Shown: positions 1 through 64,000 of the stretch, piece after piece | Layout of the letters: every line of letters begins with the position of its first letter | Numbering within the stretch: the stretch's first letter is position 1 | Origin: Heterodontus francisci | Lineage: Eukaryota | Direction: 5' to 3' | Assembly (NCBI RefSeq): GCF_036365525.1 | Contig: NC_090404.1 | Location: 5,642,001 to 5,706,000, forward strand | Length of the DNA: 64,000 bases | Notes under the pieces: generated by a model | Seen by the model: only the letters and a program-made list of their open reading frames with translations | Database searches by the model: none | What the model was told of the DNA's origin: nothing | Program-made: the position numbers and the translations under genes

Positions 1-660
1 GAGGTCTCTGATCCTCAGCGCCCCACCCAGAATAAGAGGCAGAGGTGCCCTTCCTCTGAAGGGGGCCATAAGTTGTGGGGTCCGTCTCCTGCCGCAGGTC
101 CATGGGCCCGCCCCCCCCACCACCATTGGGGCCTCGAGCGCTAAGCGGCTGCCCCCTGCCCCTCAGGGTAGAGTGGGGAGAGAAGCCCCTGTTAATTTAG
201 CAACTCCTGATGAGGGGGCAGATAGACCCCCTGTGTTGGGGGAGCCTGTGGACCCCACAGAGGAAATCCCTCTTTCAGCTGATGGGTCGGATGACCTGGG
301 TGGGGGCAAGACCTGTGAGGGTCAACTCTCCCAGCAGCCTGATGCTGGCGCCCAGGATATACCCTACCAGAGGCCAATTTGGAGAGTGCCCCGTCTGCTA
401 TGACTCTGGGCACTGGCGGGGCAGAAAATGGCCTCTCCGCCTCTGGTCCCGGCCCTGACTGGATTTTCAGAGTCAGGAACAACCGTCTCCCCTAGGCCGC
501 TCACTAGCCCTGAGGTGGAGGGGGGTTCCTGAACCGCTGGTACCCATAGGCACAAGTTCCCTAGAAGAACCCAGAGAGGACACCTCTGCTATTGATCCTA
601 TTTACAAGCTGGTGGAGGATCTATGGGTTCCCTTTTAGGCTGACTGCCATTCTATTTTCC
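1..660 (+). mobile_element. GC-rich degenerate fragment, possibly Tx1/L1-type non-LTR ORF1 C-terminal region
   Basis: Broken Pro/Gly/acidic frames (EVSDPQRPTQNKRQRCPSSE..., ...PDEGADRPPVLGEPVDP). Absent at the equivalent intron position of the paralogous unit (upstream of 28339). Family call is weak. Confidence 0.25.
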
Positions 661-918
661 ACCACAGGCGATTTACAGCTTTGGGGGAACGAGAGAGGAA
701 AATATGTTCCATAGAAACTAGAATTGTCTGTTCTGAATTTCTATCCTGTACTTACAATGATGACTTATAAAAACCTTTTACAGGGTATTAGAAGGGGAGG
801 ATTTGCAGACAGGAAACTCAAACCAAAGATCAGTGGTGAGAAACCGTTCACGTGTTCTCTGTGTGGCTGAGACTTCAACTGATCATCCAACCTGGAGACA
901 CACAAGGACGTCCACACC

Positions 919-1845
919 ACGGAGAAACCGTGGAAATGTGGGGACTGTGGGAAGGGATTCAGTTACCCGTCTGAGCTGGAAATTCATCGACGCACTCACA
1001 CAGGGGAGAGGCCATTCACCTGCTCCGTGTGTGGGAAGGGATTCATTGATTCATCTCACCTGCGGGCACACCAGCGAGTTCACACTGGGGAGAGACCATT
1101 CTCCTGCTACGTCTGTGGGCAGGGATTTAAACGATTGTCCAACCTTCTGACACACCAGCGAGTTCACACTGGGGAGAGGCCATTCACTTGCTCCGTGTGT
1201 GACAAGGGATTCATTGATTCATCCAACCTTCTGACACACCAGCGAGTTCACACTGGGGAGAGACCGTTCACCTGCTCCGTGTGTGAGAAGGGATTCATTG
1301 ACTCATCCAACCTGCGGTCACACCAGCGAGTTCACACTGGGGAGAGACCGTTTACCTGCTCTGTTTGTGGGCAGGGATTTAAGCGATCATCCAACCTTCT
1401 GACACACCAGCAAGTTCACACTGGGGAGAGACCGTTTACCTGCTCTGTCTGTGGGCAGGGATTTAAGCGATTGTCCAATCTTCTGACACACCAGCAAGTC
1501 CACACCGGGGAGAGGCCATTCACCTGCTCCGTGTGTGAGAAGGGATTCATGGATTCATCCCTCCTACTGAGACACCAGCGCATTCACACCGGGGAGAGGC
1601 CGTTCACCTGCTCCATTTGTGGGCAGGGATTTAATCAATCATCCAACCTTCTGACACACCAGCGAATTCACACAGGGGAGAGACCTTTCACCTGCTCCAT
1701 GTGTGGGAAGGGATTTAATCAGTCATCCAACCTTCTGACACACCAGCGAGTTCACAGCGGGGAGAGGCCGTTCACCTGCTCTGTGTGTGGAAAGGGATTC
1801 ACACGATCATCCCACCTGCTGAGACATCAGCGAGCTCACAAGTGA
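919..1845 (+). CDS. C2H2 zinc-finger protein ZNF-A1, 11 tandem fingers, start uncertain (ACG in Kozak context)
   Basis: Open frame 919-1845 = 308 aa = 11x28 with HTGERP linkers, ending HQRAHK*. Exon acceptor ttttacag|g at 783/784. In-frame TGAs at 868 and 880 upstream. First in-frame ATG is only in finger 8. Confidence 0.85.
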
Positions 1846-2254
1846 CTGCAGGCTTTGGAGTCTGCTGTTATTGTTGCTGTTAATCACATCCAGGATGGAA
1901 CCATGTTCATTCTGATATTTGGGGTTTGTTTCTGTTGATAATTAATTGATCAGCTGGGATCTAGTTGAATGGTGCAGCAAGTTCGATGGATGAAATAGTC
2001 TAATCCAGTTCCTCTGTACTTTCTCCCCAGACTTTCCCCAGCTCACTAACTCTGCTCTAGAGCTGGTTTCCTGTTTCACTGCCTCTTCCCCAGTTCTCCC
2101 ATGACTTTCCATTCATCAGCTGTGTTTGACTCCACATTTATTAGGGACAAGGAAACAGGAGTCAGCCATTTAACCCCTCGAGCCTGTTCTGCCATTCAGT
2201 GAGATCATAGCTGATCTGCAACCTAACTCGGTGTACCCAGATATTTTAATACCA

Positions 2255-3140
2255 TGGAGTTATACAGCACAGAAACAGGCCCTTCGGCCCATCGTGTCTG
2301 TGCTGGCCATCAAACACCTAACTATTCTAATCCCATTTTCCAGCACTTGGCCTGTAGCCTTGTATGCTATGGCGTTTCAAGTCCTCATCTAAATACCTCT
2401 TAAATGTTGTAAGGGTTCCTGCCTCTACGACCTCTTCAGGCAGTGCGTTCCAGATTCCAACCACCCTCTGGGTAAAAAAATGTTTCCTCAAATCCCCTCT
2501 AAACCTCCTGCCCCTTACCTTAAATCTATGCCCCCTGGTTATTGACCCCTCCGCTAAGGGAAAAAGTTTCTTCCTATCTAACCTATCAATGCTCCTCATA
2601 ATTTTATATACCTCAATCATGTCCCCCCTCAGCCTTCTCTGCTCTAAGGAAAACAACCCTAGCCTTTTCAGTCTCTCTTCATAGCTGAAATGCTCCAGCC
2701 CAGGCAACATCCTGGTGAATCTTCTCTGCACCCTCTCCAGTGCAATCACATCCTTTCTATAGTGTGGTGCCCAGAACTGTACACAACTCCATCATAACCT
2801 CCCTGCTCTTATATTCTATGCCTCGGCCAATAAAGGCAAGTGTCCCATATGCCCTCCTAACCACCTTATCTACCTGTGCTGCTTCCTTCAGTGATCTATG
2901 GACACCCAAGGTCCTCTGACCCTCTGTACTTCCTAGGATCCTACCATCCATTGTATATTCCCTTGCCTTGTTAGTCCTTCCAAAATGCATCACCTCACAC
3001 TTCTCAGGATTAAATTCCATTTGCCACTGCTCTACCCATTTTACCAGCCCATCTATATCGTCCTGTAATCTGAGGCTTTCCTCCTCACTTTGCAACACCA
3101 CCAATTTTCTGTCATCTGCGAACTTACTGATCATACCTCC
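2255..3140 (-). mobile_element. CR1 LINE, 5'-truncated
   Basis: RT C-terminal peptides (ISKFADD, LERVQRRFTRMLPG, FFTQRVV). Flanked by atacca. The empty site is visible in the paralog at ~29880. Confidence 0.9.
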
Positions 3141-3444
3141 TATACCAGCTTCCCCAGTCTGTTGAAATGTGATTTTAAAAATAACTGTCATCTACATTGC
3201 ATCTTTAAGGTAGGAAAGTGTCCCAAGGTGCATCTCAGAAGCTTAAACTGACAAATCAGACAAAAATTGAGACTGAGCTAAAGAAGAGGGCTGACTAAAC
3301 GTTTGGTCAAAGACGCAGGTTTTTAGGAAGGTCTTAAAGGAGGAGAGATGTGGACTGGCAGAGAGATATAGGGAGGGAATTCCAGAGCTCAGGGATGATG
3401 ACTGAAGGCACAGCCAATGAGACAGGGAGAGTGAGGGAGGTGTA

Positions 3445-3835
3445 AGACAACTGAGAGGTGATCTGATTGGAATGTGTAAGATTCTGAGGGGCTTGACAGG
3501 GTAGCTACTGAGAGGATGTTTCCCCTCGTGGGGGTTATCTAGAAATACAGGGCAGTGTCAAATTAAGGATCTCCCATTTAAAGAAGGTGATGAGGAATTT
3601 CATCTCTCAGAGGGTCATTAGTGTTTGGAATTCCCTTTCCCAACAAGCTGTGGAGGCTGGGTCATTGAATATATTCAAGGTTGTGTTAGACAGATTTTGG
3701 TTGACAAGCGTATGGGGAGGCGGGCAGGAAAGTGGAGTCAAGGCCATAGTCAAATCAGCCATGAACATGTTGAATGGCAGAGCAGGCACGAGGGGCCAAA
3801 TGGCCTACATTGGCTCCTATTTCTTAAGCTGTTAT
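3445..3835 (+). mobile_element. CR1 LINE 3' fragment
   Basis: RNFISQRVISVWNSL motif and CR1-type tail (ggcagagcaggcacgaggggccaaatggcctac). Confidence 0.75.
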
Positions 3836-4510
3836 GTGACTGAGGTGGAAATAGGCGGTATGAATGATGGCGCTGTTATGCAGTCGGAAGTTCATCTTGG
3901 AGTCAGAAATAACATCAAGGTTATGAGCGGTTTAGTTTAGCTTCAGACAATTGCCAGTGAAAGGGATGGAGACAGTGACTAGGCAGTGGAGTTTGTGGCA
4001 GGGACCGAAAACAATAGCTTCGCTCTTCCCTATGTTCAATTGGAGGAAACGGCTGTTCATCCAGTACTGGATGTCAGACAAGTCAGGACAGTGTGTGACT
4101 TGAAGGGGAACTTGGAGATGATAGTGTTCGCATACACCTGCTGCCTTTGTCCTTCTAGATGGTGGAAATTGAGGGTTTGGTAGGTTCTGTCAATACTCTG
4201 GTCATGTTGTAGATATATAAAATCCCTCTCCTTTGCTCCCTGCCCCTCCCACCTTTCTCTCCCCCTCTCCTCCCATGGTGGGCAGAGTCTTGTGTAGGTC
4301 CAGACTGGGTGGCAGGTTCCCTTCCCTGAAGGACATTAATGAACCAGTTGTTTTTTTTATGACAATCCAGCAGCTTCCATGGTCACTTTTTCCCAGGGCT
4401 GGCCCCATACATTACCCCACAGATTCATTCAGCTCACTTTCACAACCTGCCTTTGTGTTTCTGCGGGTTCTCTCACACTCCATTTTTCATGTTTTAAATC
4501 AATTTCACAG

Positions 4511-5310
4511 GGTATTAGAAGGGGAGGATTTGCAGTTGGGAAACCCAAAACAAACATCACATCATGATCTGATGGAGTCGCCCAATTTATTGTAACCTGA
4601 GTATAATCAGATTGTGAGCATGGAAGGAAAAAGCACCAATCACAAAGGAAACAAACTATACACGTGTTCTGTGTGTGAACGAGGTTTTAGCCGGTCATGT
4701 GGCTTGTTCCAACACAAGCACAGTCACACCGGGGAGGAACCATGTAAATATGGGGGCCGTGGAAAGGGATTCACCTATCCAGTTGAGCTGGAAAGCCATC
4801 CACGCAGTCACAACCCGGAGAGGCTCTTTACCTGCTCTGTGTGTGTAGGAAGGGAGTTACTGGGTCATCCAAACTCCGGAAGCACTGGAGAGTTCACACT
4901 GGGAAGAAACCTTTCAAATATCCCAACTGTGGGAATTGCTATAAACGTTCCGCTCAATTGAAGTCCCAGCACCGTGTTCACACTGACGAGAGACCGTTCA
5001 GATGTTCTCAATGCGGAACTGGATTCAAGTGACCTCACTGTACACCAGCGCATTCACACTGGAGAGAGGCCATTCACCTGCTCCGAGTGTGGGCAGGGAT
5101 TCACTTGGTCATCCCACCTGCTGAGACACCAGCGAATTCAACTGGGGAGAGGATGTACATCTGCTTCTTTTGTGGGAAGGGATTTGCTGTTCATCCACCC
5201 TGCTGGCACACCAGCGCATTCACACTGGGGAGAAACCGTTCATCTGCTTTGTGAGTGTGGGAAGAGATTTGCTCATTCATGCCACCTGCTGACCCATGAG
5301 CAATTTCACA
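4511..5310 (+). pseudogene. C2H2 ZNF pseudogene (ZNF-2), frameshifted fingers
   Basis: Same acceptor and linker (cag|G VLEGEDLQ...) as the other loci. Finger motifs spread across three frames with stops and lost Cys residues. Confidence 0.85.
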
Positions 5311-5454
5311 ATAATGAGAGTGATTGCATTCTGCTGTTAATCACATCCAGGCCTGAAGCATGTTATCACAGTCATGAGAAGTGCAGCAATGAAAATACAG
5401 AAACAAACTCGAGTTGTAAAAATTATAACAATTTCGAAAGACTGGTACATTTGC

Positions 5455-7237
5455 TGTTATGACCAAGGCGGGAGTAATGCACTGTTAATTCCGTCCCACT
5501 ACCCCACAGGTCACAGCATTATCAAGAACGTTTTCCACCTATCAAAGAACAGCCAAATTAGACACTATTTGTCCCACAGAATAAAGCACACCAAACCGGG
5601 TTTCTTTAAACAATAACAACATTAACTATGCATTTAAAATAAAGAATAAGTCTTAACTACAACAAGATAAATCTATATACATGAAAAGATTTTTAAAAAC
5701 TCCTTATTCTTCCTAGCCCTCAAGCACAAATTCAAAAAAAATGGTTAATCGGGGAAAAGGATTTTTAGTTTACAGCTGTTTCTTAGGAATAAAAAGGAAA
5801 ATATAAAATAATTGCGTTTATCACGTTATGGTAGGATGTTTTCAGTATGGTGAGGTGTCCCAGAGTTGAAAAGTCACATGCCACTCTATGTCTCTCCAGG
5901 CAACATTGATAAACAGTCTCTGATGGGTAAGCATTCAAAGCAATTTGTCTGCAGCAGGCATCACACAGGTCTTTCAGCAGGGGTGCAGCAACCAGTCTGC
6001 TCAGAACTCAGCAACAACACAGCAGTAAAAGCTTTCTGCAGGTTCCAGGGTTTCCCAAAATACAGGAGTGGCAGGGACCACACTGGATGCAGGAATTCTT
6101 CAGAGACAGGAGGCAATAGAAATCTGCCACCTTTCAAATGTAGGATTTTTTTTTTTACAGAGAAAGGACATTTCTCTGGTCTCCAGGCGGGTCACAGCCA
6201 GATTTCCAAAATGCCTGCTCCTTGTCCAAATCACTGGTCTTTTCACAATCCAAAAGTGAAACTAAACTTCAACAGTCAAGTCACATGACAATTGTAAGAT
6301 TATTAGGTTACTAAAAGTTACTAACCAGCATACTAATTGTTAAAATCCAGCTATTATAAACTAACTTGTTATCATCAACTAACATTTAGCTTTATTAGAA
6401 CTCTTCTTTGCAGTAAAGGCAGAGGGATTCTGGGAGATTGTGTCACGTTTTAAAATGCTTACTTGCAGCAAAAGTATGAGACCTTGAGAGAAGACAATGA
6501 AAGCATCTTCTGTGTAGATTTGCCTTGTAATGAGATAAGGAACCTGGAAATGTAAAAGCATTGAGATAAAGTAGTCAACACAAAGGGGTACTACTGGTTG
6601 AGCAAATCTGAAGGTTGCTAACCATCACAAAACGATCCTTGGTTGATTAAGAAAGGCAAACTTTAATACAAGACTAATCACGAATTGGGAGAGGGGAGGG
6701 TTAACTGGAAAGCTGTCAGGATAAAATAAGTCTTGTCCTTGCTACTGTACGGCAGAGAATTTTGAACAAGAGAGAGAGAGACTGAAAACTTGAAGACCAC
6801 AAGCTGCAAGAGAAAGTTGTGTGTTCTGCCATCCAGTCTCTAATATGGATAGTATCTGTGTTACACTGTTATTTACTGCCTGAGTTTGTGACTATGGTTT
6901 ATCTGAAAACTTAACAAACTTGTCCTTACATTTATCTCAATAAAGTCGATTCACAAGCTGTTGTGCTGCCATGTCTGTTCCCACCTTAGAAGGGGGTATA
7001 AAACACCCCCATCTTATCAAATCTTACATCTTGTGACTAATCTTACACAATCATAAATCTTGACCTGTCATTCCCTTGCTGAGTTGTTTGGAAGCAGCTG
7101 CCTTGCAAACTGTATTTCACTCAGTTCAAACCCACTAAGTTTCAGCAATCAATGTCTACAGAAAAATTATTTCTTCAGCTTTTAAAAGACCCCACAAAAT
7201 TCTTAGTTTTCAATACCAAAACAACACTCTTGTCACA
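5455..7237 (-). repeat. 3' LTR of the Gmr1-like element (split by a solo LTR)
   Basis: Begins tgttatgaccaaggcgggagtaatgcac, like 17773. Right end ...caacactcttgtcaca matches ...caacttttgtgaca at 19270. Confidence 0.7.
6293..7047 (+). mobile_element. Solo LTR (ERV- or Gypsy-type)
   Basis: TG...CA ends with a 10-bp inverted repeat (tgtaagatta/taatcttaca), 4-bp TSD caat (6289-6292, 7048-7051), AATAAA at ~6939. Confidence 0.8.
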
Positions 7238-7885
7238 CATCTGCTCTTGGCGAAATGAAATGGCATTCTTGAATGTGTTTCATTACAATGTAAAAACAGA
7301 AGTTGAAAACTTGGAAAGCATATTTTCGCACACATGCCCCTCATTTACTCTACTGGTAGTTAAAGCAACTTTGCTTTGTACCATTGTTACTCGTAACTCA
7401 ACAAAGTTAAATTTGTGACAAAGTATTTGCGATGACACTTTTTTCCTGAAATGTGTACAATCTTCAAGAATCAGCCAATTGCAACTTTCCAAACATAGTC
7501 TCCCAGTTGTTTCATGTGTTCCTTCCAAGTGTCCCTATAGACCAGCCCTAGGCAAGGTGAACTGCATAGTTAGGAACACTGACCATGACTGGGTTCACTA
7601 GTCTCTGAGAAGTTTTTTGAGTATCCATTAACCTGTGTGGTATCACTTGACACTGCTAAACCCCATCCAGTGGGATAAAAGCTGATTCTTTCTTAGCTTA
7701 GATGTTAAAGGAATTTGCCAGTATCCCTTTAACAAATCTAACTTTCAAAGAAATATGGCACTACCCCTATGTCAATACAATCTTCCATGCGAGGAATTGG
7801 GTAGGAGTCTGCCTTCGTTACGGCATTGACTTTGCTGTAATCTATGCAGTCAGTTGACCCATCAGATTTAGGCACTAATACTTGT

Positions 7886-8078
7886 GGTTGATAGGTAAAT
7901 TGTCCATTAGCAATTGCCCCTAGTATAGGTAGGTGGTAGGGAAATATAGGGACAGGTGGGGATGTGGTAGGAATATGGAGTTAGTGTAGGATTAGTATAA
8001 ATGGGTGGTCGATGGTCGGCACAGACTCGGTGGGCCGAAGGGCCTGTTTCAGTGCTGTTTCTCTAAACTAAACTAAAC
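7886..8078 (+). mobile_element. HE1/V-SINE, 5'-truncated, inserted in Gypsy RT
   Basis: Matches the 3' half of the full copies, with (ctaaa)n tail. Confidence 0.85.
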
Positions 8079-8133
8079 TCCGACTGTATTGGCTGGGTTC
8101 AATTAAGCTGTTCTCCAGCATGTATTGGATTTC

Positions 8134-11100
8134 ACCTACCTTAGACCAGAGCGGCGGCAGTCGGTGGCGGACCTGGAAGGAGGCGGATCTGGAGCGGGAC
8201 CTGGAGAAATAAAGAGCAGGGCTCGAGGCCCTTGCCTACCTTAGACCAGAGTGGCGGCGGGCTCTCTATCTGTGTCAGTGGGCGCTGGGTTTGAAAAGAG
8301 GAAATAAAACTACCAATGACAACACGGGAAATCTGTAAGCTGATTCCCTGTTCCCTGGAGACAACAAAAGAAGCTGATTGGCAAGTAACTGGTAAGTTAT
8401 TCCACTTCTTACATTAGCTAGCTTGTAAAGCTAAGGAATGGCAGGGCTGCTCGGCCAAGCAGAATGTGCCTCCTGTGGCATGTGGGAAGTCGTGGACATA
8501 CCATGTGTTCTTGACGAACACATCTGCAGGAAGTGTCACTGGCTGCAGAAGCTTGAGCTCCAGGTTTTGGAACTCGAGCGGCGGCTGGATTTACTGCCGC
8601 ATCCGCGAGGCAGAGAATTACATGGATAGGCCGTTTCAGGAGGTAGTCACCCTGGATCTTAAGAGAGCAATGGCAGAGAGGGAATGGGTGGCTGCCAGAC
8701 AGATAAGAAGGTCAAGGCAGGTAGTGCAGGAGTGCCCAGAGGGCATCCCACTTTCTAACCGGTATTCAGTTCTGAGTACTGATGGGAGAGAGGATTCCTC
8801 TGGAGAGTGCAGTGAGAGTCATGACCAGAGTGCAGCGAGAGGTAGTTCAGCTGTGCAGGGAGGGAGGAGAAAGGCCAAGAGAGCAATAGTGATAGGGGAG
8901 TCTAAAGTTAGGCGAACAGACGTCATTCCAGGATAGTATATTGCCTCCCTAGTGCAAGGGGCATGGATATCACGAGTGGCTACAGGACCTTCTGGAGGGC
9001 AAGGATGCACAGCCAGAGGTCATGGTCCACATTGATACCAATGATATAGGAAGAAAGAGGGATGTGGTCCTGCAGGCTGAGTTTAGGGAGTTAGGAACGA
9101 GATTAGCAAGCAGGACCTCAAAGATAGTAATCTATGGATTACTCCCAAGGCCATATGCTAGTGAGTATAGAAATAGGAAAATACACCAGATGAATGTGTG
9201 GCTGGAGGGATGGTGCAGGAGGGAGGGCTTCAGATTTCTGGGGCATTGGGACCGGTTCTGGGAAAGATGGAACCTGTATAAGTTGAACGGTCTGCACCTG
9301 AACAGGACTGGGACTAATATCCTTGCAGGAAGGTTTGCTAGTGCTGTTAGGGATGGTTTAAACTAGCTTCACAGGTGGATGGGAGCCTGAACGCAGTCTT
9401 AGATAGGAAAATTTCAGGGCAGGGAACAGGAGGCAGAAAATTAATGAGTGACTCTGAAAGACAGAAGAAGCAAAGGTTAAAAAGTGTGCAGCAGAGGAAT
9501 TTGGCAGGGTTAGAGTATTTATTTAAATGCAAGGAGGACAGTAAATAAAGCCGATGAGCTAAGGGCACAGATAGACACATGGCAACATGATATTGTTGCT
9601 ATAATGGAAACTTGGCTTAAGGAAGGGCAAGAATGGCAACTCAACATCCCTGGTGCGGGATAGAGAGGGAGATAAAAAAGGAGGTGTAGCATTATTACTT
9701 AAGGAATCAATAACAGCTTTGAGGAGGGATGATATGCTAAATGAATCATCAAATGAAGCCATGTGGGTGGAGCTCAGAAATAAAAAAGGGGCAGCCACAC
9801 TATTAGGAGTGTACTATAGACCCCCAAATAGTGAGAGGGAGGTCGAAGAACAAATATGTAGGCAGATTTCTGAGTGTAAAACCTATAGGGCAATAATAGT
9901 TGGGGATTTCAACTACCCCAATATCAACTGGGAAACAAACAGTGTGAAGGGCAAAAATGGGACAAAATTCTTGAACTACGAACAAGAGAACTTTTTAACC
10001 AGCACGCAACAAGCCCAATGAGAGAGGGTGCAATTCTATATTTAGTCTTCAGTAATGAAGTTGGGCAAGTGGTAACAGTGGGTCACCATTTTGGAGATAG
10101 TGATCATAATACAATTAGTTTTAGCATAATCATGGATGAGCTGGACATACAGCCAACAAAATCGGAACTCAGTGATGCCATTGATTCTCTAGCCAGCGGA
10201 AAAGCCCCTGGGAAGGACAGCATTACCCCTGAAATAATCAAGAGTGCCAAGCCTGCTATACTCTCAGCACTACATGAACTGCTATGCCTGTGCTGGGACG
10301 AGGGAGCAGTACCTCAGGACATGCGCGATGTCAATATCATCACCCTCTATAAAAACAAAGGTGACCGCGGTGACTGCAACAAACTACCATGGAATCTCCC
10401 TGCTCAGCATAGTGGGGAAAGTCTTTGCTCGAGTCGCTCTAAACAGGCTCCAGAAGCTGGCCGAGCGCGTCTACCCTGAGGCACAGTGTGGCTTTCATGC
10501 AGAGAGATCGACCGTTGACATGCTGTTCTCCCTTTGTCAGATACAGGAGAAATGCCGTAAACAACAGATGTCCCTCTACATTGCTTTCATTGATCTCACC
10601 AAAGCCTTTGACCTTGTCAGCAGATGTGGTCTCTTCAGACTACTAGAAAAGATTGGATGTCCACCAAAGCTACTAAGTATCATCACCTCATTCCATGACA
10701 ATATGAAAGGCACAATTCAACATGGTGACTCCTCATCAGACCCCTTTCCTATCCTGAGTGGTGTGAAACAGGGCTGTGTTCTCGCACCCACACTTTTTGG
10801 GATTTTCTTCTCACTGCTGCTTTCACATGCGTTCAAGTCTTCTGAAGAAGGAATTTTCCTCCACACAAGATCAGGGGGCAGGTTGTTCAACCTTGCCCGT
10901 CTAAGAGCGAAGTCCAAAGTACGGAAAGTCCTCATCAGGGAACTCCTCTTTGCTGACGATGCTGCTCTAACATCTCACACTGAAGAGTGCCTGCAGAGTC
11001 TCATCAACAGGTTTGCGGCTGCCTGCAATGAATTTGGCCTAACCATCAGCCTCAAGAAAACGAACATCATGGGGCAGGACGTCAGAAATGCTCCATCCAT

Positions 11101-14019
11101 CAATATTGGCGATTACGCTCTGGAAGTGGTTCAACAGTTCACCTACCTAGGCTCAACTATCACCAGTAACCTGTCCCTAGATGCAGAAATCAACAAGCGC
11201 ATGGGAAAGGCTTCCACTGCTATGTCCAGACTGGCTAAGAGAGTGCGGGAAAATGGCGCACTGACACGGAACACAAAAGTCCGAGTGTATCAAGCCTGCG
11301 TCCTCAGTACCTTGCTCTATGGCAGCGAGGCCTGGACAACGTATGTCAGCCAAGAGCGACGTCTCAATTCATTCCATCTTCGCTGCCTCCGGAGAATACT
11401 TGGCATCAGGTGGCAGGACCGTATCTCCAACACAGAAGTCCTCGAGGCGGCCAACATCCCCAGCTTATACACACTACTGAGTCAGCGGCGCTTGAGATGG
11501 CTTGACCATGTGAGCCGCATGGAAGATGGCAGGATCCCCAAAGACACATTGTACAGCGAGCTCACCACTGGTATCAGACCCACCGGCCGTCCATGTCTCC
11601 GCTTTAAAGACGTCTGCAAACGCGACATGAAGTCCTGTGACATTGATCACAAGTTGTGGGAGTCAGTTGCCAGCGTTCACCAGAGCTGGCGGGCAGCCAT
11701 AAAGGTGGGGCTAAAGTGTGGCGAGTCGAAGAGACTTAGCAGTTGGCAGGAAAAAAGACAGAGGTGCAAGGGGGGAGCCAACTGTGTAACAGCCCCGACA
11801 AACAAATTTTTCTGCAACACCTGTGGAAGAGCCTGTCACTCTAGAATTAACCTTTATAGCCACTCCAGACGCTGCTCCACACACCACTGACCACCTCCAG
11901 GCGCTAACCCATTGTCTCTCGAGATAAGGAGGCCACAGAAGAATCATGGAAAAGGACAAAGATAAAACTTGAGCATAAGTTCTACATTGGGGCAAGGCAA
12001 ATTTTAAGAAACTGAGAGGTGACCTGGCGAAAGTGGACTGGATACAGCTACTTGAAGGAAAATCAGTGGCAAACCAATGGGAGGCATTCAAAAGCGAGAT
12101 ACTACAGGCACATTGCAGGCATGTCCCCACAAAGATAAAGGGTGGTACTGCCAAATCTAGAGCCCCTGGTTATCTAAAAGCTTACAGGGTAAGTTAAAGC
12201 AGAAAAAGAAAACTTATGATGATGACAAAAATCTTAATACTTAGAAAGCTTAGAGAAGTATAGAAAGTGCAGGGGTGAGGTAAAAAAGGAAATTAAAAAG
12301 CAAAGAGAGGACATGACAGGTAAAATCAAGGAAAACCCAAAGATGTTTTATCAGTACATTAAGAGCAAGAGGATAACAAGGAAAGGTTAAGGCCTATCAG
12401 AGATGTACAAGGGAACTCATGCGTGGATGCAGAAGCTGTGGGCAGGGTTCTTAATGAGTTTTTTTGTCTCTGTCTTCGCAAAGGAGAGGGTTGATGTAGA
12501 CATTGTAGTTAAAGAGGAGGAGTGTGAAATATTAGACACAATAAGCATAATGAGAGAGGAAATACTAGAGGGTCTGACATCCTTGAAAGTGGAGAGCCGG
12601 ATGGATTGCATCCCAGGTTGTTAAAGGAAGCCAGGGAGGAATTAGCAGGTGCTCTGAGCACCATCTGCAAATCCTCACTTGATACAGGAGAAGTACCAGA
12701 CAATTGGAGGTCTGCGAACATTGTACTATTGTTTAAAAAGGGTGCAAGGGATAGGCCAAATAATTATAGGCTGGTCAGTCTGACCTCAGTGGTGGGTAAA
12801 TTGTTAGAATCTATTCTGAGGGACAGGATAAACTGCCACTTAGAAAAGCATGGATTAATCAGGGATAGTCAGCATGTATTTGTTAAGGGAAGGTCATATC
12901 TTACTAACTTAATTGAGATTTTTGAGGAAGTAACACAAAGAATTGATGAGGGTATTGCAGTGGATGTGGTCTACGTGGACTTTAGTAAGGCATTTGACCA
13001 GGTCCCACATGGCAGACTGGTCAGTAAAATGAAAGCCCATGGGATACAGGGGAATGTGGTAGGTTGGATCCAGAATTGGCTCAGGGACTGGAAACAAAGG
13101 GTAGTACTCGATGGATGTTTTTGTGAATGGAAAGCTGTTTCCAGTGGTGTGCCACAGGGCTCCGTGTTGGGTCCCTTGCTGTTTGTGGTATATATTAATG
13201 ATTTGGACTTAAATGTGGGAGACATGATTGGGTAATTTGAAGATGACACAAAAATTGGCCCTGTAGTTGATAGTGAAGAGGATAGCCGTAGACTCCAGAA
13301 ACATATAAATGGTTTGGTTGAGTGGGCGAAAAAGTGGCAAATGGAAACTAGAAAAGCATGAGGTAATGCATTTGGGGAGGGCAAATAAAGCGAGGGAATA
13401 CACAATAAACGGGAGGATATTGAGAGAGCTAGAAGTAGTGAAAGACCTTGGAGTGCATGTCCATAGGTCCCTGAAGGTGGCAGGACAGGTAGATAGAGTG
13501 GTGAAGAAGGCATATGGAATGCTTTCCTTTATTGGCCGAGGTAGAGAATTCAAAAGCAGGGATGTAATGCTCGAACTGTATAAAACGCTGGTTAGGCCAC
13601 AGTTGGAGTATTGTGTACAGTTCTGGTCACCACACTACAGAAAGGACTTAATTGCTCTGGAGAGAGTACAGAGGAGATTTACAAGAATGTTGCCAGGGCG
13701 TAAACGTTGCAGCTGTGAAGAAAGATTGGATAGGCCAGGGTTGTTTTCCTGGAACTGAGGAGGCTGAGGGGAGACTTAATTGAGGTGTACAAAATTATGA
13801 GGGGCCTACAGTAGACAGGAAGGACCTGTTTCCCCCAGCGAGGCAGAAACCCTCAATTCTTTTAAAAGGTACCTGGACATGCACCTGAAGTGCTGTAACT
13901 GGCAAGGCTGTGGACCAGGTGCTGGAAGGTGGGATTAGATTGGGCGGCTAGTTTTTTGTTCAGCCGGCACGGACAAGACAGGCTGAATGTCCTACTTCTG
14001 TGCCATAATTTTTCTATGG
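8134..14019 (+). mobile_element. Near full-length degenerate CR1 LINE (5'UTR, ORF1 esterase, ORF2 APE-RT)
   Basis: ORF1: CASCGMW..CRKC, IVIGES, VHIDTNDIG, NGLHLN (8438-9366, frameshifted). ORF2 fragments: GVYYRPP, GDFN, VPQGSVLGP. Removing it rejoins the Gypsy RT (QVKA-E-IQYMLE) across a duplicated ttc. Confidence 0.9.
10137..11941 (+). mobile_element. RTE-clade LINE, 5'-truncated, RT nearly intact
   Basis: GKAPGKD, FIDLTKAFD, GVKQGCVLAP, LLFADD, YLGS, C-terminal CNTCGRACHSRINLYSH. One frameshift near 10381. 9-bp TSD aatcatgga (10128-10136, 11942-11950). Confidence 0.92.
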
Positions 14020-15837
14020 TTCTGCTTTTACTTGGGACTGTTTGTCTGGAGTTAAGCAGTAAGGATGCTGTTTTATAGGAATAGATTCCCCTACATCCGC
14101 ATCATGTGTGACTAAGGTTGTCCATCCTGGCTTATCCCTACAAACTCTTTTAAATGCTGTGAGTAGCCTTGTTAGGTCTTCTCGTTGTTCTGCATCTGAG
14201 TACAAAAGCATGTTGTCCAGTTTTCTTAGCCATTCTGCATTAGCTAACCAGATAGCAGAAGGTTCAATTTGTGAATTATATAGGACTCCTTCTGCCTCAT
14301 ACTCACTATCCCTTTCATTCTTATCTGTCCCTATTACCTGACATACCTGCATTGGCTTATCCTCCTCTCTGCAATAATATTGCTTTAACATATTGATATG
14401 ACACAGCCAATTCCTTTTCTGGAAATCTGGGGTGTCAATCAAGTAATTTACCTAATCAACACTTTGGACCACCTTATACAGACTACTGAAATGTGCTTTT
14501 AATGGTTCACCCTGTAAAGCTAATAATACAAATACTTCATCCCTGGTTGAAAAGTTCGGGTCTTTGCGTTCTTGTCTGCCCACTTTTTCATGGTTGTTTG
14601 TTATACTTTAAGGTGTTCCTGAGCCACATTGCTAGCTTTTGTGAGCCTTTCCTGGAACATGAATACATAGTCTAGTACCGAAGATTCATTCTTTTGTTCT
14701 AAGAACCTGTCTTTGATGGGTTTTAGAGGATCTTTTAACTCATGTCATTAAACCAATTTGAAAGGACTAAAACCTTTAGTCTCATTCTGTGAATCTCTAG
14801 AGGCAAATAAAAGACAGTCTTGCCCTTTATCACAATCTTGGGGATATTCATGACAGTATGCCCTAATCATTGTTTTGAGAGTTAGATGTTACTTGCTAAA
14901 GCTCCCTGTGTCTGTGGGTAACGTGCCAAAGACCCTAACTGTTTGATTCCCAAATTACCCATGGCTTCTTGAAATATCTTAGATATAAAAATCTTGATCC
15001 GATTGAACTTCAATTGGTAATCTATATCTTGTAAGGAATTGGGTTAACTTCTCCACTACTGCGTTAGCAGTAATTGTCCTCAAGGGAATGGCCTCTGGAA
15101 ATCAAGTGGCCATATCCATGATAGTGAGTATATATTGATGCCTCACTTTTGTTCTTGGCAAGGGTCTTATGCAGTCTACCAACAGCCTACTAAATGGTTC
15201 TTCAATAACTGGTACGAGAATTAGGGGTGCCGGTTTTATGGTAGATTGCAGATTTCCCACCATTTGGCACATATGGCATGTCCTACAAAACTGCACCACG
15301 CCCTTTGTAAGGTCTGGCAAGTAATAATGTTGACTTATAGGTGATTTGGTCTTCCAGATTCCTATATGTCCTGCTAGAGGAATGTCATAGGCTAACCTTA
15401 ATAATTCCCAGCGATATTTAGGTGGTATCACTACTTGTCGAACAACTGTCCAGTCTTCGTCCGCAGGTCTATGAGGCAGTCTCCATTTCATCATCAGAAC
15501 TCCGTCTCCAACATCATGGCCTCATGGAACTCCTTTTGCCTCAGCTTCTGTCAGAGTCGACTGTGCTATTCGATGTAACTCTGGATCAGCTTGTTGTGTT
15601 GCAATTATAGAAGACTTGTTAAACATCTCATTTAGATTATTTAAATCCCAAAGGAAAGTTTCAGGTACTCGGCTATCTGTTTGTGATGCCAATTTTACCT
15701 CCGGCAATGGAACTTGTTTAGCCATTACTCGGGTTACTACACATGCAGGAAATATTCCTGGAACTTGTTCCTGAAATTGTTCTGTTTCATTAATTTCACT
15801 TGGTTTCCCTGTGACTACAGGAGAAACTGATACTTTT

Positions 15838-15983
15838 TTTTTAGAGATACAGCACTGAAACAGGCCCTTCAGCCCACTGAGTCTGTGTCAACCATCAACC
15901 ACCCATTTATACTAATCCTACACTAATCCCATATTCCTACCACATCCCCACCTGTCCCTATATTTCCCGACCACCTACCTATA
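15838..15983 (-). mobile_element. HE1/V-SINE 3' fragment
   Basis: agagatacagcactgaaacaggcccttc... matches the 3' end of the full copies. Confidence 0.8.
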
Positions 15984-16277
15984 CGTTCTGGCCAAATCAT
16001 TCCCGAGGAGTAGGTCAATTCCCTCTACCAGCAAACTATGGACAACTCCGACGGTTACCATCCCAGTCATTAGGTCACACTCTACGTGCACTCGCTACAG
16101 AAATATGGGTATATACTCCCCACCAATAGCATTAACTAAAACTTTAGCATTCAGTGCGCTCTCTGGTGGAAAAGAGTTTGGGTTTCTCCTGTATCCCTAA
16201 GTATAACAATCGGTTCACCTGCCTCACTTGAGGGATATGGAGTTACTTTTCCTTTCGACAAGAATGCCCTGTAACTT

Positions 16278-17602
16278 TCAGTTTATCTCATTCTCAACCC
16301 ATACACTCACTTTGGTTTTTGTATCTGATTTTACAGCTGCCGTTAAAGCTACAGCCTGGTCTGCTGTACTTCTAGTCAGAGCCCCTTTCTCTACATTAGC
16401 TTTGTGTACCCCAACAAGTCCCTTGGGTTGACCTCGCAACTTCCAGCATTCTGAACAAAGATGTCCCACCTTGTGGCAATGATAACACTTTGGCTTGCAC
16501 ACCTCACGTGTACCCTCAGCACCTTCCTTTCTGACCTGAGGAGATAATCCTAGGGCATTCCCAGCTGTTCTTTCCTGTCCCTGACTACTTGCCTTCCTTT
16601 CCTGTCCCTGACTACTTGCCTTCCTTTCACTCTCCCACTTTCTATCCTTCTCGGGTTTGTGGGTGTGACAGACAAAGGGTTTTGACTTATTCACAAGCTC
16701 AAAATCATCAGTAATTTCCACTGCTTGCCTGGCTTTTGAAAGGTTTTGGTTCTTTACATAAGTTCTCACTACTGGAGGAATTGAATTTTTAAACTCTTCC
16801 AAGAGAATCAATTGTCTAAGGTTCTCTGGCATGGCTTCCATCTTCACTGCCCATATCCAACCATCAAAATTAATTCGTTTTACCCTCTCAAATTCTACAC
16901 AAGTCTGTCCAGCCAATCTCCGGAGGTTCTGAAACTTCATTTGGTAAGCTTCAGGGACTAACTCATACGCAGCAAGAATAGCTTTTTTTGCCATCTCATA
17001 ATCTGCAGAAGCCTCTTCAGAAAGCATGGCATAAACCTCTTGAGCTCTGCCCATCAACATGCTTTGCATAAGCAGTATCCAGCTTTCCTTTGGCCATTTC
17101 ATTTGTTTGACTACTTTTCAAAAGAAATGAAAAAGGCCTCTATGTCCCTTTCCTCAAACTTAGGGAGAGCTTGCATAAATTTAAACAGTTTTTCACTGGG
17201 CCCTGGGCTGGATTCAGATTCTTCCTGACCAGTATTTTCCCTGGAGTCAAGACTACCCCTTTGTCTTAGTTCCATCTTTTTTAATCCAAATTTCTTGTCT
17301 TCTCTTTCACTTCTCTCTGAAGTTCAAGTTTTCTTATTGCTATTTCTTTTTCTGTTTCCTGTTGAAGCCTAAGTTTTTTTCATTTCTTGTTCCTGCTCAT
17401 GTTTTTTCGTTTCTAACTGAATTCTAGCCAATTCCACTGCATCACTCTCTGACTTACTATCTTCTTCTTCCAATTTCAGATTTTGGATTATTCCGTCAAT
17501 TATCACTGCTTTTTTGGCACCTGATTTCAATTCTAACACCAACTTTGCCACCAATTCTATCAATTTATACTTGATTAATGTTTTCAAGTCAGTGAGGGAC
17601 AC
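16278..17602 (-). pseudogene. Gmr1-like gag with SCAN-like capsid segment and CCHC zinc knuckle
   Basis: PEAYQMKFQNL...LRQLILLEEFKNSIPPVVRTYV...AVEITDDF resembles the SCAN consensus. Knuckle CYHCHKVGHLCSEC. 27-bp tandem duplication encoding ERKASSQGQ twice. Confidence 0.8.
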
Positions 17603-17772
17603 ATTCTCCTTTTCCAGAAACCCTGCTGGAACTGCTAATGCTATTCCGATAGTATAGCCTTTACCCTATACGAGAAACCTGGTTCTTTATTTTTCTTTCA
17701 CATTGTTACTCCCCTCACAATTAAAGTAATTAAGTGTTCGAAACGACCCCAACAAGAGACCCCCAATTCATA

Positions 17773-19270
17773 TGTTATGACCAAAGCGGGAGTAATGCAC
17801 AGTTAATTCAGTCCCACTGCTCCACAGGTCACAACATTTAGATTAGATTAGAGATACAGCACTGAAACAGGCCCTTCGGCCCACCGAGTCTGTGCCGAAC
17901 ATCAACCACCCATTTATACTAATCCTACACTAATCCCATATTCCTACCAAACATCCCCACCTGTCCCTATATTTCCCTACCACCTACCTATACTAGTGAC
18001 AATTTATAATGGCCAATTTACCTATCAACCTGCAAGTCTTTTGGCTTGTGGGAGGAAACCGGAGCACCCGGAGAAAACCCACGCAGACACAGGGAGAACT
18101 TGCAAACTCCACACAGGCAGTACCCGGAATCGAACCCGGGTCCCTGGGGCTGTGAGGCTGCGGTGCTAACCACTGCGCCACTGTGCCGCCCTAACATATT
18201 AGTAAAGTTTCCCACCTACCAGAGAATTAGCCAAATTAAGCATTGTATTTATTCCCCAGAATAAAGCACACCAAACCAGGTTTCTTTAAACAACAAAAAA
18301 TTAACTATTTATTCATAAACCAATTTTAAACGATAATGAGATAAACCTATACGTCTGAACAGATTTTATAACTTCTTATTCTTCCTAACCCTCATGCATA
18401 CACATACATTCAAAACCCAATGGTTAACTGGTTTTAAAATGATGTTTTAAATTAAAGCTCTTTCTTAGGAACAATAAAATAACTGGGTTGTAAATCCTAG
18501 TGGGTTAGTTCTGATTTGGTGAGGTGTCCCAGAGTCGAATAGTCAAATGCCAAAGGTGAAATTAATGAACACTCTGTGGTGGGTCGGCATTCAAGGCAAT
18601 TTGTCTGCAGCAGGCTTCGCGTAGATCTCCTGGCAAAAGGTTGTAGCAACAGGTCTACTTTGATTTCTATATACCAGTCCAGCAGAAGAAACTTTCCTCA
18701 GGTTTCAGGATCTTTCAAACACACAGAAAGGCAACAGGACTCACCTTTGTGAGGCAGAGAGTTTCCAGAGATGGGAGAAAACAGGAATCATTCCACCCTT
18801 AAGGTTTCCTATCAGCAAAGGATCCTTTCTCCAAAGCAGTGATTCTCCACAGAGTGTAGCAACTCCTCTTCCTGGGTCTTTTCTCTCTCCAGGGGTCTTC
18901 TCAACTCTCTTTAGGCAGGTCAAAACCAAATGTAACATTCCTTTTTTACACAAAAGAGACAAGCATTCCACTCAGGGAGAGTTCTTTGTCTGGTCTGCAA
19001 ACCCCAGGTTTCCAGCAGCAACTGGTCTTTTACTTTCTTTCAGAGAGGTCCCTTTCTCTGGTTTCCAAAAACAGGTTCCTATGACTTTTTTTTCTTGCAA
19101 AAGAGAAACTAAAAACTCCCAAGCCACCAGTTATGTGACAGTCATTTCTCTCTGCTGAGTGGCTTGGAAAAACAGATTGCCTTGCAATTGCCCCACACAG
19201 TTCAGCATTCACTGTTCACAGAGAAATCATTTTTCTCAGTCTTAAAGGCACACAGACAACTTTTGTGACA
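17773..19270 (-). repeat. 5' LTR of the Gmr1-like element (contains a V-SINE)
   Basis: TG...CA ends. Visibly homologous but diverged from 5455-7237. Adjacent to the PBS-like sequence and gag. Confidence 0.75.
17838..18192 (-). mobile_element. Full-length HE1/V-SINE
   Basis: tRNA-like A box (tggcgcagtgg) and B box (ggttcgattcc), V-domain (gtgtggagtttgca..ctccggtttcctcccaca), CR1-like tail with (ctaat)n. TSD aacat. Confidence 0.92.
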
Positions 19271-19489
19271 GTCTGAAGAGATGTCTGTTGCATAATTGTA
19301 CCAGCAGTTAACAGGTTCCTGTGAACTCCTCTATCTGCTATCTTAATGCAGATTTTAATCTAATTATCTTAAACGTGTCTATTTTTTAAACTCTTAAAAT
19401 GGTTGACTCAGCACTGTCACACAAAGATGTTGAGTCTTCGTAGAATAATTCCGACAAGTCATTTTCAGACTGGAAACTTAAACCTGCCA

Positions 19490-19800
19490 TTTCATGGCAG
19501 CTGGTGGAATTTAAATACAATTAATTAATAAAAATCTGGAATCGAAAACTCGTCTCAGTAATGGTGCCATGAAATTATCATTGATCATCATAAAAACCAA
19601 CCTGGTTCACTAATGTCCTTTAGGGAAGGAACTCTCCTGTCCTTACTTGGTCTGGCCTACGTGTGACTCCAGACCCACAATGTGGTAGGCTCTTAACTGC
19701 CCTCTGAAATAGCTTAGCAAGCCACTCAATCGTCAAAGGCAATTGGGGATGGGCAACAAATGTTGCCTTGTCAGTGATGCCCACAACCCATGAAAGAAAT
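19490..19800 (+). mobile_element. Second SINE family (5'-truncated)
   Basis: Homologous to 43632-43955. Tail ggcaatt..ggatgggcaa..aaatg shared with the LINE at 54645-56712. Confidence 0.7.
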
Positions 19801-19817
19801 TTTTTTAAAAGCCTCTT

Positions 19818-20390
19818 TTATTGCTGCTGTTACTCCAGGGCAGAGTCATGTCTAAAAGCCTGTTTCCATTTGGAGTTCCACAGGTCTCAGTAGTAGGGCA
19901 CTGACTCTTTGTGGTGTATATCAATGATTTAGAGTTAAGTGTAGGGGACCATGATTAAGACATTTGCAGATGATACAAAAATTGGTTGTGCGGTTGACCG
20001 TGAGGAAGAAAGCTGCAGACTCCAGGGAGATATCAGTTCAGGTGGGCAGAAAAGAGGCAAATGGAATTCAACTCGGAGAAGTGCGAGGTAATGCATTTGG
20101 GGAGGGCAGACAAGGCAAGGGAATGCACCGAGAATGTAGAATCCTCCAAAATGTCGAACAACAGAAGGACCTTGGAGTGCATGTCAATAGATACCTGAAG
20201 GCAGCTGGGCAGTTAGATAAGCTGGTCAGGAATTAGCTGAAGGTTACATTCCTTTATTAGTCAAGTTCCAAAGTATAAAAGCAAGGAGACTATGCTAGAA
20301 CTGTATACAACACTAGTTAGACCTTCCCCACAGCTAGAGAACTGTGTACAGATCTGGTCACCTCATTAATCATATAGAGTAAGACCAGAT
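19818..20390 (+). repeat. ZNF 3'UTR remnant plus old CR1, inverted relative to ZNF-B1
   Basis: ttattgctgctgtta..ccagggc followed by CR1 starting at the same breakpoint as at 62860-62940 and (reverse) 44340-44410. Confidence 0.6.
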
Positions 20391-20414
20391 CAATTAATTA
20401 GCATAAACTAAAGC

Positions 20415-23400
20415 CATAGAGTCATTGAATTATACAGCATAGTAACAGGCCCTTCGGCCCATCGTGTCTGTGCCGGGCATCAAGCATCCATCTATTCTAA
20501 TCCCATTTTCCAGCACTTGCCCCATAGCCTTGCATGCTATGGTGTTTCAAGTGCTCATCTAAATACTTCTTAAATGTTGTGAGGGTTCCTGCCTCTACCA
20601 CCACTTCAGGAAGTGTGTTCCAGATTCCAACCACCCTCTGGGTGAAAATTTTTTTCCCCAAATCCCCTCTAAACCTCCTGCCCCTTACCTTAAATCTATG
20701 CCCCCTGGTAACTGATCCCTCCGCTAAGGGAAAAAGTTTCTTCCTATCTAACCTATCAATGCCCTCATAATTTTGTATACCCCAATCAGGTCCCCCCCTC
20801 AGCCTTCTCTGCTCTAAGGAAAATAACCCTAGCCTATCCAGTCTCTCTTCATAGCTGAAATGCTCCAGCCCAGGCAACATCCTGGTGAATCTCTTCTACA
20901 CCCTCTCCAGTGCAATCTACTTCAACGCCAGGAGCATCCGGAATAAGGTGGGTGAGCTTGCAGCATGGGTTGGTACCTGGGATCCTGATGTTGTGGCCAT
21001 TTCGGAGACATGGGTAGAGCAGGGGCAGGAATGGATGTTGCAGGTTCCGGGATTTAGATGTTTCAGAAAGAACAGAGAAGAGGGTAAAAGAGGGGGGGGT
21101 GTGGCATTGTTAATCAAGGAAAGTATTACAGCGGCAGAAAGGACGTTTGAGGACTCGTCTACTGAGGTAGTATGGGCCGAGGTTAGAAACAGGAGAGGAG
21201 AGGTCACCCTGTTGGGAGTTTTCTATAGACCTCCGAATAGTTCCAGAGATGTAGAGGAAAGGATAGCGAAGATGATTCTCGACAGGAGCGAGAGTAACAG
21301 GGTAGTGGTTATGGGGGACTTTAACTTTCCAAATATTGACTGGAAATACTATGTTTCGAGTACTTTAGATGGGTCTGTTTTTGTCCAGTGTGTGCAGGAG
21401 GGTTTTCTGACACAGTATGTGGACAGGCCAACCAGGGGCGATGCCACATTGGATTTGGTACTGGGTAATGAACCCGGCCAGGTGTTCGATTTAGATGTAG
21501 GTGAGCACTTTGGCGATAGTGATCACAATTCGGTTAGGTTTACCTTAGCGATGGGCAGGGACAGGTATATACCGCAGGGCAAGAATTATAGCTGGGGGAA
21601 AGGAAATTATGACGCGATTAGGCAAGATTTAGGATGTGTAGGATGGGGAAGGAAACTGCAGGGGATGGGCACAAACGAAATGTGGAGCTTATTCAAGGAG
21701 CAGCTAATGCGTGTCCTTGATAAGTATGTACCTGTCAGGCAGGGAGGAAGTTGTCGAGCAAGGGAGCCGTGGTTTACTCAAGAAGTTGAAGCGCTTGTCA
21801 AGAGGAAGAGGGCGGCTTATGTTAGGATGAGACGTGAAGGCTCAGTTAGGGCGCTTGAGAGTTACAAGCTAGCCAGGAAGGATCTAAAGGGAGGGTTAAG
21901 AAGAGCAAGGAGAGGACACGAGAAGTCATTGGCGGATAGGATCAAAGAAAACCCTAAGGCTTTCTATAGGTATATCAGGAATAAACGAATGATAAGAGTT
22001 AGAACAGGGCCAATCAAGGATAGTAGTGGGAAGTTGTGTGCGGAATCAGAGGAGATAGGGGAAGAGTTAAATGAATATTTTTCGTCAGTATTTACAGTAG
22101 AGAAAGAAAATGTTGCCGAGGAGATTACTGAGATACAGCCTACTAGGCTAGATGGGATTGAGATTCACAAGGAGGAGGTGTTAGCAATTTTGGAAAGAGT
22201 GAAAATAGATAAGTCCCCTGGGCCAGATGGGATTTATCCTAGGATTCTCTGGGAAGCCAGGGAGGAGATTGCAGAGCCGTTGTTGTTGATCTTTAAGTCG
22301 TCATTGTCGACAGGAGTAGTGCCGGAGGACTGGAGGATAGCAAATGTTGTCCCCTTGTTCAAGAAGGGGAGTAGAGACAGCCCTGGTAATTATAGACCTG
22401 TGAGCCTTACTTCGGTTGTGGGTAAAATGTTGGAAAAGGTTATAAGAGACAGGATTTATAATCACCTTGAAAAGAATAAGTTCATTTGCGATAGTCAGCA
22501 CGGTTTTGTGAAAGGTAGGTCGTGCCTCACAAACCTTATTGAGTTTTTCGAGAAGGTGACCAAACAGGTGGATGAGGGTAAAGCCGTGGATGTGGTGTAT
22601 ATGGATTTCAGTAAGGCGTTTGATAAGGTTCCCCACGGTAGGCTATTGCAGAAAATACGCAAGTATGGGGTTGAAGGTGATTTAGAGCTTTGGATCAGAA
22701 ATTGGCTAGCTGAAAGAAGACAGAGGGTGGTGGTTGATGGCAAATGTTCATCCTGGAGTTTAGTTACTAGTGGTGTACCGCAAGGTTCTGTTTTGGGGCC
22801 ACTGCTGTTTGTCATTTTTATAAACGACCTGGATGAGGGTGCAGAAGGGTGGGTTAGTAAATTTGCGGATGACACGAAGGTCGGTGGAGTTGTGGATAGT
22901 GTCGAAGGGTGTTGTAGGGTACAGAGGGACATAGATAGGCTGCAGAGCTGGGCTGAGAGATGGCAAATGGAGTTTAATGCGGAGAAGTGTGAGGTGATTC
23001 ACTTTGGAAGGAGTAACAGCAATGCAGAGTACTGGGCTAATGGGAAGATTCTTGGTAGTGTAGATGAGCAGAGAGATCTTGGTATCCAGGTACATAAATC
23101 CCTGAAAGTTGCTACCCAGGTTAATAGGGCTGTTAAGAAGGCATATGGTGTGTTAGCCTTTATTAGTAGGGGGATCGAGTTTCAGAGCCACGGGGTCATG
23201 ATGCAGCTGTACAAAACTCTGGTGAGGCCGCACCTGGAGTATTGCGTGCAGTTCTGGTCACCGCATTATAGGAAGGATGTCGAAGCTTTGGAAAGGGTGC
23301 AGAGGAGATTTACTAGGATGTTGCCTGGTATGGAAGGAAGGTCTTACGAGGAAAGGCTGAGGGACTTGGGGTTGTTTTCGTTAGAGAGAAGGAGGAGGAG

Positions 23401-23945
23401 AGGTGACTTAATAGAGACATACAAGATAATCAGAGGGTTAGATAGGGTGGATAGTGAGAGTCTTTTTCCTCGGATGAGGATGGCAAACACGAGGGGACAT
23501 AGCTTTAAGTTGAGGGGTGAAAGATATAGGACAGATGTCAGAGGTAGTTTCTTTACGCAGAGAGTAGTAGGGGCGTGGAACGCCCTGCCTGCAACAGTAG
23601 TAGACTCGCCAACTTTAAGGGCATTTAAGTGGTCATTGGATAGACATATGGATGTAAATGGAATAGTGTAGGTCAGATGATCGGCGCAACATCGAGGGCC
23701 GAAGGGCCTGTACTGCGCTGTAATATTCTAATTCTAATTCTAATCCTCCCTTTAGCGTGGCGACCAGAACAGTACACAGTACTCCAGCTGTGGCCTAAAT
23801 AGCTCTTATAGTCTATGCCTCAGCTAATAAAGGCCTAATAAAGGATAAAAAATCCCATATGCCTTCCTAACCACCTTATCTACCTGTGATGCTGCCTTCA
23901 GTGATCCATGGACAAGTACACCAAGGTCCCTCTGACCCTTTGTGT
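20415..23945 (-). mobile_element. CR1 3' fragment split by a younger CR1
   Basis: Pieces 20415-20917 and 23742-23945 are colinear with the family copy at 2255-3140. Confidence 0.85.
20918..23741 (+). mobile_element. Young CR1 LINE with uninterrupted ORF2 (APE + RT), 5'-truncated at the ORF2 start
   Basis: About 917 codons with no stop to 23671 (YFNARS, ETW, GDFN, SDH, QHGF, VPQGSVLGP, FADD). (attcta)n tail, flanking aatc. The first 11 aa of the listed ORF come from the host fragment. Confidence 0.95.
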
Positions 23946-24094
23946 TCAATTAATCAATCAGATCTAGGGGATAAAGTTAAATAACAAGGGATAGTGACAA
24001 TAAGGGTTCTGCAGTCACACGTGAACTCGCTGGTACCTCTGCAGTTTCTCTGAATTGGCAAATCCCTTCCCACACACAGAGCAGGTGAACGGCC

Positions 24095-24772
24095 TCACCC
24101 GGTGTGAACTCGCTGGTGTGTCAACAGATTGCATTTACTTTTAAATCTCTTCTCACAGCCAAAACATTTAAAAGGTCTCTTAGCAGTGTGAACAAGTTGG
24201 TGGCCTGTGAGGTGGGACGACCGAGTGAATCCCTTCCCACATTCAGAGCAGGTGAACGGCCTCTCCCCAATGTGAATTTGCTGGTGTCTCAGAAGGTGGG
24301 ACGACCGAGTGAATCTCTTCCCACACTCAGAGCAGGGAAACGGCCTTTCCCCAGTGTGAGTATATTGGTGTTTCAGCAGTTCGTTTTTACTTTTAAATCT
24401 CTTCTCACATTCAGAACATTCAAAAGTTCTCTTATCTGTGTGAGCAAGTTGGTGTCTCCGCAGGGTGGATGGATTAGGGAATCCCTTCCCACAGAAGGAG
24501 CAGGTGAATGGCCTCTCCCCTATGTGAACTTGCTGGTGTCTCAGGAGCTCGGATGAATCCCTGCAATCTTGCCCACACACAGAGCAGGTAAATGGCCTCT
24601 CCCGAGTGTGACCTCGCTGGTGCCTCAGAAGATGTGATGACTGAGTGAATCCCTTCCCACACTCAGAGCAGATGAATGGCCTCTCCCCGGTGTGAGTACG
24701 TCGATGGGTTTCCAGCTGGGATGGGCAACTGTATCCCTTTCCACAGTCCCCACATTTCCATGGTTTCTCCAT
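24095..24772 (-). CDS. C2H2 zinc-finger protein ZNF-B1, 8 fingers (MEKPWKC start)
   Basis: accATGg at 24772, 225 aa. Acceptor at 25095/25094. Likely first-exon donor TTG|GTGAGG at 26793. A degenerate ninth finger lies out of frame at ~24015-24095. Confidence 0.88.
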
Positions 24773-25189
24773 GGTGCAGGTGATCTTGTGTCTCTCCAGG
24801 TTGAACAATCAGTTGAAGCCTCAACCACACACAGAACAAATGTACAGTTTCTCCCTGCTGTGATGTTTTTTCAGGCTGTGGAACTGGTTAAAGCTTTTTC
24901 CACAGTCAGTGCACTGGAACACTCACTCGGGTGTGCGTGTTTCAGTGCTTTTCATTCTTTTCCCACAGACAGAATAGACAAACATTTCTCCTTCCACATT
25001 CAGAGGCTAATGATATTCAGGTTCCGATGAATCGAGTCAGATCTTGCAAGATGTTTGGTTTGTTTCTTGTCTGCAAATCCTCCTCTACTAATTCCTGTAA
25101 AAGATAATATAGAATACACAGTAAATGCCATGCAGTCCAACTGGTCTGTGCTAGTTCTTATACACCTCATGAAGGGACTGAGTTGTGAC

Positions 25190-26405
25190 GAGGGCAAGGA
25201 GTCTGCAAAGTGATACAGATAGGTTAAGGGAGTGGGGAAAAATTTGGCAAATGGAGTATAATGTGGGAAAATGTGAACTTCGGTAGGAAGAATAGTAAAG
25301 TAGCATTATTATTTAAATGGAGAGAGATTGCAGAACTCGGAGGTACAGAGGGATCTGGGTGTCCTGGTACATTGATTAGAGATACAGCACTGAAACAGGC
25401 CCTTCGGCCCACCGAGTCTGTGCCGAACATCAGCCACCCATTTATACTAATCCTACACTAACCCCATATTCCTACCAAACATCCCCACCTGTTCCTATAT
25501 TTCCCTACCACCTACCTATACTAGTGACAATTTATAATGGCCAATTTACCTATCAACCTGCAAGTCTTTTGGCTTGTGGGAGGAAACCGGAGCACCCGGA
25601 GAAAACCCACGCAGACACAGGGAGAACTTGCAAACTCCACACAGGCAGTACCCAGAATCGAACCCGGGTCCCTGGAGCTGTGAGGCTGCGGTGCTAACCA
25701 CTGCGCCACTGTGCCGCCCTTAATCACAAAAGGTTAGTATGCAGATGCAGCAAGTTAGTAGGAAGGCAAATGGAATGTAATCATTTATTGCAAGGGGAAT
25801 TAAATTTAAAAGTCGCGATGTTTTGCTACAGTTGTGTAGGGTATTGGTGAGACTGCATATGAACTACTGTGTATTGGTTTGATCTCCTTATTGATAAAGG
25901 GCATAAATGCATTAGAGGCATTTTAGAGAATGATACCTGGGATGGGCGTGCGGGGGGAGGGGGTATCTTACCTGGAAAGGTTGGACAAATTGAGTCTGTA
26001 TGCATTGGAGTTTAGAAGAATGAGAGGTGATCTTATTGAAACATATCAGATCCTGAGGGGACTTGACAGGGTGGATGCTTCCCCTTGTGGGAGAGACTAG
26101 AACTAGGGGACACAGTTTAAAAATAAAGGGTCACCCATTTAAGACAAAGATGAGGAGAAATATTTTCTCTCAGAGGGTTGAGAGTCCTTGGAACTCTCTT
26201 CCCCAATCCGCGGTGCAGCCAAGGTCATTGAATATTTATAAAGCAGAGGTAGATAAGTTCTTGACAAACAAGGGAGTCAAAGGATATCGGGAGTAGACGG
26301 GAAAGTGGAGTCGAGGCCTCAATCAGATCAGCCATGATCTTATTAAATGACAGAGCAGGCTCGAAGGGGCCAAATGACCTACTGCTGCTCCTAATTCGTA
26401 TGTTT
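25190..26405 (+). mobile_element. Degenerate CR1 3' fragment in the ZNF-B1 intron
   Basis: ETRTRGHSLKIKG..FSQRV motif and CR1 tail. Confidence 0.75.
25374..25719 (-). mobile_element. Full-length HE1/V-SINE
   Basis: Near-identical to 17838-18192. Confidence 0.92.
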
Positions 26406-26793
26406 GCTCCCATTCCATCAATCTCATTTCAGCCTTTCAGTAGACCGTTTTATTCCCTTTGTTCTCATGTTTTCATCTAGTTTCCTTTTGAAAGCATCTC
26501 AACTTATTTGCCTCAACCCCTTCCACATTCGACCCACTCTGTGAGTAAAGAAATCTCTCCTTATTTCCCTATTGGATTTATCAGTAACTGTATTCACGGC
26601 CACTGGATTTGGATTCACTCACAAGTGGAAACATTCTCTCCACATCTACTCTGTCCAACCCATTGATAATTTTAAAGAGCTCTATCATGTCACCGCTAAG
26701 TCTTCTGTTTTCGGAATATAAAAGCTCCAGCCTGTTCAATCTTTCCCAATCGCTGTAATCTCTCAGTTTATTGAATCCATCACTGTCCCTCAC

Positions 26794-27760
26794 CAAGACT
26801 TGTGCAGGATGGCGGCCAGTGACCCCGCTCCCCCGGGTCTGTCACCGCGTGGTAAACCCGGGGCCTGTGGCCTACCCCGGGTGTTTATGAAGCTTCCCAG
26901 CCCACTCACGGTTCCAATTCCTCCCCTGCGCCCACAATCTCCTCCCTCCTCCCACCTCCCGAGCCGCCTATTCCGCCTCACTCCGACTCTCACCCGCTGC
27001 AACAGCGTCTCCAACACTCCGAACAAAATGACACTGCGCATGCACACTGAACTCCTGTCGTGTGAATGGGGCAGATTCACCCGCGCGGAATGCTGGGTCC
27101 CAATAAACCAACACTAAAATTGAAATATACCGCATAATATTTTGCCCATGTGAAACGGAAAATAATTTACATCCCAGCCTGCAGAAGATAAATACTTTTT
27201 TTACAAAACAAACCATTTTGTGAAATGTTATTATGGGGAGTTGCGTCCATCTTTCTATGGGGCAGTGGTGCTTCATTTCGCCTGGCTAAATTGCGTTGGA
27301 GGAGTTTTGTCCCTAACAAAGATGGCGACAATGGGGCGGGGTTATCAAAACCCTTGGACGTCTGACGTTTTAGCTCCGACCGTAGGCAGGTGTGCGTGCG
27401 CAAATTACGAGTGGCGGATGTTGGGGGCGCGCGGAGGATGTTTGTTTCCGCATCGAGAAGTTTGAAGGGAGACAGTTAACGGTCGCTGGCGTCGCCATGG
27501 CTGCGGGGGCGGGGCTTGGTAACGGCGCGCGCCGGCACAGGTGGGCCATCGAGCTCGAGCTGTGCAGGAGCAGCAGGTGAGCGGCCAGGAGCAAGGCCGC
27601 GGAGAGAGCCTGGGGCTCGAGTGGGAGGCGGCAGCCGGCAGGCCTCTCTCCTGGGGAGAACACCACTCTGACTGGCGCCACCTGAAACACGGGGATTTTA
27701 ATGTCACAGCCTTTGAGGGGGAGGCAATGGGTGTGAGAAAACCTGGTTGATAATTACTGT
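26794..27760. promoter_or_regulatory. CpG-island bidirectional promoter between head-to-head ZNF-B1 (-) and ZNF-A2 (+)
   Basis: CpG-rich in a CpG-depleted background. NRF1-like TGCGCATGCA (27035), YY1-like AAGATGGCG (27319), GC boxes. Outward-facing splice donors at 26793 (-) and 27577 (+). Confidence 0.75.
27497..27576 (+). other. EMC4-like coding first exon (duplicate, copy 1)
   Basis: gccATGg, MAAGAGLGNGARRHRWAIELELCRSS(R), phase-2 donor CAG|GTGAGC. Resembles the EMC4 N-terminus as recalled (..RGRRFKWAIEL....GGSR). No further EMC4 exons recognised in the window. Confidence 0.6.
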
Positions 27761-28002
27761 AAACAGGCAGTAAGACAGGAGCTCGAGACAGAGTGTTACC
27801 ATCCTGACTTGGAATTATATCGCCATTCCTTCAGTGTCACTGCGTCAAAATCCTGGAAATCCTTCCCTGACAGCACTGTGGGTGTACCTACACGGGCTGG
27901 AGAACTGAACCCAGCCAGGGTAGAGGGAGAGAGAAAACTGGCAGTGGAGGAAAAGAGATGGTGCAGATGGGTTTGGATTTCAGCACAGGGGGGAGGGAGA
28001 GT

Positions 28003-28336
28003 ATGTTTATGTTTAGAGATACAGCACTGAAACAGGCCCTTCGGCCCACCGAGTCTATGCCGACCATCAACCACCCATTTATACTAATCCCATACTCCTA
28101 CCACATCCCCACCTGTCCCTATATTTCCCTACCACCTACCTATACTAGGGGCAATTGCTAATGGTCAATTTACCTATCAACCTGCAAGTCTTTGGCAAAT
28201 GGGAGGAAACCAGAGCACCCGGAGGAAACCCACGCAGACACAGGGAGAACTTACAAACTCCACACAGGCAGTACCCAGAATTGAACCCGGGCTGCTGGAG
28301 CTGTGAGACTGCGGTGCTAACCACTGCGCCACTGTG
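28003..28336 (-). mobile_element. HE1/V-SINE in the ZNF-A2 intron
   Basis: tRNA head, V-domain and tail as in the other copies. Confidence 0.9.
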
Positions 28337-28810
28337 GGGATTTACAGCTTTGGGGGAACGAGAGAGGAAAAAAATTTCCATAGAAACTAGAATTGTCTGT
28401 TCAGACTTTCTATCCTGTATTGACAGTGATAACTTTTGTAAACTCCTTTTCCAGGATGTTAAGGAAATAGTTTGCAGTTAAGAAAGTTAGACCAAACATC
28501 ATGTGAAGATTTGACAGAGTCACTCGATTCATCAGGATCTGAATATCATCGGCCTTGAATGTGGAAGGAGAAATGTTTGTCTTTTCTGTCTGTGGGAAGA
28601 GATTTCAGTGTGACCGGAAAAGCACCGAGATACACACACACCCGAGTGAGAGTGTTCCAGTGCACTGACTGTGGAAAGAGCTTTAACCAGTTACACAGCC
28701 TGAAAAAACATCACCCCATTCACAGCGGGGGGAAACTGTACACGTGTTCTGTGTGTGGATGAGGCTTCAACTGATCATCCAACCTGGAGAGGCACAAGGA
28801 CACCCACACC

Positions 28811-29485
28811 ACGGAGAAACCGTGGAAATGTGGGGACTGTGGGAAGGGATTCAGTTGCCCATCCCAGCTGGAGACTCATCGGCACAGTCACACAGGGGAG
28901 AGGCCGTTCACCTGCTCCGTGTGTGAGAAGGGATTCAGGAATTCATCCAACCTGTTGAGACACCAACGAGTTCACACTGGGGAGAGGCCATTCACCTGCT
29001 CCGAGTGTGGGAAGGAATTTATTCAGTCATCCAATCTGCTGATACACCAGCGAGTTCACAGTGGGGAGAGGCCGTTCACCTGCTCCATGTGTGGGAAGGG
29101 ATTCATTGATTCATCATACCTGCTGAGACACCAGCAAGTTCACACTGGGGAGAGGCTGTTCACTTGTTCCGTGTGTGGGAAGGGATTCATTCAGTCATCC
29201 CACCTGCTGATACACCAGCGAGTTCACACATGGCAGAGACCGTTTACCTGCTCTGAGTGTGGGAAGGGATTCATTCAGTCATCCCACCTGCTGAGACACC
29301 AGCGAGTTCACACTGGGGAGGGGCTGTTCACCTGCTCTGAGTGTGGGAAGGGATTTATTCAGTTATCCCACCTGCTGAGGCACCAGCGAGTTCACACAGG
29401 AGAGAGGCCGTTCACCTGTCCCGTATGTGGGAAGGGATTCATTCAGTCATCCCACCTGCTGAAACACCAGCGAGTTCACAAGTGA
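28811..29485 (+). CDS. C2H2 zinc-finger protein ZNF-A2, 8 fingers, start uncertain (ACG)
   Basis: 224 aa = 8x28, ending HQRVHK*. Acceptor ttttccag|g at 28454/28455. TGAs at 28760 and 28772. Intron end and 3' flank are paralogous to ZNF-A1. Confidence 0.85.
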
Positions 29486-29899
29486 CTACAGGCGTTGGAT
29501 TCTGCTGTTAATAACATCCAGGACTGAACAATGTTCATTCTGATAGTTGGGGTTTGTTTCTGTTGATAATTAATTGATAAGCCAGGATATAATTGAATGA
29601 TGCAGCAGGTTCGATGGGCTGAACAATCTACTCCAGATCCTCTCAAATTTCTCCCCAGACGTCCCCCAGTCTTTAATTCTGCTCAAGTGCTGGTTTCCTG
29701 TTGCACGGCCTCCTCCCCAGTTCTTCCATGACTTTCCATTCATCAGCTGTGTTTGACTCCATGTTTATTAGGGACGTGTGAACAGGAGTCAGCCATTTAA
29801 CCCCTTGAGTCTGTTCTGCCATTCAATGAGATTATGTCTGATCTGCAACCTAACTCCGTGTACCCAGATATTATTTTAATACCAGCTTCCCCAGACTGT

Positions 29900-30730
29900 T
29901 GTAATGTGATTTTAAAAACAACTGTCATCTACATTGCATCTTCAAGGTAGGAAAGTGATCCAAAGTGCATCTCAGAAGCTTAAACTGACAAATCAGACAA
30001 AAATTGACACTGAGCTGAAGAAAGGGTTATTAGGAGGGCTGACTTAAAGCTTGGTCAAAGATGTTGGTTTTTAAGGAGGTCTTAAAGGAAGAGAGATGTG
30101 GACTGGCAGAGAGATATAGGGAGGGAATTCCAGAGCTCAGGGCCAATGACTGAAGGCAGAGCCAATGGGACAGAGAGTGAGAGTGTAAGAGGCCAGAGTG
30201 GGAGGAATGTAGAGTTCTCTGAGGGTTATATAGCTGGAGGAGGTCACAGATATAGGGAGGGGTGAGGCCTTGAAGGGATTTGAACCCAAGATGAGAATTT
30301 TAAAATGGAGGCATTGGTGGACCTGGAGCCATTGCAGGTCAGTGAGCACAGTAATGATGGATGAGTGGGACTTTGTGGTGGTTGGGGTAAAAGGCAGCAG
30401 AGTTTGGATGAACTCAAGTTTAAGCAGGGTGGAGGTCAGACAGAACAGCATTAGAATATATAAGCAGGCTGACAACACAGAAGCACTGGAGGGGTCAAGA
30501 CAGGTGGTGCTGAGGTAGAGATGGATGTCATCAGTGTACATGTGGAACATGATGTCATGTCTTCGGATGATGGCACCACAGGGTAGCAGATAGATGAGGG
30601 ATAGAAGGGGCCATCAATAGATCCTTGGGAGACTCCAAAGGTAATGGGGTGAGAAGAGAAGCCATTGCTAGAGATTCTTTGGCTCTGATTGGATCTGTCT
30701 GAGTGAAGGCAAGTGAGGTCAGTCCTGCTC
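29900..30730 (-). mobile_element. Ancient L2-type LINE fragment
   Basis: FHMYTDDIHLYLS and ITVLTDLQWLQVHQCLHFKIL are L2 RT and C-terminal motifs. Partly shared with 3160-3440. Confidence 0.7.
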
Positions 30731-30735
30731 AGTTT

Positions 30736-32033
30736 GTAGTAAAAATCTTGTTTAAAAAGCTTGTAGTACAGTTATTTGTAATACTTGAGTAATCAAATTA
30801 TATTAATTGATTGACCTAATATGTTCTACTTAATTGTAATCAATGTTGGACACTGTTCCCATGTCACTGCATCTTTATCTGTGAAGATGTAGCTACATTC
30901 TTATCTGACAGGTGAAACAGACCACATGGCCGAGGCCTACGTGTAAAACTACAGTTTGTGGTTTAATCACAGAGTTATTGCAGTGAAGACAGTCAAGGTT
31001 GAATAGTCCAGTGTCTGGAGCTGTGTCCAGACACAAACTCCCTAACCATTAAAATGTATCAGCTATACCTGATACATAAAACTGTCAGAGCCTTCAGCCT
31101 TGAGTTCTGTGTTTTAAATTAGTTAGTTCTTTTAATAAAGCATTCACTTGTTAATTGCACAGTAATTCCTTAAAAAGCAGTTATTTTCTTTCGAATTATA
31201 GAATAGCCTATGCATTACTTTGGCTCTAAGTTTAAGAATTAAGTTCTGTAATTAGTTTTGTAGTCTTTTCCCTTTTGCTCTTGTTACTTATCAGCCTGCA
31301 TTCAGTGAGTGTATCCAGCTGTATTTCATAAGTGTATCTTTCTCCCTCATCTTTACACACTGATTGTCTTTATACGCTGGTTTCATACATGTCCTGTGTA
31401 CATTTTATGTATGAAGTAGTTTTATAATTTCTGTATTAAAGTTGAGGCTGTGTAATGTGCTATTGTGTAACTGATGGGTACTGCGTATCACATGGCGCCA
31501 TAGAATCTTATTAGAAAACCATTAAATTTAATGAAAGGACAAAAAATGCTGTAATGAGGGGTTCTGTTCCGCAGGTGACTGACACCTGAGGGGAACCATT
31601 CAAGAAATGACATCCGCCAGTGACTGGCATTCTAAAGAACCCTATCAGAGGCTGATCACACTGCCTGAACCAATCACAGGCTGGGAACACCACTGATCAT
31701 GAGTATGGGCAGTGCACCAGAAAGGGTTAAAAAGACTAGCTGCCAGCAACACTGTGTGAAGTTGGAGACTGCATACCCAAAGTGAGAGAGAGAGGAGACC
31801 ACTTGTCAACTTGTGCCCAAGGCTGAATCAGGAGGCAAGACTTGCATTGTGCCAGTGAAGTCGCTGCCTAACTTTTGATAACTAATATTTTTGTTACTTA
31901 ATAAATATTTCCTGGTATTACAACTCCAGATTATCTCTTATTGCCTGCATGGTTATAGTTTCAAAAGGACAAATTAATATTAATTATGTAAAGACTCACA
32001 TAGTTAGAGTTAATAAGACCCAGAACTCTTACA
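30736..32033 (+). mobile_element. AT-rich LTR-like sequence
   Basis: Ends ...ctcttaca. CCAAT, TATA-like and AATAAA (~31900) elements. Left boundary and TSD not found. Confidence 0.35.
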
Positions 32034-32034
32034 G

Positions 32035-32249
32035 TAGGGATTCACTCAGTCATCCCACCTCACTGAACATCAACTTATTCACACTGATCAGAAACTGTTT
32101 ACATGTTCGGACTGTGAGAAGGGCTTTAAAAAAGGATCTGCCAAAACACCAACGCACCCACTCGGGACAGGCCGATCATTTGCTCTGTGTGTGGGAAGGA
32201 ATTCACTCAGTCATCCCACCTGCTGAAACACCAGCGAGTTCACAAGTGA
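32035..32249 (+). pseudogene. ZNF 3' fragment (about 3 broken fingers)
   Basis: [27 protein letters not shown]. The ZNF 3'UTR resumes at ~33415 after a CR1 insertion. Confidence 0.8.
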
Positions 32250-32263
32250 CAGCAGGGATTGGA

Positions 32264-33414
32264 CAAAGTCCCACATAAGAGATTAGCATGTAAAATTAAA
32301 GCGCATGGGATTGGGGGTAGTGTATTGCGATGGATAGAAAATTGGTTGGCGGACAGGAAACAAAGATTAGGGATAAATGGGTCTTTTTCGGAATGGCAGG
32401 CGCTAACTAGTGGGGTACTGCAGGGATCGGTGCTAGGACCCCAGCTAGTCACAATATACATTAATGATTTAGATGAAGGAAGTAAATGTAATATCTCCAA
32501 ATTTGCAGATGACACAAAACTGGGTGGGAGGGTGAGTTGTGAGGAGGATGCAGAGAGGCTTCAGGGTAATTTGGATAAGTTGAGTGAGTGGGCTAATGCC
32601 TGGCAGATGCAGTATAATGTGGATAAATGTGAGGTTACGCACTTTGGTAGCAAAAACAGGAAGGCAGATTATTATCTGAACGGCTATAAACAGAGAGAGG
32701 GGAATATGCAGTGAGACCTGGGTGTTCTCGTACACCAGTCGCTGAAGGTAAGCATGCAGGTGCAACAGGCGGTAAAAAAGGCAAATGGTATGTTGGCCTT
32801 CATAGCGAGAGGATTCGAGTACAGGAGTAGGGATGTCTTGCTGCAATTATACAGGGACTTGGTGAGGCCACACCTGGAATATTGTGTGAAGTTTTGATCT
32901 CCTTATCTGAGGAAGGATGTTCTTGCTATAGAGGGAGTGCAGCGAAGGTTTACCAGCCTGATTCCTGGGATGGTGGGACTGACGTATGAGGAGAGATTGA
33001 GTCGGTTAGGATGATATTCACTGGAGTTCAGAAGAGTGAGGGGGGATCTCATAGAAACCTATAAAATTCTAACAGAACTTGACAGGGTAGATGCAGGAAG
33101 AATGTTCCTGATGGTGGGGGAGTCCAGAACCGGGGGTCATAGTCTAAGGATACGTGGTAAACCTTTCAGGACTGAGATGAGGAGAAATTTCTTCACCCAG
33201 AGTGTGGTGAGCCTGTGGAATTCGCTACCACAGAAAGCAGTTGAGGCCAAAACACTGAATGTTTTCAAAAAGGAGTTAGATATAGCTCTTGGGTTTAAAG
33301 GGATCAAAGGGTATGGGGTGAAAGCGGGAACAGGCTACTGAGTTGGATGATCATAATGAATGGCGGAGCAGGCTTGAAGGGCCAAATGGCTTACTCCTGC
33401 TTCTATCTTTCTAT
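32264..33414 (+). mobile_element. CR1-group LINE 3' part inserted in ZNF 3'UTR
   Basis: DKVPHKRL, QGSVLGP, SKFADD, FFTQSVV motifs and tail. Confidence 0.88.
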
Positions 33415-34016
33415 GGATTCTGATGTTATTGCTGCTGTTAATCACATCCAGGTCTGAACTATGTACCTTCTGACAGAAGGGGCTTATTTCTGCTGACGTT
33501 AATAAACTCCAGCCCAGTTATCGTGGTTAATATTCTGATAACTTTCAAACGAATTAATGTTGTTTCAAACACACACTTTATTGGGTCCTTAATTTCTCCA
33601 AGATAACTATAGACTAATTGATGTCCTGTTACCAACTCTTCTATTTTTGGGCCTTTTCTCCTTTCGAACTCTAGATTATTTCAGTTCTCATAACATTGGT
33701 TACTCTTACGGACAACTCCCATCTCCCCATACCCTTCCAGAGTGCCTCTGCTAGCCTTAGGATCCAGGGCAGATATCAGTAACACACCCGGGATAACTAA
33801 ACACAAATTCCAGTCTGTAATTCACTTTCAGCTACTGGACTTAGAATGTGTCGCACAGCATCTCTCACAACTTCAATGTGTGAATATAGCACCACACCTG
33901 CAAACCTGATTTAAATGTAAATCCACTCAGGAAATTATTTAACAGGAGCCTTTTAGGTTGATTAGACTCTCTGAAGGTGCCAATATTATAAACCCACAAC
34001 TCCACCTGCAGGTAAT

Positions 34017-35315
34017 AAAAGCAAAATACTGCGGATGCTGGAAATCTGAAATAAAAACAAGAAATGCTGGAAATACTCAGCAGGTCTGGCAGCATCTGTG
34101 GAGAGAGAAGCAGAGTTAACGTTTCAAGTCAGTGACCCTTCTTCAAAACTGGCAAATATTCGAAATGTAAAAGGTTATAAGCAAGTAAAGCAGGGGTGGG
34201 GCAAGAGATAACAAAGGAGAAGGTGTAGATAGGACAAGGTCACAGAATAGCTGACCAGAAGGTCGTGGAGCAAAGGCAAACAATATGTTAATTGTGTGTT
34301 GAAAGACAAAGCATTAGTACAGATAGGGTGTTAACGGACTGAAAATTGAACAGCCGCAAGTACAAATATGAAAAAAAAAGTGGGTAAGCAAACTGAACAA
34401 ACTAAGATGAAATAAAATAAAATAAACACAAAAGAAATTTTAAAAGAGAAAAGAAAATAACTAAAAATAAAAGTAAAATGGGGGGCCCGTCATGATCTGA
34501 TTATTGAACTCAATGTTCAGTCAGGCAGGCTGTAATGTGCCTAATAGGTAAATGAGATGCTGTTTTTCGAGCTTGCCTTGATGTTCACTGGAACACTGCA
34601 ACAATCCCAGGACACAGGTATGAGCATGAGAGCAGTGGGGGGGGGGGGGGGGGGGGGGGGGAAGTGTTGAAATGGCAAGCATCTGGAAGCTCGGGGTCCT
34701 GCTTGCGGACCGAGCGGAGGTGTTCCGCAAAGCGGTCACCCAGTCTGCGTTTGGTCTCCCCAATGTAGAGGAGACCACATTGTGAGCAGCGAATGCAGTA
34801 TACTACATTGAAAGAAGTACAAGTAAATTGCTGCATCACCTGAAAGGAGTGCTTGGGGCCTGGGTAGTGAGGAGAGAGGAGGTAAATGGGCAGGTATTAC
34901 ACCACCTGTGATTGTAGAGAAAGGTGTCATGGGACTAGGACGAGGAGGTGGGAATAATGGAGGAGTGGACCAGGGTGTCACAGAGGGAACGATCCCTTCG
35001 GAATGCTGACAGGGGGAGGGGAAGATGCGTTTGGTAGTGGCATCACGCTGGAGGTGGCAGAAATGGCAGAGGATGATCCTTTGGATATGGAGGCTGATGG
35101 GGTGGAAAGTGAGGACAAGGGGAACCCTGTCGCAGTTCTGGGAGGGAGGGGAAGGGGTGAGGGTAGAGGAGCGGGAAATGGGCCGGACACAGTTGAGGGC
35201 CCTGTCAACCACAGTGGGGGGGAATTCTCGGTTGAGGAAAAAGGAAGGCATATCAGAAGCGCTGTCGTGGAAGGTAGCATCATCAGAGCAGATGCGTCAG
35301 AGACGGAGAAACTGT
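34017..35315 (-). mobile_element. Penelope-like element (GIY-YIG endonuclease end)
   Basis: FTCTSFNVVYCIRCSQCGLLYIGETKRRLGDRFAEH. Flanked by ctgcaggtaat / ctgtaggtaat (near-perfect TSD). Confidence 0.88.
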
Positions 35316-35469
35316 AGGTAATTAGTTCAAATCATCTCATGTTTCAAATTCAAGTGGGGTTTATATTGTGGCGACTTTTACACGTCTGGATAAATTTAGG
35401 TTCTTGATTTCGTAAATCCATGCTGACTCTGTCCAATTCTTCCACTGTTCTCCAAGTGCTCTGCTATAA

Positions 35470-37050
35470 AATCTTTGATAATGGACTCTAGAATTTTCCC
35501 CACTACCGACGTCAGGCTGACTGGTCTATAGTTCCTTGTTTTCTCTCTACCTCCCTTTTTAAATAGTGGGGCAATGATTAGATTCTCTCTTGTTGGAGAT
35601 GATCATTGCCTGGCACTGTGTGGCATGAATGTCACTTCCACTTATCAGCCCAAGCCTGAATGTTGTCCAGGTCTTGCTGCTTATGGGAATGGATTGCTTC
35701 AGTATCCGAGTAGTTGTAAATGGCACACAGCACTGTGAAATCATCAGCGAGCACCCCCACCTCTGAGTTATATTGGACAGAAGGTCACTGATGAAGCAGC
35801 TGAAGATGGTCGGGCCTAGGACATTGCCCTGAGGAACTCCTGCAGTTTTCCTTCTGATTCCCATTGACTTCAAAAAGTGGAGGTCAGATAGATTCGGAAA
35901 CTTGGTAAAATGTTATGTCGAGAGATAGGTAATGGGAAACCTTTTAACAATTAATTCAGAATTCACAGTGATTGCCCATTTCCTGAAAAAAATAATAAAA
36001 ACACAATAATAGTGGTTGAACTGTGGCTAACAAGAGAAGTTAAAGATATTGAAGAAGGAGGCTAATAATGTTGCCTATAAGAGTTGTAAGTTTGAGGATT
36101 GGGAGGATTATAAAATTCAGTAAAGGATGACCAGGAAATGGTTAAAGAAGGAGATAATAGGATATGAGAGTAAACTAGGGACAAAAACAGGTTGTAAAAG
36201 CTTTTATGGGTATATAAAATGGAAGAGATTAGTGAGAGTGAATGTGGGCACCTCAGGGGCAGAGACAGGAGAAATTATATTGGGGAATAAGGAAATGGCA
36301 GAGACATTAAACAAATACTTTGTATCTGTCTTCATGGTTGATGTGCCAGACACCCTGGACACAGTCCATAATCTCTCAAGATGGGATGACACCATCACGG
36401 TAGAAGACACATTCTGGAAGTAATAGCGAACCAAGGGTCTAGTGAGAATGAGGAACTTAGGGATATAATCATAAGTAATGAAATAGTCCTGGAGAATTTG
36501 ATGGGAATAAAAGCCAACAGATCTCCTGGACCTGATGGCCTACACCTAAGGGTTTTAAAAGAGGTTTTGATCTTCCAGAATTTCCTAGATTTTAGAATAT
36601 TCTCCAATGATTAGAAGGGAGCAAATGTAACACCACTATTCGAGAAAGGAGGGAGAGAGAAAGCAGGGAATTACAGGCCTGACATCAGTAGTAGGGAAAT
36701 GCTAGAGTATTATTAGGGAATGTAATAATGTGGTTCTTAAAAAAATCATAATATGATTGCGCAGAGGCAGGAATCCTCACAACATTTAAGAAGTATTTAG
36801 ATGAGCACTTGAAACGCCATAGCATACAAGGCTATGGGTCAAGTGCTGGAAAATGGGGTTAGAATAGATAGGTGCTTGATGGCCGACATGGACACGTTGG
36901 GCCGAAGAGCCTTGTTTCTGTGCTGTATAACTCTATGGCTCTAAATGTGGAGTTGGGGCTGAGATGAGATCAGCCATGATCGTATTGAATGGCAGAGCTG
37001 GCTCGAGGGGCTGAATTGCCTACTTCTGCTCCTAGTTCTTATGTTCTTAA
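35470..37050. mobile_element. Mixed degenerate LINE fragments
   Basis: GVPQGNVLGPTIFSCF (-), EMAETLNKYFVSVF and SPGPDG (+), CR1 tails. Confidence 0.7.
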
Positions 37051-37314
37051 ATCAGCATTTGCTGCACAGAAGTTAGCCTTTTCATAACACTCATCGGAAG
37101 GAGATGGTGATATCACAAAAAGGGACGATCAGTGGGGCTTTAAGTCAGTACCTGACTCACACCAGGATGAGTCCAATTTCCTTCCACTCTGGGGGGGTTA
37201 ATGTTGTTCTTATCCACCATCGGCTTCACGGCCCCTGATTAGAAATGACTGGAAACATTGGTCCAATTGTGTCTGTATGAGGTCACAGCCCCGGGCTCAT
37301 CTTGGGTATTGTGT

Positions 37315-38790
37315 CATAGAGTCATATAGCACAGAAACAGGCCCTTCGGCCCATCGTGTCCACGCCGGCCATCAAGCCTATCTATTCTCATCCCATTTTC
37401 CAGCACTTGGCCCATAGCCTTGTATGCTATGGCTTTTCAAGTGCTCATCTAAATACTTCTTAAATGTTGTAAGGGTTCCTGCCTCTACCACCCCTTCAGG
37501 CAGTGTGTTCCAGATTCCAACCACCCTCTGAGTGAAAAAAAATTCCTCAAATCTCCTCTGAACCTCCTGCCCCTTACCTTAAATCTATGCCCCCTGGTTA
37601 TTGGCACCTCCATGAAGGGAAAGAGTTTCTTCCTATCTATGCTCCTCATAATTTTGTATACCTCAATCAGGTCCCCCCTCAGCCTTTTTTGCTCTGAGGA
37701 GAACGACCCTACCCTATCCAGTCTCTCTGCATAGCTGAAATGCTCCAGCCCAGGCAACATCCTGGTAAATCTCCTCTGCACCCTCTCCAGTGCCATCACA
37801 TCCTTCCTATAGTGTGGTGACCAGAACTTACACAGTACTCCAGCTGTGGCCTAACTAGCATTTTGTACAACTCCATCATAACCTCCCTGCTCTTATATTC
37901 TATGCCTTGACTAATAAAGGCAAGATCCCACATGCCTTCCTAACCACCTTATCTACCTGTGCTGCTGCCTTTAGTGATCTATGCACAAGTACATCAAGGT
38001 CCCTCTGACCCTCTGTACTTCCGATGGTCCTACCATCCATTGTATATTCCTTTGCCTTGTTAGTCTTCCCAAAATGCATCACCTCACACTTCTCAGGATT
38101 AAATTCCATTTGCCACTGCTCTGCCCATCTATATGATTAGATTAAATTAGATTAGAGATACAGCACTGAAACAGGCCCTTCAGCCCACCGAGTCTGTGCC
38201 GAACATCAACCACCCATTTATACTAATCCTACACCAATCCCATATTCCTACCAAACATCCCCACCTGTCCCTACATTTCCCTACCACCTACCTATACTAG
38301 TGACAATTTATAATGGCCAATTTACCTATCAACCTGCAAGTCTTTTGGCTTGTGGGAGGAAACCGGAGCACCCGGAGAAAACCCACGCAGCCACAGGGAG
38401 AACTTGCAAACTCCACACAGGCAGTACCCGGAATCGAACCCGGGTCCCTGGAGCTGTGAGGCTGCGGTGCTAACCACTGCGCCACTATGCCACCAACTCC
38501 CCACTCACCCCTGGAGCAGGGAAGCAGGCTGCAGTTGTTCGTGCCGTGCTTCCCGTGCAGAGACAGGGCTGCCTACCGTACAGCTAATTGCGGCAGTGGC
38601 AGGATGAGGCCTTTAATTGGGCATTAATTGTCCAGTTAAGGGCCTCAGTTGGTGGTGGGGCTAAATTGTGGCTGAGGTGTGAAGGTGGCGGGGTCCCCCC
38701 TGCCACCATCCTGTAATCTAAGGCTTTCCTCCTCACTATTTACAACACCACCAATTTTCGTGTCATCTGCGAACTTACTGATCATACCTC
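37315..38790 (-). mobile_element. CR1 3' fragment containing a full V-SINE (38135-38494)
   Basis: Same family as 2255-3140 (ISKFADDTKIGG, LERVQRRFTRMLPG). Confidence 0.88.
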
Positions 38791-39304
38791 CTGATGACCC
38801 TGGAGTAGCAGCTGCTCTGTGTCTCAAGTGGAGAGTCAATATCAGCATAACAGAAAATGAGATCAAGAGAGATAGACAGAGAGAGTGAGTGATAATCAGA
38901 AAGTGAGCCAGTCAAATGGAGAGAGAAAGACAAAGAGAATGAAAGACAGAGAGAGAGAAAGAGTGATAGACTGACAGTGAATTTCAAATTTTGATATGGA
39001 TATATTTTAGTTGGGTAATGTTATTAAAGGATATGGAACCCAGCTGAGTAACTGTACCTAGGGAATAGGTCTTTCAGAGAGCCAGTGCAGATACAATGGG
39101 CCAAATGGCCTCCTGCACTGTAACAATTTTGTGAATTGAGATATTGATCAATCTTGAGGTAACTAAATGGTGGAACAGATTCGAGGGGCTGAATGGCCTC
39201 CTCCTGTTCACATGTTCCTCTATTTTACAGGATCATGAGACTGATGCCCTGAGGCTCCTCTCTCAATACCAGGGCCTTCAATTCCTGACAGTTATGGAGT
39301 AAGG

Positions 39305-41223
39305 TGTTATGATCCCCATGGAGATCACCAAAACAGCAGACAAACCCTACTCAACGACCTCCCTTTCTGCAGCTGTGATACTAACCCGGATTAACAATGC
39401 CATTCCCCCACCTCTTTTACCTCCCCTCCCTATTCCTTTTGAAACATCTAAACCCCGGAACATCCAACATCCATTCCTGCCCCTGTGATATCCAAGTCTC
39501 CGTAATGGCCACAACATCGTAGCTCCAAGTACTGATCCATGCTCTAAGTTCATCACCCTTATTCCTGACACATCTTGCATTAAAATAGACACATTTTAAC
39601 CCATCATACTGGCTGCAACTTTGCCCTGTCAACTGTCTAACCTTCCTCACAGACTCTCTGCACTCTGTATCTGCTTGTCCAACAGCTACCCCATCCACTG
39701 ATCCATAGCTCCGGTTCCCATCCCCCTGCCAAACTAGTTTAAACCCTCCCGAGGAGCTCTAGCAAACCTCCCGCCCAGGATATTGGTGCCCCTCCAGTTC
39801 AGATGCAACCCGTCCTTCTTGTACAGGTCCCACCTTCCCCAGAAGGTATCCCAATGATCCACATATCTGAAGCCCTCCCTCCTCCACCAGCTCTGTAGCC
39901 ATGTGTTCAGCTGCACTCGCTCTCTGTTTCTCGCCTCACTAGCACGTGGCACCGATATCAATCCTGAGATTACTACTCTGCTTGTCCTGCCTTTTAGCTT
40001 CCAACCTAACTCCCTATATTCGCTTTTCAGGTCCTCATCCCTCTTCCTAGCTATGTCATTGGTACCGATGTGTACCACGACTTCTGGCTGCTCCCCCTCC
40101 CCCTTAAGAATCCTGTAGACTCGATCCAAGACATCCCTGACCCTGGCACCCAGGAGGCAACATACCATCTGGGAGTCTCGTTCGCGACCACAGAATCTCC
40201 TGTCTGTTCCTCTAACCATCGAATCTCCTATCACTATAGCTCTCCTATTCTCCCCACTTCCCTTCTGAGCCACAGAGCCAGGCTCAGTGCCAGAGACCTG
40301 ACCGCTGTGGCTTTCCCCTGGTAGGTTCTCCCCCCCCCCCCCCCCCCCCCCCCCCCCCACAACGGTATACTTATTATTGAGGGGAACGGCCACAGGGGAT
40401 CCCTGCACTGTGCGCCTATTCCCTTTCCCTCCCCTGACGGTCACCCAGCTACCTTTATCCTGTAACTTAGGTGTCACTACTTCCCTATAACTGCTCTCTA
40501 TCACCCCCTCAGCCTCCCGAATGATCCGAAGTTCATCCAGCTCCAGTGCTTAAAGATTATAAATTAAAGATCAGATGCAAAGATAGATGTCTCAGATTTA
40601 TTCGGCAGTCCGCTCAGCAGAGATGGCACTGAATAGTCATAAAGTTCCTCAAAACCATGAACTTCTTCAGGTGCATTTCCAACTCCTGTTCTCCAAGACA
40701 CAAACACAGATGTATTGCCTTCTCGTTGATAGCGAGCGTTGCAGACTTCCCTATAATGTTTCAGTCTTGTCACCTCTCACCAGCCTCAGTCCTACTCACA
40801 ACAGTTTTACTGGTGTGGTTCCACCTGTAACTCTAAGTCACTGAAAACAGCTGTAGCAACTCATGTTTGCCAAAGGCCAGCTCCCAGAAATAAGTATTCC
40901 CATTTTGCAACCTGTCTTTTGAAAAACTAGCAGCTTGCCTGGAAGAACAGCCTGCAGCTTGCTTCCACACTGCAGACCTGGGAACTGACCATTTAATAGC
41001 TCTGGTCGCATGACTCTTTCATTTAACCTTGTTCTGACTTCCCAGACCTCTGAAAATTTTCGCTGCATTTCCCAGTAAATGACTGTCTCAAAAAACAAGC
41101 TTCGACACCAAAGTCCTTGCACCTAACAGGACATTCAATAAGTCAACTGTTCAGATAAAAGTCTGCACATGAGGGTATTCAGGGTACCCTAGACAGGACA
41201 ACAACCTCCCCTTCATAGATACA
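39305..41223. mobile_element. LTR-like sequence interrupted by a CR1 5' fragment
   Basis: Begins tgttatga like the Gmr1-like LTRs and may end at ...gataca. No TSD found. Confidence 0.35.
39347..40550 (-). mobile_element. CR1 5' fragment with open ORF1 (SGNH esterase) and the start of ORF2
   Basis: AIVIGDSMVR, VHIGTNDI, DGLHLN in a 256-aa frame. YFNARCVRNK..ETW follows. Confidence 0.88.
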
Positions 41224-43074
41224 CGATCCCGACTGAAAGACAATGGTGAGTCTGGGCAGAATGATGGGTGGATACAGTGTGTGTTGTCATTATAATGATA
41301 ATCCGACCCTCAATAAATAAACCAAGGAGTGAAATATGAAACATGAGATTTAATTTGGAGCAAATCAGATCTGGGATTGTCTTTCTCACACATGAATGTC
41401 AAGATGGCCCATGTTACCGGGGCTGGTGGAGCTGGACAGGGCCTGACCCAGCACCGACAGGACAGGACATTCCCACTGGGAGGTGATATAAAGCTGAATT
41501 AACACTCGTGTATCATTTTCATTGTTTAATTAATTTTACAATGAGATTCAGTGGATATTTCCTGTCAGGTTACCCTCCAGCTGAAAGGAAGATAAAAGTT
41601 TTCACATCACCAATCACATCAATGTTCACTATAACAGACAGTCCTGGAAAACGTTCCTGCAAATCCCTTTAACAGGATGCTGATGAACTTTACATTCAGA
41701 AATGTAAATGTACAAGGGGTTTATAGTATCATTTAGGTGTGGGATCTGTGATTACTAATCCATTTGAAAAGGGGACCTTCAACCAAAACTCTGAGAATCA
41801 CTGCTGTTGATTCGATGTAACGCTACGTACTCATTGTAATTCTCTGTAACTCTATGTTACTATATCTGACTCCTGACGTAGCTGGAAAAGCTTTTCCTAT
41901 TAATACCACAATTATGCACCATCTCTGAGCTTCTCTAATGGCTGCTTTTTGTCTCCCTCAATTGTGGGTGATATTTGTCCCTATTAACCTGTAAACTGAA
42001 TTCATCTTGATCCAAACTGGCTTCAATGTAAGACAGTTCAGGGAGTCAGGAATCATTCACCCCAAGACCTACACTAGCAGGTAAAACCCCAGACAGTTCC
42101 TTAGTAAGGATTCCTCTATTTCCTCAATGTATATTTGTCAGGATACTGAAACCCAGCTCCTGGAGGCTCCACTCCCTGAGCCTACAACCTTCAGCAGGGT
42201 CAGTGATGGAGTTCCACAGCAGGAGTGATTCCAGAATAACTGTCGGGATCACACCCTCATGGATGCTCCGGGTTATTTAGTTTTAATTATCCTGGTGTCT
42301 AACTTGCACACGTCAATAAAACAGGGAACTCCTGGTAACACTGCAGGTTCTTCATTATCTGGAGATCAAATGTGTGTTGTATTATTGTCCCAGCAGTTAA
42401 CAGACTCCTGTGAACTCCTCTGTCTGCTATTTTAATGAACACCTTAACCTATTTATTTTAAATGGGTTTGTTTTAAATAAGTTAACATCTACTTTGAAAT
42501 GGTAGATTCAGGACTGTCACACAAACATGTTAAATCTTTGTAGACTAATTACCACAGTCATTTTCAGATTGGAAGCTTAAAACTGCAATTTCACTCAGTC
42601 AGGAACAGATCACAGTTTTACACCTATCTCTGATTTGACATCACATTTCTAGCATTTACCATTGTTCTTCCTGACTCTAAACACATTTGTAAAGGAATCG
42701 TCTGTTCCGCACCCAGCCGCTCGAGAGCGCGGCTGGGACACATTTCTTACACACCTCAGGATTAACCCACACGGGGACTTTGCTGTCAGTGAAGAGAGAA
42801 GAGAAAGGCCAAAAAGTGCCTTTTGTCCCTCTCAGTGAGACCCTGATGGACTGTGTCCAGGCTGAAGTTCAGTTCCTTCCATACGATCCTTCCCCAGATT
42901 GTCCTTTCTGAGCTCCAGCCTGGTGATGTTAAACACTCAGAAGGAAAGACAAAAATCTACAACAATGTGTTTAAATCAAAGTTGATTTATTGATAATTTA
43001 TCCAGAATATTAACAGCCAGCCCAAATGGAGAGGTTATCAGCAGGAACACTTCCCAACTATCAGAATAGAAACA

Positions 43075-44372
43075 TAGATAACATATGGAGTAGAAGGAGG
43101 CCATTTGGCCCATCATATCTATGCCAGACAAAAACAGAGCTATCCAGCCTAATCCCACTTTCCAGCCCTTGGTCCATTGCCCTGTAGGTTACAGAAACCC
43201 AAGCGCGTGTCCAAGTGACTTTGAAATGTGATGAGGGTTTCTGTCTCTACTACCCTTTCAGGCAGTGAGTTCCAGACCCCCAGCACCCTCCCAGTGAAAT
43301 GATTTCTCCATTTCCCTCTAACGCTTCTGCAAATTACTACAAATCTATGCCCCTTGGTTATTAACCTCCCCACAAAGAGAAACAGGTCCTTCCTATCCGC
43401 TATATCTAGGCCCTGCATAATTTTAAACACCTCAACTAAACCTCTCCCCAGCCTCCTCTGTTCCAAAGAAAACAACCCCAGCCTATCCAATCTTTCCTCA
43501 TAGCTAAAATTCTCCAGTCTTGATAACATCTTCATAAATCTCCTCTGCACCCTCTCTGTTGCAATCACTCCTACCCTATAATGCGGTGACCAGAACTGTC
43601 CATGTATTCTGGCGGTGGTTTCACTTTAGGGGAGATGGTGATGTCGTGGTAATATCACTGGACTAGTAATCCAGAGGCCTGGGCAAGTGCTCTGGGGACG
43701 CAGGTTTGAATCCCACCCCAGCAGATGGTGACATTTGAAATCAATTAATAATAAATCTGGAACTAAAAAAAGCTAGTCTGATGATGGCCATGAAACCATT
43801 GTCGTTTGTTGTAAAAACCCATCCGGTTCACTAATGTCCTGACCTGGTCTTGCCGACATGTGACTTCAGACCCACAGCAATGTGGTTTTCTTTTAAATGG
43901 CCTCGCAAGGCTCTCAGTTCAAGGGCAATTTGACATGGGCAATAAATGCTGGCTCTTGTACGACTAAAGGAAAGTATCCCGTATGCCTTCCTCACCATTT
44001 TATCTACCTGCCCTACTACCTTCAGACATCGGTGGATATGTACTCCATGGTCCTTCTGTCCTTCTACACTTTGCAGGATCCTATCATTCACTGTTTATTC
44101 CCTCGTCTTCTTTGTCCTCCCCAAATGCATTCTCTCACTTTCCCAGTTAAATTCCCTTTGCCAGTTTTCTGCCCATCTGACCAGTCCATTGATAGTTTCC
44201 TGCAGTCCGCAGCTTTCTTACTCAAAGTCAACCACATGACCCATTTTGTATTATCGGCAAACTTCTTAATCATGCCCCCCTACACTTAAGTCTAAATTAT
44301 TGATACATACAATGAGAACTAAGTGGCCTGGTACTGAGCCCTGTGGAAACCCAACTGAAAACGAGCTTCCAG
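43075..44372 (-). mobile_element. Old CR1 in the ZNF-B2 3'UTR, with a nested family-2 SINE (43632-43955, +)
   Basis: RT C-terminal motifs. Same insertion point as the CR1 at 62890-64000. SINE has tRNA-like A/B boxes (gtggtaatatcactggactagtaatccaga..ggtttgaatccc). Confidence 0.8.
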
Positions 44373-44497
44373 TCAGGATTCAGCCCCGGATGTGACTAAC
44401 AGCAGCAATAACAGCAACAGAATTCAAACCCTGCAGTCACTTGTGAACTCGCTGGTGTCTCAGCAGATTACTTGAATCAGCAAATCCCTTTCCACAC

Positions 44498-45448
44498 TCA
44501 CAGCAGGTGAACGGCCTCCCTCCCAGCGTGAACTCGCTGATGTCTCAGCAGATTGCCTTTACTTTTAAATCTCTTCTCACAGTCGGAACATTTAAAAGGT
44601 CTTTTATCTGTGTGAACAACTTGGTGTATTTGAAGGTGAGATGACTGAGTGAATCCCTTCCCACACACAGAGCAGGTGAATGGCTTCTCCCCAGTGTGAA
44701 CTCGCTGGTGTTTTAGCAGGGTGGATGGATTAGTGAATCCTTTCCCACAGTCAGTGCAGGTGAACTGCCTCTCCCTAGTGTGAATTTGCTGGTGTCTCAA
44801 TACATGGAATGACCGAGTGAATTCCTTCCCACACTCAGAGCAAGTGAACATCCTCCCCCCAGTGTGAGTACGTTGGTGTTGCTGCAGGTAGCTTTTACTT
44901 TTAAACCTCTTCTCACAGTCAGAACACTTAAAAGGTCTCTTGTCTGTGTGAACAAGTTGGTGTGTCAGGAGGTGGGACAACTGACTGAATCCCTTCCCAC
45001 ACAAGGAACAGGTAAACGGCTTCTCCCCAGTGTGAACTCGCTGGTGTGTTAGAACGCGGGTTGACCGAGAGAATCCCTTCCCACACACGGAGCAGGTGAA
45101 TGGCTTCTCCCCAGTGTGAGTACGTTGGTGTTGCAGCAGGTCATTTTTACTTTTAAATCTCTTCTCACAGTCAGAACATTTAAAAGCTCTCTTATCTGTG
45201 TGAACAAGTTGGTGTGTCAGCAGGGAGGATGGATTAGGGAATCTCTTCCCACACACACAGCATGTGAACGGTTTCTCTCCAGTGTGAACTCGACGGTGTT
45301 TCAGCAAGTGCGATGAATTCATGAATCCCTTCCCACACACGGAGCAGGTGAACGGCCTCTCCCCAGTGTGACTGCGTCGATGAGTTTCCAGCTGGGATGG
45401 GTAATTGAATCCCTTCCCACAGTCCCCACATTTCCACGGTTTCTCCGT
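44498..45448 (-). CDS. C2H2 zinc-finger protein ZNF-B2, 11 fingers, start uncertain (ACG)
   Basis: Open frame with 11 fingers. accACGg at 45448. Acceptor at 45815/45814. A twelfth finger is out of frame (44437-44520). AATAAA on the minus strand at ~42990. Confidence 0.87.
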
Positions 45449-45890
45449 GGTACGGGTGTCCTTGTGTCTCTCCAGGCTTGACAATCAGTTGAACCTCAGC
45501 CACACACAGAACACGTGTACAGTTTCTCCCCACTGTGAATGGGGTGATAGTTTTTCAGCCTGTGTAACTGGTGAAAGCTCTTTCCACAGTCAGTGCACTG
45601 GAACACCCTCACTCGGGTGTGTGAGAGACTTGGTGCCGTTCCAGTCACACTGATGTTTCAAATCTTTTTCCGCAGACAAAACAGACAAACCTTTCTCCTT
45701 CCACATTCAAAGGATTTTCAAAGGATATTCAGGTCCTGACGATCTGACTCAGTCAGATCTTGATGTGATGTTTGATTTGAGTTTCCCATCTGCAAATCCT
45801 CCCCTTCTAATCCTCTGTAAAAGGAGATTATATAGAATGACATAGACTACACAGTGCACAAACAGGCCATTCAGTCCAACTAGTCTCTGC

Positions 45891-46243
45891 TAGATTAGAT
45901 TAGATTAGAGATACAGCACTGAAACAGGCCCTTCGGCCCACCGAGTCTGTGCCGACCATCAACCACCCATTTATACTAATCCTACACTAATCCCATATTC
46001 CTACCAAACATCCTCACCTGTCCCTACATTTCTCTACCACCTACCTATACTAGTGACAATTTTTAATGGCCAATTTACCTACCAACCTGCAAGTCTTTTG
46101 GCTTGTGGGAGGAAACCGGAGCACCCGGAGAAAACCCACGCAGACACAGGGAGAACTTGCAAACTCCACACAGGCAGTACCCGGAATCGAACCCGGGTCG
46201 CTGGAGCTGTGAGGCTGCAGTGCTAACCACTGCGCCACTGTGC
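45891..46243 (-). mobile_element. Full-length HE1/V-SINE in the ZNF-B2 intron
   Basis: Near-identical to the other copies. Confidence 0.92.
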
Positions 46244-46649
46244 TGGTGCTTATATACATCATGTGTCTGTTCCTCTTCCATCTACCTCATTTCAGCCTTT
46301 CAGCAGATCTTTTTATTCCCTTTGTTCTCATGTTTTCATCTAGTTTCCTCTTGAAAGCATCTCAACTATTTGCCTCAACCAATTCCACATTCTACCCACT
46401 CTGAGTAAAGAAAATCTCTCCTTATTTCCCTATTGGATTTATCAGTAACTGTATTCATGCCCCCTAGATGTGGATTCACTCAAGTGGAAATATTCTCTCC
46501 ACGTCTATTACGTCCAAAGAGCTCGATCACGACACCGATAAGTCTTCTGTTTTCCAAATAAAAAAAGCCCCAACCTTTTCAATCTTTCCCGAAAGCTGTA
46601 ATCTTGCAGTTTACAAAAGGCATCACTGTCAGTCCAGGATAGAAATTCA

Positions 46650-47800
46650 CACGGCTGCATTTGTTGACAACGCAACCACTAGGTGGCCCTGTACTAACAA
46701 TGCGCAAATGCAGCCTCATCCACTTAAACGTCACTGTCTGCGATGTTCAGGCTGCTGCCAGGATTAAAGATGGCGCTGCTCAATTTATCACAGAAAAACA
46801 ACTTCAGCCCATGGCAGCAGACAATGGACATGTTTGATAGATGGCGAACATTGTGATGTTAAAGTCTCATCGAAGGACAGCACCTCTGACAGTGCTGCAC
46901 ACCCTCTGTAATTCTGTGAGGTTTCTGTGCCATCCTGCTCTCCAGCCACTCACTCCCAGCTTCCACCTTCTCCACCATCCCTCCAGACGCTAGCTCGAGA
47001 CCGTGCTACTTCCCTCCTCTCGGCCACGTGTTCCTACATTTCCCCGTCACCCCTCGCAGTGCGATTTGCTTCTTCAGGCGCAGCGAATGGCCAAGAGGAG
47101 GGAAGCGGCCCATGGCCTAGAACGAGTATCTGGAGGCATGGGGGGAGGGAGGGGGAAAGAGAGCAGGGAGTGAGCGGCCGGAGAGCTGGGGGTGGGGGCA
47201 GTGGGCAGGAGGCAAGGAGCGAGCAGTCTGGAATGAGTGGCTGACAGGGGAAGAGCGTTTTTCTGCATTTGTGCCAGTTGGTCCAGGCAAGGCAGGAAGG
47301 ACGTAGGCGGCACTTGCGCAGCATCTCAGAGCACAGGAGACCGTTTGCGCATGCGTGCAGCTTGGAGCGCTCTGATGACGTCAGCGGGACGTCAGGAGTC
47401 ACTTTGAATTCACAGCATTCTTTCCTCCTGCTTCCTGGCCCAGAATGGTCATGCGTGCGCCCTACTGCACATTGCCTCCTATAAGGATGGCGCCCATTAC
47501 TCCGGGCCTGTCACCAGGAGAAGCCCCACAGCTGCCGTGCCACTGCAGTACAAACGCGGGACTGGCAGCTTCTTAAATCAGGACTCGAGGCCAACACCAG
47601 GTGTTTATGAAGCCTGACGGCCCACACTCCGGCTTCATTCCTTTCCTGCACTCGGCGGTTTCTCACCCACTGCCATTCAACACAATCATTTCTGTCCCGC
47701 TCCAGCATCCAGTCTGCACCGTGCCTGTGCGGGGGCTCCTGTAGTGAGGGTAGGGCACATTCTGCCCCGTGGGGAACGCTGGGTAACAGCTCCGCCATTG
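46650..47800. promoter_or_regulatory. CpG-island promoter upstream of ZNF-B2
   Basis: CpG-rich. NRF1-like TGCGCATGCG (47346), CRE TGACGTCA (47376), YY1-like AAGATGGCG (46767). 47483-47650 resembles 26807-26930. Short Deu-SINE-like piece at ~46857-46906. Confidence 0.65.
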
Positions 47801-48029
47801 AAAGACCATTTTACTGAACAGAAAATAGTATTATGATCCTATTGTGATTGGACCCAAAGGGCCAAGATATAAAGTTATCAATTGATACAGAAACCCAAGT
47901 GGACGTGCCCTCCGCCATAATTCTGTCCTGCATGTGATTAACAGTAGCAGTTAAAGCAGAACTAACCCCGGGTCCCTGGTCTGTCAGCAGGTGAGGTGAA
48001 CAAGCGAATCTCGTTCCACTCACTTCCAA

Positions 48030-51000
48030 CAGAACTGTGGGTGTACCTGCACCCCAAAGACAGCAGCAGTTCATCAAGACAGCTCACCACCATCTTCTCA
48101 AGGGCAATTAGGGATGGGCAATAAATGCTGGCCTACCCAGCAATGCCCACATCCCATGAACAAACAGTAAAAATAAAACTGTTCACAAGTCTATTGTGCA
48201 GCACAGCATCAAATGCCACATCAACATAACTGAGTAAATCCCTTTGCACACGAACTCAGTCATTACAGCATAGAAGGAAGCCATTCAGCCCATTGAGTCC
48301 ATACTGGTTCTCTGCAAAGCCATCCAGTCAGTCCCACTCCACCACTTAACCCCCATAACCCAGCAGGTTTATTTCCCTCGAGCGCCCATCCAATTTACTT
48401 TTGAAATCTTATCATTGTCTCCGCTTCCACTAATCTCGTAGGCAGCAAGTTGCAGGTCAAAATCACATGCTGTATAAAAAAAGTTCTCCTTCATAATCCC
48501 CCTACATCTCTCATCCAAAACCTTAAATCTGGGTCCACTGGTCCTTGTACCATCAGCTAATGGGAACAGCTTTTGTCTACCCTATTCAAACCAGTCATAT
48601 TCTTGTATATCTCTATTAAATCTCCCCTCAATCTACTTTGCTCCAAGGAGAACAACCCCAGATTCTCCCACCTAGCCTTGTAGCTAAAATCGCCTATTCC
48701 CTGGAACCATTCTGGTAATGGGCTGACAATTGGTAAGTAACATTCACGTCATACAAGTGCCAGGTAATGACCAGCTCCAACAAGAGAATCTAACCACCTC
48801 CTCATTATTTTAAACAGCATTACCGTCGTTGAATCCCCCACTATCAACATCTAGGGGTTACTATTGACCAGAAGATCAGGTCAGAAGCTGGGAATTCTGC
48901 AGCGAGTAATTCACCTCTCGACTCCCCAAAGCCGGTCCACCATCTGCAAGTCACAAGTTTTTTGTGTGCGTTATTCTTTCATAGGATGTGGACGTCGCTG
49001 GTTTTAGTTGCTCATCCCTAATTGCCCATGAACTGAGTGGCTTGCTCAACTATTTCAGAAGGCAGTTAAGAGTCAACCACATTGCTGTGGGTCTGCAGTC
49101 ATGTATAGGCCAGGCTAGGTAAAGACGGCAGATTACCATCAGCGAACCAGTGATAATGACAATCAGTGTTAGTTTCATGGCACCATTACTGATACCAGCT
49201 TTCAATTCTAGATTTTATGAATTAATTGAAGTTAAATTTCACAGCTGCCTGATGGGATTTAAACATAGGAACACAGGACTTAGGAACAGCCCTGCAAGCC
49301 TGCTCTGCCATTCAATAAGATCATAGCTGATCTGGTTGTGGTCTCAACTCCACTTTCCTGTCTGGCCCCTCCCCCATAACCCTTGACTCCCTTGTTTATC
49401 AAAAATCTATCTAACTCAAAGAACAAAGAACAGTACAGCACAGGAACAGGCCATTCAGCCCTCCAAGCCTGCGCCGATCTTGATGCCTGCCGAAACTAAC
49501 ACCTTCTGCACTTCCGGGGCCCATATCCCTCTATTCCCTTCCTATTCATGTATTTGTCAAGATGTCTCTTAAACGTCGCTATCGTATCTGCTTCCACCAC
49601 CTCCCCTGGCAGCAAGTTCCAGGCACTCTCCACCCTCTGTGTAAAAAAACTTGCCTCGCACATCCCCTCTAAACTTTGCCCCTCGCACCTTAAACCTATG
49701 TCCCCTAGTAACTGACTCTTCCACCCTGGGAAAAAGCTTCTGACTATCCACTCTGTCCATGCCGCTCATAACTTTGTAAACCTCTATCATGTCGCCCCTC
49801 CACCTCCGTCGTTCCAGTGAAAACAATCCGAGTTTTTCCAACCTCTCCTCATAGCTAAAAACTCAGCCTTGAATAAATTCAATGACCCAGTCTCCACTGC
49901 TTTCTGGAGAACAGAATTTCACACACTATCGACCCTCAGAGAAAAAAAAATTCTCCTCATCTCCGTCTTAAAAGGGAGACCTCTTATTAGGGTCATAAGA
50001 GTTATAGAGCACAGAAACAGGCCATTCGGCCCATCGTGTCCATGCCAGCCATCAAGCAACAATCTATTCTAATCCCATTTTCCAGCACTTGGCCCATAGC
50101 CTTGTATGCTATGGTGTTTCAAGTGCTCATCTAAATACTTCTTACATGTTGTGATGGTTCCTGCCTCTACCACCCCTTCAGGCGGTGTGTTCCAGATTCC
50201 AACCACCCTCTGGGCGAAAACATTTTTCCTCAAATCCTCTCTAAACCTCCCGCCCCTTACCTTAAATATATGCCCCTGGTTATTGACACCTCCGCTAAGG
50301 GAGAGAGTTTCTTATCTACCCTATCTATGCTCCTCATAATTTTGTATACCTCAATCAGGTTCCCCCTCAGCCTTCTCTGCTCTAAGGAAAACAACCCTCA
50401 CCTTTTCAGTCTCTCTTCATAACTGAAATGCTCCAGGTCAGGCAACATCCTGGTGAATCTCCTCTGCACCCTCTCCATGACAATCACATCTTTCCTAGTG
50501 TGGTGAACAGAACTGTACACAGTACTCCAGCTATGGCCTAACTAGCGTTTTATACAGCTCTTCGACTGTGTCCCCTAGTTCTAGTCTCCCCCAAGCAATT
50601 AAGGCGGCTAATGGTATGTTAGCCTTTATCACAAAAAGATTTGAGTACAGGAGTAGTGAAGTCTTGCTTCAATTATATAGAACCTTAGTTAGACCGCATC
50701 TGGAGTACTGTGTACAGTATTGGTCTCCTTATTTAAGGAAGGATGTAAATGTGCTGGAAGCAGTTCAGAGACGGTTTACTAGACGGATACCTGGAATGGG
50801 CAGGCTATCTTATGAGGAAAGTTTGGACAGGCTAGGCTTGTATTTGCTGGAATTTAGAAGAGTTAGAGGCCATTTGATTGAAACATATAAGATTCTGAGG
50901 GGTCTTGACAGGGTGGATGTGGAAAGGATGTTTTCCCTGTGGGAGAATTGCAAACAAGGTGTCACTGTTTGAAAATAAGGGTCACCCATTTAGGACAGAG

Positions 51001-54000
51001 ACCAGGAGAAATTTTTTCTCTGAGGTTCGTGAGCCTTTGGAACTCTGCCTTAAAAGGCGGTGGAAGCAAAGTCTTTGAATATGTTTAAGGCAGAGGTAGA
51101 TAGATTCTTGGATAAGCAAGGGGGTGACAGGTTATCGGGGGTAGGTGGAAATGTGGAGAAATCAGTTCAGCAATGAACTTATTGAATGGCGCAGCAGGCT
51201 CGAGGGCCCGACTGGTCTACTCCTGCTCCAAATTCACATATACGTAAGAGGGTCTGTCCTATGAAGGGAGATTGGGGAAACTGGGCCTGTATTCTGTCTA
51301 AACCTACAAAATACTTAAAAGAATAGACAGGGTAGATGCAGCCAAGATGTTTCCCCTGGTTGAGGAGTCAAGAACCAGGGGACACAATTTCAAAATAAGG
51401 GGGAAGCCACTTGAGAGAGATGGGAAGTTTCTTTGCTCAGGGGGTTGTGAATCTTTGGAATTCTTTACCCCAGAGGGCTGTGGAAGTTCAGTCATTGAGT
51501 ATGTTTAAAGCAGAAATTGACAGATTTCTAAATACCAATGACATAAAGGGATATGGGGATAGTGTGGGAAAAAGGCATTGAAGTGGATGATCAGCCATAA
51601 TCATATTGAATGGCGGAGCAGGCTCGATGGGCTGAATGGCCTAGTCCTGCTCCTATGTTCCGTGCAACTGCAGAAAAACTTCCCTTTTATATCTTTATTT
51701 TTTTTTTATATACACTTGTATATTCCATTGCCCTTGCAATAAACGACAACATTCCAATTGTCTTCCTAAACACTTGCTGTACCTGCATACTAGCTTTTTG
51801 TGATTCATGTACCAGGACACCCAGATCCCTCTGGAGCACTGAGTTCTGCAATCTCTCTCCATTTAAATCGTATACTGCTTTTCTATTCTTCCTGCCAAAA
51901 TGAAGTTGTTCTAATTTACCCACATTATATTCCATCTGCCAAAATTTTGCCCATGCACTTAACCTATCCATATCATTTTGTAGACTCTTTACCGCCTCTT
52001 AACAACTTACTTTCCTTCCTATGTTGGTGTCATCAACAAATTAAGCTACCATACATTCAGTCCCTTCATCCAAGTCATTGATAGATATTGTAACTAGTTA
52101 AGGCCCCAGCATTGATCCCTGTGGCACTCCACTGGTTACAGCTTGCCAACCTGAAAAAGACTCATTTATCCAGTGTTCCCAGGGTCTCTGGTTACTAGTC
52201 CAGTGATATTACCATGATGCCACCGTCTCTCCACTACAGGACTGTGATGGAACACTCTCCACTTGTCGGGATGAGTGCAGCTCCAACATTCAGGGAGCTC
52301 GACACCATCCAGGACAAAGCAGCCTGCTTGATTGGCATCCCATTGGCACCAACCTAAACATTCACTGCCTCCACCACTGATGGACAGTGGCTGCAGTGTG
52401 TACCATCTACAAGATACACTGCAGCAACTCACCATACCTCCTAAACCAGTGAACTCCTCCACTTAGGAGGACAAGGGCAGCAGACGCATGCGAACACCAC
52501 CATCTGCAAGTTCCTCGCCAAGACACACACTATCCTAACTTGGAAATCACCGTTCCTTCACGGTCACTGGATCAAAATCCTGGAACTCCCTCCCTTACAG
52601 CAGTGTGGGTGGACCTACACCAGAGGCGCTGCAGCAGTTCAAGGTAGTTCACCACCACCTTCTCAAGGGCAGATAGGGATGGGCAACAAATGCTGGCCTT
52701 GCCAGCGATGCCCCACACCCCATGAAAACTAACAACTAACCAGAATCTCCTCTGCACCCTCTCAAGGACCTTCACATCCTTCCTAAAATGTGACCAGGAC
52801 TGGATGCAATACTCCAGTTGGAGCCAAACCAGAGCTTGATAAAGTTTGAGCAGAACTTGCCTGCCTTTGTACTCAATGTTCCTATTTCTGAAGCCCAAGA
52901 TCCCATATGCTTTGCTACTCTCTCAATGTGTCCTGCCACCTTCAAAGATCTATGCGTATGAACCCACAGCTTACTCTGTCCCTGTCCACTCTTTAGAGCT
53001 GTGCCATTCAGTATATATGACCTCTCCCTATACCTTCTGCCCAAATGCCTCACCCCACACTTCTCTGTATTAAATGCCATTTGCCACTTTTCTGCTCATT
53101 CTGCTAGCCTATCTGTGTCCTGTTGCAGTCGACTGGTATCATCCTCAGTTTGCCAAACCTCCAAGGTTATCATCTGCAAATTTTGAAATTTTACTCAGTA
53201 TTCCAATATCCAAGTCATGTATTTATATCAAAAAGCAGTGGTCCTCACAATGACCTTTGGGCAACACCACTGACTACCATCCTGCAAGCTGAAAAACTGC
53301 TATTTACTACACTCGCTGTTTGCTGTCCGCTGTCCTTAAACCAGGTTTTTAAAAAAAATCCAAACTGACACTGACCCCCCTATTCCATGAGCTTAATTTT
53401 GTTAACCAGCTTTTTATGTGGTACTTTGTCAAATGCTTTCTTAAAATCCACACAGCCAACATCCACTGCATTCCCTTCATCAACTTTCTCTGTCAGTTCA
53501 TCAAGAAATTGAATTAGATTCGTCAAATATGATCTGCCTTTTACAAATCCTTACTGGCTCTCCTTAATTAACTCAAAACTGTCCAAGTGCCTGTTCATTT
53601 CTTCCCCTGCTTGTTATTTCTAAAACCTTACCCACCACTGATGTTAAAAAACTATTCCCACCAGTAACTTCTTTCCTTTGCTATTTATCTCCATCCAAAC
53701 TGAATCTACATCTTGATCTTCCGAGCCAAGATCATTTCTCACGACTATACTGATCGCATCCTTTATTAACAGAGCTACTCCACCTCCTTTTCCTTTCTTC
53801 CTATCCCTTTGAAGTGTAAAATACTCTAATATTTAGCTCCCAGCCTTGGTCACCTTGCAATCACATCTCTGAAATGGCTATCATAGCACAAATAGAAATA
53901 AATGGTTATGATATCAATTCATCCACATTGTTACAAATGCTGCATGCATTCAGATAAAGTGCCTTTTATTTTGTCTTTTTACTATTTTTCCCTACTCTGA

Positions 54001-57000
54001 ACTGATTTGCTGGTGCACTCTTACTCTTACACACTCTATCGCTTCCTGTCACACTCTGGTTATCACTGTCAGTATTACTACCCTGCAATATTGTCTTCTC
54101 CTTTTTCAGTAACTTTCTAAATTTCCCCTCACCTGAACACTGACCACCACTATTTAGTTTAAAGGCCTAATATTACGATTAGCCAGGACACTGGTCCCAG
54201 TGCGGTTCAGGTGAAGGCTGTCCCAATGGTATAGCCCCCTCTTTCCTCAGTACTGGTGCCAATGCCCCATGAAGTGAAACCCATTTCTCCTACACCAATC
54301 TTTGAGCCACACATGCAACTCTCCGATCTTATTTACTCTCAGCCAATTTGCTTGTAGCACAGGGAGTGATCCAGAGATTATTACCTTTGTGGTTCTTTTT
54401 AAATTTAGCCCCTGGATACGCATACTCCCTCAGCAGAACCTCTTTCTTAGTCCTACCTATGTTGTTGGTACCCACATGGACCACGACAACTGGATCCTTC
54501 CCCTCCCACTTCCACTAAGTTCCTCTCCAGCCTCGAGGAGCTGTCCTTAATCCTTGCACAGGGCAAGCAACACAGCATTCAGGATTCATGCTTCTGGCTG
54601 CAGAGAATCTTATCTTTCCCCTTAGACTGTTACATATATATTCTTTTTCATTCATTCATGGGGTGTAGGCATCACTGGCCAGGCCAGCATTTATTGCCGA
54701 TCCCTAATTGCCCTTGAGAAGGTGGTGGTGAGCTGCCTTCTTGATCTGCTGCAGTCCATGTGGGGTAGGTACACCCACAGTGCTGTTAGGAAGGGAGCTC
54801 CAGGATTTTGACCCAGTGACAGTGAAGGAACGGCGATATAGTTCCAAGTCAGGATGGTGTGTGACTTGGAGGGGAACTTGCAGGTGGTGGTGTTTCCATT
54901 CATTTGTTGCCCTTGTCCTTCTACTTGGTAGAGGTCGTGGGTTTGGAAGATGTTGTCTAAGGAGCCTTGGTGCGTTGCTGCAGTGTATCTTGTAGATGGT
55001 ACACACTGCTGCCACTGTACATTGGTGGTGGAGAGAGTGAATGTTTGTGGATGGGGTGCCAATCAAGTGGGCTGCTTTGTCCTGGATGGTGTTGAGCTTC
55101 TTGAGTGTTGTTGAAGCTGCACCCACCCAGGCAAATGGAGAGTATTCCATCACACTCCTGACTTGTGCCTTGTAGATGGTGGGCAGGTTTTGGAGTCAGG
55201 AGGGGAGATACTCGCCGCAGGATTCCTAGCCTCTGACCTGCTCTTGTAGCCATGGTATTTATATAGCTACTCCAGTTCAGTTTCTGGTCAATGGTCGCCC
55301 CTAGGATGTTGACAGTGGGGGATTCAGCGATGATAATGCCATTGAATGTCAGGGGAGATGGTCAGATTCTCTCTTGTTGGAGATGGCACTTGTGTGGCGT
55401 GAATGTTACTTGCCACTTATCGGCCCAAGCCTGGATATTGTCCAAGTCTTGCTGCAGTTCTACACGGACTGCTTCAGTATTGGAGGAGTCATGAATGGTG
55501 CTGAACATTGTGCAATCATCAGCGAACATCCCCACTTCTGACCTTATGATTGAAGGAAGGTCATTGATGAAGCAGCTGAAGATGGTTGGGCCTAGGACAC
55601 TACCCCTAGGAACTCCTGCAGTGATGTCCTGGAGCTCAGATGATTGACCTCCAACAAACACAACCATCTTCCTTTGCGCTCGGTATGACTCCAACCAGCA
55701 GAGGGTTTTCCCCGATTGCCACTGACCTCAGTTTTGCTCGGGCTCCTTGATGCCTAACTCGGTCAAATGCTACCTTGATGTCAAGGGCTGTCACTCTCAC
55801 CTCACCTCGAGTTCAGCTCTTTTGTCCATGTAGAAACCAAGGCTGCAATGAGGTCAGGAGCTGAGTGGCCCTGGCAGAACCCAAACTGAGCATCACCGAG
55901 CAGGTTATTGCTAAGCAAGTGCCGCTTGATGACACTGTTGATGACACCTTCCATCACTTTACTGATGATTGAGAGTAGGCTGATGGGGCGGTAATTGGCC
56001 GGGTTGGACTTGTCCTGCTTTGTGTGTACAGGACATACCTGGGCAAGTTTCCACATTGCAGGGTAGATGCCAGCTTTGTAGCCGTACTGAAACAGTTTGG
56101 CTAGGGGCACGGCAAGTTCTGGAGCACAGGTCTTCAGTACTATTGCCAGAATATTGTCAGGGCCCATAGCCTTTGCAATATCTAGTGCCTTCAGACGTTT
56201 CTTGATATCACGCAGAGTGAATCGAATTGGCTGAAGTCTGGCATCTGTGATGATGGGGACTTCAGGAGGAGGCCGAGATGGATCATCAACTCGGCACTTC
56301 TGGCTGAAGATTGTTGCAAATGCTTCAGCCTTATCTTTTGCACTGATGTGCTGGGCTCCCCCATCTTTGAGAATGGGGATATTTGTGGAGCCACCTCCTC
56401 CAGTTAGTTGTTTAATTGTCCACCACCATTCATGGCTGGATGTGGCTGGACTGCAGAGCTTAGATCTGATCTGTTGGTTATGGGATAGCTTAGCTCTGTC
56501 TATCGCATGCTGCTTACGCAGTTTGGCATGCAGATAGTCCTGTGTTGACACCTCATTTTGAGGTATGCCTGGTGCTGCTCCTGGCATGCCCTCCTGCACT
56601 CTTCATTGAACCAGGGTTGGTCTCCTGGCTTGATGGTAATGGTAGTGGGGGGGATATGCCGGGCCATGAGGTTACAGATTGTGGTTGAGTATAATTCTGC
56701 TGCTGCTGCCCCGACTTGAATGGCCCCCCTGCACACGGTGTCATGGTCAGTTTGCTCATCCACTCTGCAGTCCCTGCTCTTGTCCAAACAATCTACAAGA
56801 ACCTTGAACCTGTTGGACAGGCGCAAGGGCCGAGGCTCTTCTGCTTCTGTGTCCCCACATTTGCCTCACTCACAGTCACACCCTCCTGTCCCTGACCATG
56901 GACCAAATCTGAAGTACCTAGCCTAACGGGTGTGACTGCCTCCTGGAACAAAGCGTCCAGGTGATTTTCCCCTTCCCTATTACATCGCAATGTCCGAATC

Positions 57001-58370
57001 TCAGACTCTAGCTCATCAACTCTGAGCTGAAGTTCCTCGAGCTGCAGACGCTTACTGCAGATGTGGTTGCTGTGGATCACACTGGTGTTCACCCAGCCCC
57101 CACAGGCTGCAGCTGCAACACATCTCCTGCCCTGCCATCTTTATTGTGTTTTATTTAACTAATTAGGTTTCAAGTTTAGAAATATCACTGATAATTTGTC
57201 GTTCTATTAAGTAGTTTAACTAGTTAGCATACAAATTTAATACTTTTATCTCGCCAGTACCAGCTTAAACTACTGACCCAGTGTGGAAAAGAAAAAAACC
57301 TTAAAACACAACCACTCACACATCTGCTCCCTAATTGATGCCTCTGGGCTGTAGCTCTCACTGTCTCCAGCTCCCTCTCTTGGATCACTGCTTGTTATGT
57401 AAAAGTTCAGAACAGCACCCCCTCCCTCACTGCACCAAATTCCCATATTTAGCAAATTCCCGAGTTTAGCTCTCTGTCTCACAATTACACAGCACTTTGT
57501 GCATTAGCAAGACCTCCTGCATTTATACTAACTAGAATTCCACAGACCTGAGTCAGGTCCTGCTGACTGGGGAACCAGTTCTAACTAGCTAACTAAGTAA
57601 CTAACTGTGCAGCTGACACTTGCAGGTAGTTTGTTTACCATTCACTAAGACTGAAAGGAACTATGATTAAATATTAAAGTCAAGTTAAATGCGAAATGGA
57701 AACCTGACTCGATTTTAGAAAGAGGTCAACCTCTGAAATTTCCACTTACCAAATTCCCAAATTAAGCACTGTGTCACGCAGCACTCTGTTTCTGTTTACA
57801 TTAATCCAGAGGCCGTGAGTTCAAATCCTGCCTCGGCAGTTTGAGAATTGAAAGTCAAAATCTGGAAATAAAAAATCTGGTTGTCAGTAGATGTGACCAT
57901 GAAGCTACTGGATTGCCTAAGAATGTTCATTTATACAGCATCTTTCCCCAACCTCAGGATGTTCCAAAGCACTTTACAGCCAATTAAGCATCTTTAAAAT
58001 GTGTACTCACTCTTGTAATGTCGGATAATGCGGGCAGCCCAAGCTGTGTACAGCAAGATCCCACAAACAGCAAACACCAACCAACCACCCACCTTTTCAC
58101 AACAGGCATAAAATTGGTTCATTCCCTCAAGGGATGGAAACCTGCCGTCCTTACCCGGTCTGGGCCTGTATAAGTGACTGAAGTCTTACACTAACATGGA
58201 TGACTATTAACTGCCCCTGAAGTGGCCGAACGAACCACTCAGTCGTATGAAACCGGTTCAAGGAGGCGGCCGCCCACCACCAGCACCTTCTCAAGGGGAG
58301 ACTAGGGACAGGGTAATAAATACCAGCTTTACCAGCGATGCCCACATCCCAAGAATGAATTAGTAAAAAC
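48030..58370. mobile_element. About 10 kb of stacked CR1, CR1/L2-group LINE and SINE fragments
   Basis: Continuous RT and tail motifs on both strands. An old minus-strand CR1 (ORF1 N-terminus HICSKR..LQLRVDELE at ~57090) is interrupted by younger elements. Confidence 0.8.
54645..56712 (-). mobile_element. Second LINE family (CR1/L2 group), 3' about 2 kb
   Basis: KAMGPDNI, NYRPISLLS, QFGF, GVPRGSVLGPTIFSCFINDL, MFADD. 3' tail shared with SINE family 2. Confidence 0.85.
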
Positions 58371-58451
58371 TTGCAGCCAGTCCTTTCCTCAAAGGGACTG
58401 GTGGAAAATCTGAAGCCCACCCACTGGAGACACCAAAACCCATCCAAGCTC

Positions 58452-58965
58452 AGTAATTATCAACCAGGTTTTCTCGCACCCATTGCCTCCGCCTCAAAGG
58501 CTGTGACATTAAAATCCCCGTGTTTTAGTGTTTTGGGTGGCCCCAACCAGTGTGGTGTCCTCCCCAGGAGAGAGGCCTGCCGGCTACCGGCTACCACTCG
58601 AGCCCCAGGCTCTCTCCGCGGCCTTGCTCCTGGCCGCTCACCTGCTCCTGCACAGCTCGAGCTCGATGGCCCACCTGTGCCGGCGCGCGCCATCACCAAG
58701 CCCCGCCCCCGCAGCCATGGCAACGCCGGCGACCGTTAACCATCTCCCGTTCAAACTTCTCGACGCGCGAAAAAATGCGCCAACAATCGCTGCCTCGCAG
58801 ATCGCGCACGCGCACCAACTGCGTTCGGAGCCGCAATGTCAAACGTCATCATCGCCTTCTTTGTTCGGAGCAAAACTCTGCCAACGCCATTAAGCCAGGC
58901 GAAATGAAGCGCCACTGCCCCGTAGAAAGATGGACACCACGCTCAATGCGAACATTTCACTTCGA
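58452..58965 (-). promoter_or_regulatory. Inverted copy of the type-A half of the CpG-island promoter
   Basis: Reverse complement aligns with 27221-27758. Confidence 0.85.
58642..58718 (-). other. EMC4-like coding first exon (duplicate, copy 2)
   Basis: gccATGg, MAAGAGLGDGARRHRWAIELELCRS(R), CAG|GTGAGC. Differs from copy 1 by N>D and a 3-nt deletion. Confidence 0.6.
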
Positions 58966-59542
58966 GTCATAGAGTTATACAGCACAGAAACAGGTCCTCG
59001 GCCCATCGTGTCAGTGCCGGCCATCAAGGACCTATCTTTTCTAATCCCATTTTCCAGCACTTGGCCCGATGCCTTGTCTGCTGCGGCATTTCAAGTGCTC
59101 ATCTAAATACTTCTTAAATGTTGGGAAGGGTACCAACCCTTCAGGCAGCGTATTCCAGATTGCAACCAATCACAGGGTGAAAACATTTTTCCTCAAATCC
59201 CCTCTCAACCTCCTGCCCCTTATCTTATATCTATGCCCCCTGGTTATTGACATCTCTGCGAAGGGATAAAGTTTCTTCCTACCTACCCTATCTCTCTCTG
59301 CCCTTCATAATTTTGTATACTTCTATAAGGTCTCCCCTCAGCCTTCTCTGCTCTAAGGAAAACAACCCTCGCCTATCCAGTCTCTCTTCATAGCTGAAAT
59401 GCTCCAGGCCAGGCAACATCCTGGTGAATCTCCGCTGCACCCTCTCCAGTGCAATCACATTCTTCCGATGGTGTGGCGACCAGAACTGTACACAGTACTC
59501 AAGCTGTGGCCTAACTAGCGTTTCATACAGCTCCATCATAAC
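58966..59542 (-). mobile_element. CR1 3' fragment
   Basis: LVRPQLEYCVQFWSP..LERVQRRFTRMLPG. Confidence 0.88.
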
Positions 59543-59544
59543 TT

Positions 59545-60163
59545 GTGGTTGCTGGCCATTTCAACACTCCCCCCTGCTCTCATGCCCACATCTCTGTCCT
59601 GGGATTGCTGCAGTGTTCCAGTGAACATCAACGCAAGCTCGAGGAACAGCACCTTGTTTACTGATTAGGCACGCTACAGCCTGCCGGACTGAACATTGAG
59701 TTCAATAATTTCAGAGCATGACGGGCCCCCCTTTTTATTTTTAGTTATTTTTTTCTTTTTTGTGTTTGTTTAGTTTGTTTCTACTGTGCCGACCCACTTT
59801 TTCATGTTTGTGCTTGGGGCCAAACTGTTCAGTTTTCTGTCAATTAACACCCTCTGTATTAACAGTTTGTCTTTCACCACACCAGTAACATACCGTTTGC
59901 CTTTGCTCCATGACCTTCTGGTCAGTTATTCTCTGTGACCTTGTCCTATCAACACCTTCTCTTTTGTTATTTCTTGCCCCACCCCCACTTTACTTGCTTA
60001 AAACCTATTACATTTTTAGCCTCTGCCAGTTCTGATGAAGGGTCACTGACCTGAAACATTAACTCTGCTTCTCTCTGCACAGATGCTGCCAGAACTGCGA
60101 AGTATTTCCATTATTTCTTGTTTTTATTTCAGATTTCCAGCATCTGCAGTATTTTGCTTTTAT
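59545..60163 (+). mobile_element. Penelope-like 3' fragment
   Basis: Reverse-complement homology to 34017-34680. Confidence 0.8.
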
Positions 60164-60209
60164 CACAACTTGCTTGTTTTGTGAAAAAAGTATTTATCTT
60201 TTGCAAGCT

Positions 60210-61497
60210 TGATTAGAGATAGTCAGCATGGCTTTGTGAGGGGCAGGTCATGCCTCACAAGCCTTATTGAATTCTTTGAGGATGTGACAAAACACATTGA
60301 TGAAGGAAGAGCAGTGGATGTTGTGTATATGGATTTTAGCAAGGCGTTTGATAAGGTTCCCCATGGTAGGCTCATTCAGAAAGTAAGGAGGCATGGGATA
60401 CAGGGAAAATTGGCTGTCTGGATACAGAATTGGCTGGCCCAGAGAAGACAGAGGGTGGTAGTAGATGGAAAGTATTCAGCCTGGAGCTCGGTGACCAGTG
60501 GTGTTCCGCAGGGATCTGTTCTGGGACCTCTGCTCTTTGTGATTTTTATAAATGACTTGGATGAGGAAGTGGAAGGCTGGGTTAGTAAGTTTGCCGATGA
60601 CACAAAGGTTGCTGGAGTTGTGGATCGTGTGGAGGGCTGTTGTAGGTTGCAACGGGACATTGACAGGATGCAGAGCTGGGCTGAGAAGTGGCAGATGGAG
60701 TTCAACCTGGAAAAGTGTGAAGTGATTCATTTTGGAAGGTCGAATTTGAATGCAGAATACAGGCTTAAAGACAGGATTCTTGGCAGTGTGGAGGAACAGA
60801 GGGATCTTGGGGTCCACGTCCATAGATCCCTCAAAGTTGCCACCCAAGTTGATAGGGTTGTTAAGAAGGCGTATGGGGTGTTGGCTTTCATTAACAGGGG
60901 GATTGAGTTTAAGAGCCGCGAGGTTATGCTGCAGCTCTATAAAGCCCTGGTTAGACCACACTTGGAATATTGTGTTCAGTTCTGGTCGCCTCATTATAGG
61001 AAGGACGTGGAAGCTTTAGAGAGGGTGCAGAGGAGATTTACCAGGATGCTGCCTGGACTGGTGGGCATGTCTTATGAAGAAAGGTTGAGGGAGCTAGGAC
61101 TTTTCTCATTGGAGCGAAGATGGATGAGAGGTGACTTGATAGAGGTGTACAAGATGATGAGAGGCATAGATAGAGTGGATAGCCAGAGACTTTTTCCCAG
61201 GGCGGAAAGGGCTATCACCAGGGGGCATAATTTTAAGGTGATTGGAGGAAGGTTTAGGGGAGATGTCAGTGGTAGGTTCTTTACACAGAGAGTGGTGGGT
61301 GCGTGGAATGCACTGCCAGCGGTGGTAGTAGAAGCAGATACATTAGGGACATTTAAACAACCCTTGGATAGGTACATGGATGATAGTAGAATGAAGGGTA
61401 TGTAGGTAGTTTGATCTTAGAGTAGGTTAAAGGGTCGGCACAACATCGTGGGCCGAAGGGCCTGTACTGTGCTGTACTGTTCTATGTTCTATGTTCT
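60210..61497 (+). mobile_element. Young 5'-truncated CR1, open RT frame (398 aa)
   Basis: No stops to 61405. (ttctatg)n tail. TSD aagct (60205-60209, 61498-61502). Confidence 0.95.
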
Positions 61498-61502
61498 AAG
61501 CT

Positions 61503-61853
61503 GAGATGGACCATATTTGTCGTTTTTCTCCAGCAAAATATTATGCAGGTATATTTTAATTCTAATGTTGGTTCATTTGTACCCATTTATCTCCCATTAC
61601 AAAGATGGCCGATATCGCTGAACCTGCCATTAAGACTTTCAATGGTGGGGCTATTACCCACCATTCCACGCGGAAGTGAATCTGCCCTATTCACACTACA
61701 TGAGCTCAGTGCGCAGGCGTAATGCTGGGCTGTATCCGGGGCATGCGCAGTATCATTTTGATCAGACTGCTGGAGACGCTTTTGGGGCGGGAGAGTCGGA
61801 CTAAGGCAGGCCTGGGCAGCGGGGTCACTGGCCGCCATCCTGTACAAGTCTTG
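61503..61853 (+). promoter_or_regulatory. Type-B half of the duplicated promoter and putative non-coding first exon
   Basis: Reverse-complement homology to 26794-27180. GCATGCGCA at 61741. Donor TTG|GTGAGG at 61854. Intron 61854-62334. Confidence 0.7.
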
Positions 61854-62334
61854 GTGAGGGACAGTGATGGATTCAGTAAACTGAGAGATTACAGCGATTG
61901 GGAAAGATTGAACGGTGGAGCTTTTTTATTCCCAAAACAGAAGACTTAGCGGTGACATGATAGAGCTCTCTAAAATTATCAATGGGTTGGACAGAGTTGA
62001 ATTGGAGAGAATGTTTCCCCTTGTAAGTGAATCCAAATCCAGGGGCCATGAATACAGTTACTGATAAATCCAATAGAGAAATAAGGAGAGATTTCTTTAC
62101 TCAGAGAGTGGGTAGAATGTGGAAGTGGTTGAGGCAAATAGTTGAGATTCTTTCAAAAGGAAACAGATGAAAATAAGAGAACAAAGGGAATAAAAAGCTC
62201 TGCTGAAAGGCTGAAATGAGCTAGATGGAATGGGAGCAGACAAGCACCAGGTTTATAAGCACAGTCTAGTTGCACTGAATAGCCTGTCTATGTACTGTGT
62301 ATTCTATGTCATTCTATATAATTTCCTTTCACAG

Positions 62335-62830
62335 GGGTTTAGAAGGGGAGGATTTGCAGATGGGAAACTCAAACAAAACATCTCATCAAGATCTGACAGT
62401 CACTCTATCATCAGCCTTTGAATGTGGAAGGAAAAATGTTTGTCTCTTCTGTCTGTGGGAAAAGATTTCAAACATCAGTGTGACTGGAAAAGCACCGAGA
62501 CACACACACCCGAGTGAGAGCACTGACTGTGGAAAGAGCTTTCACCAGTTACACAGCCTGAAACACATCACACCATTCACAGCACGGAGCAACTGTACAT
62601 GTGTTCTGTCTGGATGAGGCTTCAACTGATTGTCTAACCTGGAGAGACACAAGGACACCTGGACCACGGAGAAACCGTGGAAATGTGGAGACTGGGAAGG
62701 GATTCGATTACCCATCCCAGCTGGAAACTCATCAACACAGTCACACCGGGGAGAGGCTGTTCACCTGCTCCGAGTGTGGGAAGGGTTTTGCTAATTCAAA
62801 CAACTGAGACACCAGCGAGTTCACAAGAGA
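62335..62830 (+). pseudogene. ZNF-B3 pseudogene, array collapsed to first and last finger
   Basis: Acceptor at 62334/62335. TGAs at 62615 and 62627. ACG at 62666 followed by a frameshift in finger 1 (2-nt loss) and a broken last finger. Confidence 0.85.
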
Positions 62831-62889
62831 CAGCAGGGATTGGTTTCTGCTGTTATTGCTGCTGTTAATCACATCCAGGGCTGATTCCT

Positions 62890-64000
62890 GACTGGAAGCT
62901 TGTTTCCAGTTGGGTTTCCACAGGGCTCAGCACTAGGCTGCTTGCTTTTTATGGTATATAGCAATGATTTAGATTAAGAAGTTTGCAAATGGTACAAATA
63001 TTGGTCGTGTGGGTGACAGTGTGGAAGAAAGCTGCAGGAAGATATCAATGGACTGATCAGGTGAGCAGAAAATTGGCAAATGGAATTCATCCTGGAGAAG
63101 TGTGTGGTAATGCATTTGGGGAAGGCTAACAAGGCAAGGGAATACAATATTACTGGTGGAATATTGACAAGTGTAGAGGAACAGAGAGACCTTGGAGTGC
63201 ATGTCCACAGATCCCTGAAGGCAGCAGGACAGGTAGATAAAGTGGTTAAGAATGCATACAGGATACTTTCCAGAATTGCCGAGGTATAGAATATAAGAAC
63301 AGCGGGTATTTCCAGTATTTTCTGTTGATGAAACATCACAGACCTCAAATGTTAATTTTGTTTCTCTCTCCACAGATGCTGTCAGACCTGCTGAGAATTC
63401 CCAGAGTTTTCTGTTCTTATTACAAGAACAGGGAGGTTATGCTGGACCTGAATGAAACACTAGTTAGACCATAACTAGAGTAGTGAATGCTGTTCTAGTC
63501 TCCGCATTACAGGAAAGATGTGATCACACCAGAGAGGGTGCAGAGGAGATTTACAGAGGATGTGCCAGGACTGGAGAATTTTAGCTATAAGGAAAGATTG
63601 GATAGGGTGGGGTTGTTTTCTTTGGAACAGAGGAGGCTGAGGGGAGGTTTAATTGAAGTGTATAAAATTATGAGGGGCCGAGACTGAGTGGATAAGAAGG
63701 ACCTGTTTCTCTTAGCAGAGAAGTTAATAACCAGGGGGCATAGATTTAAAGTAATTGGGAGAAGGATTTGAAGGGAGTGGAGAAATCATTTCACCCAGAG
63801 GGTGGTGGGAGTCTGGAATTCACTGCCTGAAAGGGTGGTCGAGGCAGAAACTCTCATCGCATTAAAAAAACACTTGCATAAGCACTTGAAGTGCTGTAAC
63901 CTACAGGGCTACAGACCAAGAGCTGGAAATTGGTATTAGGCGAGATAGGTCTTTTTCAGCTGACACAGATACAATGGGCTGAATGGCCTCCTATGCTATA
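62890..64000 (+). mobile_element. Old CR1 in the ZNF-B3 3'UTR (shared with ZNF-B2)
   Basis: Same junction (ctgactggaagct..ttccagttgggtttccacagggctcag) as the reverse of 44340-44380. Confidence 0.8.

What the first reader, a model, noticed from the sequence alone, without database searches (positions are those of the whole stretch)
868..62668. Five paralogs share a double TGA, and the intact arrays start at accACGg or accATGg
Seen: the finger before each array reads C-G-*-G/D-F-N-* in five loci. TGAs are at 868/880, 28760/28772 and 62615/62627 (+), and 24823/24811 and 45498/45487 (-). The divergent ZNF-2 keeps CGA/CGG (4680, 4692). Downstream arrays of 8-11 fingers are intact in four loci. The codon before EKPWKC is accATGg in ZNF-B1 (24772) but accACGg at 919, 28811, 45448 and 62666, with A at -3 and G at +4. 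In ZNF-A1 the first in-frame ATG is in finger 8. Knowledge: ACG is a usable near-cognate start, and CpG deamination gives both CGA>TGA and ACG>ATG. Inference: the family turned its N-terminal coding region into 5'UTR. It may initiate at a non-AUG codon or gain a start by CpG decay, so methylation-driven mutation could act as an on/off switch for array-only proteins.
Basis: partly seen in the sequence, partly recalled or inferred. Interest (0 to 1): 0.72.

Follow-up and report, generated by a model that had tools for sequence, protein, structure and literature searches.

The report
Shark zinc-finger family likely starts CUG
In a shark zinc-finger gene family of several hundred copies, every intact copy that lacks the normal ATG keeps a nearby in-frame CTG start-like site while copies with ATG freely lose it, so about half of these genes are likely translated from a CUG codon and not from the ACG first proposed.

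Summary
The coordinates are right, but the reading changes. The window holds 5 members of a shark C2H2 family (325 exact matches genome-wide; ATG 170, ACG 97, ACA 30 at the codon before EKPWKC). Only the second TGA is a family trait (178 of 227); the first is neutral CpG decay (CG 93, TG 63, CA 48). ACG arrays are as intact as ATG arrays (61/113 vs 87/156), so there is no on/off switch. But arrays with ACA, GCG, AGG or AAA there can also be intact, so ACG is not required. What is required is an in-frame CTG 27 nt upstream (aacCTGg; window 892, 28784, 45475, 24799, 62639): a usable leader (NTG, G at +4, open frame) is kept in 86 of 86 intact non-ATG copies but in only 66 of 87 intact ATG copies (p=2e-7); in loci fetched after the idea was formed, 30/30 vs 26/35 (p=0.003). 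Best reading: CUG initiation, made dispensable when an ATG is present; ACG or a hairpin over it may help. No ribosome or protein evidence exists. The scan noted the ACG pattern in other shark genomes before; a look-up for CUG found nothing.

The parts
784..891 (+). A1: start of the finger exon (acceptor-like tttacag|GGTATT at 784) and shortened dead-finger leader with TGA 868 and TGA 880
   Evidence: splicing inferred from sequence, not seen
892..894 (+). A1: in-frame CTG in aacCTGg, proposed start
   Evidence: family constraint
892..1845 (+). A1: 317-codon open frame, 9-codon leader + ACG (919) + 11 C2H2 fingers; first ATG at 1549
911..942 (+). A1: predicted hairpin over the ACG (CCACGG/CCGTGG core), base about 16 nt after the CTG; same fold predicted in C, B1, B2
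   Evidence: z -0.9, -2.3, -2.4, -0.9; covariation only suggestive
4620..5318 (+). ZNF-2: decayed member of the sister subfamily with an ATG at 4620 (MEGKS), CGA/CGG instead of stops, ggcTTGt instead of aacCTGg, GGG at the T/M codon
24095..24799 (-). B1: open frame from CTG 24799 through ATG 24772, 8 fingers, frameshift before the last finger
24800..25094 (-). B1: dead-finger leader with TGA 24823 and 24811, from the acceptor-like site near 25094
26994..27045 (-). B1: candidate short first exon with donor-like GCAGCGG|GTGAG and NRF1-like GCATGCGCA (motif name recalled); this exon/intron-start region is found upstream of 65 of 287 paralogs in the fetched flanks
27394..27580 (+). C: candidate first exon of a second type (donor-like site near 27576); holds an ATG whose frame would close early in the next exon
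   Evidence: inferred, junction not seen
28456..28783 (+). C: dead-finger leader, TGA 28760 and 28772
   Evidence: covered by RNA-like contigs of the family
28784..29485 (+). C: open frame from CTG 28784 (aacCTGg) through ACG 28811, 8 fingers; first ATG at codon 102
44498..45475 (-). B2: open frame from CTG 45475 (agcCTGg) through ACG 45448, 11 fingers, frameshift before the last finger
45476..45810 (-). B2: dead-finger leader, TGA 45498 (out of frame) and 45487
62330..62860 (+). D: pseudogene; TGA 62615/62627, CTG 62639, ACG 62666, frameshift inside finger 1

Best explanation
These shark zinc-finger genes have a leader of three dead fingers closed by a fixed TGA, and the copies without ATG likely start translation at an in-frame CUG 12 nt after that stop and 27 nt before the ACG/ATG codon. 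The CUG is the old helix leucine of the last dead finger; it happens to have A at -3 and G at +4 (shown). A scanning ribosome that passes or re-initiates after two weak-context upstream ATGs would start there and make [18 protein letters not shown] plus the array (inferred). The ACG is then codon 10 (Thr), at most a second-chance start, and sits in a predicted hairpin that could slow scanning over the CUG (weakly supported). Where codon 10 is ATG, by CpG decay of ACG or by descent, the CUG and its nine codons are released from constraint (shown). ATG gain would therefore change dose and N-terminus, not switch the gene on (inferred). The products are predicted array-only DNA-binding proteins.
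For: Leader usable (NTG at -27, G at +4 unless ATG, open frame to codon 0): intact non-ATG 86/86, intact ATG 66/87 (p=2.4e-7), broken non-ATG 84/99 (p=5e-5), broken ATG 52/69, n=341 de-duplicated copies. Discovery set and first held-out set. Loci fetched after the idea was noted: 30/30 vs 26/35, p=0.0027. Holds under four definitions of intact. Point changes alone (T, G of CTG and +4 G): 68/68 vs 56/72, p=1.3e-5. Of 61 three-base windows from -66 to -6, the five most invariant in intact non-ATG copies lie at -28 to -24. Two other leader CTG motifs (-195, -111) are not conserved in the same copies: 11/53 and 7/50 changed vs 1/56. Divergence of the groups is equal. The only changes seen at the codon in intact non-ATG discovery copies are to ATG (2) and TTG (1) of 56. 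Non-ATG copies with an unusable leader: 0 of 15 intact; ATG copies: 21 of 38 intact vs 66 of 118. Frame from -27 to 0 closed in 0/68 intact non-ATG copies, from -33 in 1, from -36 in 2, from -39 in 62, which places the entry point at or just before the CTG. 16 of 68 intact non-ATG frames hold no Met and 22 more have it after half of the fingers. Known: G at +4 raises CUG about 10-fold, and CUG can reach about 50% of a consensus AUG (PMC5778536, passages); hairpins 14-18 nt downstream aid non-AUG starts (PMC5666671, passages).
Against: No ribosome, peptide or reporter data. The composite test was designed after seeing the discovery set; each held-out set alone is not significant against intact ATG copies (12/12 vs 14/20, p=0.06; 18/18 vs 12/15, p=0.08), only the two pooled. 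Synonymous CTA/CTC/CTT changes alone are too few (0/68 vs 7/215). ACG copies are more often intact than ACA copies (61/113 vs 14/43, p=0.02), which a CUG-only model does not predict. About 3.2-3.6 ATG triplets lie in the 330 nt upstream in all groups, so output from a CUG may be low. Exon junctions were not seen; the RNA status of the runs laid is a guess. One genome only; paralogs share ancestry, although the tree is star-like and the 18 disabling changes listed are of many different kinds.
Confidence: 0.8

Rival explanations
1. ACG in accACGg is itself the main start; the upstream CTG region only assists it.
For: ACG copies are more often intact than ACA copies (61/113 vs 14/43, p=0.02); CA at nine other leader CpGs goes with 191/377 intact vs 9/31 here (p=0.02). 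ACG in this context can reach about 40% of AUG (PMC5778536, passages).
Against: 21 of 68 intact non-ATG copies lack ACG (12 ACA, 4 GTG, 2 GCG, TTG, ACC, AGG), and their arrays are as clean (Cys/His loss 2/449 in the 13 non-start copies); intact AGG and AAA copies also; 47 of 47 intact ACG copies still keep the CUG leader, where about a quarter should have lost it; two intact ACG copies have C at -3 or A at +4. As an auxiliary start beside the CUG it remains open (about 0.4).
Confidence: 0.07
2. An upstream ATG exon splices into an acceptor between the second TGA and the array, so no odd start is needed.
For: Database gene models do join such arrays to other exons (P0041, P0143, P0151), though these are predictions. 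Junctions were not directly observed.
Against: None of the three AG dinucleotides at -23, -21, -14 is invariant in intact non-ATG copies (4, 16, 9 of 68 changed); no polypyrimidine tract; among the 15 best-supported joints shown (164 not shown) none has GT..AG ends; it would not explain why the constraint disappears in ATG copies.
Confidence: 0.05
3. The TGG at -26..-24 is another kind of cis element (RNA structure, protein site, re-initiation signal after the TGA, or guide for C-to-U editing of ACG) that non-ATG copies need.
For: A small UCCA/UGGA stem around the CUG appears in some folds; the stop lies only 12 nt upstream.
Against: Frame and stop constraint over the nine codons, tolerated swaps to ATG/TTG only, and intact ACA/AGG/AAA copies that editing could not turn into AUG; C is still read at 28812 in about 60% of contig depth in run X1 (paralogs mixed).
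Confidence: 0.05
4. Non-ATG copies are young or neutral pseudogenes that have not yet decayed.
For: About half of all copies are broken in every class; a 43-copy pseudogene subfamily holds both ACG and ATG.
Against: Intact ACG arrays have lost 9 of 1490 Cys/His codons while their own dead fingers have lost 15-18%; nearest paralogs are only about 88% identical; 72 ACG vs 5 GTG excludes many independent recent ATG losses.
Confidence: 0.03

Closest known systems
Vertebrate genes initiated solely or mainly at non-AUG codons (EIF4G2/DAP5 GUG, TEAD1 AUU; conserved paralog clusters TEAD, C1QL1-4, YPEL; PMC5666671 and PMC3105428, passages)
   Same: Near-cognate codon in strong context, delimited upstream by an in-frame stop, inferred from conservation; CUG is the commonest such codon.
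   Different: Those are single genes or clusters of 3-4 paralogs, mostly N-terminal extensions conserved across species. Here at least 86 intact paralogs in one genome depend on the site, and 87 sister copies with ATG serve as an internal control in which it decays.
PTEN-beta type start with a downstream hairpin (AUU, hairpin 18 nt downstream; PMC5666671, passage)
   Same: Predicted hairpin begins about 16 nt after the CUG.
   Different: Here the hairpin is only predicted; the C-G/U-A covariation is weak (p=0.02 in intact, 0.85 in broken copies) and intact copies with mismatched stems exist.
Lineage-specific tandem poly-C2H2 families (tetrapod KRAB-ZNF, cyprinid FiNZ-ZNF; PMC10547256, search listing plus a word look-up that found no mention of sharks)
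   Same: Clustered, fast-duplicating arrays with HTGERP linkers, many pseudogenes.
   Different: No effector domain in the predicted product; the former N-terminal region is untranslated. KRAB families are reported as enriched among losses in cartilaginous fishes (PMC8455134, passage).
Shark 'MEGKS' sister subfamily (ZNF-2 of this window, L069; P0061 Scyliorhinus torazame, P0092 Cetorhinus maximus)
   Same: Same exon start, same finger types, same EKPWKC finger.
   Different: Starts at an upstream ATG, keeps the preceding finger open, has Gly or Glu at the T/M codon and lacks the A-3/G+4 context at the homologous Leu codon.

Membership tests
Tandem C2H2 (Kruppel-type) zinc-finger genes | Repeated Cx2Cx12Hx3H units with TGE(K/R)P linkers | tested here: met
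   homolog hits carry PF00096 and related domains
KRAB-ZNF / FiNZ-ZNF | N-terminal effector domain in the same protein | tested here: not met
   The open frame begins 12 codons or fewer before finger 1 behind an in-frame stop in 62 of 68 intact non-ATG and 67 of 72 intact ATG copies; no domain scan of first exons was run
Non-AUG-initiated genes | Near-cognate codon in frame, in strong context (-3 purine, +4 G) | tested here: met
   aacCTGg in 4 of 5 window copies, agcCTGg in B2
Non-AUG-initiated genes | Codon and downstream frame under purifying selection | tested here: met
   86/86 vs 66/87; controls
Non-AUG-initiated genes | No in-frame AUG that could serve instead | tested here: met
   In-frame stop at -39 in 62/68; no Met in 16 and a late Met in 22 of 68 frames; others have a Met within the first half
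Non-AUG-initiated genes | Ribosomes initiate there / N-terminal peptide seen | not testable with these tools
   No ribosome-profiling or proteomic data on hand
Non-AUG-initiated genes | Transcript includes the codon without an intervening splice | tested here: inconclusive
   RNA-like contigs of four organisms cover the leader and array, depth falls about 50-fold upstream of the exon, but no piece spans the stretch and RNA status is a guess
Hairpin-assisted near-cognate start | Stable stem 14-18 nt downstream, kept by selection | tested here: inconclusive
   Predicted in 4 of 4; covariation p=0.023 intact, 0.85 broken; fold energy only slightly lower than the same register one finger on (-13.1 vs -11.9)
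Programmed stop-codon readthrough / selenoprotein | Frame and residues conserved upstream of the stop | tested here: not met
   47 frameshifts at -120..-40 in 56 intact non-ATG copies; dead-finger Cys/His loss 15-30%

The most novel reading that the evidence does not exclude
A whole vertebrate transcription-factor family expanded to hundreds of copies on a CUG start recycled from a dead finger's leucine codon, and is being converted copy by copy to AUG by CpG decay nine codons downstream, a conversion that has nearly run to completion in other sharks: a natural experiment on how a canonical start codon is born.
Probability: 0.45. Interest if true: 0.85.

Novelty: new variant of a known kind. 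Interest (0 to 1): 0.72.

Why it matters
Genes that rely on a non-AUG start are known one by one. If right, this is a single family with at least 86 such intact genes in one genome and a matched set of 87 ATG sisters, so the sequence needs of a CUG start (+4 G, tolerated codons, downstream structure) can be read from natural selection and tested with native leaders. It also means that about half of this shark family is likely missed or mis-joined by annotation (database models add invented N-termini or chain loci together), which affects zinc-finger counts in cartilaginous fishes. The direction of change (CUG-led state first, or ATG lost in one founder and rescued) is open and testable with other shark genomes.

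Tried and rejected
Double TGA as a conserved signal: first site behaves as a neutral CpG. Readthrough or selenocysteine: leader frame is broken. Two founder lineages (ATG and ACG): no support, 82 changes vs 85.7 +/- 3.6 shuffled on a FastTree tree of 227 rows with the codon and CpGs masked, best linked column p=0.001 of 1094 tests; the tree is star-like, so this is weak and gives no direction. Conserved uORF: the two leader ATGs (-257, -243) are kept at similar rates in all groups. Hairpin covariation: strong in the discovery set (7/38 vs 29/52), p=0.05 after the first held-out set, p=0.023 at the end: left as suggestive. RNA: no holder on record as RNA was listed; contigs cannot show editing, level, start or strand, and at 90% likeness paralogs are mixed, so locus-specific editing and first-exon junctions remain unseen. 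Protein searches mostly returned unrelated or joined finger models and could not give the codon state across named sharks beyond a few cases (Carcharodon model P0125: R, I, M, M; Scyliorhinus P0122: V). No first-exon motif for A1 was found in the 10 kb before the window (L366). A 24-nt pattern for damaged CTG sites was too strict (1 match). Literature searches that found no description of this: (open-licence library only). No structure or complex prediction was run, as it would not bear on the start site.
Full report
Setting. The window is G000:C34:5642001-5706000 of a 6.0 Gb genome. It carries five members of one C2H2 family, one member of a sister type (ZNF-2) and a fragment near 32 kb. The closest named relatives are shark proteins, chiefly labelled Heterodontus francisci.

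Observation. All coordinates check out, with the qualifications given under the observation check: in B2 the first TGA is out of frame; B1 and B2 lose their last finger by a frameshift; D is a pseudogene.

Family census. The exact pattern ACC-NNN-GAGAAACCRTGGAAATGTG matches 325 places: ATG 170, ACG 97, ACA 30, GTG 5, ATA 4, ATT 3, GCA 3, GCG 3, AGG 3, TTG 2, GGG 2, ACC, ACT, AAA 1 each (lower bounds). I fetched 288 of them: all 155 non-ATG and 133 of 170 ATG (left out: 15 of 17 tandem copies at C34 7.70-7.74 Mb and 22 on other contigs). Collapsing copies at 94% identity left 227. 'Intact' means that the frame from the codon reaches the end of the finger-like DNA and has at least 4 canonical fingers.

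The stops. At the first TGA site the dinucleotide is CG 93, TG 63, CA 48, symmetric decay as at other leader CpGs; the second TGA is at -39 in 178 of 227. The leader holds three dead fingers whose Cys/His codons are lost in 15-30% of cases, with many frameshifts.

The ACG. ATG>ACG and ATG>GTG are mirror-image changes in the palindrome CATG, yet de-duplicated counts are 72 vs 5, and ACA outnumbers ATA 28 to 3. ACG was therefore the founding state of many copies in this genome. The codon is scattered over a star-like tree (82 changes vs 85.7 +/- 3.6 shuffled). TG outnumbers CA 107 to 31 here against 415 to 377 at nine other leader CpGs (per-site ratios 0.55-2.5; two sites whose majority is not CG were left out), which fits either selection for AUG gain or ATG founders in the mix; I cannot separate these. 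In contigs of four runs laid at 90% likeness, T replaces the C of ACG in 40%, 66%, 96% and 93% of depth (organisms A, B, D, F), so in two other organisms the family is almost all ATG. That leaves the direction of change across sharks open.

Selection on the arrays. Intact: ATG 87/156, ACG 61/113 (p=0.80), ACA 14/43 (p=0.02 vs ACG). Cys/His loss in intact arrays: ACG 9/1490, ATG 6/2299, non-start codons 2/449. ACG copies are thus as functional as ATG copies, which removes the on/off switch. But clean arrays behind ACA, GCG, ACC and AGG did not fit an ACG start, and led me to look upstream.

The CTG. Between the second TGA (-39) and codon 0 the in-frame codons are TCA, TCC, AAC, CTG (-27), with A at -3 and G at +4 of the CTG. 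In the discovery set the 56 intact non-ATG copies read CTG 53, ATG 2, TTG 1, with no stop or frameshift down to codon 0, whereas the 52 intact ATG copies include CTA, CAG, ATA, two TAG stops, a frameshift and a deletion. I noted the idea and then analysed further loci found by patterns that vary other positions (76 loci, 30 of 48 matches taken, 60 after de-duplication, one sister-type row dropped; 68 loci, 30 of 67 matches taken, 58 after de-duplication). Result for 'leader usable': held-out 12/12 vs 14/20 (p=0.06) and 18/18 vs 12/15 (p=0.08), pooled 30/30 vs 26/35 (p=0.0027); all 341 copies (three sister-type rows of the discovery set dropped) 86/86 intact non-ATG, 66/87 intact ATG, 84/99 broken non-ATG, 52/69 broken ATG. 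Put the other way, a non-ATG copy with a disabled leader is intact in 0 of 15 cases against 86 of 170, while for ATG copies it makes no difference (21/38 vs 66/118). A direct search for damaged CTG sites (18 matches, 10 not duplicates of earlier rows) gave 4 new non-ATG copies, all broken, and 6 with ATG at or next to the site, of which 2 are intact.

Controls. Four definitions of intact give the same picture, with 0 exceptions each. The groups are equally diverged at -120..-40 and -23..-4. The five best of 61 sliding windows all overlap the CTG-G (best p=0.0003, about 0.02 after correction). Two other CTG motifs in the leader are not conserved. The residues of the nine-codon leader vary freely; only frame, stops and the first four bases are held. 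The frame is never closed from -30 on, once from -33, twice from -36. No AG is invariant. The search patterns fixed -3..+21 only, so they could not select for the CTG. Against: synonymous third-position changes alone are too few (0/68 vs 7/215), and finger 1 also keeps a Leu-Glu with G after the Leu codon in 136 of 137, showing that this motif pre-existed as coding sequence; in the leader, however, the finger around it is dead.

Mechanism. Shown: the constraint pattern, its dependence on the absence of ATG, its position. From the literature: CUG is the strongest near-cognate codon and gains about 10-fold from +4 G (PMC5778536, passages); non-AUG starts use Met-tRNAi as a rule and are helped by hairpins 14-18 nt downstream (PMC5666671, passages). 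Inferred: initiation at the CUG. A hairpin over codon 0 is predicted in all four window copies folded, beginning about 16 nt after the CUG; ACG pairs with CCG and ATG with CCA, and this covariation is seen in intact (p=0.023) but not broken copies (p=0.85). It could explain why ACA, which breaks the stem, is less often intact than ACG; a second-chance start at ACG explains that equally well. Upstream ATGs (about 3 per 330 nt) apply to ATG and non-ATG copies alike and suggest low output. That tandem C2H2 translation stalls ribosomes in zebrafish (PMC11620358, abstract only) offers a speculative reason why weak initiation might be tolerated; I did not test it.

Origin. The sister subfamily (ZNF-2, L069, P0061, P0092) starts at an ATG (MEGKS) that reads GTG (VEGE) in this family, keeps the preceding finger open and lacks the context at the Leu codon. 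The simplest history is loss of the old start and of the first fingers, with a leucine codon of the last dead finger taking over. Whether ATG at codon 10 came before or after is undecided.

Prior knowledge. Six literature searches (open-licence papers only, supplements not read) found no account of this family's start. PMC10547256 does not mention sharks in its main text; PMC8455134 notes KRAB among families lost in cartilaginous fishes (passages); PMC3105428 lists conserved non-AUG cases in small paralog clusters and has no zinc-finger term (passages). This scan noted the ACG pattern in other shark genomes (e1-9963969, e1-9148120); a look-up with CUG found nothing.

Verdict. Real feature, better explained than first proposed: likely family-wide CUG initiation with ATG as an optional replacement. 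New variant of a known kind; interest 0.72; confidence in the CUG start 0.8, pending a reporter or ribosome-profiling test.

Noticed in passing
G000:C34 about 30-44 Mb, C1097 and small contigs (L148-L175, L217-L280, L304-L318): A recently amplified pseudogene subfamily (43 fetched copies at 94% identity or more, 24 ACG and 19 ATG, plus 15 gccATG copies) whose frame stops at codon 24; probably carried on a large repeat or segmental duplication.
   Followed up: partly
G000:C34:7700373-7743904: 17 head-to-tail ATG copies at about 2.75 kb spacing; the two fetched (L236, L237) are broken after 2-3 fingers.
   Followed up: partly
L055, L281-L287 (C28, C35, C334, C379, C1395, C1806, C1960): A near-identical intact ATG copy with 9-11 fingers dispersed over several chromosomes and large unplaced scaffolds; about 20 more exact matches on such scaffolds were not fetched. 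It may travel with a mobile or repeated unit.
   Followed up: no
window 26780-27640: B1 and C are head to head with two different first-exon-like segments about 580 nt apart; the C-type segment lies in the opposite orientation upstream of L234, L238 and L091, suggesting a shared bidirectional promoter cassette.
   Followed up: partly
family leader, about -201 relative to codon 0 (e.g. window 28610-28612): A further in-frame TGA in the first dead finger closes a 15-codon frame from the leader ATG at -243; both fixed stops fall on DNA-contact positions of the finger helix.
   Followed up: partly
L006, L011, L024, L090, L243, L322, L406: Independent-looking CTG>ATG changes at -27 give a canonical start with the nine-codon leader (MERHKDT...); a database model with this N-terminus exists (P0249).
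   Followed up: partly
window 32038-32250 (+): Decayed two-finger C-terminal fragment of the family without the leader.
   Followed up: no
window 1-640: GC-rich stretch that looks like the 5' part of a retroelement ending just before A1's acceptor; no first-exon motif for A1 in the 10 kb before the window, so A1's promoter is not located.
   Followed up: partly
listing: Variants at -2 of codon 0 are far commoner (67 matches, many with ATG) than variants at -1 (10) or -3 to pyrimidine (4 of 48); not explained, partly duplicates.
   Followed up: no

Follow-up and report, generated by a model that had tools for sequence, protein, structure and literature searches.

Where did the zinc-finger (ZNF) genes of a shark obtain their promoters? 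The question is raised by A2, a ZNF gene of the horn shark Heterodontus francisci that lies in the 64-kb stretch of DNA analysed here (hereafter the window; C34:5642001-5706000 of the 6.0-Gb genome). A preliminary description of this DNA had proposed that A2 is driven by an EMC4-like promoter and first exon, duplicated into the ZNF cluster and amplified with it, and that a protein joining the EMC4 N-terminus to the fingers may once have existed. We suggest that promoter capture, followed by amplification of an EMC4-headed ZNF unit, is the best explanation of the locus and probably the right one.

EMC4 as the source of the promoter and first exon

A profile search of the genome with PF06417 returned three matches, namely two exons of an EMC4 gene on contig C34 (14.17 Mb) and a relic on contig C22. 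The search for a parental locus thus ended at an intact EMC4 gene at C34:14.167-14.174 Mb, with five exons and a 179-aa protein, which shares its contig with the first exon in the window at a distance of 8.5 Mb and adjoins ZNF clusters. Window positions 27467-27642 match exon 1 and the intron start of this gene at 157 of 178 positions (88%, E 2e-58). Upstream of them, about 400 bp align with the parent promoter at 71% identity, scoring 187.6 against 45 ± 8 (maximum 75.5) for 200 shuffles, and an inverted pair of YY1-like sites lies inside the aligned stretch. The EMC4-like character assigned to this promoter and exon is therefore borne out by the species' own gene: the peptide is homologous to EMC4 N-termini, and the flanking DNA matches the real EMC4 exon 1.

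EMC4 proteins of hagfish, chimaera, rays, sharks, coelacanth, teleosts and primates all contain the exon-1 peptide (RR..KWA.EL), so the direction of transfer was from EMC4 to the ZNF genes. The reverse, an origin of EMC4's first exon in a ZNF promoter repeat, would be favoured by copy number alone; with the peptide in EMC4 from hagfish to primates, and with EMC4 intron-3 DNA carried by the copies, we regard its probability as negligible. The presence of promoter, intron-1 and intron-3 DNA also identifies a DNA-level duplication, not a retrocopy.

Neither the finger motif nor the ZNF acceptor was found in the 60 kb surrounding the parent gene. The copies resemble EMC4/TMEM85 (PF06417) in promoter, exon-1 peptide, donor and pieces of introns 1 and 3, but exons 2-4 were not found within 9.3 kb of any of the 70 copies retrieved from C34, and the PF06417 domain, which exons 3-4 encode, was not found in the exon-1 peptide. 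The ZNF genes headed by this exon are hence not EMC4 paralogues and do not encode an EMC subunit; their 5' module is homologous to an unrelated, intact gene.

Organization of A2 and its neighbours

The coordinates first given for A2 are all confirmed (Table 1): gccATGg at 27497 opens MAAGAGLGNGARRHRWAIELELCRSS(R), the phase-2 donor CAG/GTGAGC has its GT at 27577-8, and the acceptor TTCCAG/G stands at 28455, in a phase compatible with that donor. The spliced product stops after 31 aa at the TAG at 28468-70, which supports the reading of this frame as an upstream open reading frame (uORF). The CpG islands of the two EMC4 modules in the window, with CpG observed/expected ratios of 1.08 (first copy) and 1.06 (second), are its two highest 500-bp bins. 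Across the 70 copies, AAGATGGCG is intact in 36 and GTCCATCTT in 34.

Table 1. Features of A2, of the second EMC4-derived module and of the adjoining ZNF gene, in window coordinates
Feature	Position	Strand	Remarks
EMC4-derived CpG-island promoter	27060..27466	+	252/355 identical to parent promoter
YY1-like inverted pair in A2 promoter	CCATCTT 27247, AAGATGGCG 27319		inside the aligned stretch
GC box and CRE-like GACGTC in A2 promoter	27333; 27357		
EMC4-derived exon 1	27467..27576	+	uORF ATG 27497; 5' end approximate; 88% over 178 bp to parent
A2 intron	27577..28454	+	start of EMC4 intron 1, then intron-3 remnant, then repeat
5' part of ZNF exon	28455..28774	+	conserved acceptor, decayed linker, three dead fingers; acts as 5' UTR
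Open C2H2 array, 8 fingers	28775..29485	+	PF00096, 8 stretches at 28775-29482, E 2.9e-55
Second promoter and exon 1 copy	58642..58960	-	ATG 58718, exon end 58642
EMC4 intron-3-derived segment of second copy	57798..58494	-	585/709 (83%) to parent 14171743-14171058
ZNF exon probably served by second copy	44498..45814	-	12.8-kb intron, enlarged by LINE insertions
Head-to-head ZNF gene on other side of A2's EMC4 promoter	24095..27100	-	acceptor 25094

The A2 intron retains only a short intron-3-derived remnant (about 27720-27759), most of the intron backbone of the copy family having been deleted, and holds a probable SINE at 28013-28336. In the ZNF exon the family-wide TGA stops stand at 28611-13 and 28772-74, followed by an open tandem C2H2 array. 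Ahead of this array A2 has no AUG start: ACG occupies 28811-13, where most family members carry ATG, and the first in-frame ATG of the finger frame is at 29087, with six upstream ATGs preceding it within the exon. The ACG and the six ATGs make A2's own protein output doubtful.

The second copy, reported earlier on the opposite strand, is where it was placed. Its intron-3-derived segment marks the loss of EMC4 exons 2-3 that it has in common with other copies, and its 12.8-kb intron is collinear, from promoter through ZNF exon, with another EMC4-headed locus (L041), which suggests that it probably serves the ZNF exon listed in Table 1.

The head-to-head neighbour of A2 has a candidate non-EMC4 first exon at about 27100-26910 with a candidate donor at 26909, and such an EMC4/ZNF arrangement recurs at 61490-62800. 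Other ZNF genes in the window begin with a different kind of CpG-rich first exon, not derived from EMC4 (26400-27190, 61490-62300 and 46500-47900), which sits head-to-head with the EMC4 module. The window also contains, at 20855-23671 on the plus strand, an apparently intact 938-aa open frame of a LINE ORF2, which we take to be of CR1 type.

One deletion before amplification

In 61 of the 70 copies the sequence quits EMC4 intron 1 and resumes in intron 3 about 140 bp past the donor, with an intron-3 piece of about 700 bp corresponding to parent 14171743-14171047 at about 83% identity. A junction common to so many copies indicates a single loss of exons 2-3 that preceded amplification. The same junction is present at the C22 locus, where EMC4 homology extends further, across intron 3, exon 4, intron 4 and the exon-5 region, with 70-78% identity; this locus is a relic of the EMC4 duplicate from which exons 2-3 had been deleted. 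The C34 copies depart from EMC4 homology at about +860 and then enter a common backbone. Over the intron-3 piece, 32 full-length copies differ from one another by 9.4%, from the parent by 13.4% and from C22 by 17.1%. The preliminary description had the promoter and exon 1 being duplicated: the EMC4 origin stands, and the source is better seen as a whole-gene duplicate without exons 2-3. At C22 itself (40271488-40268276), relic exon 1 is split by a 3.2-kb insertion, and an 11-finger ZNF gene lies head-to-head with the relic, 1.5 kb upstream.

Copy number and linkage to ZNF exons

A 33-mer searched genome-wide with at most one mismatch gave 65 matches, all on C34 (0 for the reversed control), and a second 31-mer gave 88, of which 83 are on C34. 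With the matches of a further genome search added, the union amounts to about 98 copies, a lower bound, which answers the call for a genome-wide count: 93 on C34 (the 70 retrieved and 23 more) and five elsewhere, on C20 (2), C22, C36 and C670. They lie mostly at C34:3.8-45 Mb in both orientations, and all eight further loci retrieved carry exon 1 with the intron-3 piece. The ZNF family is larger than its EMC4-headed set and has at least 424 members, the number of exact matches to one array-start 23-mer. In three loci on C20 and C670 (L111, L112 and L114), about 55 bp from the start of EMC4 intron 1 are tandemly repeated 5-6 times. On the minus strand of C34:7700373-7743902, 17 ZNF start motifs at a spacing of about 2.75 kb form a recent tandem array.

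Is the module linked to the ZNF exons? At least three fingers occur within 9.3 kb downstream in the sense orientation in 28 of the 70 copies and in the antisense orientation in 3, a bias of about 9:1 (binomial p 5e-6), and on neither strand in 39. Long introns may explain part of these 39, since the second copy in the window needs 12.8 kb to reach its ZNF exon. An intron backbone common to 34-55 copies reaches the ZNF acceptor. The donor GT is kept in 63 of 70 copies and the exon-1 ATG in 66 of 70; the acceptor AG, homologous throughout the family, is kept in 38 of 40. The donor module therefore lies upstream of the recipient exon and in the same sense, and this bias, the common backbone and the collinearity with L041 support the proposed amplification of the module together with ZNF exons.

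Difference from the majority sequence is 2-5% at -50..+400, 7-12% in the rest of the intron and 12-13% upstream; the copies were chosen by likeness to exon 1 and its intron, so conservation there is inflated, though the +249..+399 bin (2.6%) lies outside the queries used to choose the 70 loci. One may object that the EMC4 pieces are passengers, copied along with ZNF segmental duplications while other promoters are used and most exon-1 copies are inert. The 42 copies that have no sense array within 9.3 kb fit such an account, as do the other types of CpG-rich first exon; 6 of 36 introns do hold another CpG-rich patch, possibly the real promoter. We nevertheless consider it improbable, given the orientation bias, the retained donor and the low divergence around exon 1, and given that contigs from probable RNA runs are spliced into the A2 acceptor while A2's 878-bp intron holds no other CpG patch.

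Co-duplication by itself does not account for everything. In the tree, EMC4-headed ZNF exons are intermixed with exons that other promoters serve (6 changes versus 6.6 when shuffled), and distances between modules are not correlated with distances between ZNF exons (Mantel rho 0.10, p 0.22). The 5' module may instead spread alone, ectopic recombination or gene conversion swapping promoters among diverged ZNF exons, so that it would be younger than many of the genes that it heads. The mean pairwise difference of 8.5% in the module against 17.8% in the ZNF linker of the same 31 genes is in keeping with this, and L041, L075 and L087 have the pre-acceptor intron in common with B-type genes. However, the backbone beyond +400 has diverged about as much as the linker, so that the low figure for the module can equally be due to constraint or to the selection of loci; moreover, the tree has a star-like shape, with 19 of 35 branches open, and the sample of other exons numbers only seven, one of which duplicates an EMC4-headed row. 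Our first idea, a module much younger than the ZNF exons, was weakened by this divergence profile and is kept as a rival. Spread of the module alone, which could act on top of amplification of the whole unit, we hold to be rather doubtful; a degree of exchange of 5' ends between ZNF genes may have occurred.

Evidence from probable transcripts

Contigs from four sequencing runs (three samples at most, with RNA status guessed, as none of the listed runs is recorded as RNA) were placed on window positions 27000-29800; the comparison is confined to shares of 0.2 and above, organisms C-J falling below that value. In all four of these probable RNA runs depth is 0 at 27094-27281 and cover begins in the 27470 bin, a hint, not a proof, of the transcription start site; sequence from paralogues, and possibly from the parent EMC4, contributes to the contig depth over exon 1. 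Two contigs, from runs X1 and X2 of one sample (of probable RNA nature), match A2 from 28452 onward: X1 record 5 (depth 68) after 41 foreign 5' letters, and X2 record 12 (depth 27) after 36. Contig pieces in the A2 intron have depths of 6-17, and entry at 28452 at the higher depths indicates that the 28455 acceptor is used.

The 27576-28455 joint is absent among the stronger joints listed (48 weaker ones exist besides), and the foreign ends are known by their length, not by junction letters, a point in favour of inert passengers. If the word size of these assemblies is 31 letters, as we take it to be, a contig of A2 exon 1 is expected to start where A2 departs from its paralogues. The last departure from the common exon-1 type, as defined by the 69 other copies and the parent, is at 27533, which gives exactly 41 letters. 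A 36-letter end would start at 27568, where the compared copies have no branch; it fits only via variant contigs at 27566-68. We believe, with good confidence, that the foreign ends represent exon 1 joined to the 28455 acceptor.

The upstream reading frame and the question of a fusion protein

None of 30 spliced exon 1-ZNF models reaches the fingers (four more loci had no usable ATG, donor or acceptor), so no continuous frame runs from the EMC4 ATG into the array, and the uORFs of these models vary from 8 to 100 aa. As descriptive figures, the copies not being independent, pN/pS against the majority falls from 1.01 (exon 1) and 1.06-1.07 (linker) to 0.80 for the part between the stops and to 0.38-0.45 for the fingers, and frameshifts number 5-10 per kb ahead of the array and 1-2 per kb within the fingers. 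Exon 1 bears 35 frameshifting indels among the 70 copies; its peptide is neutral, with neither purifying selection nor a conserved length. Only the ATG is somewhat conserved, departing less than the rest of exon 1 (3/209 versus 267/4855). Retention of the exon-1 frame was entertained as a sign of selection and rejected: phase 2 is kept in 27 of the 30 best matches but in 22 of 30 in the ZNF-linked set.

TGA stands at each of two stop sites in 33 of 40 ZNF exons. Proteins of Pristiophorus, a squalomorph, end at RFQTSV and one of Carcharodon, a lamniform, at GQGFN, in each case exactly at a stop site; since both stops have counterparts in other orders of sharks, closure of the frame probably preceded the capture of EMC4. 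The possible ancestral chimera of the preliminary description is thus not supported. Its statement, made for ZNF-2, that the VLEGEDLQ frame runs into the fingers with a single interruption is correct for the ZNF at about 4510-4961 (ORFs 4221-4595 and 4596-4961); the main subfamily, A2 included, has two common stops.

We still have to weigh whether a fusion of EMC4 residues 1-26 to the fingers once existed, or is made now by TGA read-through or by a few unexamined copies. The least-altered copies (e.g. L041) have a single frame from the EMC4 ATG to the array save for the two TGAs, two exons belonging to a minor subfamily have CGA or CGG in place of the second stop, the ATG is relatively conserved, and an NCBI model from C34 (P0005) joins the peptide to fingers. 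Yet P0005, with 1462 aa, is a run-on prediction that makes its join without using the conserved acceptor, and the closed models, the frameshifted linker, a pN/pS of about 1 and the stops of other orders all speak against a fusion. In protein searches the exon-1 query gave 1 of 42 candidates and the linker query 4 of 8, the latter all lacking an EMC4 N-terminus, and a profile search of 1.84 billion representatives gave three matches and no clean fusion (weak evidence for absence). Such a history we judge to be very improbable, and the making of an EMC4-ZNF fusion protein is not supported.

Where, then, does the finger protein start? The array-start codon among the 424 matches is ATG in 262, ACA in 37 and ACG or ATA in 125, and, if ACG decays equally to ATG and ACA, the surplus of ATG suggests that it serves as the start. 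The array is open after ACG in 7 of 8 copies, after ATG in 9 of 12 and after ACA in 3 of 5, too few to decide on an ACG start. Open arrays lie behind a strong-context ACG at window position 28811 and in L041, L061, L074, L075 and L092; L075 (10 fingers) and L092 (7 fingers) have no Met at all and may use non-AUG starts.

Other sharks

EMC4 is normally a single-copy gene, and Mustelus asterias shows an amplification of it: this species has over 20 EMC4-like models on many contigs, many of full length (about 180 aa). These models (clusters P0092, P0127 and P0049) form one fast-evolving clade beside a conserved orthologue, and in a 19-row EMC4 protein tree seven Mustelus paralogues occupy a long branch against an unresolved orthologue set. 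Two RefSeq models, XP_078057818.1 (E 1e-5) and XP_078059218.1 (E 1e-4 against the window), have the translated ZNF exon at their C-terminal end, where in these predictions it follows EMC4-like exon 2 or exon 4. As to the Mustelus and horn shark origins, the common Gly6 favours a single one, whereas Leu at WxLEL and NLLG favour separate ones. In a Pristiophorus japonicus model (P0160) this ZNF linker is attached to a histone H2A-like protein, which hints at the capture of a further promoter. The EMC4-like P0147 and the family ZNF P0162 of Carcharodon are on contigs that are both 20,355,162 long, suggesting that EMC4 lies near ZNF clusters there as well.

Relation to known systems

The clustered KRAB-ZNF genes of tetrapods have CpG-island promoters, fingers in one last exon, tandem clusters, head-to-head pairs and uORF-laden leaders. 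The shark genes resemble them in all these respects, but a KRAB or other effector exon was not found in them. According to the whale shark genome report, KRAB-box families are among those lost in cartilaginous fishes (PMC8455134).

A closer parallel is NPEPPSP1-TBC1D3, in which a partial duplicate of a housekeeping-type gene, promoter included, lies upstream of a member of an expanding family, and the fused transcript holds two separate ORFs and no fused protein (PMC12871316). There, one paralogue of about 8.9 Myr carries the captured promoter, with an ORF1 of 449 codons; in the shark, the captured promoter has itself undergone about 100-fold amplification, stands before C2H2 genes, differs from its parent by 13% and has left behind a uORF of 8-100 aa that evolves neutrally. 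The PKD1/NPIP, ABCC1-NPIP and PDE4DIP-NPIP fusion transcripts arise from juxtaposed segmental duplications, seldom keep an ORF and are often lineage-specific (PMC7419210), as here. NPIP is one core duplicon with varied flanking partners, whereas in the shark one donor module is found subfamily-wide, with a traceable deletion intermediate. We found no report of EMC4-ZNF promoter capture in the open literature (main texts that require no subscription). Promoter capture by partial duplication is a known kind of event; what is new is a family-wide, amplified 5' module with preserved intermediates.

Proposed sequence of events and meaning

In the sequence of events that we propose, the intact five-exon EMC4 beside the ZNF clusters of C34 is the source, and a genomic duplicate of it lost exons 2-3, fusing intron 1 to intron 3, as the common junction and the C22 relic show. 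Because the end of exon 1 (phase 2) and the start of exon 4 (phase 1) do not agree, this deletion destroyed the EMC4 frame, while promoter and donor survived. From some 860 bp downstream of the donor, the remaining EMC4 sequence would then have given way to DNA that runs up to a ZNF exon, the recipient presumably being a pre-existing ZNF terminal exon with a strong acceptor. The unit spread to about 100 places, mostly at C34:3.8-45 Mb. On the indirect evidence of the contigs, the promoter probably drives transcripts in which exon 1 is spliced to the ZNF exon. The EMC4 AUG opens nothing but a uORF of 8-100 aa free of protein-level constraint, and it would take reinitiation or leaky scanning to start the finger protein downstream, at the (M/T)EKPW site. 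A2 itself may use a near-cognate start, make a shorter, 4-finger protein, or be a transcribed and poorly translated copy. The EMC4 module would thus supply a transcription start and a donor, and its leftover uORF, from the general behaviour of uORFs, probably lowers translation.

With its parent, its deletion intermediate and about 100 descendants, this is a case of promoter capture that can be traced within one genome, and it shows how a large transcription-factor subfamily got its promoter. Known promoter captures in primates touch one or few paralogues; here a considerable fraction of a family has the captured segment as its shared 5' end, and the copies constitute a natural mutagenesis series of one housekeeping promoter. 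The capture also explains the run-on "EMC4-like" and ZNF gene models in shark annotations. More tentatively, the last exon of the shark ZNF genes could be a portable cassette, a natural promoter trap with a strong acceptor, a dead linker and its own downstream start, and housekeeping promoters could have been captured repeatedly: that of EMC4 here, whole EMC4 duplicates in Mustelus and an H2A-like gene in Pristiophorus, a generalization that we offer as a conjecture. If it is true, the inherited strong AUG and, in some family members, an ACG start would damp translation, and capture would be the routine way to broad expression for hundreds of KRAB-less shark ZNF genes.
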